A stretch of 64,000 nucleotides of DNA from Yuukianura sp. NJ FZ-2021. Lineage: Eukaryota. Position 1 is the first letter of the stretch. The number at the start of each line of letters is the position of its first letter. A program made the translations under genes and the position numbers. The DNA is taken from assembly GCA_046563655.1 (NCBI GenBank), contig CM102290.1, positions 9,920,001 to 9,984,000 of the forward strand, given 5' to 3'. Shown here piece by piece: positions 1 through 64,000 of this stretch. Below the pieces are notes generated by a model. The model was not told where the DNA came from, did not search any database, and was given only the letters and a program-made list of their open reading frames with translations.

Positions 1-1259
1 GGTGCTGACACGAGTCAGGACTAAAAGAAAGAAACATTTTCTTTGACTTTTTGAATTATGTATAAATGTGATTTTTGGTTTGATTTGAACAAGAGCAGAG
101 CTGTCGAGGTTGTTGATTGTTTGGCTAATTGGACTCTGTCTTACGTCTGGACAGAGAGTGATTGACATGCGCGTGTGCCACGCAGAGCCCATCGAAACTT
201 TAACTGTTACTACCATTGCAGTTCTAACTTTTACGGCGTTCTAGGTCAAAATTCCCTAAATTTAGTTCTAAAAATCCCAAAAATGTTAAAAGTAGCCTTC
301 GAAATCAAGTGTTTCTCAGCGGATTTTGATTTGTCGAAAGATTTTTGAGCAAAAGCGTTTTCCGGCTAGCTTATTTTTCGACTAAACTATGTTTTGGTGA
401 AAGTGAGTGTAAGAGAAAGTAATTTTTGGCAAAGTGCTTTCTCGGTTAGGTTACCTCACATAACGAAAGTGTTGGAAATGCGTTTCTCGGGAAAGGGGTG
501 CCCGACCTGGGGTGGGGGGTTCCAGGTAGGCCGGGGGAGGGTGTTTTCCAGGTCGGGACGGGGGAGGGGGTGATGATAATAATTCGAAGTGGTTTTGCGA
601 AGTCGTTTGAACTTTCCTCCTGGTCGTGTGGCTGAAATGGGATGGATGATGGGGTGATGGGAGTTGTTTTGGGCCTTAATTCGGGGCGATGCGGGGGACA
701 CAAGGTAGCGAGAGCGTGTTCCTTGGAGCACATTGGTATTCAGGGCGCGGCTGGTGGAGCGGGAAAGTTAAAAAGTCTCGTTGGCTCCTCGGCTTTTCAT
801 CCCTCCTTATCCTTCCTAATATTTCATATGCACGACGTTATTTTTGGGTTGCCGCTAGCAATACTATTTACATATTTTTCACATTGTGTCCTCCAAAAAC
901 TGCTCCCCTTTATTTTTTGGGACATCATAGTAATGCATTTTAACGTCCTTTATCATTCATTGCAGCATCTCATAACTCCCATTCCACCACCACCACCAAG
1001 TAAATATTTGGACGCAAAAAGAAAAGAGCTTCAGAGACAATGGGACACATAAAGGCTACTCCGCACTTTCGCTTCCCAGGCACACCCTTCCCCAATAAAC
1101 AATCATCTCCTCAACTTTCACTCTGCACCACCCCATCAACATCATCACTAACCCCGCATCACTCACCTTACACCCACGCAACACGCTCAACATCCACACC
1201 ATAACATAATGCAACCAAAACTTAATCATTCCCTAACCTTATCCAGCTATAACGTTATC

Positions 1260-1625
1260 TAATCCTGACATTGTGCAACTTTTTTAAATTAAAATTTTCA
1301 GTTAAGCACATTATGCAGTTCAAATACCTTTAAATCCTACGCACCCATTTCGAATTCTAACATCTTGAATTCTAATATCATTTAGTGCGAACATCGTTGG
1401 ATTGTAACACGTTTGAATTTTGACATAATTAAATGCCGATATCGTTCAATTTTAACCTGATTTAATCCTGGCATTGTTAACACCTACTCCAGCACCATTC
1501 AATCCTAAATTCATTGAATCCGGACATCCTTTAATAGTGAAAACGTTGAATCGTGACGTCATTGCATTCTAACGCAATCCAATCCTAACTTCCTTTAATT
1601 CAAACATCCTAACATTAATTAACCA
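1260..1625. repeat. Degenerate 16-bp minisatellite (consensus ~GAATTCTAACATCGTT)
   Basis: Successive units gaattctaatatcatt / tagtgcgaacatcgtt / ggattgtaacacgttt / gaattttgacataatt / aaatgccgatatcgtt / caattttaacctgatt. Confidence 0.75.
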
Positions 1626-4600
1626 TAGTTTAACCTATCCCTTCAAAGCGGCGCAGAATAAAACATCCAACTTCAAATCCACTGATGGAATTGTACGGGG
1701 TTTAAACAAAACTAAAGTTTCTCTAAACAATACGCGAAAACTTTTATCTCACATGCAAAAATTTTTCGCGCAAAAAGTTTGAAAGTGCAAGAAAGTTGGA
1801 AGACAAGACACAAGGAGGAAAACTCATGAAATTTAATTCACGTAGAACCATTCTCTGTGAAAGTACGAAGTAAAAGCAGAGAGAAAAATGGAAAAACAGA
1901 AAAGTTTGAAAGTTGGCGGAGACTCAGCAGCACTTTTTGCGTCTCCCTTTTTTTATATGTGTTCTGTTTGCTTGTATTCTTTTGAGTTGGGCGGAGTTGC
2001 ATTAGATTTTAAAACAAAAGGGGCTACTCCTGCCTGTATTTTTGTGAAATGGATGTGGACCATTTCGGAGGTTTGACTCCAGTTGTGAAATGGATGTGAC
2101 TGCTGGAAGTGAAAGTGTTCAGGATCTTTTTAGGATATTTTATTGACTGTGTCCACTGGTCCTGTAGGGTGGGACACTTCTTGCAGTAGGTGTGAAGCCG
2201 AGACCTGATTTACGACTCTCTCTCCATCTGGCTCGGCCACTGTCCATACTTCACACTCCGCCATAACTCAATGCGTCTTCCCCTTCAAATTGAAACTTTA
2301 ACCAATTGACTCAGCCTCCAAAAACAAAACGTAGAAGCAGCATCCACGCCATGGTTACCTGCTTGGTTACAATTGTTATTAAAATTTAGCTAATTACTGG
2401 CAAGAGTGGAAGGAAATCGAGAGAAGGAGAAAGTTTCACCCTCAAATGACGGGTTGTTGCTCACCTACCAACAAGCACAACAACAGCTAACGACTAGAGA
2501 AAGCCAAAAACCACCCTAACTTCAGTCGGAGAAAGCGGAATTCCACCCCCACGAAACAAACAAAACAAGGGAAAACCGACCCTCGCAAAACTTCACCTCA
2601 CTCCCACCACCCACAAACAACAACACAAAATGAGCGAAACAACTTTCACCCCTCAACTCCAGCTCATTCACTCACAAAACTTAAGAAAAACTTATGTAAA
2701 AACACAACAAAACTCAACAGAATATGTAGAAACACACAACAAAAGATGACAACCCATGTAAAAACACAACAAAATAATTGCCCAACGTTTTGAATTTTGT
2801 GGGATCATTTATGAATACGAACTTCGGTTTTTACTTTTTAGCAGGATTTTCCTTTGACGCCAAAAATTCGAAAATAATCCGAAATTGATTTGTTGACTCT
2901 GGGTTTAGTTTGACTTGTTTTTTCTAGTTTTGCGACCGATTTCGCCATGCAATCAGAGAAAAGTTAAAAGCGCTTTGTGTGGGGTTAGCGCTTGAGCTGA
3001 ATTCGGTTAGGAGCTAATGAAGTGCAGAGTCCAGTTGGTTTGGAGATAAGCGACGAGAGTAATGTTCTGTACAGTCAATACTGCTTCAAGTGTTTCCATT
3101 TGGGAAGTTGACTGATGAAAGGCGTCAAGGGGAAGTGGAGAAAGTCCCATTCCTCGTTCGAACAAAACTACTTTCTCCACTCCCCCCTGCCCCTCTGGCC
3201 GGGTGAGAGGTGGGGGCGGGGGATCTATTGAGAGCTTATGGGTCCAATTGTTCTTTTTCTAAACGTTTCTTGGCCCTTTCAGCCCCATTCGTTCCCATAA
3301 CTCAACCCAAACCCATCCGTCCTCAAACCCACTTTCACATTTTCACTGCTCATCGGACAGCGAATTATGGGAGAAAGCACCTTCTCCATGGAGTGGGCAA
3401 AAGACGGGACAAAATCATTGAGCCACTTCCTTCCTTAATGCTCCCCCACAAATCACAACAACTTCCAACACCATAATACTCAATCCTACAATGCACGAAT
3501 TTCGTTAGACGGCTGACGAAGTTCTTAAGGAACACAAAACATCTTCGAATTTAGGTGAATTTCAGAAGTATTTCAGAATAAATAGAATTCAGAAATATTT
3601 GTTACGATTACTGTATTCTGTTTTAATTTGAATCTTGGTTGAATTTGGAAGACATTGCCAGACGGCTTGTCAAATTTCAGAAACGGTGAAAATTTTGCTC
3701 GAATTTGAGAAACTACATCAGAACTCTGGTTCTATTCTAGACGCAGAGTTCTGGATAATTTGAAATTTTAGAATTATATAAGATTTCAGAAACCACAATT
3801 CCCCTTGGTTTCTGAAGTTCTTTTCAGAATTCCGGCCGAATTTCAGAAATTCTAGCTTTAGTTGAGCAGGGTTCAAGTATTGGCAAAGTACGCGTGAAGG
3901 CAAAGGTTGCTGTTTTGCAAACTGTGATATTCTAATGCAGGTCAAAAGCTGCAACCAGGAGAGGAGAAAAGCGTCTTGAGGAGGGAACCGAGCTCTGGAC
4001 AGGAGAAAGTGGGAGACGTTATCAGGCTAATTCTAGTTGAGGATAAGAGGTCGACGGAAGGGAGAAGCGATCCCCCGAGTCCTATTCAAATAAAAGTCGG
4101 AAGCCCCCATTCCTCTCATTTACTTCCCGTTAACGGCCCGGGAACTCTCAATATAATGAGAGAAGGGATCCTTGATCTGGCCCTTCCTTCCTTAAAATTC
4201 ACAACCGCACTTCCTCAACTCTCTCTTCCCAAAATCCAAAAAAGAGTTAAGAGGACCCCCCAACTAATTACATCCCTCCAGTACCCACCCACCCCTCAAA
4301 CAACAAGCCAACCCACCCCCTCACCCTCAAACAACACACCACCCTCTCCAAATACATGCCCAGCCATCCGACAAGCTAAGAAGTTATCCAGACCCCGAAA
4401 AGAATGCAATTTCCTGGATAGCCATCTCCAATCTCAGTCGAAGGAGGGGGGGACTTCAGGGGGTGGCTGCATCCCCACCACTGTGCTGCATAATCCCTGT
4501 CTCCCGTATCTCTAGCGGACATTCGAAGGGACCCTGATTTATGGCCTTGCCTCAAAGTGGGGCCACCGTTTCCCCTTTCTCCCGCCTGTCACCATTAACA

Positions 4601-7600
4601 GTCAGTCTACCGTCCGCTCCGCTTTCAAAAACTCGCAGCAAAACGCTGTCACCTTATTAACATCCCTACCTTAACGGCCCCCCGCCCCCTAAAGATTCTT
4701 CTTTATGGGTTATTGGTCCAGCCGTAATCAGGGGCTGTGTAACCAGGGGGTTCTAAATCATGGTGCAGAATGGGCCTAGAAGATACTTTGCAGGAAGCGG
4801 AAGAATTGAATTCACAAAGAATCCAAGGCGACAGATGGAATGCAGATGCTGGACTGGACCAGTTTTTAATGGCCTCTGAATAACAGTAAAGAAGAAGAGC
4901 CAAAAGAGCGGCGGAAGAAGGGACAAGAAGCGACCCAGGGGCTTTCTGGTCCAACTGAACAATTCCAAAAAGAGCCAGAAATCCCCACCAGAGTGGACCA
5001 TTAGATGGGGGCATTTGGCGACCGTGGGTGCAGACTCAGCAAAGTCTTTTAATACTAAAAAATACTATCCAATACTCCCACTTACCCCCCAAAAGAAAGA
5101 AACTGAACCCAAAGGAAGCGACAAAGCAGCCAACAATTTCTTTTCCCTTGTCCACCCTCCCCCCTCCCCCAAGCACACCCACAAATTACACCCAACACGC
5201 CAACAATATACATCAACTTTCTCCAAAGTTTCTTCCAAAGAAACATGGACCCATAAGCATTACTTCAGCACTATTTCCGGAGGGCGTCATTTTCTCAACA
5301 AATTCATTTTACCCATCTTCAACTCTCTGCAAAACTCACTGGACACAAATTCATCCAGAGTCACATCTCTCACACAGGGTAATGCAATAGTAACACAATT
5401 TTTTCCATCCAATAATTCACATACTACAAATTACATCAACAGTTATTTCTTTCAAAAAATTGCCCCACCCGCTAATTCATGCGCCCCAAGTAATTGCATC
5501 AAAAATTAAACGAGCACAAAAAATACGAACAACACAAACGTAGGCAATGTATTCATATCTGGAAGGAATGCGATGCCATTAACATGAAATATATAAACGG
5601 AAAACACTCAAAATGTAGGTTTTACTTTAATTACACTAATATTATATGCATTTTTGACTTGCGTTTTCTGATTATGTAATTTCATTGCTAATTGTATTAT
5701 AAAGTACGTGTTTGTTAATTTATGACGGTTTTCGGCTATGTAATACTTTGAATGTAATGGTAGAAATCCTTTCGCTGCGTAAATTACCACAAAACCAGTT
5801 CCCTCCTCACACAATGCTTTCTCAAGCATTTTATGTGTAAAACTTTGATGTTGTTTACAAGCAACCCTGAGTGTTCAAGTTCAAACTTAAAACAAAAGTA
5901 GAACTAGCCATTCGGAACAGTTTTGATTGCAAAAGTAGATTTTTCCCTGGAGGTCAATTCCCATCCTTGGAGAAAAAGAGAGGGAAAGCCAAAGTGAGTT
6001 TGAAAAGAAAGCGGCGATTAGGAGTCTAATTGCTTTACTTTCCCCAGGTGAGTAGAGGTCAATCAAGCTAAACCTAACTTTTCAAACTCCACTTTCTCTC
6101 CTACCCGGGTTTCTCCGTTTTTTCGGATTTTATCCTCGACTCAAAAAAAAATCGAAAAGAAGAGAGTAGTGTGAGGGGTTGTTGGATTGGGCTCATTAAT
6201 CTCGTCCGTTTGTGGTGACACTATCTGGACAAGGGCCTCTCTCCACTCTCCACTTGAACGCTTCCCCGTTACAGTCTCAGAGAACTCAACAGACAAAAGG
6301 CGGTCAACTTCAATCCTTCTACGATATAAAGGTTCCCTTTCAAAATACAAAAAAAAGCGGGAGAAAAAATATCCGATTTAAAAAAAACGAAAAAGAAAGA
6401 AGCACAAAACGACTTTTAACTCGTAAGGACAACTTTGTTTAAAAAAACGACCTTAACCAGATAAACCCCGTGAAAGAAAAACTACACTGCCTCCACTCAA
6501 CCAGATTTCCAAATATAAACACCAAGAAAAAGTTTTTTCGAAAATATTTAGTAATTTTCAAAATAAAACTAATGAACTATTGGTAGACAGAGAAAAATTA
6601 GTTGAAATTATAGGTGTCGCACCGTTTAAATTTCCTTTCGCCATTTCAATTTTTCCATTACTCCAATCATATCCTCGAACAAGCTAGCCTAATAACATGA
6701 AACTTTTGTTCAAATTTGCAGAGTCAGGGAAACTGGAGGCAGAGAAAACAGAGTTGGGCAGCCAGGAGTCAATTAGAGAGAGAGGTGGGCTCAATTGATT
6801 AGTTTCGTTTCTAATTGGATTTGTCTCTTGTAGCCTAGGCGTGTGACCCCACTGGGGTGCTGTGTGACCCCGGTGGGGTTCCGTATGCCTTTCTTGGGGT
6901 CCACTGTGTCATCGTATGTGTGGCTACCTCGTTAATTAATTGCACTCTCTCCGCCCATGATTATTATTATTATTGCTAATAACAGGGTAGGATGATAGTT
7001 TCAGTAGCGTTTCGGACAGCAAACAAAAGCGTTCACTCGGCGTTAATTGCCTCAGCAGTTGTAGCGGTGCGGCACCTAACCTTAAAACTCCTGCCACTTC
7101 TAAATCCACCGCCTCACACCTAACGAGCTCCAGCGCCTCCTTTCAAGATGTGGTCTCACGTAAGGTAAACAATCCCACACTTAATTGCATCTCTCTCCCT
7201 TTCCCATGCACACCATAGGTTAGGTTAGGTTCCAGAAGAAGGCAGTTTACTCGCCCGGAAAAATATGCAGGCTCCGCTTGGCCCAATCAACGGAGTTTTT
7301 TTTTTGGCGGGCGGGTTTGAAAAAAAAAGTAAAAAGGAAAAAGAGAAAGTAAATATAGGCAGAGACGCTGTGAGAAGAACAGTGAGTTATTGGAGTCTGT
7401 TCCTAATTTCAATGAGAATCGAAGGAAGGCGGTGGTGGAGAAAGTAGACGCGGAGCATACTAAAAATCAGGAAATCAGACGAAGAAAGGATCACACCTCA
7501 TTCTTTCCAAATTCAAAAAAAAAGTTTAAGAAAAAACTCAAAAAAAGTGACACTCTGATTTCATCCAAAAAGAAATGCACAAGATGGGCAGAGGGATTTA

Positions 7601-10600
7601 AAAAAAAAACAAAAACAAAAACCGCAACTCATAAAATGCCACCATTTAAGTTTTCAAAAAATGCACCCAACGGTAGAGTATGGTAAAAGTCAGTCAAGCT
7701 AAAAAAAAGAGTTAAAAAATCTGCATCTTTTCCGTTTTTTGTATTTTTTGGTTTCGTGGATGGAGTAACTATTCAACGAAAAAAGAAAGATATTTGCTAC
7801 TAGGTCCGTGGAGGGAGTAACTAATATTCACAAAAAACGAAGAGATAGTTGCTAGTTCGTTGAGGCGAAAACTAAACTCTTTCCCTGTCTCTTCTGCTCT
7901 TGTCTGTGTTTTAGTCTCTCCTGTAGAAATTAAATTCATTTTAAAAGGGATACCCTCCTTCTCTGCTGCTCTTTTACTTTCTCCACTTTTTTAAAAACCC
8001 ACTCGCTACTTTTCTTTTTCCAAAAAATCCCACTCTCTCCTACTATCTCTCTCCTGCCGTAAGACTAACAAACTCCACCTTTTTCAAATGATAATTTTTA
8101 TGGTTAGACTCACTGAGAATAATAAATTCGGATGCACGGAAGAAAGCGAACTTTCTCTAGAATCGTAACTTTTCTCCTGATTTCCACCCGAGGAATTAAA
8201 GACGGCAACTTTCTTCTTTTTGCTACAAAAAAAAAAACCGAAAGTTGCTTTTCCTTTTCGTGTCGCCTATTAAGTTAAAATCTCAAAAATCATAATTATT
8301 GAAACTGCTCGTTTTCAACTCCAAAACTACCTTTTCTGAATTTGTGAGTTGGAAAAGGAGTTTGATGTGTTTGCAATTTTTACAGACTTAAAATCCCATT
8401 CCAAGTCTTTCCTCTTTTTTAATTATCAAAAAGATGAAGCAGCAAGCACCCATCCAAGACACCAAAAATTTCTTGTCGACTATTCAATTTTTTTTCGCGT
8501 TAACTTTTTCTTGCCGCTTCTTCTTCTCTCGATTTTTAATGATGCCAATATTTTGAGGAGCTGGAGCTAGAAGTCCGGGACAGGTCATTAGACTTTACGC
8601 TGAGCAATAAATTGTATGGCGGCAGATGGATTCTCAATAGCCTCCCATTTTTCTTTTTTAAAAGTTTCAAATAAACACTTTCTCCGCGCCTCCAACACCT
8701 TCGTCTGCCCACTGCCCACTCCTTGAGCTCTCCTAGCCATTTATTTCAATATTTCTCACAAAATTCCTATAGATCACACCCTCCGCTCTCCCCACTTCAA
8801 TTTCATTACTTTTTCACAACTTTCAATTCTCCCACTGCAAACAGCTTCACCATTTCACTGTCTCTACAATAAAACCATATTATATTATTCCAAACACATA
8901 TTTTAGGAAAACATATTCCGACATTCTTTGGAATCACAATTCAAAGTCACACCAATCCCAAAACTAATCTAAGAAAAGCAGTCGAATTCAAAAACTAAAT
9001 GAAGAGAAAAGAAAGACAAACTCGCGAAAAGTAAAAATGACGAAACTAAAGAAGTGAAAAAATTACGAGACTAAATAAACAAAAAAAATTGGAAACCGGT
9101 CAGATTTTGTATCGAAAATCGGAGAAATGCAAAAACGAATAATTGTTTTAGAGTTGGTCTAAAACAGTTAAGCTGCATGTTTTAGTTCAAAACTGAAAAA
9201 ACGACCAAACTAAATGAATAATTATCGAAAACAAGTTTTGCTAAAAAAAATCCAGTTATGACGAAATCGGATGAAATTTGAAACTGACGCTTCAAAAAAA
9301 AGCTACAAAAAAGAAAATGTTGGAAACTGAAAAAGGAAACATGAATATTTTGTTTGAGAAATATAGGAATGGCGAAATTGGATTAAATTTGTGATGGGTC
9401 GTGGTGTTTTTGAGTGGAGAAAGTGAGTCTAATTAACGAAGAGTAGAGTGGGAGATGACTCATGTTTGTTCGTTTCGGGGAGAGGAACGGAGTGAGTGGG
9501 AGAGTGTTGGGGGGTGAGACAACAACCCCCTGCCCAAACAACAACAAAGTGAAACAAAAACAGAGGAGTTTAATCCTTGGCGGGGCAGAGAGTGGTGGCT
9601 CATGTTAGACCCACCATCCAATTCCATTCCGTTTTTGTTTATGGAAGCCAAACAAGGGAGAAGGGAGGCCATTTCAGCCCAAAAATAAACAACGACTGTT
9701 TTCTTTCAGACTCCGAACAGGATGCAATCTAAACAAAAGTCCACCAGGACTCAGCCCAATTCAAACCAAAACTCCCGCCATTTTCAAACTACGCCAAACT
9801 CACTTCGCCACGACTCCCAATTACACAAATAAAATCCAACTCCCCACCACCCTAATTATTTTCTCATTCAAATCACCACCTCCCCAAGCAGCGTGACCTT
9901 TGACCTCAAACTTTTACAAGTCAGCACACCCTTGCTTGAAAATTCGAAAGTTAGATACAAAAGATAACATTACTGAACCGAACAAATTTTATGCAAAATT
10001 ATGTTTTGAAAAATTAAAAAAAAATCTTTAGTCTTTAAGTTTCACCCAAATATGTTTACAAATTTATCTCAAATCTAAAATAAAACTTTTAAAAGAAATG
10101 TATTTTTTTTATCAAACGTTGTTCATATATAAACTGGAAAAAAAAAGAGATTTTGAGCATTCCGCAATTTATAAAAAATTGCGAAAATAAAATAAGGCAT
10201 TCTTTTTTGGACAACAATAATAAATTTTCAGATTAATTTTTTTTTGCTCTACTTGAGAAATCGATAACGAAATTCCTCATTTTGGAATTGAAACGGAACG
10301 ATATCAATTTCCCAGACTTTCTCCAGCGGAAAAAGTTTGAACTTTTTTTATTTTATTTTCGCAATTGAATTAGCGTTGTTACATTCAAACTAGTTATAAT
10401 GCAGAGTAGGATAGGGTGATTTTTTTTTACCAGAGTCTGGGAACTCTCCCACGGCATATAGTAACTCCCGTATAACTTAATTAGGCTTTACACAAGGGTA
10501 GAAGTCCACTGGCCCATCCACACTCACAGATTCCATGAAATCTTGGAGAGTTAGGGTACAAACCCTACCATTTTCTAGACTTTCTAATGCTAGGTTAGGT

Positions 10601-10952
10601 TCTCAGTTCCCTCCAAAAAAAATCAAAAACTTTTTTAGAAAAAAAAACTTTTACCCGTTTTTTTTTTAAAAATACTTTTTTTTTCGAAGTTATCCAAAGT
10701 GACCTCTGCTCTTTTCCCTTTGCTTTCACTCGGGAAAAAAGAAAAAAGAAAGGGTTTTGGCTGTCACCCTTTCCCTATGAAACGGTCGGATCGAGAAACT
10801 TCTAAATAAATTCCTATTGACAGACGGAAGAAAGGGATGAGGAAGTTGACAAATCTTGGAAGAAGTGAAGCGGAAAAGGGCTCCGTGAGAGTGGGTGGCA
10901 GAGAACTTCGGATTTCGGAATAAGGTGTTTCCCCAAATTCGGGAACGTGGGG

Positions 10953-11512
10953 CAGGCCCTTTTCGATTACACAAAAAAAGTAATCGATTACATATTATTA
11001 AATTATATTAAATTCTGTAATCAATTACTGTGTTTGATTATGATTACTCCGGTCTGTAATCGAAATCGAAAGTTTTAATTTGTAATCGTATTCCCTTAGA
11101 GTTTCGATAACTCTGAGTTCGATTACATTTTAGCTGCTCAAGTATGACCGAAAAGATCTCGGACATACTCTGTGTTCTCTTAAAACGTTACAATCCCGCT
11201 GCAAAATATATTAACTCAAGTTTCAATCTAAATAACAATTATTCTCGTAAATTCCGATATAGAATTTTTATGTTTGACATGTTTAGAATGGGTTATTGAC
11301 GAATTTGTGCTTTAAAGTTTGTGATCGTGTAATCGAAAATTTTCTAAGTTCGATTACCATTATGATTACGAGACCAAATTTTTTATTAATTGATTGCAAC
11401 CCTCGGTTACGATTAAAAATTATAAAAAAAATAGTAAACTAGTAAATTTGCAATTTGTAATCGCAATCCTTGTAATCGGGTAATCGAAACCGCTGTAATC
11501 GAAAAGGGCCTG
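10953..11512. mobile_element. Non-autonomous hAT-like MITE, 560 bp
   Basis: Perfect 19-bp TIRs CAGGCCCTTTTCGATTACA (10953-10971) / TGTAATCGAAAAGGGCCTG (11494-11512); 8-bp TSD ACGTGGGG / GCGTGGGG (7/8); many subterminal GTAATCG/CGATTAC repeats; CAG terminus plus 8-bp TSD is typical of hAT. Confidence 0.9.
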
Positions 11513-12872
11513 GCGTGGGGAAGTGGGTGAAAAATAAAGATAAAAGAGGTTCGACATCTTTTGGCTGAAGAAAGACCGGGTCTAGGGGCAGTGGAGGTTC
11601 TCATGATGGGGAAATGTGAGGAAATGATTGGGAAGTGCGAGAAACCCCGATTGGGAAATTGTGGGGAAGTGCGGGGGAATGAGCGGGAAAAGAAAGAAGT
11701 AAAGGGTTGCAAATTTTGGGAAACGAAGAGGGGAGTGGGGGGTTCGGAATAGTGTTTTCTCCCCGATTGGGAGTGTGGGGGAGTGAGTGGGAAAAGAAAG
11801 AGAAAAGAGGATTGTGACTTTGGGAATTAATTCCGTCCTCTACAAAAACCTTACAAGGTGAGAGTGGCTGAAGATCCATTTGTCTCTGAAGCCATTCCAT
11901 TAATTAGAAGGGCCTCCTCCCATGTACATCTTCGAACAGAAGTCAAAGTGAGGGAAAAGACAAAAGATGAAAAATTGGGCTTCAGTTCTAATTATAACTT
12001 TTGGTTGGAGAAAGCGAGAGGAATTACTTCTCATTAACCTATGGAAAACACAACGTAGTGGAAGGCGCCAAAAATTAAGATCTTCAAACTTTTGTCTCAC
12101 TTTCCCTTGACAGGCCAAAGTGTCACTCTCCCCTCAGCCACTTAAGGTGAAGAGTCACTCACACAAACGACGACTACATTCATCTCACTCAAATCCAACA
12201 ACTCCACTATTCTCTCCAATTATCACACGCTCCTCTTCTAAACAAAGTTTCCAGCGCTCAAGGTTTTTTTAACTTCTGAAAAAAACATTCCAAAAAATCC
12301 ATTACCACTTTGTACTAATGACTCCGAACTGCCGACATCTGAACCTATTCCATTCTTCATCGATGTTATAAGCCGACATTTGACCTCGCAAATTAATACT
12401 AAACCCCCTCGAAAACTGAAATTCCTAAGTACACATCTGACATAGCGTATAACAAACGATCCCCTAAAATGCCTGATATTTGGAACATCACGAATAAACG
12501 GTCTAAAAAATCGATGAGTAAAAATTGCCGACAGAAGAAATACTAAACCATTGAAATCTTGCAAAAATGGTATAAAATCCTGAGAACAAAAAGATACCGA
12601 CAGCTAAATCTTTCGAAATGAACAAAAACTGAAGAATTTGATTGAACAGAGAAAAATATTATAAATGTGTTGATTGAGTGAAAAATGCCGACAGATGAAA
12701 TAAAAAACTTCAAAATGCAGGACAATCAAAATTTTCCATTAAAAAACGACGACATATGAAAACCGTTGAAGTGAGTAAAATATGTCGACGGATAAAATCA
12801 AAACCTTCAAACTCGGCACCGAGTATAAAATGCCGACTTCTATATAAAAAGAGAAAGTATTCTTGTGCGTAC

Positions 12873-12986
12873 CTGGTCATTATCATCGTAGTCATAGCAA
12901 CTGTCGGCAGGTGAGTTGGCAGCCGAGGGTCGTCTGGAGAGGTTGATTGCTCCGCCGCACTCTGCATCCGAATCCATCATTCCATC
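12873..12986 (-). CDS. Isolated 114-nt symmetric (phase 0/0) coding exon, FoxP-like N-terminal peptide
   Basis: Clean AG/GT boundaries, open frame, GC-richer than flanks, contains tandem ATG ATG (MM) that may be the conserved start; missed by the ORF track in this frame. Confidence 0.75.
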
Positions 12987-15900
12987 CTGCATTTAATATT
13001 CCACAATCAAAAATTGGCCAACTCAGTTCGGCGCCCTTTTTCAATTTTTTTTTGTCTTTTTTCCGAAAATCCAACCAAATCAAAATATCTACAAAAATAA
13101 ACAGCCTTTGATGCGATATAGAGTGAGTTAATTAGAGTCCGCTGGGAACCACTCCGTCTTTCTCTGCCGTCGTCGGAAGACGGAGGAGAAAGCGCTGCGG
13201 AAACGGCGTCTCTTCGTTAAGCATTTGACAACAAAACACAGTTTTCACCCGCCACTGACTCCGCTGACTTTTATTTCGGTTTTACATCTCCCTTATTATT
13301 CTCCCTCACCCGCCCGCCCGTTGACATTGGAAACCACAACGGAAGCAACCTTGTCTCCGCTCTCCAAACACAAACCCACTCTCGTATATTAATGGCCCTT
13401 CATTAGCAACCAGTTCGTTACAACCTCCACACCGGCACACACTATTCTCAAACCTCCTTTAAAAAAACGAAAGCACTTTTCTGCCAATGTTTCTTTTGAA
13501 TTTGTACTTAAGCAGAATAAGCTAGTTAAGTTTAGCATAGTAAACCTAAAATGCCGACAGATCAAACCGAAATCTAAAAAAATGAATAACCGAAATTCAG
13601 AGAAATTCAAAAGTTCTAATAACACTCGTGTAAAACTTGTTTCTGCTCCAAACTAACTCAATTCGAAGTAAATTAGAAAAACGGTGATTCCATATTTTGT
13701 TTTTAATACACATGTACTTTAGTATGGGGTGGACGGGACTTGTCCTAATTCGTCTTTTCGGTGGGGATGCTCAGGTGGACGGAAGTTGTAAGTTTTGGTG
13801 ATGAAGACGAGATGGTAATGAGAGGCGAGTGATCATTAAGACGGAAGAGTGGAGAGAAAGTTGCCGCTTTCTAATCCTCACTTTCAAAAACAATCTGGAG
13901 AGACAGGCCTCCTTCCCATCATCCCGCCATCAGGAACTCTCAAAACACTTCAAACTTACTTTCTTACTTTCACTCTCCAGCTCTAATTAATCTCACGTTC
14001 CCCCAACTCAGTCACTTCCTCCCAAGTCCGCAAAAGAACAACCTCACAATCCCACATTTTAAATAACACTAACTAACCTAACACATACATATATACATAC
14101 CATACTTAATATGTATTCACATAAATACGATAATGAATTTATACAGCCGCAAAAGACACATAATATAATTAGTACATGAAACATAAATGCTAAACACAAT
14201 TCATGGACACATACCATAATATACATCACATATGTACATACATACTGGATTACACAGAAAACATGCACAACCTAAGCCAAAGCAGTAATTTTTCATTCTG
14301 AAACTTCTTAAAAATTGTACACAACATTGTGGCGGAAATTTCCCCAAGATTTGGACAAAAACGGAATTTATACACAAAAAAAATCAAATTGTTTTCATCT
14401 TATATAGGTAATTAAAATTATGTTCATTCCTGTTGCTACTTTTTTTTTTTGAAAATTTCATTTAAAATTTTAAAGTCGCCGAGATTTTCTTACGCCAACT
14501 CCAATTTTCACAACACGGAAAAATCATATTTCCGTTCAAACTCAGAAAACTTGTTTCATTTTTTTCTTTGAATCTTTCAGAAGTAATTGCTCATAAGTTA
14601 AACAAAAAAAAAGCTCTATAAAAAGTTGAATGTTAAGCGGGACTTTAAGTGGTGGATTTGGGCAGTTTGTGTGTGCTGGTCTTTGGTGGTGTTGGATTAA
14701 GTCTGTGTCCAATCAATATATACAGACAGAACGAGCGAGAGAGAGCACTGCGTTAGGAAGACTCAAGAGGGGAAAAGACTGACAAACATAAACAAACAAT
14801 AAAACAAACAAAGGAGCCAAAAATCAATAGTTTTTGGGACGCTGTTCCCCCCGCCCCCACTCGCCTTCCATGCAAACCACTCCACCTCCCCCCTCATCTC
14901 CATCAACAACAAAGTCCTAATTCATTGTCAACAAGAGCCCCACCGCCCCCCTCTGACCTCAGAAACACAGTCACTCTCCCCATCATCCCACATGGCTCCA
15001 TCAGCACACACTGTCTTCATCTCTAAATCAACATCCGAACAGGAGAGGCGGCAATCTGCAACGTTTCAAAAACTAACAACTCTCCCGCTGGCGTGGATTA
15101 AACAGTTTTCGAATAATTTCAACTCCACAATCAACTTTTCAACTACACCCCTGGCATCCAAAACAACTTTCACAATCATCCTCCAAAATCGACACGACAA
15201 ACATAATCTAACCTTAAACTTCCAGGTCAAAGGTCAAGGCCACCAAATTTCTCAAATCAACTGACCTTAGGAACATAATCTTAAATGCATAAAGTACGGC
15301 CAGTGTTAAGGTTAGTTTTTGTTATGTTTAAAGGTTAGGTGAGGCCGATGGAAGTTGGTTGAGGTTTTTAAGTGGACATAAAGTGGATGTGGGCTGTTTG
15401 AGAATACTTTGATAAGTTAGGTTGTTGAAGAGTAGCTGTATGCAGCAGCTAACGAAGTTTAGATTTTAAGTTCGTCTCCCCTGGGACAACTACTCCCTCC
15501 TGCCCCTAATTACTTTCACTCTCCAACCCTAACATGTCCACACACTAAAACATTCTACACAACCTCAACTTTTCCGAAACTCAACAACACCGTGCAACTA
15601 AAGGTTGTGCAAAAGAACAATACGTTAAAACTCGCTTTTGTACAACTGAACAATAATTATTATGCTTATGCAACTGCTTTGGAACAACGCCAGTGTCAAC
15701 AACTTCAAAAACCTCACCTGAATTTGGCACTGTTTAGCAACGTCAAACTTCTTTAAACAAAGTTTTCACAGTTTTTTTTCAAAACAACTTTTTCGAAACA
15801 ACATTTTTTTTTCAATCCTCATTTAGAACAAACCCCAAAGGGTTGTTGATTGAACTTTACGGAAAGCTACCCCCACGTCGAAGGAGTTGGGGGTAGCAGG

Positions 15901-18900
15901 AGAGCAACAGTCCACACAAAACACAACACAGTTGAACACAACAAGAAATCAACCAGGCCTCTGCACAACCCACCCCCACTTTCTCCAGAAAACAGCACAA
16001 CTTTCTCCGTTCAAAATTTCCCGCGAAATATTTCCACCGATACGAAATCCAAGGCGATTCTCAAATCAAACGTTCCATATGGCCGTTGCAAGTGCTAACT
16101 TGTGCATTGTGCACTGGACTTGGAAACAATGCTCCTATGTGAACATTATTGTTGTACAGCAGCGTTGTTCACAATTTCGCTGTGAACTATGCACAATCGC
16201 CCAGTGGAACTCTTTTCAGCTCTAAAATGTGACTGACAGGAGCATTAGGGAAAACCCTGTTATTTTGTGCCTGTAAAGTAAAATGTAAGCAAGAACTCTG
16301 CGCTTTGGAGCTGCACTCTCCAGGAAAGAAACAACAACAACAACATCAATCAATAGGCCCTTGTTTACTCTCTCGCCCTCCCCACAACCCCCCAAACAAA
16401 CAACAGCAAGGAAGAGTCCACTCCTCCATCAACAATAACCACTTTCTCTACACACGCATCTTCAACACAATACACTAACTTTACATTATGCATTATTACA
16501 CTTAACATAGTATCTATAGTTTAGCATATTATAGTTAACATTGTATTTACTTAAAATATTACACTTAACATAGTACTATACTGCTGTATAGTATACTGTT
16601 GGACACAAGAGCTGATGATCTTGACCTTGCCAACAATCCATTTGAGAGACACAAAGAATTATTCCATACTCAGATACACAAAAAAAAGAAGTTAGGAAAA
16701 AACAAGAGAACCAATTCAGAAATTGTTGCAAATTCAGCAACTGCAATTCAGCGCAAAATTCAAAGTAAACACATTGATCCTCGCTCAACACGATTCAATA
16801 GCTCTTCCTAAGGAAGACTTCCTCCTTTCAGACGTCTGTCTCTTAAGTCAAAAACAAAAATAACGTAAACAGTCCCATAAAACAATATTAATAACACGCT
16901 TTTCAAAACCTTGACAAACTTGTGCAAAAAAAAAGTTTTCAGACGTATGAAAATACTGTTAAACATTTTTAAAAAACGCGGATATATGGTAAAACCTCTT
17001 CAAAATTCACTGAAACGCTGCAAAAACTTTTTCAAAACCCCGAAAGCTTGTGTATATTGTTTTCAAAACGCATATAAATGCCGTATAGCGTTGTCAAAAC
17101 GCACAAAAATTCTTGAAAATGATTGCTAGAAAAAAAAATAACTCTTAAAAAAATAGATTTTACGAAAAACTAAATTGTATGAAAAGTCGACCTAAAAACA
17201 CAACCTTTGTGAACATCTAGCTTAAGTTTTTATGAAAACCTTGAAGTTAAGTGAAAAGGAAATGAAAAGGAGAAGATTAGGAGTTTATATAACGCTAAAA
17301 AATGATTAGTGGGGGCAAGTAGAGAAATGTTGTTTCACATTTTAATGTTTAAAGCGCCCGATCTTGATTCGTTTGTTGGAAGAACAAAGTCTAGGAGGGC
17401 GGAAGCTTCCTCTTTGCTTTGCTTCTTGCAAAAGACGAAGAAGAAAATGAAAAAGGCGCCGTTTGAGACGTGTGGGGTGCAGGAGGATGTGCCTGATTAT
17501 AAATTTTGATGATAAGGATTTTATGATTCCTCACTGAGGATTCCTCAGTGGAGAGAGAGAGGAAGTGAGGATTGGAGAAGAAAGTGGAGAAAGCTTTTTT
17601 TAAGTTATTGACTCTCATCCAGCACCAGATCCATTGATCTCCACCATTGTAAATAAAAAGGAGAAAGGTTTCTAATCTCTCATCTCCATAACCCCCACCC
17701 CTTCCATTGTTTCGCACATAATTGGCCTCCTCCGCACCCCTCACCCACCCCCTCCCCCCAACCCACCTCCCTTAAGTGCTCCTCATCTGTAAATCAATGA
17801 GGACTCTAATGCATTCCCTGAGAATTGAGGAAGTCCCATTAGCAACCATCTCAAGTTCAAACAAAAATCACCATTCCCGCACATTTCTCCGGGGGGTGGG
17901 GCTGCTGTTTGGTGGGACCAAGGTGGTGGGTCGTGGGTAATGAAGCGGAGCGGTGGGGCAGGACAGGTGATTGATTCCATACCCTTTGTTGTTCCCCTAA
18001 CCCTTCCCCTGCTTTGAGGATAGCAAGGGGATTGATTAGGACAGGAGATTGAATGGCGTTTACTCTTCGTGGGCTCATCCTTGCCAAAAATCCAAAACTA
18101 AAGTGAAAGTCTCACTTTGCCCCAGTAGGAAGATGAGCTACTATACTTCCTCCAACTGAGGCATTAGGCTAGAGTTGTTACGTTTACTTTTTTTACGTTA
18201 GGTTTAGATTTTTTAAGTTAGGTTTCAGTTTTTTTAGGCTAGGTTTTAGGTTGAGGAACTCTCGGTTGCATCAGGAAAATGACAAGAGAGGCTCATGAAA
18301 ATAGTTGGACGATTAATGACTTGCCAACACCAAAATATGCATCAACCGACAGGAGAAAAAAATCAAGGAAAAATGAAGATGGAGGATTCAATTTCCCTGT
18401 GTCGGAGGCAGGCAATCGGAAGGAGGAAGGGAAAACACAATGCACAAACTTCACACCTCGTTTCCGCATTTCTCTTCAATGTAAAATCTTACTCAAAAAT
18501 AAAAACAGAGAGTAAATGCTAAATATACACAATAACAAATACGGTGTAAATAATAATAAATGTAATGTAAATAATAGTACTTGGACCCGGTAGCCAATCT
18601 CATTTTCCCACACTTTTCTAAACTTCCTAGAACATTAACGTCGAAGAGAGCATTAGTGCTGCTTAGTCATTATGGCGGTCAAAGGTCAAGTTACAAATGT
18701 CACAACAGGCTAAAAGGAAGAGGAGCTACACATGCACATTTACAAAACTCCAGTTCACTTAGAGTGGTGCTGGAGGGATGAGAAAACAGCGCTACTTTTG
18801 CCACTACAAAACAACATAGTCACACAGTTAGGTTCCCCTTCCGACAAAATATTATACATCCGAATCCCTTTACTTCTTCTATAAATGCTACTAAACTGTA

Positions 18901-21900
18901 ACAACAATTTCAAAAATCATGCAAATTTTTTTTAATCCAAATATGTTTAAATTTCATTCGAAATCTCAAACATTTCTCAACTCGGCATCCTAAAAATCAC
19001 ATTTAAACGTTCAACGGCGAAATCTCAAAGTTTAACTAAAAAATGCGACGCTTCTCCCCAACATCAACTGCAAAAACTGAAATCGGCCAAATCTGATAGT
19101 TGCTAATTAAAACCTTAAAAGTGAAATCCGGAAACTGCCGATCCGAAGATTTCTTCAAAAAATTCAGTAAATCTGAAGAATTAAAGATTTCTAACCTAAC
19201 ATCTAAAGAAAGACAAAATAAAACTTTCCACTAAAAATCCACCGAAAACTAAGAAATCTCAGAATTTCTTGATAGCAAAACCCATCAAACTTGAAGAATC
19301 CAACACTTCTGAAACATTCCACTAAAATCTGACAAATTTCAGCATTTGACTAAAAGTCCGCCCGAAATTCTAAGAGTCGTAATTTCTTGGAAACGTTTTC
19401 TGAAAAGTACGCATTTGTAAAATATGAAGGATTAATTTTTTTGAACCAAGAGCTGAAATGCAAGCCTTTTCCTAAATAAGTGAAATAACAAGGAAGATGA
19501 GTCGTAAGTTTGTGAAGTTGCCTAATGCTGTAGTCGTGTTTGAAATTGGAATTTGTTTGGCGAAAGTGAGCTTATGGTGTTTTTGGAGACTGGATGGCTG
19601 TTGTTTATGTTGGGGAGTTTGTTGATGTAATTTGTTGGTGGGGTGGATGCTGTAGGAAGTGGCTGTTAGTATTTGTGCATCTGAACACTGCTCACCATCT
19701 GTCAAATTGAGTAAACAAAACCAAATGGTCTCTTGTTTATTCTAAGGGCCACCACCCAACAGACAGCATAAACAACCCACCAATCAATTCAGACCCACCA
19801 GGCCCCACCAGAACCCACCACTACACAACAAACACCCGCATCACGACATATCTACAGCAACCAACTGCGTCATTTCGCAACATTCCGAGCAGAAACAAAG
19901 TTCCCGCTACAGAATATCGCACTCATTTCCAGTCTTCAAAAAACTCAAAATCAATCAAAAAAGTTACTTTTGAAAAATTTTTTTTTTAATTCTCCAAAAA
20001 CTAGAAAAAGCAATACAAACCCAATCTATCATCTAAACTTTGCACCTCCGAAACCGAGAAATTCAATCGTAATTACAAAATATTCGTTGCGTTAACTTTA
20101 AAAAAATTTTTTTTAAAGGAGTTGTTGCCTTTAAAATTTTCCCGCTATACAAATCATCTCAAATTTTCGAAACTACAAACAACAAAACCTGAGACGAAAC
20201 TCCACTGTTTTTCAGTATGCTGTTCAGAATGACGTTTTTTTGAAAATTTTCCTAAGTTTGAAAATAAATTTTACAACTTATTGGTATACCCTTTGTAAAC
20301 AAAAACGTTGGAAACACTGCTCAATGTTCGAAAATTGCAACTTTCAACTTTAAGTTATCTTCCTTGTCCGAAATTACGTTACCGTCAACTTTAGTTAACG
20401 CCAACAAACAAAACGTTAACAAATTAACCCTACGTAAGTTGTCACACCCTGAAACTTAGTAATTCCAACTAGTTACTACCAAACTTTGGACAGTATTTGG
20501 GAGAATGTCGTCAACAGAATCGTAAATCACTGTTTCTACGTACCTCTGGAGGAACAAAGTAAAAGTGGCCCAACTTCATTTCAAACTTTTCCGTCTCCTT
20601 GCGCTACTTGAAGTCGCACGTTAAATATTGTGCAACTTTAGAATCGGTTGCGTGCAACTTTTCCGTTGATTGTTTGCAACTTTCCAGTTGTCTGTGTGAA
20701 CCTTTAAGTTGTTGTTATGTGCAACCCTTGTTGGTTGAAACAAGACGGTGGAGACGAAGACAGTGGCAGTGGAGCTGCTTGGTGTTGTTTTGGAGGAGGG
20801 AAGAAAGTGACTGAGCGAAACAGAGAAAGCGGAGAAAGCACAACACAGGGTGAGGGTGAGGGGTGAAGGAACTCCCTCGTCTTCCACAAAATGGACACAA
20901 CCAACAACCTTCGACACTCCGCTCAAAAGTCTGTTCTAAAACCCTGGTTCAGAACAAAACCCTGTTCAGAACAAGAGTCCGTCCTGGACAAGGGTGGACA
21001 GTGCTGGACACGGCACTCGAGGGAAATTAGACTTTCTGCACTAACAACCTCAACTCATCTGTCTAAACGACCCTACGACCCATCATCACCTTTCTCACAA
21101 ACCCATGGACACTTTTTGCAGCTAGCTGGAATCGAACCCATAACACTCAAACGCCAAAAGAACAATTCAATCCTCAATTCCTACTGCTCTTTCCTCCATG
21201 GATCCAAATGACAACTACTTTTGTAATTCAACCAGCAGCAGAACACTCAATCCCAAACCCAACCATCATTCCAAGTGCTTCAAAAACTCTAAACTCTTTT
21301 ACCCCAAAAAAAATTCAGAAAAGTGTTGACTCAAAACTGTTTAAAAACTGAAAAGTGCTGACTCAGAATTGTTCCGAAAAAAACCGAATCGCGCTTGAAA
21401 ATTGCCCAGCACAACTCTGCGCAGCGTAACTTTAAATATCGTTCAGCCGTTCCAATTCTACTCCAACCAGGGACCATTTTGAAAAAAGGAGCTATAGATT
21501 TCGAAAATGTCAAGATCTTCAAGAAAAAAACCGAACAAAAACATATTGTCCGCATCCTCAGAACAGGAAGAGGGAAGAAGCGGGGTGTGAAAATGTTGGA
21601 ATTCTGAAATTCCCGCCTGTCCAGAATCCCACTTCCTGTTTAGAAATCCAAGAACAACAAATGACCTCTGGTGTAACTTTCACTTCCTGCCAACGAAGGA
21701 ATGAATTGGTTTCTGTGGAGCAGGGTAGGGGTGCAAAGGGGGTGAAGGGTCTCCGGGTACACGTTAAAGTTAGTTTTACGTTAAGTTAGGTTAGTTGTGG
21801 AAACCCACTTGAACTGAGACTCTAAATGGGCTCATCAAGCCCCCTAATCTTAAGTCTCTCGAGTTTTCTGGACGAAATTGGTGTACTGGGCCTGCATACT

Positions 21901-24900
21901 AAATCGGGGTGACTAATTGGAACTGCTGGAATTGGTTTACAACTAAGCGTTGAATACAATTACAAGGTTACACGCAGTGTAAACTGAAAAAAAAAACTGT
22001 CTAAACTTACACGCTGTGTAAACGGAACGAACTGTGTAAAGTTATAGTGTAAAATCAGGAAATTGTGTAAGAATACACATTATATAAACTGAAAAAACGT
22101 GAAACTTAAAAAAAAACTGTACATTACACTGTGTAAACTTCAAAAAATGTGTAGCTTATCCACACTGTAAAAACGGAAAAACTGTAAACCTAAAAAAAAT
22201 TGCAGGTTACGCAATGTACAACCTTAAAATACTGGCAGTTATACACTCGAAATGTGTAACTTTTGCTGCAACTTTGTAAACTCCGACTGTAATTCGGGTA
22301 TCAAACTGTGTAACTCGGACCGTTTTCTAGTCTTGCGGTTGAAGTAAGGAAGGTAATGGTTACCTCTAGTGGTCCCTGGAATGTCCACATGATTCGGTGG
22401 GGTGGTGGGTGGGTTGGTGGGGCCGTGGTCCTAGTCCCACTCTTCGCTTCAACTTCCAAATGACCGTACTAGCACTACTGTCGCCACCACTCTGTTTCTG
22501 GGGCGGCGCATTCAAAAAAAGAGGAGAGCGGAGAAAGTGGGCTAGGAGAGTTTGTCGACGTCTTTTGGTGGGTCGCTGGGTGCTCCCCCCAGATTGAGCC
22601 AAGGAAAATTTTGAAAGGGGTACAACACTCCAACTTCCCTGTTTTAAACACTGAAAATGTGGAGGGAGTAACTATGGCAGAGGAGAGACAAGTGGGCACG
22701 GAGAGAGCAGAAGAAGCACTGATCTCCCTGCTCTCCTTCGTCCCTCATTCAACCCTCCCGACACCATTCTCTGCCCAAAATCACTCCCTCATTGTTGACA
22801 CTTCCAAACCCACTTCCTCCACATCTTCACAAACAAAAGCAATCACACTACAAAATAAAATCATTCATTCTCAAATTTTCAAAAATTCACATTCAAACAC
22901 CCGTGATTTCAAAATTCTCATTGCTAGCCAATTGGAACCTGACCAATCCCAATCCCACTAACCGGATCCATGCAGTGGATTACACATAACAATCGTGGGA
23001 TTAACACGAACCAAAATTGACCTGGATTTCTAACATCTCCGACGTCGAATTTTAAATTTCCACTAGTTTTTGAATTCCAGCTGCCATTTTCTGCCAAAAA
23101 CTGAGTCTAAAAATGTTGGAAGTTGAAACGAATTGGGGCTGTAAGTGAGTAAACAAGGGATTGAGCGATGCAGAAAGACGCGCGGTGCGGTTGTGAATGG
23201 GCAATTAGAGTGGAATGACGATGTGGGGGCGGGGGAGAGTCCCCTTGAGTTGAAAGTTGAAATGCCTCATAAATGTCATCTTTTTACGAGTCTCTCATAA
23301 TGTAGACATTGAGAGGGAGCGGAAACTGGCATTTGTTTTATACGGAGATATTTATGGGAGCCATAAAGAGAAAGCAACGGAGAAGGTATTTGAGACACTG
23401 TCCACGCTCAACGGAAAAAATTACTTTTCCCGGGTCACCATTACTCAGCCCACGGGCTAACTTCACGCAGAAAAGTGACGTCTCATGGGTCAACTTCATA
23501 AGAAGTCGGGCTAAAATAGGCTAACTTCAGAAGAAACCGCGCAAAAGTGGGTCAACTTCAGAAGGAACCGGGTTAAAATTGGCCAAATTATGTAGAAATT
23601 TGAACACGAAGGGGTAGCCTCACAAACGGGTTAAAATCAGCTGACTGGCACTATAGGAACGGGTCAACTTCAACGTGGTCCCATACGTCCAATGCAACGT
23701 ACACTTGATGCCATAGGTTAACTTCATACAAATGTTATATGGTAACTCAAAGCCAACGGCGTTTCATAGGTTAACCTGTCCAGAGACTAGTTAGTCTCCT
23801 GATTAGCCCGGTTACGCACAGGTTTGCGTAACTTTTGTAATGTAACTGTTCTGAGTAACAGAACGGTGAAAAGTGTAAGTGTGAAAGTGAAAGTTGGAGG
23901 TAACCGCTTCCCTGTTTCCTGCCTCCGAGTCAATGATAATGAAATGCCAACAGATGTTGTTTCACCACGCTTATCAAGCTCCTCAGTTCCAATTAGCATA
24001 AGAGAGACAAAGTGGAGTTAAGATCCAGTCACTCGCAGTCAACACCTCACCACATGCCTCCATCCCAAACCCCACCAAGACCCACTGTAGCCATGCCAAC
24101 CCCACCAAATCCCACTTCCCCCCGTCAAACACCTTCACTCAACCGCCACTCGATCCCCCAACCACACTCTCTCTAAACTTTCTTCCATTTTAATTCTAAT
24201 TTCATTACACCAACTTTTTCCACTTTCATCCATCCATCCCCCCTTCTTGTTTATCTCTCAGCGAAACATTTATGAAGGGGAAACTTCACCATAAACTTCA
24301 AACTTCAAAAACCAAGTAAAAAAACATATCATCGCATTGTTTCTAATTCTGAAAATAATTCCATGTAGAATATCAAAAATTTCTTTAAACTAAAGTAGCC
24401 TTTTTTCGACAATTTGAGTAAAAAGGGATTCTCGAAGAAATCGTTTGATTTGGCAATTTGGAAAGTGACACGTTTTAAAAATTAAAATGGGCCATTTCCC
24501 ACCAAAAGCCAAGTGAAAGCTGTTTGAAAAGACGTCAAAGTTTGATGATGGTGTCAATGTAAATGAGCAGAGTAAAAGTTGAAGTGTCCCTGATTCCCGC
24601 TTTGGGATTGTCTCAGAAATGCGATCAGTTTGGGTGGAATTGGTTCTGTTTTGCCTTGTCAGCAGTTCGGCAGGAGAGCCCTTTTGATCCCCTAAGCCTC
24701 AGCTCACCATTAGGAGAGCTCCATTGAGGCTCTGGACATGAATGGACCCACTTCCGTTCAGTTATGGGTCCCACCTTACCATGGAGGTCGTAGAGACAGA
24801 TCCAATCATGATAATTTTCAACTGAGGGATTAAGGTTAGGGAGGGGGTGGGTGGGTCATGGTGGGATTGGTTTAATCCCACCAAAGAGAGCACAAGTGGA

Positions 24901-27900
24901 CCCATGAATTCGGCGGGAAAACGAACTTTCTTTCTACCTTGGCACAATCTCAACTCCGTTCGGAGTGGGGACTCGATTGGACGAAACTCGGAGAAAGTAA
25001 AAGTGAAAGAGTAAAGAAAAGTTTTTGGCAAGCGGAGACTTTGAATTGTGGAAATTTTCAGTAAATGTCAGAAATGAACAATAGGCGTCATTATGGTCAT
25101 TCTTGCATATAGCACCGTCCATCCAAACTCCGCCGAAAACTACCCCAACTTCCACTTTCTCCTCCCTCTTGGCACTAAACTCTCCAAATAAATAAAAAAC
25201 CTTCAATAAGACAAATTCCTAGCACTCACCAACACTATTGCTAGCCTAAAGTAAACCGAACAAATCCAACTTCAACTGCACATCCATATCCCAACCTAAC
25301 ACCCTCTCCAAAAATAAATCATTTCTAATTCTAACCAACCTAATTCCACAAAACTCAACTATAACCTAATCTTGAACAACCTAATAAATAACCTAATTTT
25401 AAACATCGTAACATGGATGTTCAGATTTATCTTAACTTGCCTTGACCAAAACTTGTCAATTTCCAAAAGATAAAAAATACTACATAATGGTTACGCATAT
25501 CTTCCACAAAATATGACACGTACTCACTTTCTAATATGAATTCACCACAAATTTCAAGCAAAATAAATTGAACTTTTGTTTTCCCTAGAATCATTCTACG
25601 AATACACTTTCATAATATAAAACGATAATATAAATAATAATAATAATAGAAAAAAAGGTTTCCCAAATTTTCAACTCTCGAGGCAAACTTTTGGTGTGAA
25701 AGTTTTGAAAAAAAAACTACTATTTTCTTTGTTCACTTCTGATGACGCAAACAATTTTCGACAAACAGAATTTCATTCAAAGTTCATCGAATTTCACAAC
25801 GACTGACAAACTGCCATTAGCGCAAACAAACCCAACGTTTCATTAGTATGACAAGTAAATCCGACTCAAAAATTGTCCAGAAAGAGGTAGAGGGGAGGAG
25901 AGGTGGAGAGTGTCCGTGGCCTTTGTAAAAAGGCGATAATTCCACGAAGAGGCCATGAGGTGTGCAAAGAGTTGGAAGTATTGATCGTCTAGAAGGCTGC
26001 AGAAGGTATCGGCCCAGTTCCTGCCGATTATGAAACGCCCCGAGAGACACGGGAGCGGAGAAAGTCAAAGGGAGAAAGTGGGATATGCGAGGGACGGAAT
26101 GAAAAATGAATTGGGATCTCCATATCTTGTCTGTTTTGATTTTATTCTTTTAGGTTGAGTGCACTGCAACTGGATCTCCACCCACTTTCACTCCGCTCTC
26201 TCTCTGATCCATCATACAGAGAGACGTGAATTATTCCTGCTCTCTCTTCTGTTTTCATAAACAGTCCAATTACGAACAGATCACCATTCAACTCAAAAAC
26301 AACCACCATCTCCTTAACAAGCATCCATTGCCCCTCTGGACATAACCTAACCGTTTCAACATAACCTCATTTCCATATCCCTACAACAGGCACCGTTTCA
26401 CAAACAAACCTAAATCACACTCACTGTAATCAAATCAACTATGCAGGGGAAACAGCTCCAACAAAATCACCAACAAAACTTTTCCGTGCAAGACCAAAAC
26501 TCTTCACAAAACACAATTTTTTCTGCCAAGTAAAACCACCACGTCAAAAGTTCGCTGTCTAGCAAAACAAGGACGTAGCTGCTACGTCTTCATTAGAAGG
26601 AAACGCAAATGCAACGTAATAAAAACAACAAACAACGTAATTCCCAAGTTTGCAACCAAAGAGAAAGTCCGAAGACTTCGTTTTCAGATTAACAAAAATG
26701 GCGTTTTTCTAAACGTTTCTGAACACAAAAGTAAAAATGTAGGAGTTTGGATTTTCAATTTTGTTTCACAATAGACTTTCTTAATTTTGTTTCAGCGGTG
26801 AATAAAAGAAGAAAAACTGAAAAAGAAGAAGAAATTTGTGTTTTAGTTTTTCTTTTGTTTTAAAATGAGAAACAATTGAGTGGATTATTGTTGACAAAAG
26901 GAGAGGAGAAAGTGGATTTATTTGACTCAAGTCTCAGGAGAAAGAGGGGGAAACTTCTTCCGAGGTTTATGCAACTCTCAAAGCGCCTTACACATCTCCT
27001 GGCTCCCACTTTTAAACTTTCACTTCCTCGCTTCCACAAAATAAAAAAAATACCCAGTCTTTATTCCGATTCTTCCATCCTACCTGCAGCAAAACTTATC
27101 AAACCAACGTCCCAAATATTCCAAAAAATTTCACAAATGAAGCGTCAATATGTTCAAAACGAAGAAAATCATAAAATTCCAAAACTGCAAAAAATACGAA
27201 TTCACAACAATGTAGGAAAATCTGAGAAACCATAAAGCATAACGTTAGTTATTCCCATAACTTAGAACCTGAAAAGGCCATATTTGCAAAGCGACAAACA
27301 AAACAATTTTTAGGAAGACAACAAAAGATCCATATTTCCAAACTACAAAAACGAAAACTTCGGCGATTAATCCAGTATTACAACTCGTAATAAAAAATGG
27401 GAGTAAATATATGAACTAATAACCCAAAAACAACAAACAAAAAAATCCCTGAATTTTTAAGCAAAAACTGGAGACATATTGAAAAACTATAAGGCAATTT
27501 GAACCGATGTTGGAAATTAATGTCATGTTTACAACTCCGAAAAAGTGAGCCTTATTTCGAAACATCCTTATACTACGTATCATCTCCTGCCTACGGGAGG
27601 AGAGGAACAAAGTGAAAGTTCGTGTGATGCGTCACTTTCACCTTTCATAGTCGTCTTTCCGTCCTTCAAAAAAAGGCCGCGGAAGACGAAAAAGGATTCG
27701 GAAATTGGAGGAGAAAGCCGCTTTCTCCCTTCAATTGTTTCCCGCGCTAATCCCAACCAGTTTAAAAAAATCATTCCGCCATCTCCCTAGCTCTTTTCCT
27801 TATAAGGGGAAAACTGAGAATTTTTTTGGGGCATAGGAAAAAGTGGAAAAGTCTTTTCGGGGGCAAAGGGAAAGTGGGAAAAGAAACAATTAATGCAGTG

Positions 27901-30900
27901 CTTTCCCTCCCACTTTCTCCAGCCTCAAACTGAATAAATCCGCAAGGACTAGAAATAATTAAAAGAAAGTCAATTACAGTCCTCGCCACCACGACTTTTT
28001 TTTACTTTTTGAATTTTCCCTCCTTTCTGCTTCTCATTTGCATGATCACCGCCAAAGAACAAAAAAAAACTTTAACTAAAAACTCTTTTCCCAATTCCTT
28101 TCACTTTTTACTTTCTCCGAATGATCCCAAATCCACCGCAGTGGAATGCTCCCATGCTCCTTACTTATTCATTCTCCCAAATACTGCGAGTTGCCAATCC
28201 AGACAACTTCCACCAAATGAGAAATTAAGAATAACATCACGCCAGCCCGCTTTTTTGATTTTTTTTTTCGGAGCACCAAATTTAAATTCAATTCCAACCG
28301 TGTGCATCCATCTCCCTCTTTTCACAGTCACTGCCTCTCTTTTTCTTTGTCTCTCCTCTTCAAAATTAAAATCAACATTTCTTCAAAAAAATTCAAAAAT
28401 CAAGCACCACACAGTTTAACCGGCCCAGTTTGTTTAGACACATTTTGGAAGTCAATTTCGGTCGGAGTTTTTGAAATATAAAAAATTCGTTTTTTTCTCA
28501 CTTTTTCCCGGGTGAAAACGTATTTGTAAAATATGGGGAAAAGTCGCCTTCCAATATCCATTTCCCATTTGATTAGAGACAAAAAGAGAAAGAAGGAGAA
28601 GAGCCTTGGCAACTTATGTTTCCTGCCTATGAAATTTATTTAAGTTTTCCCTCGCAAATGCACAGGGAAGCATCTCCCAGGCGGAAATGTATATTTTGCA
28701 TTGAAGTTTCCTTGAAGATGAGGAGAGAGGAAGGGGGCAGCTGCCGCTTTCTCTTTGCCTACAATAGGAACGGGAGAGAAAGCTAAATGGGAATCTAAAT
28801 TCATTTCCATGACACAGCTTCCGGATCCCTGCCCTTCTCACTTCCCTTGTCCCATCTGCGCAAGCTTCTCATAAAAATAACAAATGACCTCCAAAGGTCA
28901 AAGGTCAATTTCTGTCACGTTAGATTGAGTTAAGGGCATCTCCCGTAAAAGTTTTTTTTTGTATTTTTGAGTTTTGAATTTAACCTGTCCAAACTTATCA
29001 CCAATGCTATCGTCATCTTTTTATAAATAGAGGTTAATGACCCTCATCAAGGTGGTTGAGCTTCATTCTGTTTAGCTAGTTCCATATATTTGGAAAATGT
29101 TTGTTTGCTCGTGTGTCAAATTTAAATGTTTCTAATGAGTATGCAGTGGGTTCCCAGACAGGTTCAATCCCTCAATAGTTCTAATCAGAATTTAGCCGTA
29201 CATGCGACTATTCTATGAACTCAAGGTTTGGTCTAAGTTAGTACCAAAAATTAGTACTTATAATTTCCCCTTGATGGAATACTTCAAGAAATTAGTGGAG
29301 AGACCAGTTATAACGGATTCGCTTAATTCGCGAATTTTTGAAAAGATTTTTGAAAAAAAATGGACAGGCAAAAAATAAGTTCTTTTCAAAAGTCTCACCC
29401 AAATGTTGTTTTCCGAAGTCGGAAATTGTTTGGTAGGGTTTGACAATTTCAAGAATTTTTTTTTTGTGCTTTCCAAGTTTTAAGGAGTGAAAATCAATTT
29501 TAATTGGTTGTGTATAAATTATAAATTTGTTATTTGGCAGAATAAATGCTCCACCACTGCTTCTTTCGCCATTTTTTTTCTAAATATAGTCCTTGTTTGT
29601 GCGTTTTTTAAATTTAAATCTGTGTAATTTTTCCACAAATGCCTTTACCAACTTCATGTTGAAAACAAATTGGAAGGGATGCCCAATTGAGTAAATAAAA
29701 ATTGCAGTTCATTGGAAACTCTTTGAAAATATTTTGCAGAAAAGGCAAAAAAAAAAAATTTTCTTTCAAAAGTCTCACCCATATTTTGTTTTCCGAAGGT
29801 GGAAAGTGTTTAGTCGGGTTTGACAATTTAAAAAAAAAAGATTTTTTGCTTTTTCCACTTTGTATGGAGTGGAAATCAATTTTAACTCGGTTTAGAATCA
29901 ATTTTTTGTTTACGCGAATGGTACCCTCTCCACTTGTTTCATCAATTTTTTGTCGAAATGCAATCCTTTTTGCGTTTTTTAAATTTAAATCTGTCTAATT
30001 TTTCCACAAATGCCTTTACCAAAGCCATGTCGAAAACAAATTAGAAAGGAGGCCCATTTGAGTGAATAAAAACGTCGGTTCCTCGGGAAATTTTTAAAAT
30101 GGTTTGCAGAAAAGGCAAACAAAATTCTTTTTTTTTCAAAAGTCTCACCCATATTTTGTTTTCCGAAGCTGGAAAGTGTTTGGTCGGGTTTGACAATTTC
30201 AAAAAAGATTTTTTTTCCTTTTTCCACATTGTATGTGAAAATAAATTTTAATTCGGTTTAGAATCAATTTTTTGTTTACATGAATGCTCCCCCCCTCCCC
30301 CTCCATTTGTTTCAACAATGAAAACTATTTTGACAATAGATTTCTGCCAAAAAAAAATAATTTGGTCAGATGGTTCTCCTGTCTGCTTGTTTTATCAAAA
30401 AATGATCTTAAAGCGTAACAGAACTGTGTAATTTCTCAAAGGCAAAAAACTTCAATAAATAGCTTAACCGTGATTAAAAGTGTACCTTAAGACCACTACT
30501 TCATGAAGGTCACGGCCCAGATGAATTGTCATTAACCTCTCAAAAAATTGTTTAAGTGAAATAGAAAATTGACCAATGTCCGACTTTTTCCGCGGGTGAC
30601 GGGCCCACGGAAAAGCAGGAACCCCGGTTCAGTTCTCGCGGGATTCGGCGGGAGAGCTTCATAAACCTGTCTTCTTCCGCAGTAAGAAAAAGAACATGAC
30701 AAAGATGACTTTCTCTGCGGTTTTCGGGCAAAGAAGATGCAGAAAAAAAAAAGAAAAAGGAGAAAACTTTTATGAGGAGAGGTTTCCTCAGTCGGGCCGT
30801 TGTTCGTATCTTCAACAATTAATTTTATGGCCCGTTCCACCACCACCACCACTGTCATCTTGCATTAAAATCACGCTGCATTCTCAAGAAAAGAGCACCA

Positions 30901-33900
30901 CAGAACATGAACGTTGGAAGGTATGGCCTGGGGCAGCCTCATTTGGCATTCCTCTTCCCCCCTGCCACAATCATCCCATTGATAAGGACCATAAAAGGAC
31001 CAAGGGGGCGGGGGCCACTTGACACACCAAGGGAACGAAGGGGGGCACTTGACACATTTCCTGAGAGAAAGCAGAAAGTTTAGAGGGTTTCTGAGCGGAA
31101 GACAAAGAACGGCAAGAGTCGAGTTGTAAAAGAAGGAACAGAGAGCGGAGAGGCTAATAAACGAAACAAACGAGCTTGTAATTGATGACGAGCGGAGAGC
31201 GGGAGTGGGTCTTGGTTGCCAAGAATTTAAACCTTCCCGCCACCACTTTTCCCTACGTTTTACAATTAAGAATTAAGGCCACAGAAGACTTTCTTTCCAA
31301 CTTTCTTCTTCCTTTGATCTCACCACCCTTATTGAAACGGAACAAAATTCCTCCATTCACATTTATCATCTCCACCTACCACAGTTGGGCACAACCACAC
31401 AATGGTTTCCTCCACTTTTAAAAGCGGAGCCAAAATACTAATCTGGAAGGTCTTTTGGATGGACCAGAGGCATTAATTCTGGAAGATTCTCCAAAGAAAT
31501 GAATTTCCTAGACACAACAGCCTTTACCACCCAATAACGACTCCGTCCCAGCCTCCACCCCCACAAACTTTCTCAAAAGAAACAATTAAACTCTTTTGTC
31601 TCAAAGCTTGAAACAACAGCAATTCCCCCTTCACCCCACCCCCCGTTTTGATTTGGCTAAAAGGTTTAGGTCCTTTGGCTATTTATGGACCTCTCCACTG
31701 CCCAGTAGTCCGATGACGAAGGGGACCATTACGACGAGCAGGAACTTTACTTTGGTCCCTCAGTGGGTGGAAATGGAGGGAGAGATGTCGGGGTGGGGAG
31801 AGGCCATCAGCCCAAAAGTTTGACTTGACACATTGGGCCACTTTGATATTGGAAAGTGAAAGTGGAGAAAGTATCCAGAGGCTGGTGAAGTGGCCTAATG
31901 CCCCTCTGTAGCTCCGGAGCTGGGCAAATCGACGAGCCCAGGTGACAGAGAGGGAATCGTTTGGTGCAGGAGAAAGTGACTCGGAGAAAGGATTAGATGC
32001 TCCACATCCAAGATGGAAATGGAGTCCAGGCACTGACACACGCCAAATTCAAATACATCCACATCCCACCATTGAGGATTTCCTCAAACTCAGCAACTTT
32101 CCGAATTCACGCATCCGAAATTTCCTATAAATACATGTGGAACTTCCTACATTTCTCCGAACTATGTGCAGGCAATTTTCTATACAGCTCCGAAATTTCC
32201 CATAGCTATAAAGAATTTCCTACAATGTATACAGATCTGAAACCCGTTAAATTTACACATCATATGAAATTTTCTATACACATCTCTTTGGATGTGTACA
32301 CATCTCAAATCTCATATACAAATCTCAAATTAGGTTTACAGTAAACGTAACTGAAATTTACTGGACACATCTAAAAGTTGTGATGCATGCACACATCACG
32401 GTTTACACACTTGAAATTTGCGACTAAGTGTTACACCATTTTTTGTCATGCACATCTAAAGTTTACTATATGTACGAAATTGCCTCCAAATTCTACAATC
32501 ATGTACATTATGTTTCATGTACGACTCAAATTCATAGTACAAATACAGAATTTGGAAGTGGACAATCAAAACGAAATAACCAGGTATGCGAAATACGATT
32601 AGACAAAACTAAACTAAACCTTATGACATTATTTTCAAAATTTGTGAAACTTTTGAGGACGTAAAATTGAGGATAGTTTTGAAGACAAGTTTGAGGACCC
32701 TGAAAAAGTGAAGTAGGGGAAGACTGACATGACGGCGTCAGTTGGAGTCGTGAGATGCGGCTTGAGAGAAAAATGAGTGTGGCTTAAGTGTGAGGCGGGA
32801 AGTATAAGTAGGAGTTAGAGATGAGTTTGAAAATGAGGGAAGATTTAAAAGAAAGAAAGGAGAAAAGAAGGAAGATTTGGAAGTCCCTTATCTCTCCATT
32901 ACAGGATGCAAAGAGCCCTACTTCCACTTGCCCAAAAAGTCCCTAATTTTACTACTCTCCCACACTCGCCTCCTTCCGGCATAATCCCCCCATTACATAC
33001 TCGTTTTACTCACAATCCACTTATGTCCTTACCACCTCTCAAATCACCCCCACTCAACAACTCCCCCCAAGGACACTCGCCAAACAGCACATCAGACACC
33101 GAAAACCAAACATACAAGTCCCTGTCTGTCCCCGGTTAAGCACTTTCTCTCAGAGTTCACCATTTTCTGAGAGGTTATTCACCTTTTCTCGGGACGTTCA
33201 CTATTTTCTAAGAAAAAGTAGAGGAAAATTCCCACTGTGGCTGGAAATTAATAAAAATTAGAAATTGGCCCATTTGGAATTTGTGCGGGTGGTGGAGCTG
33301 TTTTGTGTCACCAAATGGGAAGTGGGTCTGGTGGAGACTCTGGGCGGTGGGCTGGTGGTGCTTGGGGAAAGTAATGGATCTGTGGATGTGTTTTGAAGGA
33401 GGGCGCGTGAGGAATGGGCCGAGAGAGGGTCGTTCCTCTTGTCGTGTCAAGTGACTTTATTTATCTGAGCCATTCTCTAACCTCTCTCTAATATATATGC
33501 ACATAATCTCTAATCAAATTTAGTACAATTGTCTTATTGTGCCCATTTCTTGTGAGCTTTATGGCTTGGAAACAAAGACTCTCTCCTTCTACACTGGGTT
33601 CGGAGCTTCCCGGCGGGAAAAGTGGATTTTAAAAAAGGGCGCCGTTCAAACTTCCTCACGGCCTCTCTCTCTCCTGGGCGGGAGACAGAGGGAAGTGAAA
33701 GAACTTTGATTGAATTTCCCTCCAAATGCTCAAATGTCTTTCACCGGATTTGGACGGAAGCTCTTCTCTTCCAGAAATGGCCAACCTCTGTTCTCAATCT
33801 GCTACACATCCACCCAATAGTAGGCTCTCCATAAAACACTTATCATTTAAATAATATTATAATATATTTTTCTCAATATTATAATACATTTTTCCATATT

Positions 33901-36900
33901 TCATTATTACACTAACGACGGCCACCACCTCACCCTATCACTAACCATAAATTCACACCAGAAGATCGGAAAAGGCTTACTTTCACAAAAGAGAAAAAAA
34001 CTCTCCGAAGAGGCCCGTCTATTACGTCACGCGATTTTCAAAATCTACGCTTTTCCAGAAAATTAACATTAACGTTACTTTCATTCAAGAAGAATCTGAA
34101 TTTTCTAAAGATAATTTTTAATTTTTTTTTCATATGCTTTTCTTATGTGAACTTCGAAAGAGAGGCCAAGGTCACAGTTTTCTTTTACCGAAGCGTGAAT
34201 TAAAGAAAAAAGTCGCAACTTTGCCACATCGCAAATTCCCCCCGGTTTTCCAATTTAAAAAAAACGGCAAAATCTTTCCGGAAACAGAGGTAAGTTCGAA
34301 AAATAAAAGAAGAACGCATACGTTGCGTTATTGTTGTTTTGATGGTGAATACGGTGGGAAAAGTTGAAAAAAGTTGAGGTGGGGGCTAGGAGGTGGGGCG
34401 GTTAGGAAAAGAGATGAGGCTTAGGGGTTAAGGGTTACTGTTTTTCTTCTCTTTTTAGATGATTCAGCTCCAACTTTTACTTTTTTTTTTCTTGTTCAAA
34501 CCAGCATCCTTCCACTTTAAACAAAAAGAAAAAGCACAAAGTTTTTCCAATGGGTTTCTTAACTTTGCCTCTGTTTCTTGATCCCTGTCTTTATTTTATG
34601 GGCCAAAGCTAAGCCTCTCCTGCGCACAGTTTCCTAGCACAACCAAAAACAGAGGAGAGCCCTTGACCAAGGGCACCCCTCTTCCGGACGGCCCTGCGTT
34701 CCCATGGAGATCCTATTTCAGTCCCACCTGTGCCCCCGGGGGGAGGGGACACCCATTAACATTACCATAAATCAACCAATCCCTGCCTCTGACAACCCAT
34801 TTAGAACAAAATTTGGGGCTGTTTGAACAAAAATGAAAAGGAATTGAGAGGAAGTTGGAAGAAGGAAATTACGAACCGAAAAACCTTCTCTCAAACGACA
34901 ACTGTGACAAAATTTATTAGTTCATAAGATTTGCATGAAAAGATTTCTTCTAGAGGAGAAAAGCACCACTACCACCCAATTCCCATAGGCTCAGCTCTCT
35001 CCAAATGTGATACAAAGCCACATCTTACACAAAATTACAATATTCAAATCTCACTTTTCTAAACACATTTTTAAAACAAAAAATATGTTCCTTCAAATTT
35101 CCTAAAACAAAAAAAAATATGCTCTTTCGAATTTTTTAAAAAATAAAAAATATGCGTCTTCAAGATTTTGAAATAAAAAATATTTTCCTTCAAATATTAT
35201 AAAATCTACACTACTTCAAACATTCGATATCCAAACATGCTCCAAAAACTTGAAATGAAAATTAAAACATAACAAGTAAATAAAACATATTTCGATCAAA
35301 CCGGCTTAATATAAAAAGAAAAGTAAAACCTCAGAAAGGCACATTGAGAAATTGGAAAACCAAAAAAAAAAAATCAGAAAAACTGAAGACGAAAAATTAA
35401 GAAAACCTGTTTTTTTTTTACAAAACTAGGAGCGTTTAAATTCAGCTTGAATTATCCAAACTTTCTCTCCTAAACGTCCAGAAACAGTAGCCTCGTGACG
35501 TCTCATAACCAGTTCCAGTGGCTCCGCTATGCCGGTGGGTCAGTCGAATTTATTCAGTGGGGCGGGAAAAGAGGAAAATGAAGCTCAATCTGATTAGGTT
35601 TATCCAGTGGACTGTGAACAAGGTAGAAGCCGTTGAATTGCCACAATTCCATGCATCTTAAGATCTTCCTCTCTTGCTCCACTGAACACTTCTCTTTTCC
35701 CATTCTCTAATTCAACGGAGATTGTTAACCTTTGGAGAAAGTATTTATCCAAACCAAATAGCACTTTCTCCTCCTCCAAATGAAACTACACGCAGTAGGC
35801 CACTATCCTAACAACTCCTCATGCTCAGTTATGAAAAGGCATAACCTAACCAACCTAAACTCATTAGGTTATGGTCCAAGTGAAGCTCAACTACGACATA
35901 GACAGTTGATGTTGAGATGATATGCTGATAGTCCAAATGAATCCATTCAGCCCCATTGTTCTCTCCATTCAATTAGGGAATTAAGGCACTCTGCACATCT
36001 TTCTCCACTTTCTCCGCAGCCCCTTCCGTACACAAACTCTCATGGACTTGGACACAGTAGAACTGAAGTGTGTTGGTAATGGGCTCAGCATGTGTCATTG
36101 CACTAATAAGCACGATCCTTATCCCCAACACTCTCCAACCTAATTAATTGTGCCTCCTCTGCATCACCTGGAGAAACCATCAACCCATTGGCCACACACT
36201 TAATGAGTCACTTTGACTCACTTGACTCATTGAGTCACTTTGGACTCATTGAATCACTAACTCCCAAGGAAGGGAGGGGAGTTAGATGGATTCATTCCGA
36301 GTGCCCATTCACAGGCTTTACGACCCACTTGCCCACTGCTGTAATGAGAACCGACTTTGCGGTGAGCCTCATTTCCATCCCATTCAAACAGCCCGCAACA
36401 ACCGAATCAACAAGCGCAAACATTCTCACTCAAAACCATTTCCTTCCCTCCGCAAAACAAGATCACAAACCAACTATTCGTTTCCACATTCTAACAGCTC
36501 TATTTAATACCAACCTTGTCTACAAGCTTACAAGCTATTCCTGCCAAAACCAAGCTAACAAATCGTACCTAAATCTAACTAACATAATCGTACCAAAAAA
36601 TAGGCCGTAACAAACCTAAACTAACATCGTAGTAAGCAGATCGTACAAACAAAACTAACATAAACTACAAAAACCGAACCAACATAATTGTACCAAAATC
36701 AAACTGTTGGTAAGTAAATCGCTTTTAACATACTCCGTACCAAAGCCAACCATTGCACCAAGAAGCTAGTTCGTACCAAAATCAAACCAATATTGTACTT
36801 TAACCAAACTAACTTAATCCCAACATAAACTAAATTGCTTGACCGTGACACGGTGACAGTGATACTCGAGCCTCTTCGAAAACCTTGGACCACGAAAGCC

Positions 36901-39900
36901 GAAATTTTGAAAATTGAAACTGAACGCCCCATTTCCTCTGCTGCCGTTTGGTTTAGCAGGTGGAAACGAGGCGCGTCTCAGTTGAAAAGCCTAGAATTAT
37001 GGTGAGAAAATTCAAAAAGGAGAGAAAGCTTCTTCTGCTGATTATGATTTCTTATTTTCCAACTCTTGAACGGTCGTGGTGGCTACTAGTGGTGGGGTTT
37101 CCAGTCCATTTAATTTGTGGGGGTTGAAGCAGAAAGATAAGATAGTTCAGTATTTATGATTCCGTGGGACGAGGGGGAGGGGGTGGTGGGGCCTGAGTCC
37201 CACCTTTGAATTCAGAAAAACGGGTCAGCCCCACTCCCATTCTAAATGTCAGCCTCATCGACATGGTGAAAGTGGACTTCGACGGGAATATTACTTTCCT
37301 TGTTACTATTGACTCTCAAATTTGCTTTCCTATTTTCCCTTTCGGCAGAACAATGGAGAGTAATCTGACATTAAGCAAAAAGACCTTTCACTCTGAGCTT
37401 CTCTCCCCACCTTCAATAACATTATTCCAGGAGGGGGAGAAGGGGCGGGGTGGTCTCATAAACAGCAGAAACAGGCATGTCTTTTCTGCCCCCTACCTCG
37501 TGCTTGCTGTCTCAGCATCAGAAAAAATAAAATCAAAAACTTCTGTCAAGAAATGCAGATGCCTGCATTTCTCCTACCCCATTTGATCTAATACAGTCAA
37601 ACTACCTTTATTTATTGCAACTCTAAAAAATGAGAGAGCCTTACACCCCCTCCCCCCTCAAAAAATACCAAAAATCTCATCGTAAGATTTGTTTTTTTCG
37701 AAAACTGTAGAAGGAATGCTAAATTCGACCAAGACTGAAACGTTCCCATAACCTAACCGACATCAATCTGGAACTTCTCCATTGAGCAAAATTTGTTTGA
37801 GTCTCCTTGTGTCGACCGATTGCCAAAACTCAATCTCCCGCCAAAAAGTCATTTTCCAGAAATCCGTTTGCCTTCGTTCCTCTGTTTCCGCGTGGGTCAC
37901 AGAGCATGTCACCTTGGCATAGGAACACAAATGGATCCTTGGGGTGGTAATAATGGGAGGAAATCCCTCATTTTTCAGTTGTCTTCTCCCCGTACTCTCC
38001 GGAGACAGAACTCAAGAATCCTTCTTTTCCCGTGAAACAATGTGGAGAGATGAAGACAAATGAAAGGGAGCGTGATGACAGGGAAATGTAAAACAGAACC
38101 ACCACCAAATATTACTACAGACCTCAGAAAAATGAATTCCAGCATCCAATTCAAAAAAAAATCCAAAAACAACTGGAAGTGGAGAGAGAGAGACAAAAGA
38201 AAGCGAAAAAGAAAGAGACTCTTCCAGAAATTGACTTTTAACTCCACTCTCACTTTTTCCTTCTCTCTTTTACAAAAGAAAGCACGCAGAGACACTTCTG
38301 CTCAAAATTACATTCACCTACGTCACCTCTCCCTCCCCATACAGCAAACTCCCACTCCTAAGTACTTTAATAACATAATATGTGTAAAACATTTACTATT
38401 TTTATACACAATTTAACACAATTTTAATTCTTGGATCCAAGTCATGATCCAAGACTCAGAAATTGGCCATGCGCGAAGAAAAGTCCAAAAACAACAAACA
38501 TTCAAAACATATTTTTCAACAGAAATCTTTTTGCTCATTTGAGTTATACCAACTTGCCAAGTCTTCTGTGACGGAACTTAAGCGACACATTTTAAAAAAA
38601 AAATATTCCCATCATCATCTTTTTCTTTGAATGTTTCATCTTGTGAAAAAAATATAAAAACCTTGTTTGTTCGTCACAGGTGACAAATAGGAGAAAATTG
38701 GCAATCGAATCCAACAGATTCTTTTTTCTTATTTTGAATTCAATTCAACCAAAACTACTTTAGTTATTCCAAAGAAAGAAAAAAGTTGTTGATCACATTC
38801 CAAAATCATATTTTTTCCAACAAAACATTTTTTTCACGCTTTGCCATTTTCTTGTAGTATTTCCTAATAACCACCGTGTGAAATCACTTCTCTCTCCTGT
38901 CTTCCGTTTCTCATCAAAAATCAACGACCCTTTAAAAATAACGCTCTCAAAATAATCTCTCAAAAAACATGTTCACAAGTCACAAACCATGTTCACAACC
39001 AAGTGTGACTGTGAAACAAAATCCTAAGACGTATTATGACAAACACTTTGTCAGAAAGGAAAAACAATGAAAACGTAAATCTCAAATTTTTCGAAAAACG
39101 GCCCACCCTCAAATTACTGGGCCATGACACTCACTACTACCAAAAAGTAAAGTTTTTTTTTTTTGAAACTTGCTTCAATGTCTTTCAAAAAACTTCTCTT
39201 TTTTGGATAATCAAATCAACACTTTTTTTAGCCTAATAGCCTTAGAACATGCAACTCTCTTCCTCATTTGTTTTTCCTTGGGTGTCATTTGACACACGCC
39301 CTGACAATGAAAGCTAAAGCAGTGGACTGCCTAACTTTTCATTTCCGTTTGGATTTGGTTAATGTTTGGATTCGGAGTAATGGGGGCGGTGGGAAGGGGG
39401 GAAGCTAACGCACCCCCCGGGGGTGGGTCGTTTGCGTTCGTTTGGGGAATGGGTGAGAAAAGTAAATGAATGTGGGGCCTTGGAATGACTTTGTTGTTTA
39501 CTTTTTAGACAGAGAGAACAATAGAGGCGTATTAACAGACAGAGAGCGCAGAGTAAACAAACCCAAACTTTAGGCTGCCTTTCAACTTCAAGGTGAGTCT
39601 CGCCATTCAAATATTATTCACACAAACATCAACAGACGACAAGAACGAGATGGAATTGTAAATAGAAAAATATTACCCATCTGTCATCCACCAACAATTC
39701 TAGCTACACTGTTCAGTTTAGTTTGTCATAAAAGCACCTAAAATTTCCTTCCTCGTTTCGTTGCTCATCCCCCCCTCGGGGGATTTATGTGGGATACCGT
39801 AATTTATGAACATATCAATTCTCAAGCTCAAAACTCAAAATTATTCTGCAATTTTAATTTTTTCATAATTACCTACCCCCACCCCCACTCGTTTTAGTTA

Positions 39901-41468
39901 TGCTGATGACGTGTTACCTACTGTGGGTCTATGGGTAGTACCCATTGGGTACATCACTATCTTCTCCATGACTTCTTCGCAACAACGGCGTCTGGGCCAA
40001 GGTTCCTTGACAACCGAATTGTAACAGGTTGTCCAATAAGTCGAGGTTTAGAAAAAAAATTGCTTCAAATAATTTGCCCCACCCCCCCACTTTTCCCCCA
40101 ATTTAAATTGCTTTACATGAAAATAATTACCATATAAAAAAAAGTTTTTCTTTTTTGACGAAATGAAAAACATCCGAGTTATTGGACAACCTGGTAGAAA
40201 AAACATTCATTTTTGCTTACGAACCTTGGTCTGGGCACTGCGCAAATCAAAAGCGTCTTCAATACATAGCGTTCGCGTTGACGTTAGGCTCGCTCCCGCT
40301 CTACAGATGCGTGTACGTTGACACTAACGTTATGTTCATTTTGATGTTGGACAAATGACGCTACTCGAAAAGTTAGAATTGGCGAGAAAAATAGTTTATA
40401 CAGGTATATCTTATGGAAAATTAAATCTACGCGCTACGCTCCAAATTTTACAGACTGATAACATACCCGAACGTTTTGAGACGTTATCTCGCTGACAAAA
40501 CTTGTAATTTCCAAAATTCTGAAGTGTTTACTTTTTTAAGGAACTAAAGAGTAGGAGAGGCCTTGTAAAAATAAAAGGGCGATTGTTGAGGCGGGAATAT
40601 TTGATTTTGAATGGAAGCATATTCAGGGAATGAGAAGTGACGGGAAAGAGATCTTCTTTTTCCTTCTGAATATTTATGAGATTTCGTTTTAATAAAAGCT
40701 GACATGAGAAAAACACAGAATTTCTTGTTTAGCATCCCACTTCATCCCTTCAGTTTCTCCTAATTTCTTACAACTAAAACTCCCGCTTTCTCTAAATTGC
40801 ATAACTTTCAAACCAACCCATGGGAGCACGCCATGGACCCGTGAAAGGTAACTTTTCCCGGGCTAACCTTTGGATTGGGAATTTGATTTCTTTGGGACTT
40901 TCTTCCACACAGTACTATATGGGCATTTTCTCCTGCTATTGGATTGTGACATTACAGTTTCCAACGTCCATCTCTCTCTCCTGTCTCGTATCTCTCTTTC
41001 CCATCGCCCATTTCCCGTCTTTTGTGGTGGTGATTTGGGGTTATTTCGAGGTTTTTCTTTTGCAAAGATCAGCAAACAATGTGGACAATAATTTAAGACT
41101 TGCTTACGCCCTCTCCTTTCTTCTGCTGCCTCTTCAAGCCCCTGATTTTTATTTCTTTATTTCCCATCCCCCCTCCCTGCCTCCGAATCCAAAACTTCTT
41201 CCAAACTGAGTTTACGAGCCACAATTAAAACGGAAATGAAAGTTAGGAGAGAGAAAGAGAAAAATAATATCCGCCTTACCCCAGTTTTTAATTCCTCGGA
41301 TCGATGAACAACCGTCGTCGTCGACTCTCCATTCCCGTCACCACGGCACTCACCTAGTTCATGAGGATCGTCTGCTTGGGCGTAGAAATACGAAATCTTG
41401 AAATCTGCACTAGTGCCCTCCAAGCGGATTACTCCTTGCACTTTGTGATTGCAGACTACCGAGTCCAT
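12873..41468 (-). CDS. FoxP: 5' coding exons of a large gene, probably a forkhead box P (FoxP) transcription factor; partial, continues off the left edge
   Basis: Exon 41468-41280 (63 codons, MDSVVCNHK...EELKTG, donor GGG|GTAAGG, phase 0) can splice in frame to exon 12986-12873 (acceptor TGCAG|, 38 codons DGMMDSDAECGGAINLSRRPSAANSPADSCYDYDDNDQ, donor CAG|GTACGC). The 'MD...GAINLS.R.SAA.(T/S)P...Y..DNDQ' pattern matches my recollection of arthropod FoxP N-termini. No zinc finger, leucine zipper or forkhead domain lies in the window, so identity is inferred. Confidence 0.6.
21975..22315. repeat. Degenerate minisatellite rich in TGTGTAAAC / AAAAACTGT
   Basis: Repeated gtgtaaactgaaaaaa..ctgt..aaacttacac units visible by eye; exact period not determined. 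Confidence 0.65.
23450..23780. repeat. Degenerate ~31-bp minisatellite (GGGTCAACTTCA core)
   Basis: gggctaacttca / gggtcaacttca / aggctaacttca / gggtcaacttca recurring at roughly 31-bp spacing, decaying rightwards. Confidence 0.7.
29340..30320. repeat. Tandem repeat, ~370-380 bp unit, ~2.7 copies
   Basis: Anchor AGTCTCACCC..TTTTCCGAAG..GGGTTTGACAATTT at 29391, 29771 and 30141; anchor TTTCCACAAATGCCTTTACCA at 29631 and 30001. Confidence 0.9.
36204..36256. promoter_or_regulatory. Homotypic AP-1 (TGA[C/G]TCA) site cluster
   Basis: Perfect sites at 36204, 36214, 36223 and 36231; near-sites GGACTCA 36242 and TGAATCA 36250. Confidence 0.55.
36510..36835. repeat. Degenerate minisatellite (AACTAACAT..CGTACC)
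   Basis: Recurring aactaacat and cgtacc(a) motifs at roughly 25-bp spacing. Confidence 0.6.
40025..40193. mobile_element. Small degenerate MITE-like inverted-repeat element (possibly Tc1/mariner-derived)
   Basis: CAGGTTGTCCAATAAGTCG (40025-40043) vs CGAGTTATTGGACAACCTG (40175-40193), 18/19 inverted match; outer inverted pair CCAAGGTTC / GAACCTTGG; no clean TA TSD. Confidence 0.55.
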
Positions 41469-42614
41469 CCAGAATCACCGTCCAGATCCTGGTTGAATTA
41501 AAGAAACCTTGAGTCAGAACATTTCGAACTAACTTTGACACCAGCTTCACTAAGCTGAACTCTGTATTTTCACTTTTAAAGCAGCACGGAGAACCAGGAA
41601 CAGAAATAACTTGTCAATGAGCAAAAGATTGTCAATGTGCCAGTGGGACATTAACTTATTAGCTGCTGATTAGTAATTGACGAGAGCAGATAATCGGTTA
41701 AGGGGCGAATTTTGAATTTGCTAACCAAACCAAACCAAAACCTAACAATGGTTCCATTGACACAGGAGGGTACGTTATAGATTCCTTTAGATGTCTTGCT
41801 ATGTCACAACGCATTGGAGAATCACAGATTCTAATTGTGTCCCAAGTGTTGATTTGTTAAGTGGACAGGAAACTAAAGAATCTGCAAATCCGCCACGTCA
41901 ACCCCCTGGTAGTAAAGTGCTGTGTATGGAAGAAGGAGAGACGGAGTGACGACAGGGAATAATTCACATTCCCCATTATTCATTCGACTGATTTAGGATA
42001 AATAATCAAACCCATAAATTCACACTCACCGAAGTCGACTTATTGTTAGACATCCAAGTCACTTAACATAGGTCAACCATGCGCTGCTCCAGAAGAATCG
42101 AAGAAGACATTGACAGGCTTCATCGCAAATCAAATCCAAATCTATTGTCTTCCTCATCTCCAGAGTCTCTGACCCTACTATTGTGTAGTGTAGTGTAATG
42201 GGAAAGCACTCTCTCATGACATCCCAATAAACAATTATTCTTACCCAAACAAACTCTAGCGGCTGATCCCATTGCAGGGGCATTGAACTTCTTCCCCCTT
42301 CTCTAATTACCAACAACTAATTCCACCACATATAACAACAATCTACAAATAGCTTATGTATCAACCAATAACCGATGCAAAACCATAACAGGATAACGAA
42401 GGAAGTTAGTCATTCAGTACATTCGTCATGACAGAGTGCATGGGACTTGACTATTATGTATGCAGAAGCTGACCTGTCCCTGTAGTTGTCAATGACCTCG
42501 ACCTCTCTCAGCCGTACCCTAGTACTGTAACATGACTACCATTACCTATAACCTCCATTTTGCTAACGATAAATGTAACACTAATTGACAATGACAATCA
42601 ACTTGGGTACTTAC

Positions 42615-42900
42615 CTTATATCAGCAATGGAATCCACAGAACGTTCACTTGTCGTAGAGATTACTGCCGACGTCGTCTCCTCCCCTTTGTGTGTGTCCAG
42701 CATCTCTTCAGCACTTATCTTGTAGAGATTCGTCGAATCGGATGTTAATTGATGACTTGATTAATTAGTTGATTGATGATTGTAGTAAAGTAATCGTTGT
42801 CACTGGTTATGTGCGTTGACTCTTTGTTCACTTTGAGGAGGACGAAGATGGCGGACTCCCTCCTGCTGCGGCGTCGTGGAAAAGAGGGATGAAAAAGAGG
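42615..42900 (-). other. Probable first (5' leader) exon of the FoxP-like gene, carrying an upstream ATG at 42703
   Basis: Strong donor AAG|GTAAGT at 42615/42614; GC-rich promoter-like sequence at 42840-43015; ATG 42703 opens 29 codons to the donor. The 5' end is approximate. Confidence 0.5.
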
Positions 42901-43015
42901 GAGGAAAAGGGGAGAAAAAACACAAGACAACACAACAAAAAACGAAAGCGAAACGTTTCTGCCATCTGGCGGATCTCCTTAGAACGAAAATTTTTTGTGC
43001 CCCGCGAAATTCAAA
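42845..43015. promoter_or_regulatory. Divergent promoter/boundary region with YY1/Pho-like, CTCF-like and E2F-CHR-like motifs
   Basis: AAGATGGCGG 42845-42854 (YY1/Pho consensus); TGCCATCTGGCGGA 42960-42973 (reverse TCCGCCAGATGGCA, CTCF-like); CCGCGAAATTCAAA 43002-43015 (GC core followed by TTYRAA). Motif matches only. Confidence 0.45.
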
Positions 43016-43496
43016 ATTCAAATTTTGTATTTTGCATTTAGTTCTGTATTTTTTTTTGACATTACGAAATACAAAAAACAATATTGCAAAATACCGAAAA
43101 ATTACAAACATATTTTTTTAATTAGTTTGTATTTAATTACTATTGAGTAGTTTTAATGAAACAAATAAGTACATTAAATTATTATGCTAAAAGTCATTTG
43201 TTTTGTTACGGATTTAAAGCTCTATATGCATTTGTGCTTGTTTGAAAGGGCATTTCGTAATGACAATTGCAGTTCTGCCGCAGCTGTTTTCGCACTGCAT
43301 TTGCCCTTTTCCGAAATCGATGTTTACTCTACTCACTTTTAATTGAACTTAAATTGAATTAATTCCTTGACTGATTAATTAATGTAACTAATTAGTTCCT
43401 TAGTGTATTAGTATTTCGGTCTTCGTGTGGTGGATCTATAGAGAAGACTGTTTGGTCCTTTGGTCAACGTCAAACAACATTCTTATAGTATATAAC

Positions 43497-44186
43497 ATGG
43501 TGGTAAGTTGCATTAGAATTATTCGTAGATTTGTTTTTATTGTTGAAAATGTAACTAACTTGAGATTATGTTATTCAATATCTTTCGATTAGCGACTGGC
43601 GTTAAGGATCTGTGCTCAACTGGAAAATGTAGAAAGCTTATCCTTGGATGACAGTGTAGATACCCGATTGCATATGAAGATCAAGTGTACCAATTGCGGT
43701 GAAGAAGGAGGGAAAATCTACATGGATGGCAGTATGCATCCTACTGGTTCTGGACAGGAGGCGAATTATGTTGGGAAATGCAAATTATGCAAGAGGCAGA
43801 TTACGATGACCATCAACAATAAGACTTATAAGCCGTACAGCAATGATCCGGACAGTGACAATCCTTCCTTTGGCACTGGTAAGTTCAAAAAGTATGCCAG
43901 AAAAGGTCTTTCGGGAAGTTTGAACTGATTCTGATTATCTTATTCCTATGCAGTTGTGGAGATTGAAGCCAGAGGCGGAGAGCCAACAGATTTCGAATTC
44001 CATGGAGCTGCCTGGAAAGCCAAAGTTGCTGATTCGCGTACTATTTTCCAGGACCTAGAATTCTCCGAGCCTGGAAAGGAAGGCATAGATTGGTGTGAGT
44101 TTGACGCTGCTACTAATCAGACGGTGGGAATTTATAACCTCCAGGCGACGTTCGATGACGCGGACAAGCTGCCTAAAAAGTTCTAA
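43497..44186 (+). CDS. CZIB: CXXC-motif zinc-binding protein (C1orf123/UPF0587/DUF866 family), ~174 aa, 3 exons
   Basis: Exons 43497-43502 (ATG GTG|GTAAGT), 43593-43878, 43954-44186. Protein MVRLALRICAQLENVESLSLDD...MKIKCTNCGEE...ANYVGKCKLCKR...VEIEARGGEPTDFEF...WCEFD...VGIY matches the family pattern with two CxxC motifs. AATAAA at 44343. Confidence 0.93.
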
Positions 44187-45957
44187 GCTAATCAGTGCTG
44201 ATGTTCATCGGGTTTTGTATACTACATTGTTTATACCTTAATTATTTTGGTTTTCTCCAGTTTCTGGACGAGAAGGAGAATGCTATTTTACTGTTTGTAC
44301 TAATGAGATCTTGATTACATTTTCCAGTGAATCCCAAACATTAATAAATAGAGATTCATCAGCGGTATTTCAGTCGAGACATCAACATTTAATTCAATAT
44401 CGGTTCACCACCATCATCATCATTTTAAAGTCGGCAGGCACTAATAGGTCACAAGGTCAGACTTTAAACCTCACAAAGATTTATTATGAACAAACGATTC
44501 ATTGATTTTATTGTCATTTGGAATTTCCCCGGAATAAGGTCCAGACACTTTGAAGACACTTAAGGTCAGACACTGGAGGAGAGAGATTCATTTTTTGGAA
44601 AAAATTCAAAGTAGTTTAGTTAAGTTGCTGCGTGAGAAAATACTTGATTAGTTCTCACTCGCTCTGGTATCTGTGCAGTGGTAGTTCAGTTACTAGGAAT
44701 GACTGGGAGAATCCACTAATACATAAATTAATTACTCAATTACAAACTATGTACTTGTTTACGAAAACGACAACAATAAAAGTTGTAACTACCTCCTTAC
44801 AACTAGTAATTACACTTGAGAGTTAGTCAATTAATCAATACAAGTGACTGAGATTTTTAAATTCGGTAGGTTAGGTTTCTAGGAATTAGGCAAGTTAATT
44901 AATACTTTCTGATGTCCAAAGTTCACAGTTCATTCCAACTAAACTTTTAGTAATTACTTAATTACTTTCTGAACTACTCAAACCTGGTAATTAGGTAATT
45001 ACAAGTTACTTGTAATTGCAAATTACTTGTAATTCATTTCGAATTACCTCCAGAAGCCCCTAATACTGCTCAGATGCACTAAAATACAATTGGTTGACTA
45101 TAAACCAAAGTTAGGCTAAACAAATTAATACGTTTTAAACAAAACTAAATCTTTTCGGTTGAAGTAAGGCAGTTTGCAACAAGAAGACCACTACACCGGG
45201 AATGTTGCACCGCCTTCACTTCTACCTAAGTAGTCGCTGCCTGTTACACGGAATTCAAAAATGGAATTAGAAAGACTTTTCCAGTGTAATGCGCAAACGC
45301 GGTAACGTTTTTTTCAGTTGTTCTGGAATCCACTGCGCCCTGACCTCCAGCATTAAGGAATTTTAAAATTGTAGCCGCCAAAAAACGAGATCCTTTTGTT
45401 CATCAAGATGGAGACTAAAAAGAGCTTAGTTACCGTAGCCCAACTTGTTCTCAATCACAATCGAAAGTAACGATTAGTTAAGTAAGTCACAACCTAACCT
45501 AAATTACAATTAATTACAATTAGACTACTCAAGTTAAAACTACAGTTTAACAAACTAGGGTCCATTATATACAAAAATTGGAACAATGAGTCAGTAAATA
45601 CAGTAGAAGAAGGAAGAGGAAAGGTCAAAGTTGTGACCAACAACTTTTGGGTAACAAGTCACAAGATAATACGAATCCAATATTATATGTCATTCGACAC
45701 AGTCTAACTCGTTAGGAGTCTAGCGATCACTAACCACGCTCTCAATTCAAATCTAACTAACTTTAACATTAAATCTAGTGTAATTACACTCTAGCAATGG
45801 TTAATTACGCCACTAATTACATAAATGTTCAAGTCCAGTGTTTGTGTTATTGCCCAACGAAGGAGTTATTGCAATCAATCTTGAAGGAATAAAGGTCTCA
45901 CCGTTGTGATGATTTTTTTTCTGGAATGGAGGTCATCCGCTCGTTTATGAAAGAGAT

Positions 45958-47596
45958 TCAGAAGGCATTGTAGACGCTTGACCAATCGACGCTTGGTAGA
46001 CTCGACACGTCAATCAGCGTTGGAAGAGGTTGGTATCCATAGGACAGTGTGGGCAGTGGGCCATGCGCGTTCGAATTCTGGACAGAAAAAAGTCAAAATT
46101 CATTTTTTTTTTCAAAATTTCGAACAATCTTAATGAGTGTCTTGTTGCATGTCACTCACAAGCGCGGGCACTGTGTACGGGGAGTAGCGGTAGCTGCCGA
46201 GCACAGAGGCCGTGGAATGACTGCCCATCAACTTGGAGTAGTTCGCAACAGCTGCTGCTGTCAACGGTGGAATTGCCAAACCGCTCAGACTTCCTGGACA
46301 ACAAAAGAGTTTCATTATTAGTCAAGTGACGAGTGACAAGGAGGAACAACTCGGTTGACAAAAAAAAGTTGTATTTAATATATTATATTATTATAATTTA
46401 TATTTACCCTGCGCATGAGCTGTGAGTGGTGACCCTGTCAGGACCATTCGCTTGGCCAAGACGTTGAGACTTGACGAAGTGTCCTTCGGCTGAGCTCTCT
46501 TGCACTCGACCTGAAAAGAGGCATTCAAATGCAAATGAAACACAAACACAATTGGCAACATTTGAATAAAATTTTAAAATGAAATTGGAAATTTTGAAAC
46601 AAAACAAGAAGACAAAAAAGGCGACTCAAAAGGAAGCGATATCGCTGCTTGGAAACTTTATGAAAAAGTTTAAATTTTCTTGAAAATCGAATTCATGAAG
46701 CTCAGGGGTCACCTTTTTTCCTTTGATAGTGTGGTAGTGCATTGCACAAATTTTGTCAACGACATCCTCAATTTCGAAAGTGACAAAACCAAATCCACGA
46801 TGTCTCTTCGTTTGTTGGTCCATCAGCATCACGGCTTCGTCAACCTAAATAAACCAAAATCAAAATTTCTGAAAACATGAAATCCATTCAAAGTTGCGTT
46901 AAAATAAGAATTTTATTCGCTTACTTTGCCAAATTGAGAAAAATACGCTTGAACTTCTTCCAGCGTCGTATCCTGACTCACGCCTCCTACAAACACCTTC
47001 TTCGTCTTGCTCGATCTAAAACCCCGCCGATCAACAAAAACAGAACCGAATTCAAAAAATTTAGAACAGGAACGTTTTTCAAAGAAAAACTTTTTCCTTC
47101 CAAACCACAAAAAATCAACAAAGTAATTGACTTACGCCGTCTTCGCTCTTGGTGTTGCATGTTTGGGGTCAATTCTTTTTCCATCCAGAATATGGCTAGC
47201 TTCTGCTAGAACTCGACCCACGCTCACCGCCTCTGAAAATGTGATGAATCCAAAGCCTCGACTTCTCTGTTTCAAACAAAATATTTTTTTTATTATATAT
47301 TATTAATTAAAATTAACCAATGACAATTACTTTAAGTTTACCTGTGTAACCGGATCTTTCATGACTAGCACATCCAGGACAGGCCCAAACTGGGAAAAAT
47401 ACTCTTTGAGTTTCTCCGGAGTCGTGGTCCAGCTCAGTCCGCCCACGAACAGTTTCGTGTCATAGGTCAATGACCCTCCGTTGACCCCAGAGCAGAGGCA
47501 AGGCGTTGACCGCCCAGAGTTATTGCTGTTGCTGCCATCCAGGGAACCATTGGGTCGCGACAGGTCACGGTCACCATCAGGTGAAGAGTCAGTCAT
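45958..47596 (-). CDS. msi: Musashi-family (Rbp6/MSI-1 type) RNA-binding protein with two RRMs, ~321 aa, 7 coding exons
   Basis: Exons 47596-47342, 47266-47136, 47015-46925, 46844-46713, 46510-46408, 46293-46160, 46077-45958; all GT-AG and frame-consistent (966 nt). RRM1 [12 protein letters not shown]...[17 protein letters not shown]...[12 protein letters not shown]2 [10 protein letters not shown]...[19 protein letters not shown]...[11 protein letters not shown]; Ala/Tyr-rich tail (SYRYSPY). An acceptor 11 nt upstream of the ATG implies a non-coding first exon (candidate donor GAG|GTAAGT at 51860/51859). Confidence 0.93.
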
Positions 47597-50500
47597 TTCA
47601 GTGATTTCTGTTGAACAAAACAATACTATCCGTTAGAATCCATTTCTTTTTTCGAAATTCAAATTCCCCGCTCCAAAATTAAACCAAAGTATCCAAACAT
47701 TCTTTTATTCTCTAACTCTAATGTAATGTAACCTTGTCAAACTCAATTGAAATTCCTGGAGTCACATTGGCCTAGCCTAAACCTACGACTTCTCGGACGA
47801 GATTTCTGGAGGCATTCCTAGAATTCGTCTATCCAATAAGATTAACCCATAAACTACGACAACTAGACGTTTCTGCGTCACAACTTTTCTTTTGAAACCC
47901 TGAAAACACGTTTTCTCCCGCTTTTTCCCTTTCTCACTTCACATCAGCAACGACCAAACTTTCAACAACTTTGTACAGGTAAAACGAAGTACCACCGTCC
48001 ATCACCAACGGAAGGAACCACCAGTCACTTTAATTAATCGTTTGTGATGGCTTCACTTTTCCCCGCTAAATTCTACACGACAAACAAAACAGTTCGAACA
48101 AAATTCGAATTTTCCTAACAGCACTGTCATTTCGCACTGTCAAGACGGATGATTTTGGAACTGTCTAAGACAGTAAATGTAGAAAAAAATGCTGCACTAT
48201 ATTTTAAAAAAGTCGCAAACGTTGAGGCAGAAGACGCAAAACAAAATTGAAAGTTATGGAAGGTGGACACAATTGATATCACCTTTTGAAAAACTTTGAC
48301 ATTTATTTTAAAATACTTGCGCGCGCAGAGTATTTAGCTTCTGAATTCAAAGCTTTTGTGGCTTCTTCCCACAAAAAAAGAAGCCATGCTAATAAAAACT
48401 ACTATTTTCCACTCTACTCCTTAATTCCAATTAAACTGAATCATTTTTCCTCCAACTACTAGTACTATGGCTTCTCTCCGTTTTCATATTTCCCACGCTC
48501 TCATTTCAAAAACAGAAAAGTTTCCATGCTAGCGTAAATTTATGAGCCACGTATGAATAATTTCGTGCAAGATTACCATCTCTTAAGAGAAAAAAGAATC
48601 ATTTCTAGCCTTTAACGTTTTTTTAATGCGACCTTTATACTTCCCATTCTTTTAGAACGTGTTGACCTCTGCCAGCTTCCAAATCGGTCGTAGCCACTAG
48701 CTAGTTGCAAAGAGAAAGTTGCTATAAATCTAAAAAAAAAAAACGAATGGCAAAAATCAAAATCGAAAAATGAATCAAAGAAAAAAAAACTATGGGTAAG
48801 AAAGTGGCAAAAATTGAAAGTCACGGAAGACAGTTTTGGCAATCATGCTTCATCAAATCGTCATTTCCTTCACATCACTCAAAATCCACAATTCCCTTCC
48901 ATTGCGCATGGCTGCAAATTGCAAAATTGCAATCCCAATTTTTCAAATTTAGTTGCAAAAATTCTAAATTTACCTAATTTCACTCCAAACTTTCATTTTT
49001 CCCTCAAAACAATCCAACGTTTAAAATTACACTTTCAAATTTCTACATTTCAAAACCTTTGTATCAACTAAATTAATTTGTTGCAATTCTCAGAAAACTT
49101 CGCAGTTTTCGGACTCTCTTTTTTGCACATTCTGAGTCACCACTCGTCTTCGACTTTTAAGGCGCTGAAAGGAGAACAAAAGAAAAAAAAGAGAAAGTAG
49201 AGTTTATGCTGGCAAAAATTATTTGATTCCTGTCAGTTTCGGGGAGAAACTTAAGATGTCGTTTTTTGTTGAGTTCGAATATGAACTTTTTGTTTCGAAG
49301 TTTTCTGAAAATTGTGCCGCTGGAAAGGTGCGGCCAGCCCAAAAAAGCTGTTACTTAAGTCAAGATGTCGTTTGTGTTAAATTATAATTGAAATGACACT
49401 TTAGGCTCACAGTTCGTTAAGTTTCTTCTGCTGTGACAAAAACCTTCTTCGGATTAATTGGCAGGACGGAAGAAGAAGTAAGTGAAATGGACTGGATGAA
49501 ATTAAGAGCTTTTGGACCAAGGCACTTTTCGTTTCCTGCCAAAACCAGACGGCGACGACGAAAAACGCTTGAGATTGAGAAAATAGCAAAAGTACAACAA
49601 AAGGCCTTGCAGAAAGCCACTTCCAAACAATTATTAATTCCATCTGGTCCGTACTTTCCTTTTTTCATTGTTCCCCCGCCCCCGCTTCTACCCCTGAACC
49701 CCCCACCTCTTAACCATCAAAATTATCCCCACCCCAGGAGGCATAAAATCCAACCAATTCAAAAGCGCCGCGCCGCTTGCTCTCTCAAAACGTCAAACTC
49801 TTCAACATTTTCATAAATAACCAATTGCGAACTTTCATAACAACCTTAGGTTTTTAGCACTAAAATGCTAAAAAAAAACCAAGGAGGAACTGGGGCTCGA
49901 TCCCAGGTGACCCGACTGCGCGCCCAATTCCATTCTCCTCTTGGCTCTAATCAATTAACTCCTTGTGCTCAGAGTGTTAATGAGCAGAATGAAACATGGA
50001 CGCTGAAAATTGTTTTCTCCGAGAGCGCTTTCGGCTCAAGCGCAAGCGCTGCCAGGCCCCTTCACTTTCACTTCCCCTGCGTTTGCTCCATCATGATCGA
50101 TTAGGGTTTCTCTTCCTCCGAAAAAGCAAAAAGGAAAGGCACCACTTTCACCCTCCCACCAAACCAGTTCACACCACGACTCTCAACAATTAGCAACAAT
50201 ATCCACCGTGCTGGCACACGGTCCAACCACGGTGCTCATCGTCAATCACGGTCCAACAGTTACTGAGAGTGATTTGGCCAGTCACGGTCGTGAAACCATT
50301 GGTTAGGGGGTGGCCCGTGTTAGGGACACGGTGTAACGGTTTGTTCAGGAAACGGTCCAGATGCTTTCACTTTCTGTGCCGGAGTTTGTTTCCATGACGG
50401 TGACACACAGTTTTTGGATATCCGCGGATTCTGGAATGGAGTGCTAAAGGTAAAGGTGGACCGTGGAATTTATTAGTCAGATTTTGTAGAAAATCCTTGT

Positions 50501-52333
50501 CTCGGGAGACTGGGCCATGAAGGAGGGTGTGGCGGGTTTCAAATGATACAAATGACTATTGATCTAAATCTGTCTGTTCCTTTACTAGGTGCGAGAGTGT
50601 GTGTGGATGTAGCGGTATTTCGGTAGCAGAGGATTTTTCTGGATTTGGAATGGTCGCTTGACATATTGTCCTGTCACAGCAGTACAGCTTCTTGACGATA
50701 CTGGTGTTTCGGGACATATTGTTAACTTCCATTCCCATTCATCCCAACATCCAGAAACACAGCTCGGTCGGTATCCACGACGGTTTCACAAGACTAAAGC
50801 GGAGTTAACATAACCTAACATTGGGCGAGCCACTAACACGACTATCGAAACGTTACTACTTCAGATGTCAACGACTCAGAAGTCAACATGGCCTGACACG
50901 CCGCCGCTGTGTATGTACCGGTGTGGCACATTAACTGAAACCGAAGATATAAGAACCGAAGAATTGAAACGAGACGGAAAAGCCTTCGGCGAAAGCTTGT
51001 TCGGACCAACTCGAGTTTGGAAAAGTTTAGAAGACGAAAAGATAAAAGAAGTAGCGAAGACTTTTCCAACTTAATTTCAAAAGACACCAGCAGTTAATCA
51101 GGAAAAATAAAAAACGAAATCTGGATTTTCTCGGACTTTTTTCTTAGTAACTTCGTTCATTTTTCCATACTCCAGCATGAGAGATGGTAGCAGGCGGTGC
51201 CTAAACGGTTTAAAGCTAGGGTGCTAGCAGTCTAATAAGTCCTAGTTCAAGGAAAACTTTGTTATTAAATCCCATGTTATCATTTGCATAGGATCCAAGA
51301 TACCCGGGTAACTTGATTCGACCGAGTCAAGGACGGATGAGATTAATTTGTCAACTTTTAGCAGCATCTCGTCACTTTAGCCTGTCACTAGAAAAACTCT
51401 ATCTTTCATCTCCTAAATCTGCAAATGCTCAAAGACAGACAGGGAAAGTGGATCTTCCAGATTTCTGGACCCTGGAAGAGATAGATAAAAATGATTTCAA
51501 CTAGCATCACAGATCACAGCCAAAGTGAAACAGAGAGTACATGAAAAAGCGGGGGCTTTTGAAAAGCGAAAAAACGTTTTCGAATCTCAGAGACGGTCAA
51601 CGTCGAAACGTTTTGTAATCGCAAGATCTGACGGTTTTTTTTTGTGGTAGCCTTCCGCTTCCGGTGTCGAGTATTAAGTGTCCAATAAAATGAACTGGCA
51701 GGCAAATGAAAATTTTTTATAACAATAGAACTTAATTACGAAGTGGAACGAGAACGCGCCTTGAGCCACTACAATAAACAATGCCAATTCAATATCAATT
51801 TCGTGATTAATTGGTAACTCTCCTGCTGCCAATTGACAGACTTCCGAAACACGACTTACCTCTAGAGGTTACACGAGAACCTGCGATACACAAATACAAA
51901 TGATTGATTTAACATTCGCCGAAGTGCATGTGAGGATAAGAACACTTAAACACGTTATCTGCAGAATTAATCCAACTGAATAGTTTACTTTGTTACATTA
52001 TTAACTGAAGTTAAATTAAATTGGTTACCGGAAGTATGTAAACTTTAAAGTTGTTAAAAGAGAGAAAGAATAAACCTTGCGATTATTAGTGCGTAAAAAA
52101 GGAATTCGTCTCAATTCATAACTAAGTTATAGCGTCGCAGCGTCAATGCAGAGTTAGGCGCCCGCTCCTTTCCGGTATGGTCCGATACTTTTACCGGTTC
52201 CTCGGTTTATCGGTTCAGACCAGTGCAACACTAAAGCGTACTCTACGAAAAACTGCCAACATTAAAAATTTCTTTAAATCAGCGATACTAATGGCCGGTT
52301 CCACCATTATAGGGTAAATTAAAACGGAGTTTC

Positions 52334-52869
52334 GGTTGAAGTAAACTTGGGCGGCCAGACTGTCCCCACCCGTTCAAATTTTCGCGCTGCTTCAATTGTA
52401 CCCACCCAGTGTCCCCACCGGATGGATACATTTGCCCCCACCACAACCAAAAGCAGTACGTCCACCTAGCGGCAATACAGTAACCTCTGAATTCAAGCTG
52501 GCAACGTTCCCTTCTTTTTTGATTTGCTAAATCCTGTTATATTTTCCCGCGCCGAAGGCGCGGTGTTAGGTTTGGTTAAGCACGCAATCGTGATTACGTC
52601 TGTAGCTTTGGCTGACTGAGTTTCGCTATATTGATTCCATGTGCCATTGGTGGGTACAATGGAGCAATGGTACAACGTTGCCAGCTCGAATTCGCTAGTT
52701 CCACTTCAACCGCTAGGGGGACTCGGTGTCAGGCTGGTGGGTACAGATTTTTCCCCACCAAGTGGAGACATTTGTCCCCACCAGGTGGGGACAATGGGTG
52801 GGGACAATTGAAGCAGCGCGAAAATTTGAACGGGTGGGGACAGTCTGGCCGCTCAAGTTTACTTCGACC
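52334..52869. mobile_element. MITE with long TIRs (Mutator- or Merlin-like), 536 bp
   Basis: About 85 bp of near-perfect inverted repeat: GGTTGAAGTAAACTTGGGCGGCCAGACTGTCCCCACCCGTTCAAATTTTCGCGCTGCTTCAATTGT... and its reverse complement ending at 52869. Perfect TSD GGAGTTTC (52326-52333, 52870-52877; 9 bp if the terminal C is counted). Internal TGTCCCCACC repeats. Confidence 0.9.
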
Positions 52870-53436
52870 GGAGTTTCAATATTTAATTGAAAATTAAAGA
52901 ATCAAACCGGAGAAACTCGGAGGGTTAAAATTAACCAGAGTTTAAGCAGAGTAGGAATGCAAAAATTTGGATACCTTCCATGTTAAAATTAATTGATGCA
53001 TAATTAAGGTAATTGAGTTTAAAAGTAGAACTAGTTTCCGCTCTACCTCGTGTAACTTTAACCTGCAATGGTCGAACCGGTCATAAATGTTACATAAATT
53101 AGTATATTCAAACACATTCGAATTTTTAAAAGCATTAATATTGTGCCAAGTAATGAAAACAACATAAAAGCGCAAAATACGAGAACAGTTTGTTTCAATT
53201 AAAAGCGCAACGTCAATAAATCTGTTTCGAATGCCGGTTTAACTGATTTGCAGTGTTCTATAAGCAAAAACAGATGCTGTGCAATTTAATTATTTTCTCT
53301 GAGCTGTTATTACTTGTTATTGAATTTAATTCACTTTTTTAAATTTTAAATAAGAAACCGGTACATCTTGCCGAGCCAAATCTTGCAAGGAGCGAACCTA
53401 TGTTTACTGATAAAGTGTCACGTTTTTATAGAATTC

Positions 53437-53451
53437 CGCGCGAAATTCAAA
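53437..53451 (+). promoter_or_regulatory. E2F/CDE-CHR (DREAM-like) composite motif
   Basis: CGCGCGAAATTCAAA (reverse contains TTTCGCGC; TTCAAA fits TTYRAA), immediately upstream of the unassigned + strand unit. Confidence 0.4.
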
Positions 53452-53499
53452 TTTGAGGTTTTCTTTGTTTTTGTTTACATTTTGTCGTGTGTGTATTTT

Positions 53500-55512
53500 T
53501 TTGATTTGTGTTTAACCTCTGTTCTCCCTCATCACCCATTAGGAAATGCCTGCCCGTAATTCAATTTAATCGTCGTTACTTGTCAAAGACAAAGAGTGAG
53601 TGAAGGGCACCGCATTTCAATATTGGGTTCGTTAATCAATTAAAATTTCCTGGACGTGAATTGTGTCATATTTGCTGCAAGTATCAGTAAAAGTAATCCG
53701 TTTAGTCTTGCCCATAAAATTGAAATTCTGTAAGTTATGTTAATTTTCATTCAACTTATTTGATTCTTATCGGCTTCTGGTTTTCATTGAACAAAATCGT
53801 CTAATATTAAGATTAACCTGACTCAAATTGAATCATTCAAGCGGATATTGCTGCTACAGCTTAATTTGGTAAGTTAGTTTAAACTAATCGTAGCGCCGAT
53901 TACGAACAATTCCGTGTGATTTTCGGTTTTCAGAAAAATCCGTGTGCCAATTGAATTGAAAAAACGTGACGGAAATACCCATAGTCGGCCGGTAGTTTAG
54001 ATGTGTCATTTGACATGGCTGTTTACTACTTAATTTGATAGTGAGATAAACGCTAAATTGACAATTGACTACAAGCAGACAAGTGTCAAGTGTCAAGAGA
54101 TTTTCACTTCTGGATTAATGACAAAATTAACCCCAATCTCCTCCCTCTCGGCATCTCACATGTCATTCAGAAGTTGTCTTGTCCCTTTGACAGATCCAAT
54201 TCCAAAACTATCGAAAATAATTTCCAAATTCTTTGAAACAATGCCAATATCCGTGTCTTTAGTAGGAAATAAAATTTTGATTATTTTCAGATTCAGGAAA
54301 ACCTGGAATTCGAAGTCGTCAAGAACAAGATGCCGGAATTTCCATGAGGCCTTTCACAGTTTGATTTGGATCCAAATTGTTCAAGAAACAAACAAGTCAG
54401 CTACGCTCAACCTTAACCAAGTAAATTACGAAGCTGTTGTTCATATTGAACTAATTGAATTGAAAGGGAAGTTGTTATTGCCTGCTCTAGAAGTTCTAAT
54501 TTGCTTCATGACCTTCTTTCTAGCACCACCACCGTCACTACTCAAATTGATGGACAAGACAGGATGCTCAACCTTGCTTTACGACCATATCCTTCAATTG
54601 GAACCTTCAGACAACACGCAAAAGCTTCAGCAGTGACTGACAATGTCCAGTTGACCACTCGACTATCGACCTCTACTCTCGTCCGCAGGAAAGTGAAAAC
54701 TAACTTATGCTTATGAAATTAAAATGTCTCACCGTTCAAACTCAATCCTTCAGTGTTTGTCCTTCTGTTAGAAAGTGTCCAACTCCAACGGTGTTTCCCA
54801 CGGTTCCGATTGATTCCTTTCTAGGTGATTTGGATGATTGCTCTGCTCGTTCTGAATACTTTGTGACTTCTTCAAAGGTAAACTTTTTTGAACAGTTATT
54901 TGAAAATACTGCTACAAATTGAGACTCAAGTGTTGTACTAATGATCACAATCACGGTTGGTTCTAAACTAATTATTGCTCGTTCTAGATTTCCTCAGCTG
55001 AGGTGCTTGTCAACGAGGAACCTGGTACATACCACTTACCACCGTGGATAATTGGTTTTTACAAGAGCTCAGATTCGGCAGAGGACGAGATTCGTAGTGC
55101 GAGTGGTGAATGAGAGGGCAGATTATTTGTCCCTCCTCAGCTTGCAGCCAGAACGAACGACCAGCACAAGGAATACCCTCCCTCGTAAGTTCTGTTCGTG
55201 AAGAATATATCCAAAACTAACCCTGTGAGTCTGCGTATTCCGTCCATTCTGAATCAACTTCCTTTTCGAAATCAGGTACAGCACCAAATCCACAATCAGG
55301 CATTTGATCTTGACTCAAGAACAAGACAGGTGAGAGAGCAAAATGCAACAACGACTAAACGAACCGCACCAGTCCAACCGAGCTTCACTGCGTTTGGCTT
55401 CACTCTCACTCTCTCCTCAGTCTCCATCAACTGCCAAATTGAAATCGAGTTAAGGGCTCTCTCAGTCCTATGTTTCCTTTATTTCTTGATCGGAGTTACA
55501 AGAGACTTCTAA
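53500..55512 (+). other. Unassigned multi-exon transcription unit (lncRNA, orphan small protein or decayed gene)
   Basis: Series of + strand splice signals (donors at 53596 GTGAGT, 53730 GTAAGT, 53869 GTAAGT, 54421 GTAAAT, 54878 GTAAAC, 55185 GTAAGT; acceptors ending 53859, 54290, 54523, 54987, 55275) bounding GC-richer exon-like blocks. Longest ATG-initiated spliced ORF found is 98 aa (54707-54877 + 54988-55113), with no recognisable family. Confidence 0.4.
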
Positions 55513-55822
55513 ATCTATGAATAGTAAAAAAGGAGAAAATTTAAATCAAAACTAAAAGAATTTTTTTAAAAGCATTTTTTGAAACCTTAACGGTATACCG
55601 AACGTCACCCTTTCAGTCAGTCACCATTCTCGTGGAATTTAATTTGTTACGGGAGCCGACGATTCTTGATGGATTTCTAGCTATTTGACAGGAACTGTGA
55701 AGATGGAGCTAAAGATTTGACGCTAAAAGGGTCTTTGAGATCTAATGTAGACAAAAATCACAAAATCCCGACGCGCAGCATGCAGGATGAACGTCGTAAA
55801 TTGTTCCAGAAACGATTGATAT

Positions 55823-57183
55823 TCAGAATCGACTTGACAGAACTTCATCCAGTTTGACTTCCAAGCTTTCACTTAACTTTTCAGCAAATTCTGGCGTAAT
55901 GTGGACACGATACTTCGGCTCGTCCAGCTTGTCAGAACCGAATCGAGAGAGGAAGCCCATCTGAATCAGATCTTCAATGCAAGACTGGAGCCCTGTGTCT
56001 GGCCAAAATCTGGCGTCAGAAAGTTTTCCAAAAATGGCGACAATTCTTGGTTGTGGAATTGCGACCTTGCTGCTTCGGTTTGGAGCGTCGGCTCGTTTAT
56101 GTTTCATTTTCGTTCTTGCTTTGACAAAAACTTTACGATCGGTCGTAGCTGGATTCAGTGAAGCGATGAAAGCAGCGAGAAGGAAATACGCCAGCACTTT
56201 TGGCATTTCACAGGCGTTTGCTGCCGGTTTGTCTTCAACTAATTTTATAGCTCGGTTATGGCGTTGTGCAACGTCGCTTTTTAGCAACTCTAGAATACTT
56301 TTGTACTTTTTGTTGAGTTCCTCTTGTGTTGGATGTCCGGTCGGGGCGAAATTTTCCAGAAAAAGAGCTTGTCGCTTTTCAACTAGTTTCCACAGTGCTT
56401 TCAAGTCCCTGGTCGCGGCGTGGTGAATGTTTACGACCATATCGACGTAGAATTCGAAGGCGTAGGTGTTTGTACTTGGTGGTGCTCTGGAGGATATGAT
56501 CTGGACAACTTCCGTTATCGTATACTGGGGAAACTGGAGCTGCAGAGGAAGCGGGCAGTCTGTGACATGCGAGTAACAGCGCCACGGTAAGTGGCTGAGC
56601 AGGATCACACATATGTTATGGCCGGAATACTCACGCAGTCGCATAAACAGTCTCAACACATCTTCGTTTTCTGTTCGTAGGATATCGATGTGATCAACGA
56701 CGATTACTAAAGGTTGCTGCTTCAGAACTTCTCGTCCGATCACCCGAAATTGCGATACAAAGGAGTCTAGACCGTCAACTTTTTGTGTCTGTTCGAACCA
56801 AGACGTTTTCTGGAGTAGTTGCCGATAAATTGATTGGAGAAGGACTTTCCAGCCACAATTGACCTCGACGGCGTCTACGTATATCTGATATGGAATGCCA
56901 GAAGATTTCAAGCATTCGTCCAAGACATAAGACTTGCCAGTGTTCGTTTGACCCCACAAAAATATGGAAGGTGGCAACAATCGCTTGGAACGATTCTACA
57001 AATTCACAAAAAAAAATCAGTACAATTCAGTTTCTTCATTTAAAAACAGTACAAAATCAAAGACGTTTAAATTGTTATTACAACAGTTTGCAATGATTCG
57101 CTGTCACGAAAGGTCAAACTTACCGGTTTGTTCGTACCAAGAGCAGTTTTGATAAAGTTATGTTGCTGAGCTCGTAAATCCAT
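55823..57183 (-). CDS. ORC5: Origin recognition complex subunit 5, ~410 aa, 2 coding exons
   Basis: Exons 57183-57124 (MDLRAQQHNFIKTALGTNKP) and 56995-55823. Walker A PSIFLWGQTNTGKS, Walker-B-like VIVVDHID, LFMRLRE, FPQYT, and C-terminal YFLLAAFIASLNPATTDRKVF and LDEPKYR motifs typical of ORC5. A short 5' UTR intron is likely at 57202-57252. Confidence 0.95.
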
Positions 57184-58527
57184 CGATCAGATGCGAAAGA
57201 TCTGAAAGTAATTTCAACAAATCAAATCAAATATTACTTTGTGTTACCTTACCTAGAAATAAACAAAGAGAGAAGACAAAGAAAGGATCTTACGGTTAAA
57301 AACATGTAATCTTTTTTTTAAATGTAAAGTCTCTCAAATAACCCGGTGCCTGCACGAGTGTTTTCTAGAGGTCAAAGGTTACACTCACAAGTCACAAAAG
57401 TTTTGCCGCTTGGCTTGGCTCCCGCCTCACAAAAACAAAAGATTAAAGTTTCAATTTTTGTGAGTTAAATTTCGCAAATGCCCAGCACTGATATTTTCAT
57501 TTTTCGAAAGGGGGAAAGAGAATGGTTTTTGTAGGGTATGCATCAAATACGCAATAAAGTCTTATAATAATTTTAAAATAATTATGATATAAAATACATA
57601 CTACTTATGCAAGATACTTTTGCATACTCCTAGTCATAAATGAGTAGGTAATAACAAATTCTGAAAATGTATTTATAAACTTAAGGGGAAATTACGTACA
57701 ACGTATAAATTTGCTTGTAGAAAAATGTGCTGTCATAAAAATTAATTTAATTTTAATTAATCTATCGTTTGTAAAAATACTGATTTCAATTTGCTGTAGT
57801 TTCTTTTATGAAATATTTCAGTAAATACTTATTTCATTTTTCACCTAACAAATGTGTTAAAGGCGTAGCTGCGGGGCGGCAATACTCAGCTTACTATGGT
57901 CAAGATCATAGCATTGCTTTTTGATGGGAAAAATGGTGTAACTTGTTTTTGCCCTCCATACCATAACACAGGATCTCAAATTTCAATTCACATCTACTGA
58001 AAAGTTAAAGTCCCTTTAGAAATGTAAACCATTTCAATTTTAATTTAAGTTATACTAAATTGACGAATTTTAGTAGACTCCCGGTTTTAATTAGTTATCG
58101 TCGTACCCCGTACTCTCACATACCCGTCTGTTTTAACCAGCAGGGTATTCGTTGCAGGTCTTTAGTATAATTTAACTTAATCTGACAGCGATATTACCAG
58201 TACTAGGGTTATTTGTTTACCTCCATTTATCTTTAGATCAATCGATTATACTTCTTTACAGTTTGAATAACTGTTTTGACACCATCTTTTTTAAGTCCCG
58301 AAAAGGTTATGATCTTAACGTTACGTTCGTACAATGGATTAGGACGGATCCAGAGTCAATGGAAGTTCTAAAACAGTCCACTGAACGCCTCCATTCCTCT
58401 TTACCTTCCAACTGTAACTCTTCCTTAAACTCAAACTTAAAATTAACGGGTAAAGAACCATTTCTTGACTTCCTGTTACTTTTGGCACTTGTTTTTTTAA
58501 TTACTTGCATTTTGTGGTGTTCCAGAG

Positions 58528-61500
58528 ATGAGTTGCCCGGAGAAGGAGGACGGAAGTACTCCTACTCCGCAGACACCTTTACAAACACCACACCCCCACA
58601 ATGGACCTAAGTTCAAGGCCTACAAGCTTCTACTGGATCCATGTCTGGTCAAAGGGGCAACGAAGTTATATCGTTTCGATGGAGTGGTTCAAGACGATCC
58701 AACATACCCACCGGTCGTGTGTCGTGACCCACGAAGTGCACTCTCATTGTCGCGTAGCTGGAATAGACAAGAGGTCCTTGAATTGCCTTTACCGCGATTC
58801 AAGGTAAATAAGTTCTGAATGCTATAAATATGATATGATATGCTGGTTTTTCATTAAGCGTTTTACTTCTTTCGTAGATTGATGCAGACTATGTTGGGGT
58901 TCCACCTCCTGTGCAAGTTAGTATCACCAACCTCAACGATAATGTTGATAGAGTCTTTCTACTTGACTTGGTAAGGTCCAATGTATTACATAGAGCTCAC
59001 CATCTATGTCTGCGTGATGTTGATTTCGTATTTGTTTTTTTTTAATGTTTTTTTTTAGCTTCAAAAGTTTGGCCGAGTCGAAGAACTACAAATTTATTAT
59101 CATCCAGTCACTAGTAAGCATCTCGGTATTGCCAGAATATTGTTCGAGGACAAAGCTGCCTCAAAAGCTTGTGTCGCCAAACTCCACAATTCTCCTCTCA
59201 TGGGTAACATCCTCAGTGTATACTTCGATCCGAGATTTTTAAATATCGATGCCCTGTACAAAGAACTAATCGAGGAAAAGAAACCGGAACCACCACCACC
59301 CAAGAAAGAAGAGAAAAAATCTGAACCGGAAGCGAAAAACAAGCATACTCCGACCAAGACCCGCCAGCCACCACCGGCCCCTCATATCACTCCACCAAAA
59401 GTTCCACCGGCTCCGCCAATGCCAACTAATGCCAATACAGCATCACCATTTAAAATTCCACCGCCAGTTGCACCCACAACGTCCGGAACTGGAACTCCTC
59501 AACATCCGCCACCTCCTATGCAAACTCCTCAGACACCACTCTACTCAATGCCAGCTCCTGTTCCTTATCCGATGCCATCAACATCAGTTCCTTATCCTCC
59601 GTTCAACTTACCATTGGCTTATCCACTTCCACCTACCTACAATTCCTTTTCACCTCTACTGCTTCCCAGCTCCATGGACAAAATGCCTGTCAGTGTACCA
59701 CCACCGCCACCACTTTCCCAGATTAAGAAAGAGATTGTGTCACAAGTGAAGACGGAGAGTCCTGAGGCAAACGAAACGTTCAACAGTGTCAACTCCGCAT
59801 CGGTAATCGTTCCGCTCGAAGCTACCTTTCAACTCGTGTCAATGAAAACGGAGACTGAAGTCGATGTGGAGGAATATTGCGAAGAAGAAGCTCGAAGTCC
59901 ACAGATGGACCTTGACACTAGGATTAAATTGCTGCTCAAATCAAACAAGTCAACTCCATTTGGAAAGTTCCTTAATTTTAATATGAGTGACAGTGAAGAA
60001 GAGGAAGGGGATGCACGAGGGCGATTTCGTGGAGGTTTTACGATTCGGAAACGAAAGAGCTTGTGTATTAGTCGTAGTGAAATTTGGCAAAGTGAAAACA
60101 GTGAACCTGAAGCGTCACCCCCGCGGCCAAAACAGCGTCGTACTGACAGTCCTCCACCTTCACCATTTCTGCCGGATGGAAAGAAGTTGGGAGAATGGAA
60201 ACCAGTCAACGGAGTTTCATTTTCTCAACAAGTAAGCTGAATAAATATCTATTATTGCATTAACTTTTGCTGTTAACTTAAAAATATGCAGGGCGAGTGA
60301 TTGATTAATTAAATTAAATTATTACTTGCAGCTTGCAGATCTAGATCAAGTTTCAGAGGACTCAGAAATCGAATTGCCAAAAGAAAAGAAGGAAACCGAC
60401 TGTGGATTTGCCCTGCCAACAGACATTCCTCCGACTGTTTCATCGAGTGGCTATAATGCAATGTCCCATCCGCCAATGTCACAATCATGTCCAACGTATC
60501 TACCTCCAGAAATGGTTGCTCATTACTATCAAACCGCTGCAACAACTGAAGCTTACATGCAACAAATGGCAACCTACAACGCATACCCACAAGGATACCC
60601 AGTGTATCCACCACCACCATCGTCAACAGTATCATGGTCATCAGGCCCCAATTCAACTGCAGACTTTAACTACACTCAAATGGCATATGCTGGACAAGTT
60701 CCTTACTATGACCACATGCAGCAGCAGCAGCAGTTTGAGGCACCACCTCCTCCTCCGCCAGACATTCCTGTCATGTCACCCAAAACGGAGCTTCGAGCCT
60801 CTACCAAAGAGATATCCATGTACTACTGCCTTATTTTGTTGTTTTTGAGTAGTCCAATTAAAGTTACACTTATAATTAAATACAAAGTTAACTTTCCTGT
60901 TTTGAGTAATTTAATTGTAATTAATTAACTTTAGGACGGTGCTCGGCCAACTTACGAAAGAGTTGAAGCTCATCCTCCGACGAGACTGTGAAAAGCGGCT
61001 CATCGAGGTTCTTTCCTTCAAACTCTTCGAAAGCTGGTGCGACGAACAAGTGAAATTGTACAAGGTGAGTAATGAGTAATTGACATTTTAGTACGGTTTA
61101 CTTTAAAGGGTTGAGTGACTAAATGAATTGAAAATCAATTGATTATTAGGAGATGAAAGAGCAGAGAGATCGTGAAAACAAGAAAGCTGCAGAAGAGAAG
61201 ATGAATGGCAAATTGGAAATGACAATCACAGAAGATGCTCTGAGTGGCTTTGGGTTTCGCTCAATTAGTAAACTACCTTCGTTCAAGGTAACGCTTTGCT
61301 AAGAATTATAATAAAAAACTTACCAATTAGAACTTAAAAACTATGTGGCTAACTTTGATTAACGTATAGATTCACAAGAAAGTGGTTCCTCCAGTGGTTC
61401 CGGTGAAGGAAGAACCTGCTCCACTTCCAGAACCTGAGGAAGAGGAGGAAGAAGAAGAAAATGAAAAGAGTGAAGACGAAAATGAAAAGAGTGAAGAAGA

Positions 61501-63476
61501 AAATTCCGAGTCAGACAATGAGGTATGATCATTTGAATTTCCAGCTCATAAGATGAATTCACGCTAACCAATATATTGAACTATTTTTTAAGGTTGAACA
61601 CAAGCGTCGTCCTGTACGTCGTCTCACTTTGTCTTCAGATGAATCAGAAGGTAAGTCAAACGTTCATAAGCATGTATTAACTTGATTGCAAACTTGATTA
61701 GTACTGCGATGATTTTACAAATTTATTTTTACCCTTTATTACAGAATCTTCATCAGACGGTTTGCCAGCTATTCCATCACATAAGAACAAGAAACCGAAA
61801 GAAGAGAAGCAAAAGACTAAAGGAAAACCAACACCAGTTGTATGGTCGGAGGAAAGGTATGGAGAATATTTCCAAACATTTTGGATTGAATCAAGCATTT
61901 TTTTTGTGAATTTGAATTTACACTGATCAATTTATTCGCTTTGAATTTTTAGCGGTTCGGAGGAATCCATGTTATCACCGAAACCAATCGCTACATTCCT
62001 TGAATTACCCAAGGAGAAGGATCCCTTGGAGTCAGCAGCAGCCGAAGAAGAGAAGCGAAAGAAGGAGCTGGAAGCACTGCTCGAGCGGAAGAAAGCAGCG
62101 TTCGAACAAGCCCTCCAAAGTCCACTACGTCCTTCGTCACCTGAAAGAGTATCTATTGAAGGGCCGTATGTTCATACGTATGACCATAACTATTCCATGC
62201 CCTGGAGACCTACTGTTCCTGAACCCCCTCCGGTTGCCGAGGTCAAACCAGTCATTCCGCCTGTTCCAGTGTTGAAGCCGAAGAATGAACCAGTCAAACC
62301 CTTGCCGAAGCCGAAGGCTACTGCTCGACGAGGAACTCGTGCTAAACCAGAACCAGTCTTCTCTCCAGTCAAACCAGTCAAGACTATTACGTCCTTTGAG
62401 CAGCGATCACAGGCAGAGCAAACGAAGATTCTGACTGAATTTCTGTTCGCTGGAGTGGATCTCGAAGACATCATGTATTTTAAGAGTTGTTTCGAGAATA
62501 TGAAGAAGGATCCGGCTCAGGTAAGTAACAAAGTTATTTAGTTATTTTAGTTTAATTATTTTGTTAGTTTAGTTTTATTAAAAAAAATGGAAATTGTAAC
62601 ATGCCTGAGTTGCTCTTAGGCTTGGATTACCCGGACACATTGGAAGGACCATCCGCCAACGAAAATCTTGGAACGAAAGAAAAAGTCGAAGCGCCGAGTG
62701 CATGCTAGCGGTTCTGCGAGGACAGAAGGATTTTATCATCTGGATGAAGACGAGAAACGACGGCACAAGATGCAATGGGCGAAGGTTATGACAGTAGAAT
62801 ACAGTGCTCCTGGAACCGCTGGAGCCGTGGGTGTGACGGCTCTTGTTCATGAAAAACATCAAGGAAAAACTCAAATTGAAAAGTCGAGAGAAGCGAGGTC
62901 TCAACAACGTCGCATTCTGACTGCCCTTGGAACAGAAGTTACATCTACGTCGGATCTGCTCAAGTTCAATCAACTCAAATTTAGAAAGAAGAACCTGTGT
63001 TTCCGCCGAAGTACGATTCATGACTGGGGTCTGTTTGCTGCTGAACCAATCGCTGCTGACGAAATGGTTATTGAGTACGTGGGACAAACGATTCGACCGT
63101 ACTTGGCGGATGTACGAGAACAGAAATACGAGAAGCAAGGCATTGGATCCTCGTATCTGTTCAGAATCGATTTGGAGAACATCATTGATGCTACTAAATG
63201 TGGAAATCTATCGAGATTTATCAATCATAGTTGCAATGTAAGTCCTCGTCAGTCGTCTGATTGTAAATTCCAAAGGTAACTGATGAATCTTTGTTGTTTT
63301 AGCCAAACTGCTATGCTAAGGTGATCACAATACAAGGGGAGAAAAAGATTGTAATTTACTCAAAAGAAGCAATTGCCGTGAATGAAGAAATAACTTACGA
63401 CTACAAGTTTCCAATTGAGGAGAAGAAAATCATCTGTCTGTGTGGAACTCCGCAGTGTCGTGGAACCCTCAATTAA
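58528..63476 (+). CDS. SETD1: Histone H3K4 methyltransferase SET1/SETD1 (COMPASS catalytic subunit), ~1326 aa, 12 exons
   Basis: Exons 58528-58803, 58878-58970, 59059-60231, 60332-60819, 60935-61064, 61150-61287, 61370-61522, 61593-61650, 61745-61856, 61953-62520, 62620-63237, 63303-63476 (3981 nt, frame-consistent). N-terminal YKLLLDP...KLYRFDG...RDPR, RRM (ITNLNDNV...[11 protein letters not shown]), WIN motif GSARTEGFY, n-[29 protein letters not shown] ([31 protein letters not shown]), post-[16 protein letters not shown]. Confidence 0.97.
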
Positions 63477-63696
63477 AAGATCAACTTGGCGCCTGGAACA
63501 CTATTACGAGGAAATAATTTATTGCGTTTAGATAAGTGGTTAAAATTAATTAATAGTTTTAGACTTGTTTTACATTTCATACTCAGCTCCCCATACCCTC
63601 TCCTGTTTGACTCTTCTAAACACTTTGTTGGAAAATTAACTTTATTATTACTTGAATACCTGAAATTAACCGATCCATTAAATAGTTTACTCCGAT

Positions 63697-64000
63697 TCAA
63701 TCGATAGAAATAAACTGAGTACGTTGCATATCCATTTGTGATTTGGATATATCCGACAAAGCCCCTTGTAATTTCTCCAGTAACTTCTCACCACGGTCGA
63801 TGATTTCCTTGAGCTTCTGAGTTGCATCTATGTTCTCCTGTTCCAGCCGTCGAAGACTTGCCAGCTGAAAGTTAATCGAAGTATCAATTTAACTTCCAGT
63901 TAAGAATTAGTTTACGAGAAGAGTAGTTCTAGTTAGTACACCGATAACCGACAAAAAGAGTGGCAACGAACCTGAAGTTCGTGTGACGATTCCTCACTCG
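63697..64000 (-). CDS. MED21: Mediator subunit 21 (SRB7), 3' part only; absent from the ORF track
   Basis: Exon >64000-63972 (..PSEESSHELQ|GTTCGT) and last exon 63864-63697 LASLRRLEQENIDATQKLKEIIDRGEKLLEKLQGALSDISKSQMDMQRTQFISID*, matching the MED21 C-terminal pattern LPSEES..LQ.ASL..LE.EN..A...L.....RG..LLEKIQ.AL.DI..SQ. Confidence 0.92.

Follow-up and report, generated by a model that had tools for sequence, protein, structure and literature searches.

The window analysed here is a 64,000-bp stretch of the Yuukianura sp. NJ FZ-2021 genome (C8:9,920,001–9,984,000; 98.7 Mb in total, with 8 large contigs). Minus-strand exons located to the left of the window encode a FOXP coiled-coil (FOXP-CC) and a Forkhead, and the host gene is therefore FoxP. 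A 114-nt coding exon on the minus strand (12,873–12,986), which carries an AG acceptor, a GT donor and phase 0 on both sides, probably encodes part of the FoxP N-terminal region, judging by its position and frame. Splice sites and in-frame exon joins suggest that it separates two long introns: a putative 13.4-kb intron that fills positions 1–12,872 of the window (minus strand) and whose next exon lies ~0.5 kb left of the window, and a putative 28.3-kb first long intron, alternatively an upstream region (12,987–41,279, minus strand). The latter corresponds to the 28-kb intron proposed in an earlier note on this DNA, and both its splice sites and its in-frame join speak for that proposal. In it, G exceeds C on the minus strand by about 0.09–0.11 overall. 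The median predicted intron of this genome measures 95 nt (n = 493 introns).

The 28.3-kb interval is bounded by an upstream minus-strand exon (41,280–41,468) with a GTAAG donor, which is in frame with the exon ending at 12,986 but has a weak coding score and no Pfam match. Additional exons in the same direction (42,059–42,703, minus strand), also with a weak coding score, may represent a 5′ UTR or a separate gene. The right third of the window contains a CXXC zinc-binding gene, an RRM gene, which we take to be of the Musashi type, ORC5 and a SET1-type gene. As to the clade, a search with ORC5 gave nothing at 1e-20; a glucosidase had its best hits at 77% and 73%, with named crustaceans and insects reaching no more than 57%. 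Contig C22 was rejected as the mitochondrion.

GC-raised islands with a sharp central flip

Skew steps were called in 300-bp windows at a cut-off of 3 SD, with 30 dinucleotide shuffles as the control. The 400–41,200 region displays 35 G-to-C steps above this cut-off, compared to a mean of 2.1 (maximum 5) in the shuffles, and its step SD is 2.78 times that of the shuffles. The switch points that had been noticed by eye are real: all 20 of them have a computed step no more than 110 bp away, a proximity shared by 19% of the region. The 35 computed centres of this array (793, 2198, 3244, 4070, 5031, 7005, 7870, 8632, 9610, 12025, 13209, 13864, 14847, 15486, 16314, 17591, 18795, 19678, 21008, 22697, 23396, 24030, 25113, 26175, 26972, 27896, 31279, 32031, 32884, 33642, 34438, 37198, 38219, 39598 and 40711) are interleaved with 33 reverse, C-to-G steps. 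In the gene-containing right part of the window (43,401–64,000), the step density drops to 4.4 per 10 kb from 8.6 in the 400–41,200 region and the G-then-C polarity is absent, so the pattern fades there as had been described.

That each module reads G-then-C on both strands is true, but any G-to-C step does so by necessity. What is informative is that, of the two kinds of step, the G-to-C one and not the C-to-G one resides in a GC island and is the sharper. GC content is 0.44 at G-to-C steps and 0.38 at reverse steps, which are located in AT-rich DNA. The rise is regional and extends over about ±300 bp, from 0.44–0.45 at the centres to 0.36–0.38 at a distance of 400–600 bp, and the cross-correlation of GC content with skew is antisymmetric (+0.20 at −250 bp, −0.16 at +250 bp). 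To obtain a held-out profile, centres were placed using half of the bases and the skew was read from the other half. Around G-to-C centres, the held-out GC skew amounts to 0.23 in the first 50 bp, attains a maximum of 0.37–0.39 at 100–200 bp and returns to ~0 by 350–400 bp. Around reverse steps, it is −0.07 within 50 bp and then builds up slowly; the G-to-C flip is abrupt and the C-to-G flip gradual. After strand symmetrisation, the 5′ arm contains 0.28–0.31 G and 0.13–0.14 C, with ~0.19 of each just outside. The AT skew around the centres does not exceed 0.08, and closer than 100 bp to the centre its sign is slightly inverted. The earlier description of the modules as G/T-rich and then C/A-rich was thus correct for G and C but overstated for A and T.

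Among the strongest steps after normalisation for GC, G-to-C steps outnumber reverse steps 9:1 inside the 400–41,200 region and 11:2 outside it. Anchors picked by GC content alone bear the polarity out: C exceeded G on the 3′ side in 20 of 27 cases inside the region and in 69 of 115 outside. Inside, C−G amounts to +0.055 to +0.065 and A−T to +0.02 to +0.04 at 100–300 bp in the 3′ direction; outside, the 3′ values are +0.025 and +0.03, respectively.

The layout is readable in single islands. In a typical example (9,310–9,960), a G-rich arm flips at 9,610 into a C-rich arm, and the AT-rich spacers on either side carry polymorphic deletions (9,086–9,170 and 9,923–10,112). The strongest island (32,580–33,170) has a step of 0.49 at 32,884. 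An AT-rich spacer devoid of islands (29,342–30,292, plus strand) consists of three degenerate copies of a 370–380-bp unit. Long repeats were found only in spacers and no homology was found between modules, in agreement with the earlier note; this lack of mutual homology speaks against a repeat or transposon family as the source of the islands.

These profiles also bear on the converse reading, in which the AT-rich troughs are the active sites, where transcription or replication starts bidirectionally, and the G-to-C flips are places where neighbouring domains meet. Of the troughs chosen by AT content, 13 of 17 inside the region and 113 of 171 outside have more G than C on their 3′ side, and the long introns of this genome carry more G than C on the sense strand, as this reading would have it. 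However, the skew is ~0 within 100 bp of the troughs and peaks 200–400 bp away, the gradual step is the reverse one, and the troughs contain indels and degenerate repeats. We therefore regard active troughs as decidedly improbable.

Close packing without a period

The 31 island spacings range from 634 to 3,383 bp with a median of 1,021 bp. Their coefficient of variation, 0.52, is close to that of random packing with a 500-bp minimum (0.57, 95% range 0.42–0.78). The skew autocorrelation has a single weak bump (+0.10 at 850–950 bp) with no second harmonic, and the periodogram distributes its power broadly over 800–1,300 bp, the top line being at 868 bp. Together, these three measures rule out a phased array, and the kilobase periodicity claimed for the modules has to be abandoned. 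The ~1-kb scale arises because islands of similar width are packed closely, with no ruler.

The FoxP region differs from the rest of the genome in strength

To place the region in its genomic context, we compared 97 sampled 10-kb pieces, which represent ~1% of the genome and are enriched for developmental loci. The four FoxP pieces have step SDs of 0.152–0.166 and occupy ranks 1–4; in 27 fixed-position pieces distributed across the chromosomes, the median is 0.069 and the maximum 0.109. Another region of this genome with the pattern reaches 0.096–0.125. The same polarity is found near other homeobox genes, including NK-type homeobox loci, and in 20 pieces of the Hox cluster (the Hox sequences are presumably of the arthropod type), where the antisymmetry is 0.041 compared to 0.129 in the FoxP region and the polarity is present without an overall strand skew. 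Outside the FoxP region, strong G-to-C steps outnumber reverse steps 20:4, and 65 of 93 non-window pieces, including those rich in coding sequence, have a positive antisymmetry. The FoxP region is special in strength, not in kind.

Ordinary gene starts do not show this behaviour. Around 112 predicted start codons, G−C remains within ±0.023 in every 50-bp bin up to 1 kb upstream; these starts are ab initio predictions, and the transcription starts may differ from the start codons used. Short introns of the genome likewise display no skew. Both results argue against a general transcription-start footprint.

Arms do not pair specifically with their own partner

The earlier note had also suggested that the modules are serial RNA fold-back domains that shorten a long intron. 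We folded 22 strong islands and compared each with 12 full and 12 arm-preserving shuffles and with chimeric-arm controls. The mean fold z is −0.67 relative to full shuffles and −1.15 relative to arm-preserving shuffles. Three of the 22 islands, at 3,244, 17,591 and 22,697, do fold well, with z below −4 on the sense strand, and the last of these (22,520–22,870, minus strand) has a z of −4.1. In the 3,244 island, the fold is due to an inverted pair of sites of a recurrent motif, GGAGAAAGT, which forms a local hairpin with a perfect 12-bp core (3,134–3,181; fold z of −2.2 for 3,080–3,300). The good folding of the three islands is local and is not a design of the array.

Duplexes between an island's own arms are on average 1.4 kcal/mol better than duplexes with foreign arms, with ranks spanning 1 to 20 of 21, and reverse-complement 9-mers common to both arms are as frequent in own (0.59) as in foreign (0.58) pairs. 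Inverted repeats of at least 8 bp across the centres number 4, compared to 2–13 in the chimeras. A pattern search found no ratchet-type AG/GT (recursive-splicing) sites on the minus strand, and no structured RNA families were found in the 400–41,200 region. As pairing between partner arms is no better than pairing with foreign arms, and as the polarity also exists in Hox pieces that have no overall strand skew, the fold-back idea fails; already largely refuted, it is scarcely credible in any form.

Composition and motifs of the arms

The skew is diffuse and spread over all G-containing dinucleotides. In the 5′ arm, the GA/TC, AG/CT, GT/AC and TG/CA ratios are all near 2 and AA/TT is 0.97. The GG/CC ratio of 2.95 is lower than the ~3.9 predicted for independent bases, and this deficit speaks against selection for G runs.

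One motif of the arms is GGAGAAAG, which may resemble a Blimp-1/IRF site, although a literature search did not establish this likeness. It occurs 38 times in the FoxP region compared to 3.5 expected (~10-fold), with 22 of the 38 occurrences in the 200 bp located 5′ of a centre. In the Hox pieces, too, the motif is over-represented (82 compared to 12.5 expected), and over 63 pieces its count follows the strength of the steps (rho 0.72). With the motif masked, the skew hardly changes (+0.123/−0.191 becomes +0.119/−0.190). Its 21:4 orientation bias equals that of its permutations (141:26), which shows that orientation follows composition. Outside the FoxP region, 67 of 70 permutations have the same sign, and the oriented profile of the motif itself (0.026) is no stronger than theirs, so the motif was rejected as the cause of the skew.

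GA-rich and CA-rich words are enriched in the islands and polarised about the centre, and they lend substance to the main rival of a G/C substitution bias, namely weak selection on oriented chromatin sequence. Here, the islands are the same regulatory elements and the polarity itself is weakly selected, with oriented G-rich arms setting nucleosome positions, the direction of remodelers or the binding of GA-type factors on either side of the core. At the centres, GAGAG is enriched 2.7-fold and G[AT]GAAAG 2.5-fold, and the strongest oriented profile among the 70 permutations belongs to GA repeats; ordinary gene starts, moreover, lack the skew. In the available text of two fly studies, GA and CA repeats are required for enhancer activity (PMC4079970), and the GC rise at conserved elements is argued to be non-neutral, with compensatory GC evolution around them (PMC3671938). 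Against this, about half or more of the skew outlasts the masking of motifs and G runs, and neither the GG/CC deficit nor the composition-like orientation of GGAGAAAG points to selected words. We consider selected polarity possible, though unlikely.

Other word counts at the centres were unremarkable. TAAT sites are not enriched (0.63), nor are the Polycomb-element words GCCAT (1.18-fold) and GTGT (1.10-fold). No AT-rich core of 20–30 bp appears as a dip in 20-bp bins (GC 0.42–0.47), the centres being placed only to within tens of bases. CpG dips at the centres (o/e 0.68); CpG methylation was set aside as the cause of this dip since an exon-by-exon genome search for a DNA methyltransferase gave no PF00145 match, although an enzyme could escape such a search.

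The G-rich arms further raise the question of replication. The islands could be replication origins or fork-pausing sites, the skew being a leading/lagging-strand footprint or an OGRE/G-quadruplex signal. G3 quadruplex patterns number 18 in the 400–41,200 region and 2 in the right third, and 22 of 32 islands reach a G4Hunter score of 1.5, but such counts are circular with G richness. A 1-kb spacing is dense for replication origins, and promoters, the usual origin sites, have no skew here. In the parts of the mouse study available to us, the start site of origins is preceded on its 5′ side by G-rich words and followed on its 3′ side by C-rich words at an offset of ~250 bp, and one origin class is enhancer-rich; however, both arms are present in just 12% of oligonucleotide-positive origins (Cayrou 2015, PMC4665008). 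The G-rich signature may also be inflated by lambda-exonuclease bias, according to the text consulted of another report (PMC4371235). On balance, the origin reading is improbable.

Sequence variation and a related species

Three sequencing runs covering positions 8,001–28,000 yielded 459 substitutions and 116 indels, from which 40 substitutions and 12 indels were chosen by support. Six of these 40 best-supported substitutions (of 459) are located within 200 bp of a centre, compared to 35% expected (p 0.004), and the same 40 give 5 of 28 clusters near centres (p 0.04). The 40 substitutions span only 8,997–21,648. In this interval, 11 of the 12 selected indels and 2 joints make up a set of 13 indels and deletions, none of which lies within 200 bp of a centre; an indel at 27,871, which is outside the substitution range and was for this reason dropped from the count, is 25 bp from one. 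Indels and degenerate repeats are found in the AT-rich troughs.

The distribution of variants is pertinent to meiotic break hotspots, where resected single strands would be depleted of C on the 5′ side and GC would rise through GC-biased conversion. The polarity and the GC rise fit such a process in principle, and human hotspots do show strand-asymmetric C>N mutations, C>G among them (PMC7615360). There, however, the central ±100 bp are symmetric and the peaks are 700–800 bp out (PMC7615360); the FoxP skew is already there at less than 50 bp and has vanished by 400 bp, with the caveat that the scale may not transfer between these organisms. Variation at the centres is lower, not higher, as judged from the 40 of 459 substitutions, and we find hotspots very improbable.

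In one related species, the available contig spans the downstream FoxP introns rather than the island-bearing ones. Five non-coding blocks with a GC content of 0.37–0.51 are common to the two genomes in these downstream introns, and the polarity around them is weak: it is seen at 5 of 5 blocks in the relative and 3 of 5 here, the chance level being 58%.

A model for the FoxP islands

Combining these findings, we propose that the FoxP regulatory desert is a dense set of constrained cis-regulatory islands and that the skew is a diffuse G/C substitution footprint about each of them, a model to which we assign about an even chance. The islands, their shape and the genome-wide polarity are read directly from the DNA. 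The scarcity of variants near the centres, the ~10-fold enrichment of GGAGAAAG, the polarity at Hox and NK-type loci and the match with fly elements give indirect support to the enhancer-like elements with symmetric skew that had been proposed earlier. We take the islands to be putative enhancers.

In this model, islands some 700–800 bp wide would alternate with AT-rich spacers that tolerate indels and repeats, and each island would have an open core bound by protein. A strand-asymmetric G/C substitution bias, superimposed on a symmetric GC rise, would change sign at each core, such that the strand running into the core gains G and loses C. The skew would then most likely be a by-product. The extreme position of FoxP would reflect the high density and probably the great age of its islands.

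As to the origin of the bias, we would expect plain C-to-T deamination to add T and lower GC, neither of which is seen. This lineage might possess a strong mutation or repair process, specific for C/G and asymmetric between the strands, that works outward from distal regulatory elements and not from ordinary promoters, a tentative proposal that we hold to be possible but short of likely. A mutational cause requires germ-line activity, and the absence of skew at the 112 predicted gene starts counts against it.

Should the islands prove to be enhancers, scanning for skew would be a simple way to map regulatory elements in a non-model arthropod that lacks chromatin data. If the outward mutation or repair process is real, single enhancers and their centres could be recognised in the raw sequence, and the flank skew of fly elements, itself unexplained, would become measurable element by element. 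As the skew is visible in single elements, population data could separate mutation bias from selection.

Comparison with known systems

Skews associated with transcription resemble the FoxP islands in that G/C asymmetry is accompanied by little A/T asymmetry, and divergent C-biased starts would give the same polarity. According to the texts consulted, transcription starts of fungi and invertebrates show a C bias (PMC3315797, the invertebrate case at second hand), divergent promoters of C. elegans have a marked GC-skew pattern (10.1101/224642), and the intron skew of Drosophila is about 1% (PMC5786239). The FoxP amplitude is far larger, and here neither the 112 start codons nor short introns are skewed. 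OGRE origins share with the islands a G-rich 5′ side, a C-rich 3′ side and an offset of a few hundred bases, but in the text available their signal is mostly one-sided per origin and tied to G runs. The GA and CA repeats of fly enhancers are the counterpart of the polarised words of the FoxP islands, but their orientation about the enhancer centre is not described in the portion of that work consulted (PMC4079970). A search that covered few subscription journals found no description of island-level skew this large in an intron of a springtail or other arthropod.

The closest match is provided by the conserved elements and DNase sites of Drosophila. In the text of Kenigsberg and Tanay (2013, PMC3671938) that was consulted, GC is raised over ±300 bp around conserved elements, A and C exceed G and T downstream, and divergence is low at the centre and highest about 400–500 bp out; the elements have a 20–30-bp AT-rich core, are non-coding and reside near regulated genes. 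The skew is given one sentence there, without a cause. The FoxP islands share the GC rise, the excess of C over G and A over T on the 3′ side and the non-coding location, but their skew can be seen in single islands (~0.38) and is nearly G versus C alone. Judging from the wording of that text, the FoxP skew is also the stronger one. The array itself is an ordinary regulatory desert of a developmental gene, and its pattern looks like an unusually strong form of the skew known around fly regulatory elements.

Strand skew, repeats and telomere-like words

Along the long stretches upstream of or within FoxP and a dopamine-receptor-like gene (positions 1-41200 of the window, and L006 and L007, two further pieces of the same genome), the sense strand carries an excess of G over C of 0.09-0.16, whereas the interiors of short introns have a skew of −0.02. 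Degenerate short repeats, tandem or dispersed, are restricted in the window to the AT-rich spacers that separate the islands, where they occupy positions 12520-13580, 21960-22110, 23485-23600, 29342-30292 and 35070-35204. A multi-copy repeat, in which GTAATCG words are abundant, lies at 10950-11510, where each of the three sequencing runs shows loose ends together with a spike in depth. Telomere-like words of the TTAGG type (GTTAGGTT) are strongly enriched in the non-coding DNA of the window (16 observed, 1.0 expected), and the 20 pieces of the Hox cluster (L032-L051) contain 78 of them against 4.9 expected.

Observations elsewhere in the genome

The Hox-type cluster spans about 370 kb of contig C5 (7.89-8.26 Mb). 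Long open frames are abundant (0.34-0.50) in three of the pieces inside it, L038-L040, which indicates that other genes are interspersed within the cluster. On contig C22 (L072-L073), a 510-bp satellite array is followed by a Polinton-like element with polymerase-, ATPase- and integrase-like frames, as judged by eye. An exon-by-exon search of the whole genome returned no matches to the C5 DNA methyltransferase family (PF00145), a result that does not prove its absence.

FoxP exons and the surroundings of the Musashi-type gene

The Forkhead domain of FoxP is divided between two minus-strand exons in L002, the DNA to the left of the window (L002:2485-2763 and 4255-4599), the former of which is similar to an exon known from insect FoxP, the alternative forkhead C-terminal exon. 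Comparison of L002 with L106, a contig of a related species, revealed five conserved non-coding blocks (72-95% identity between the two species) in FoxP introns that lie further downstream, some 2.6-4.8 kb beyond the left edge of the window. Within the window's right third, the clearest island is a single strong G-to-C step at 49,523, situated in non-coding DNA (49200-49900) upstream of the Musashi-type gene. Also upstream of this gene, and on the opposite strand to it, is a mir-1000 precursor (50656-50727, plus strand; Rfam RF03299, 62.4 bits); in Drosophila, there is a link between mir-1000 and musashi.
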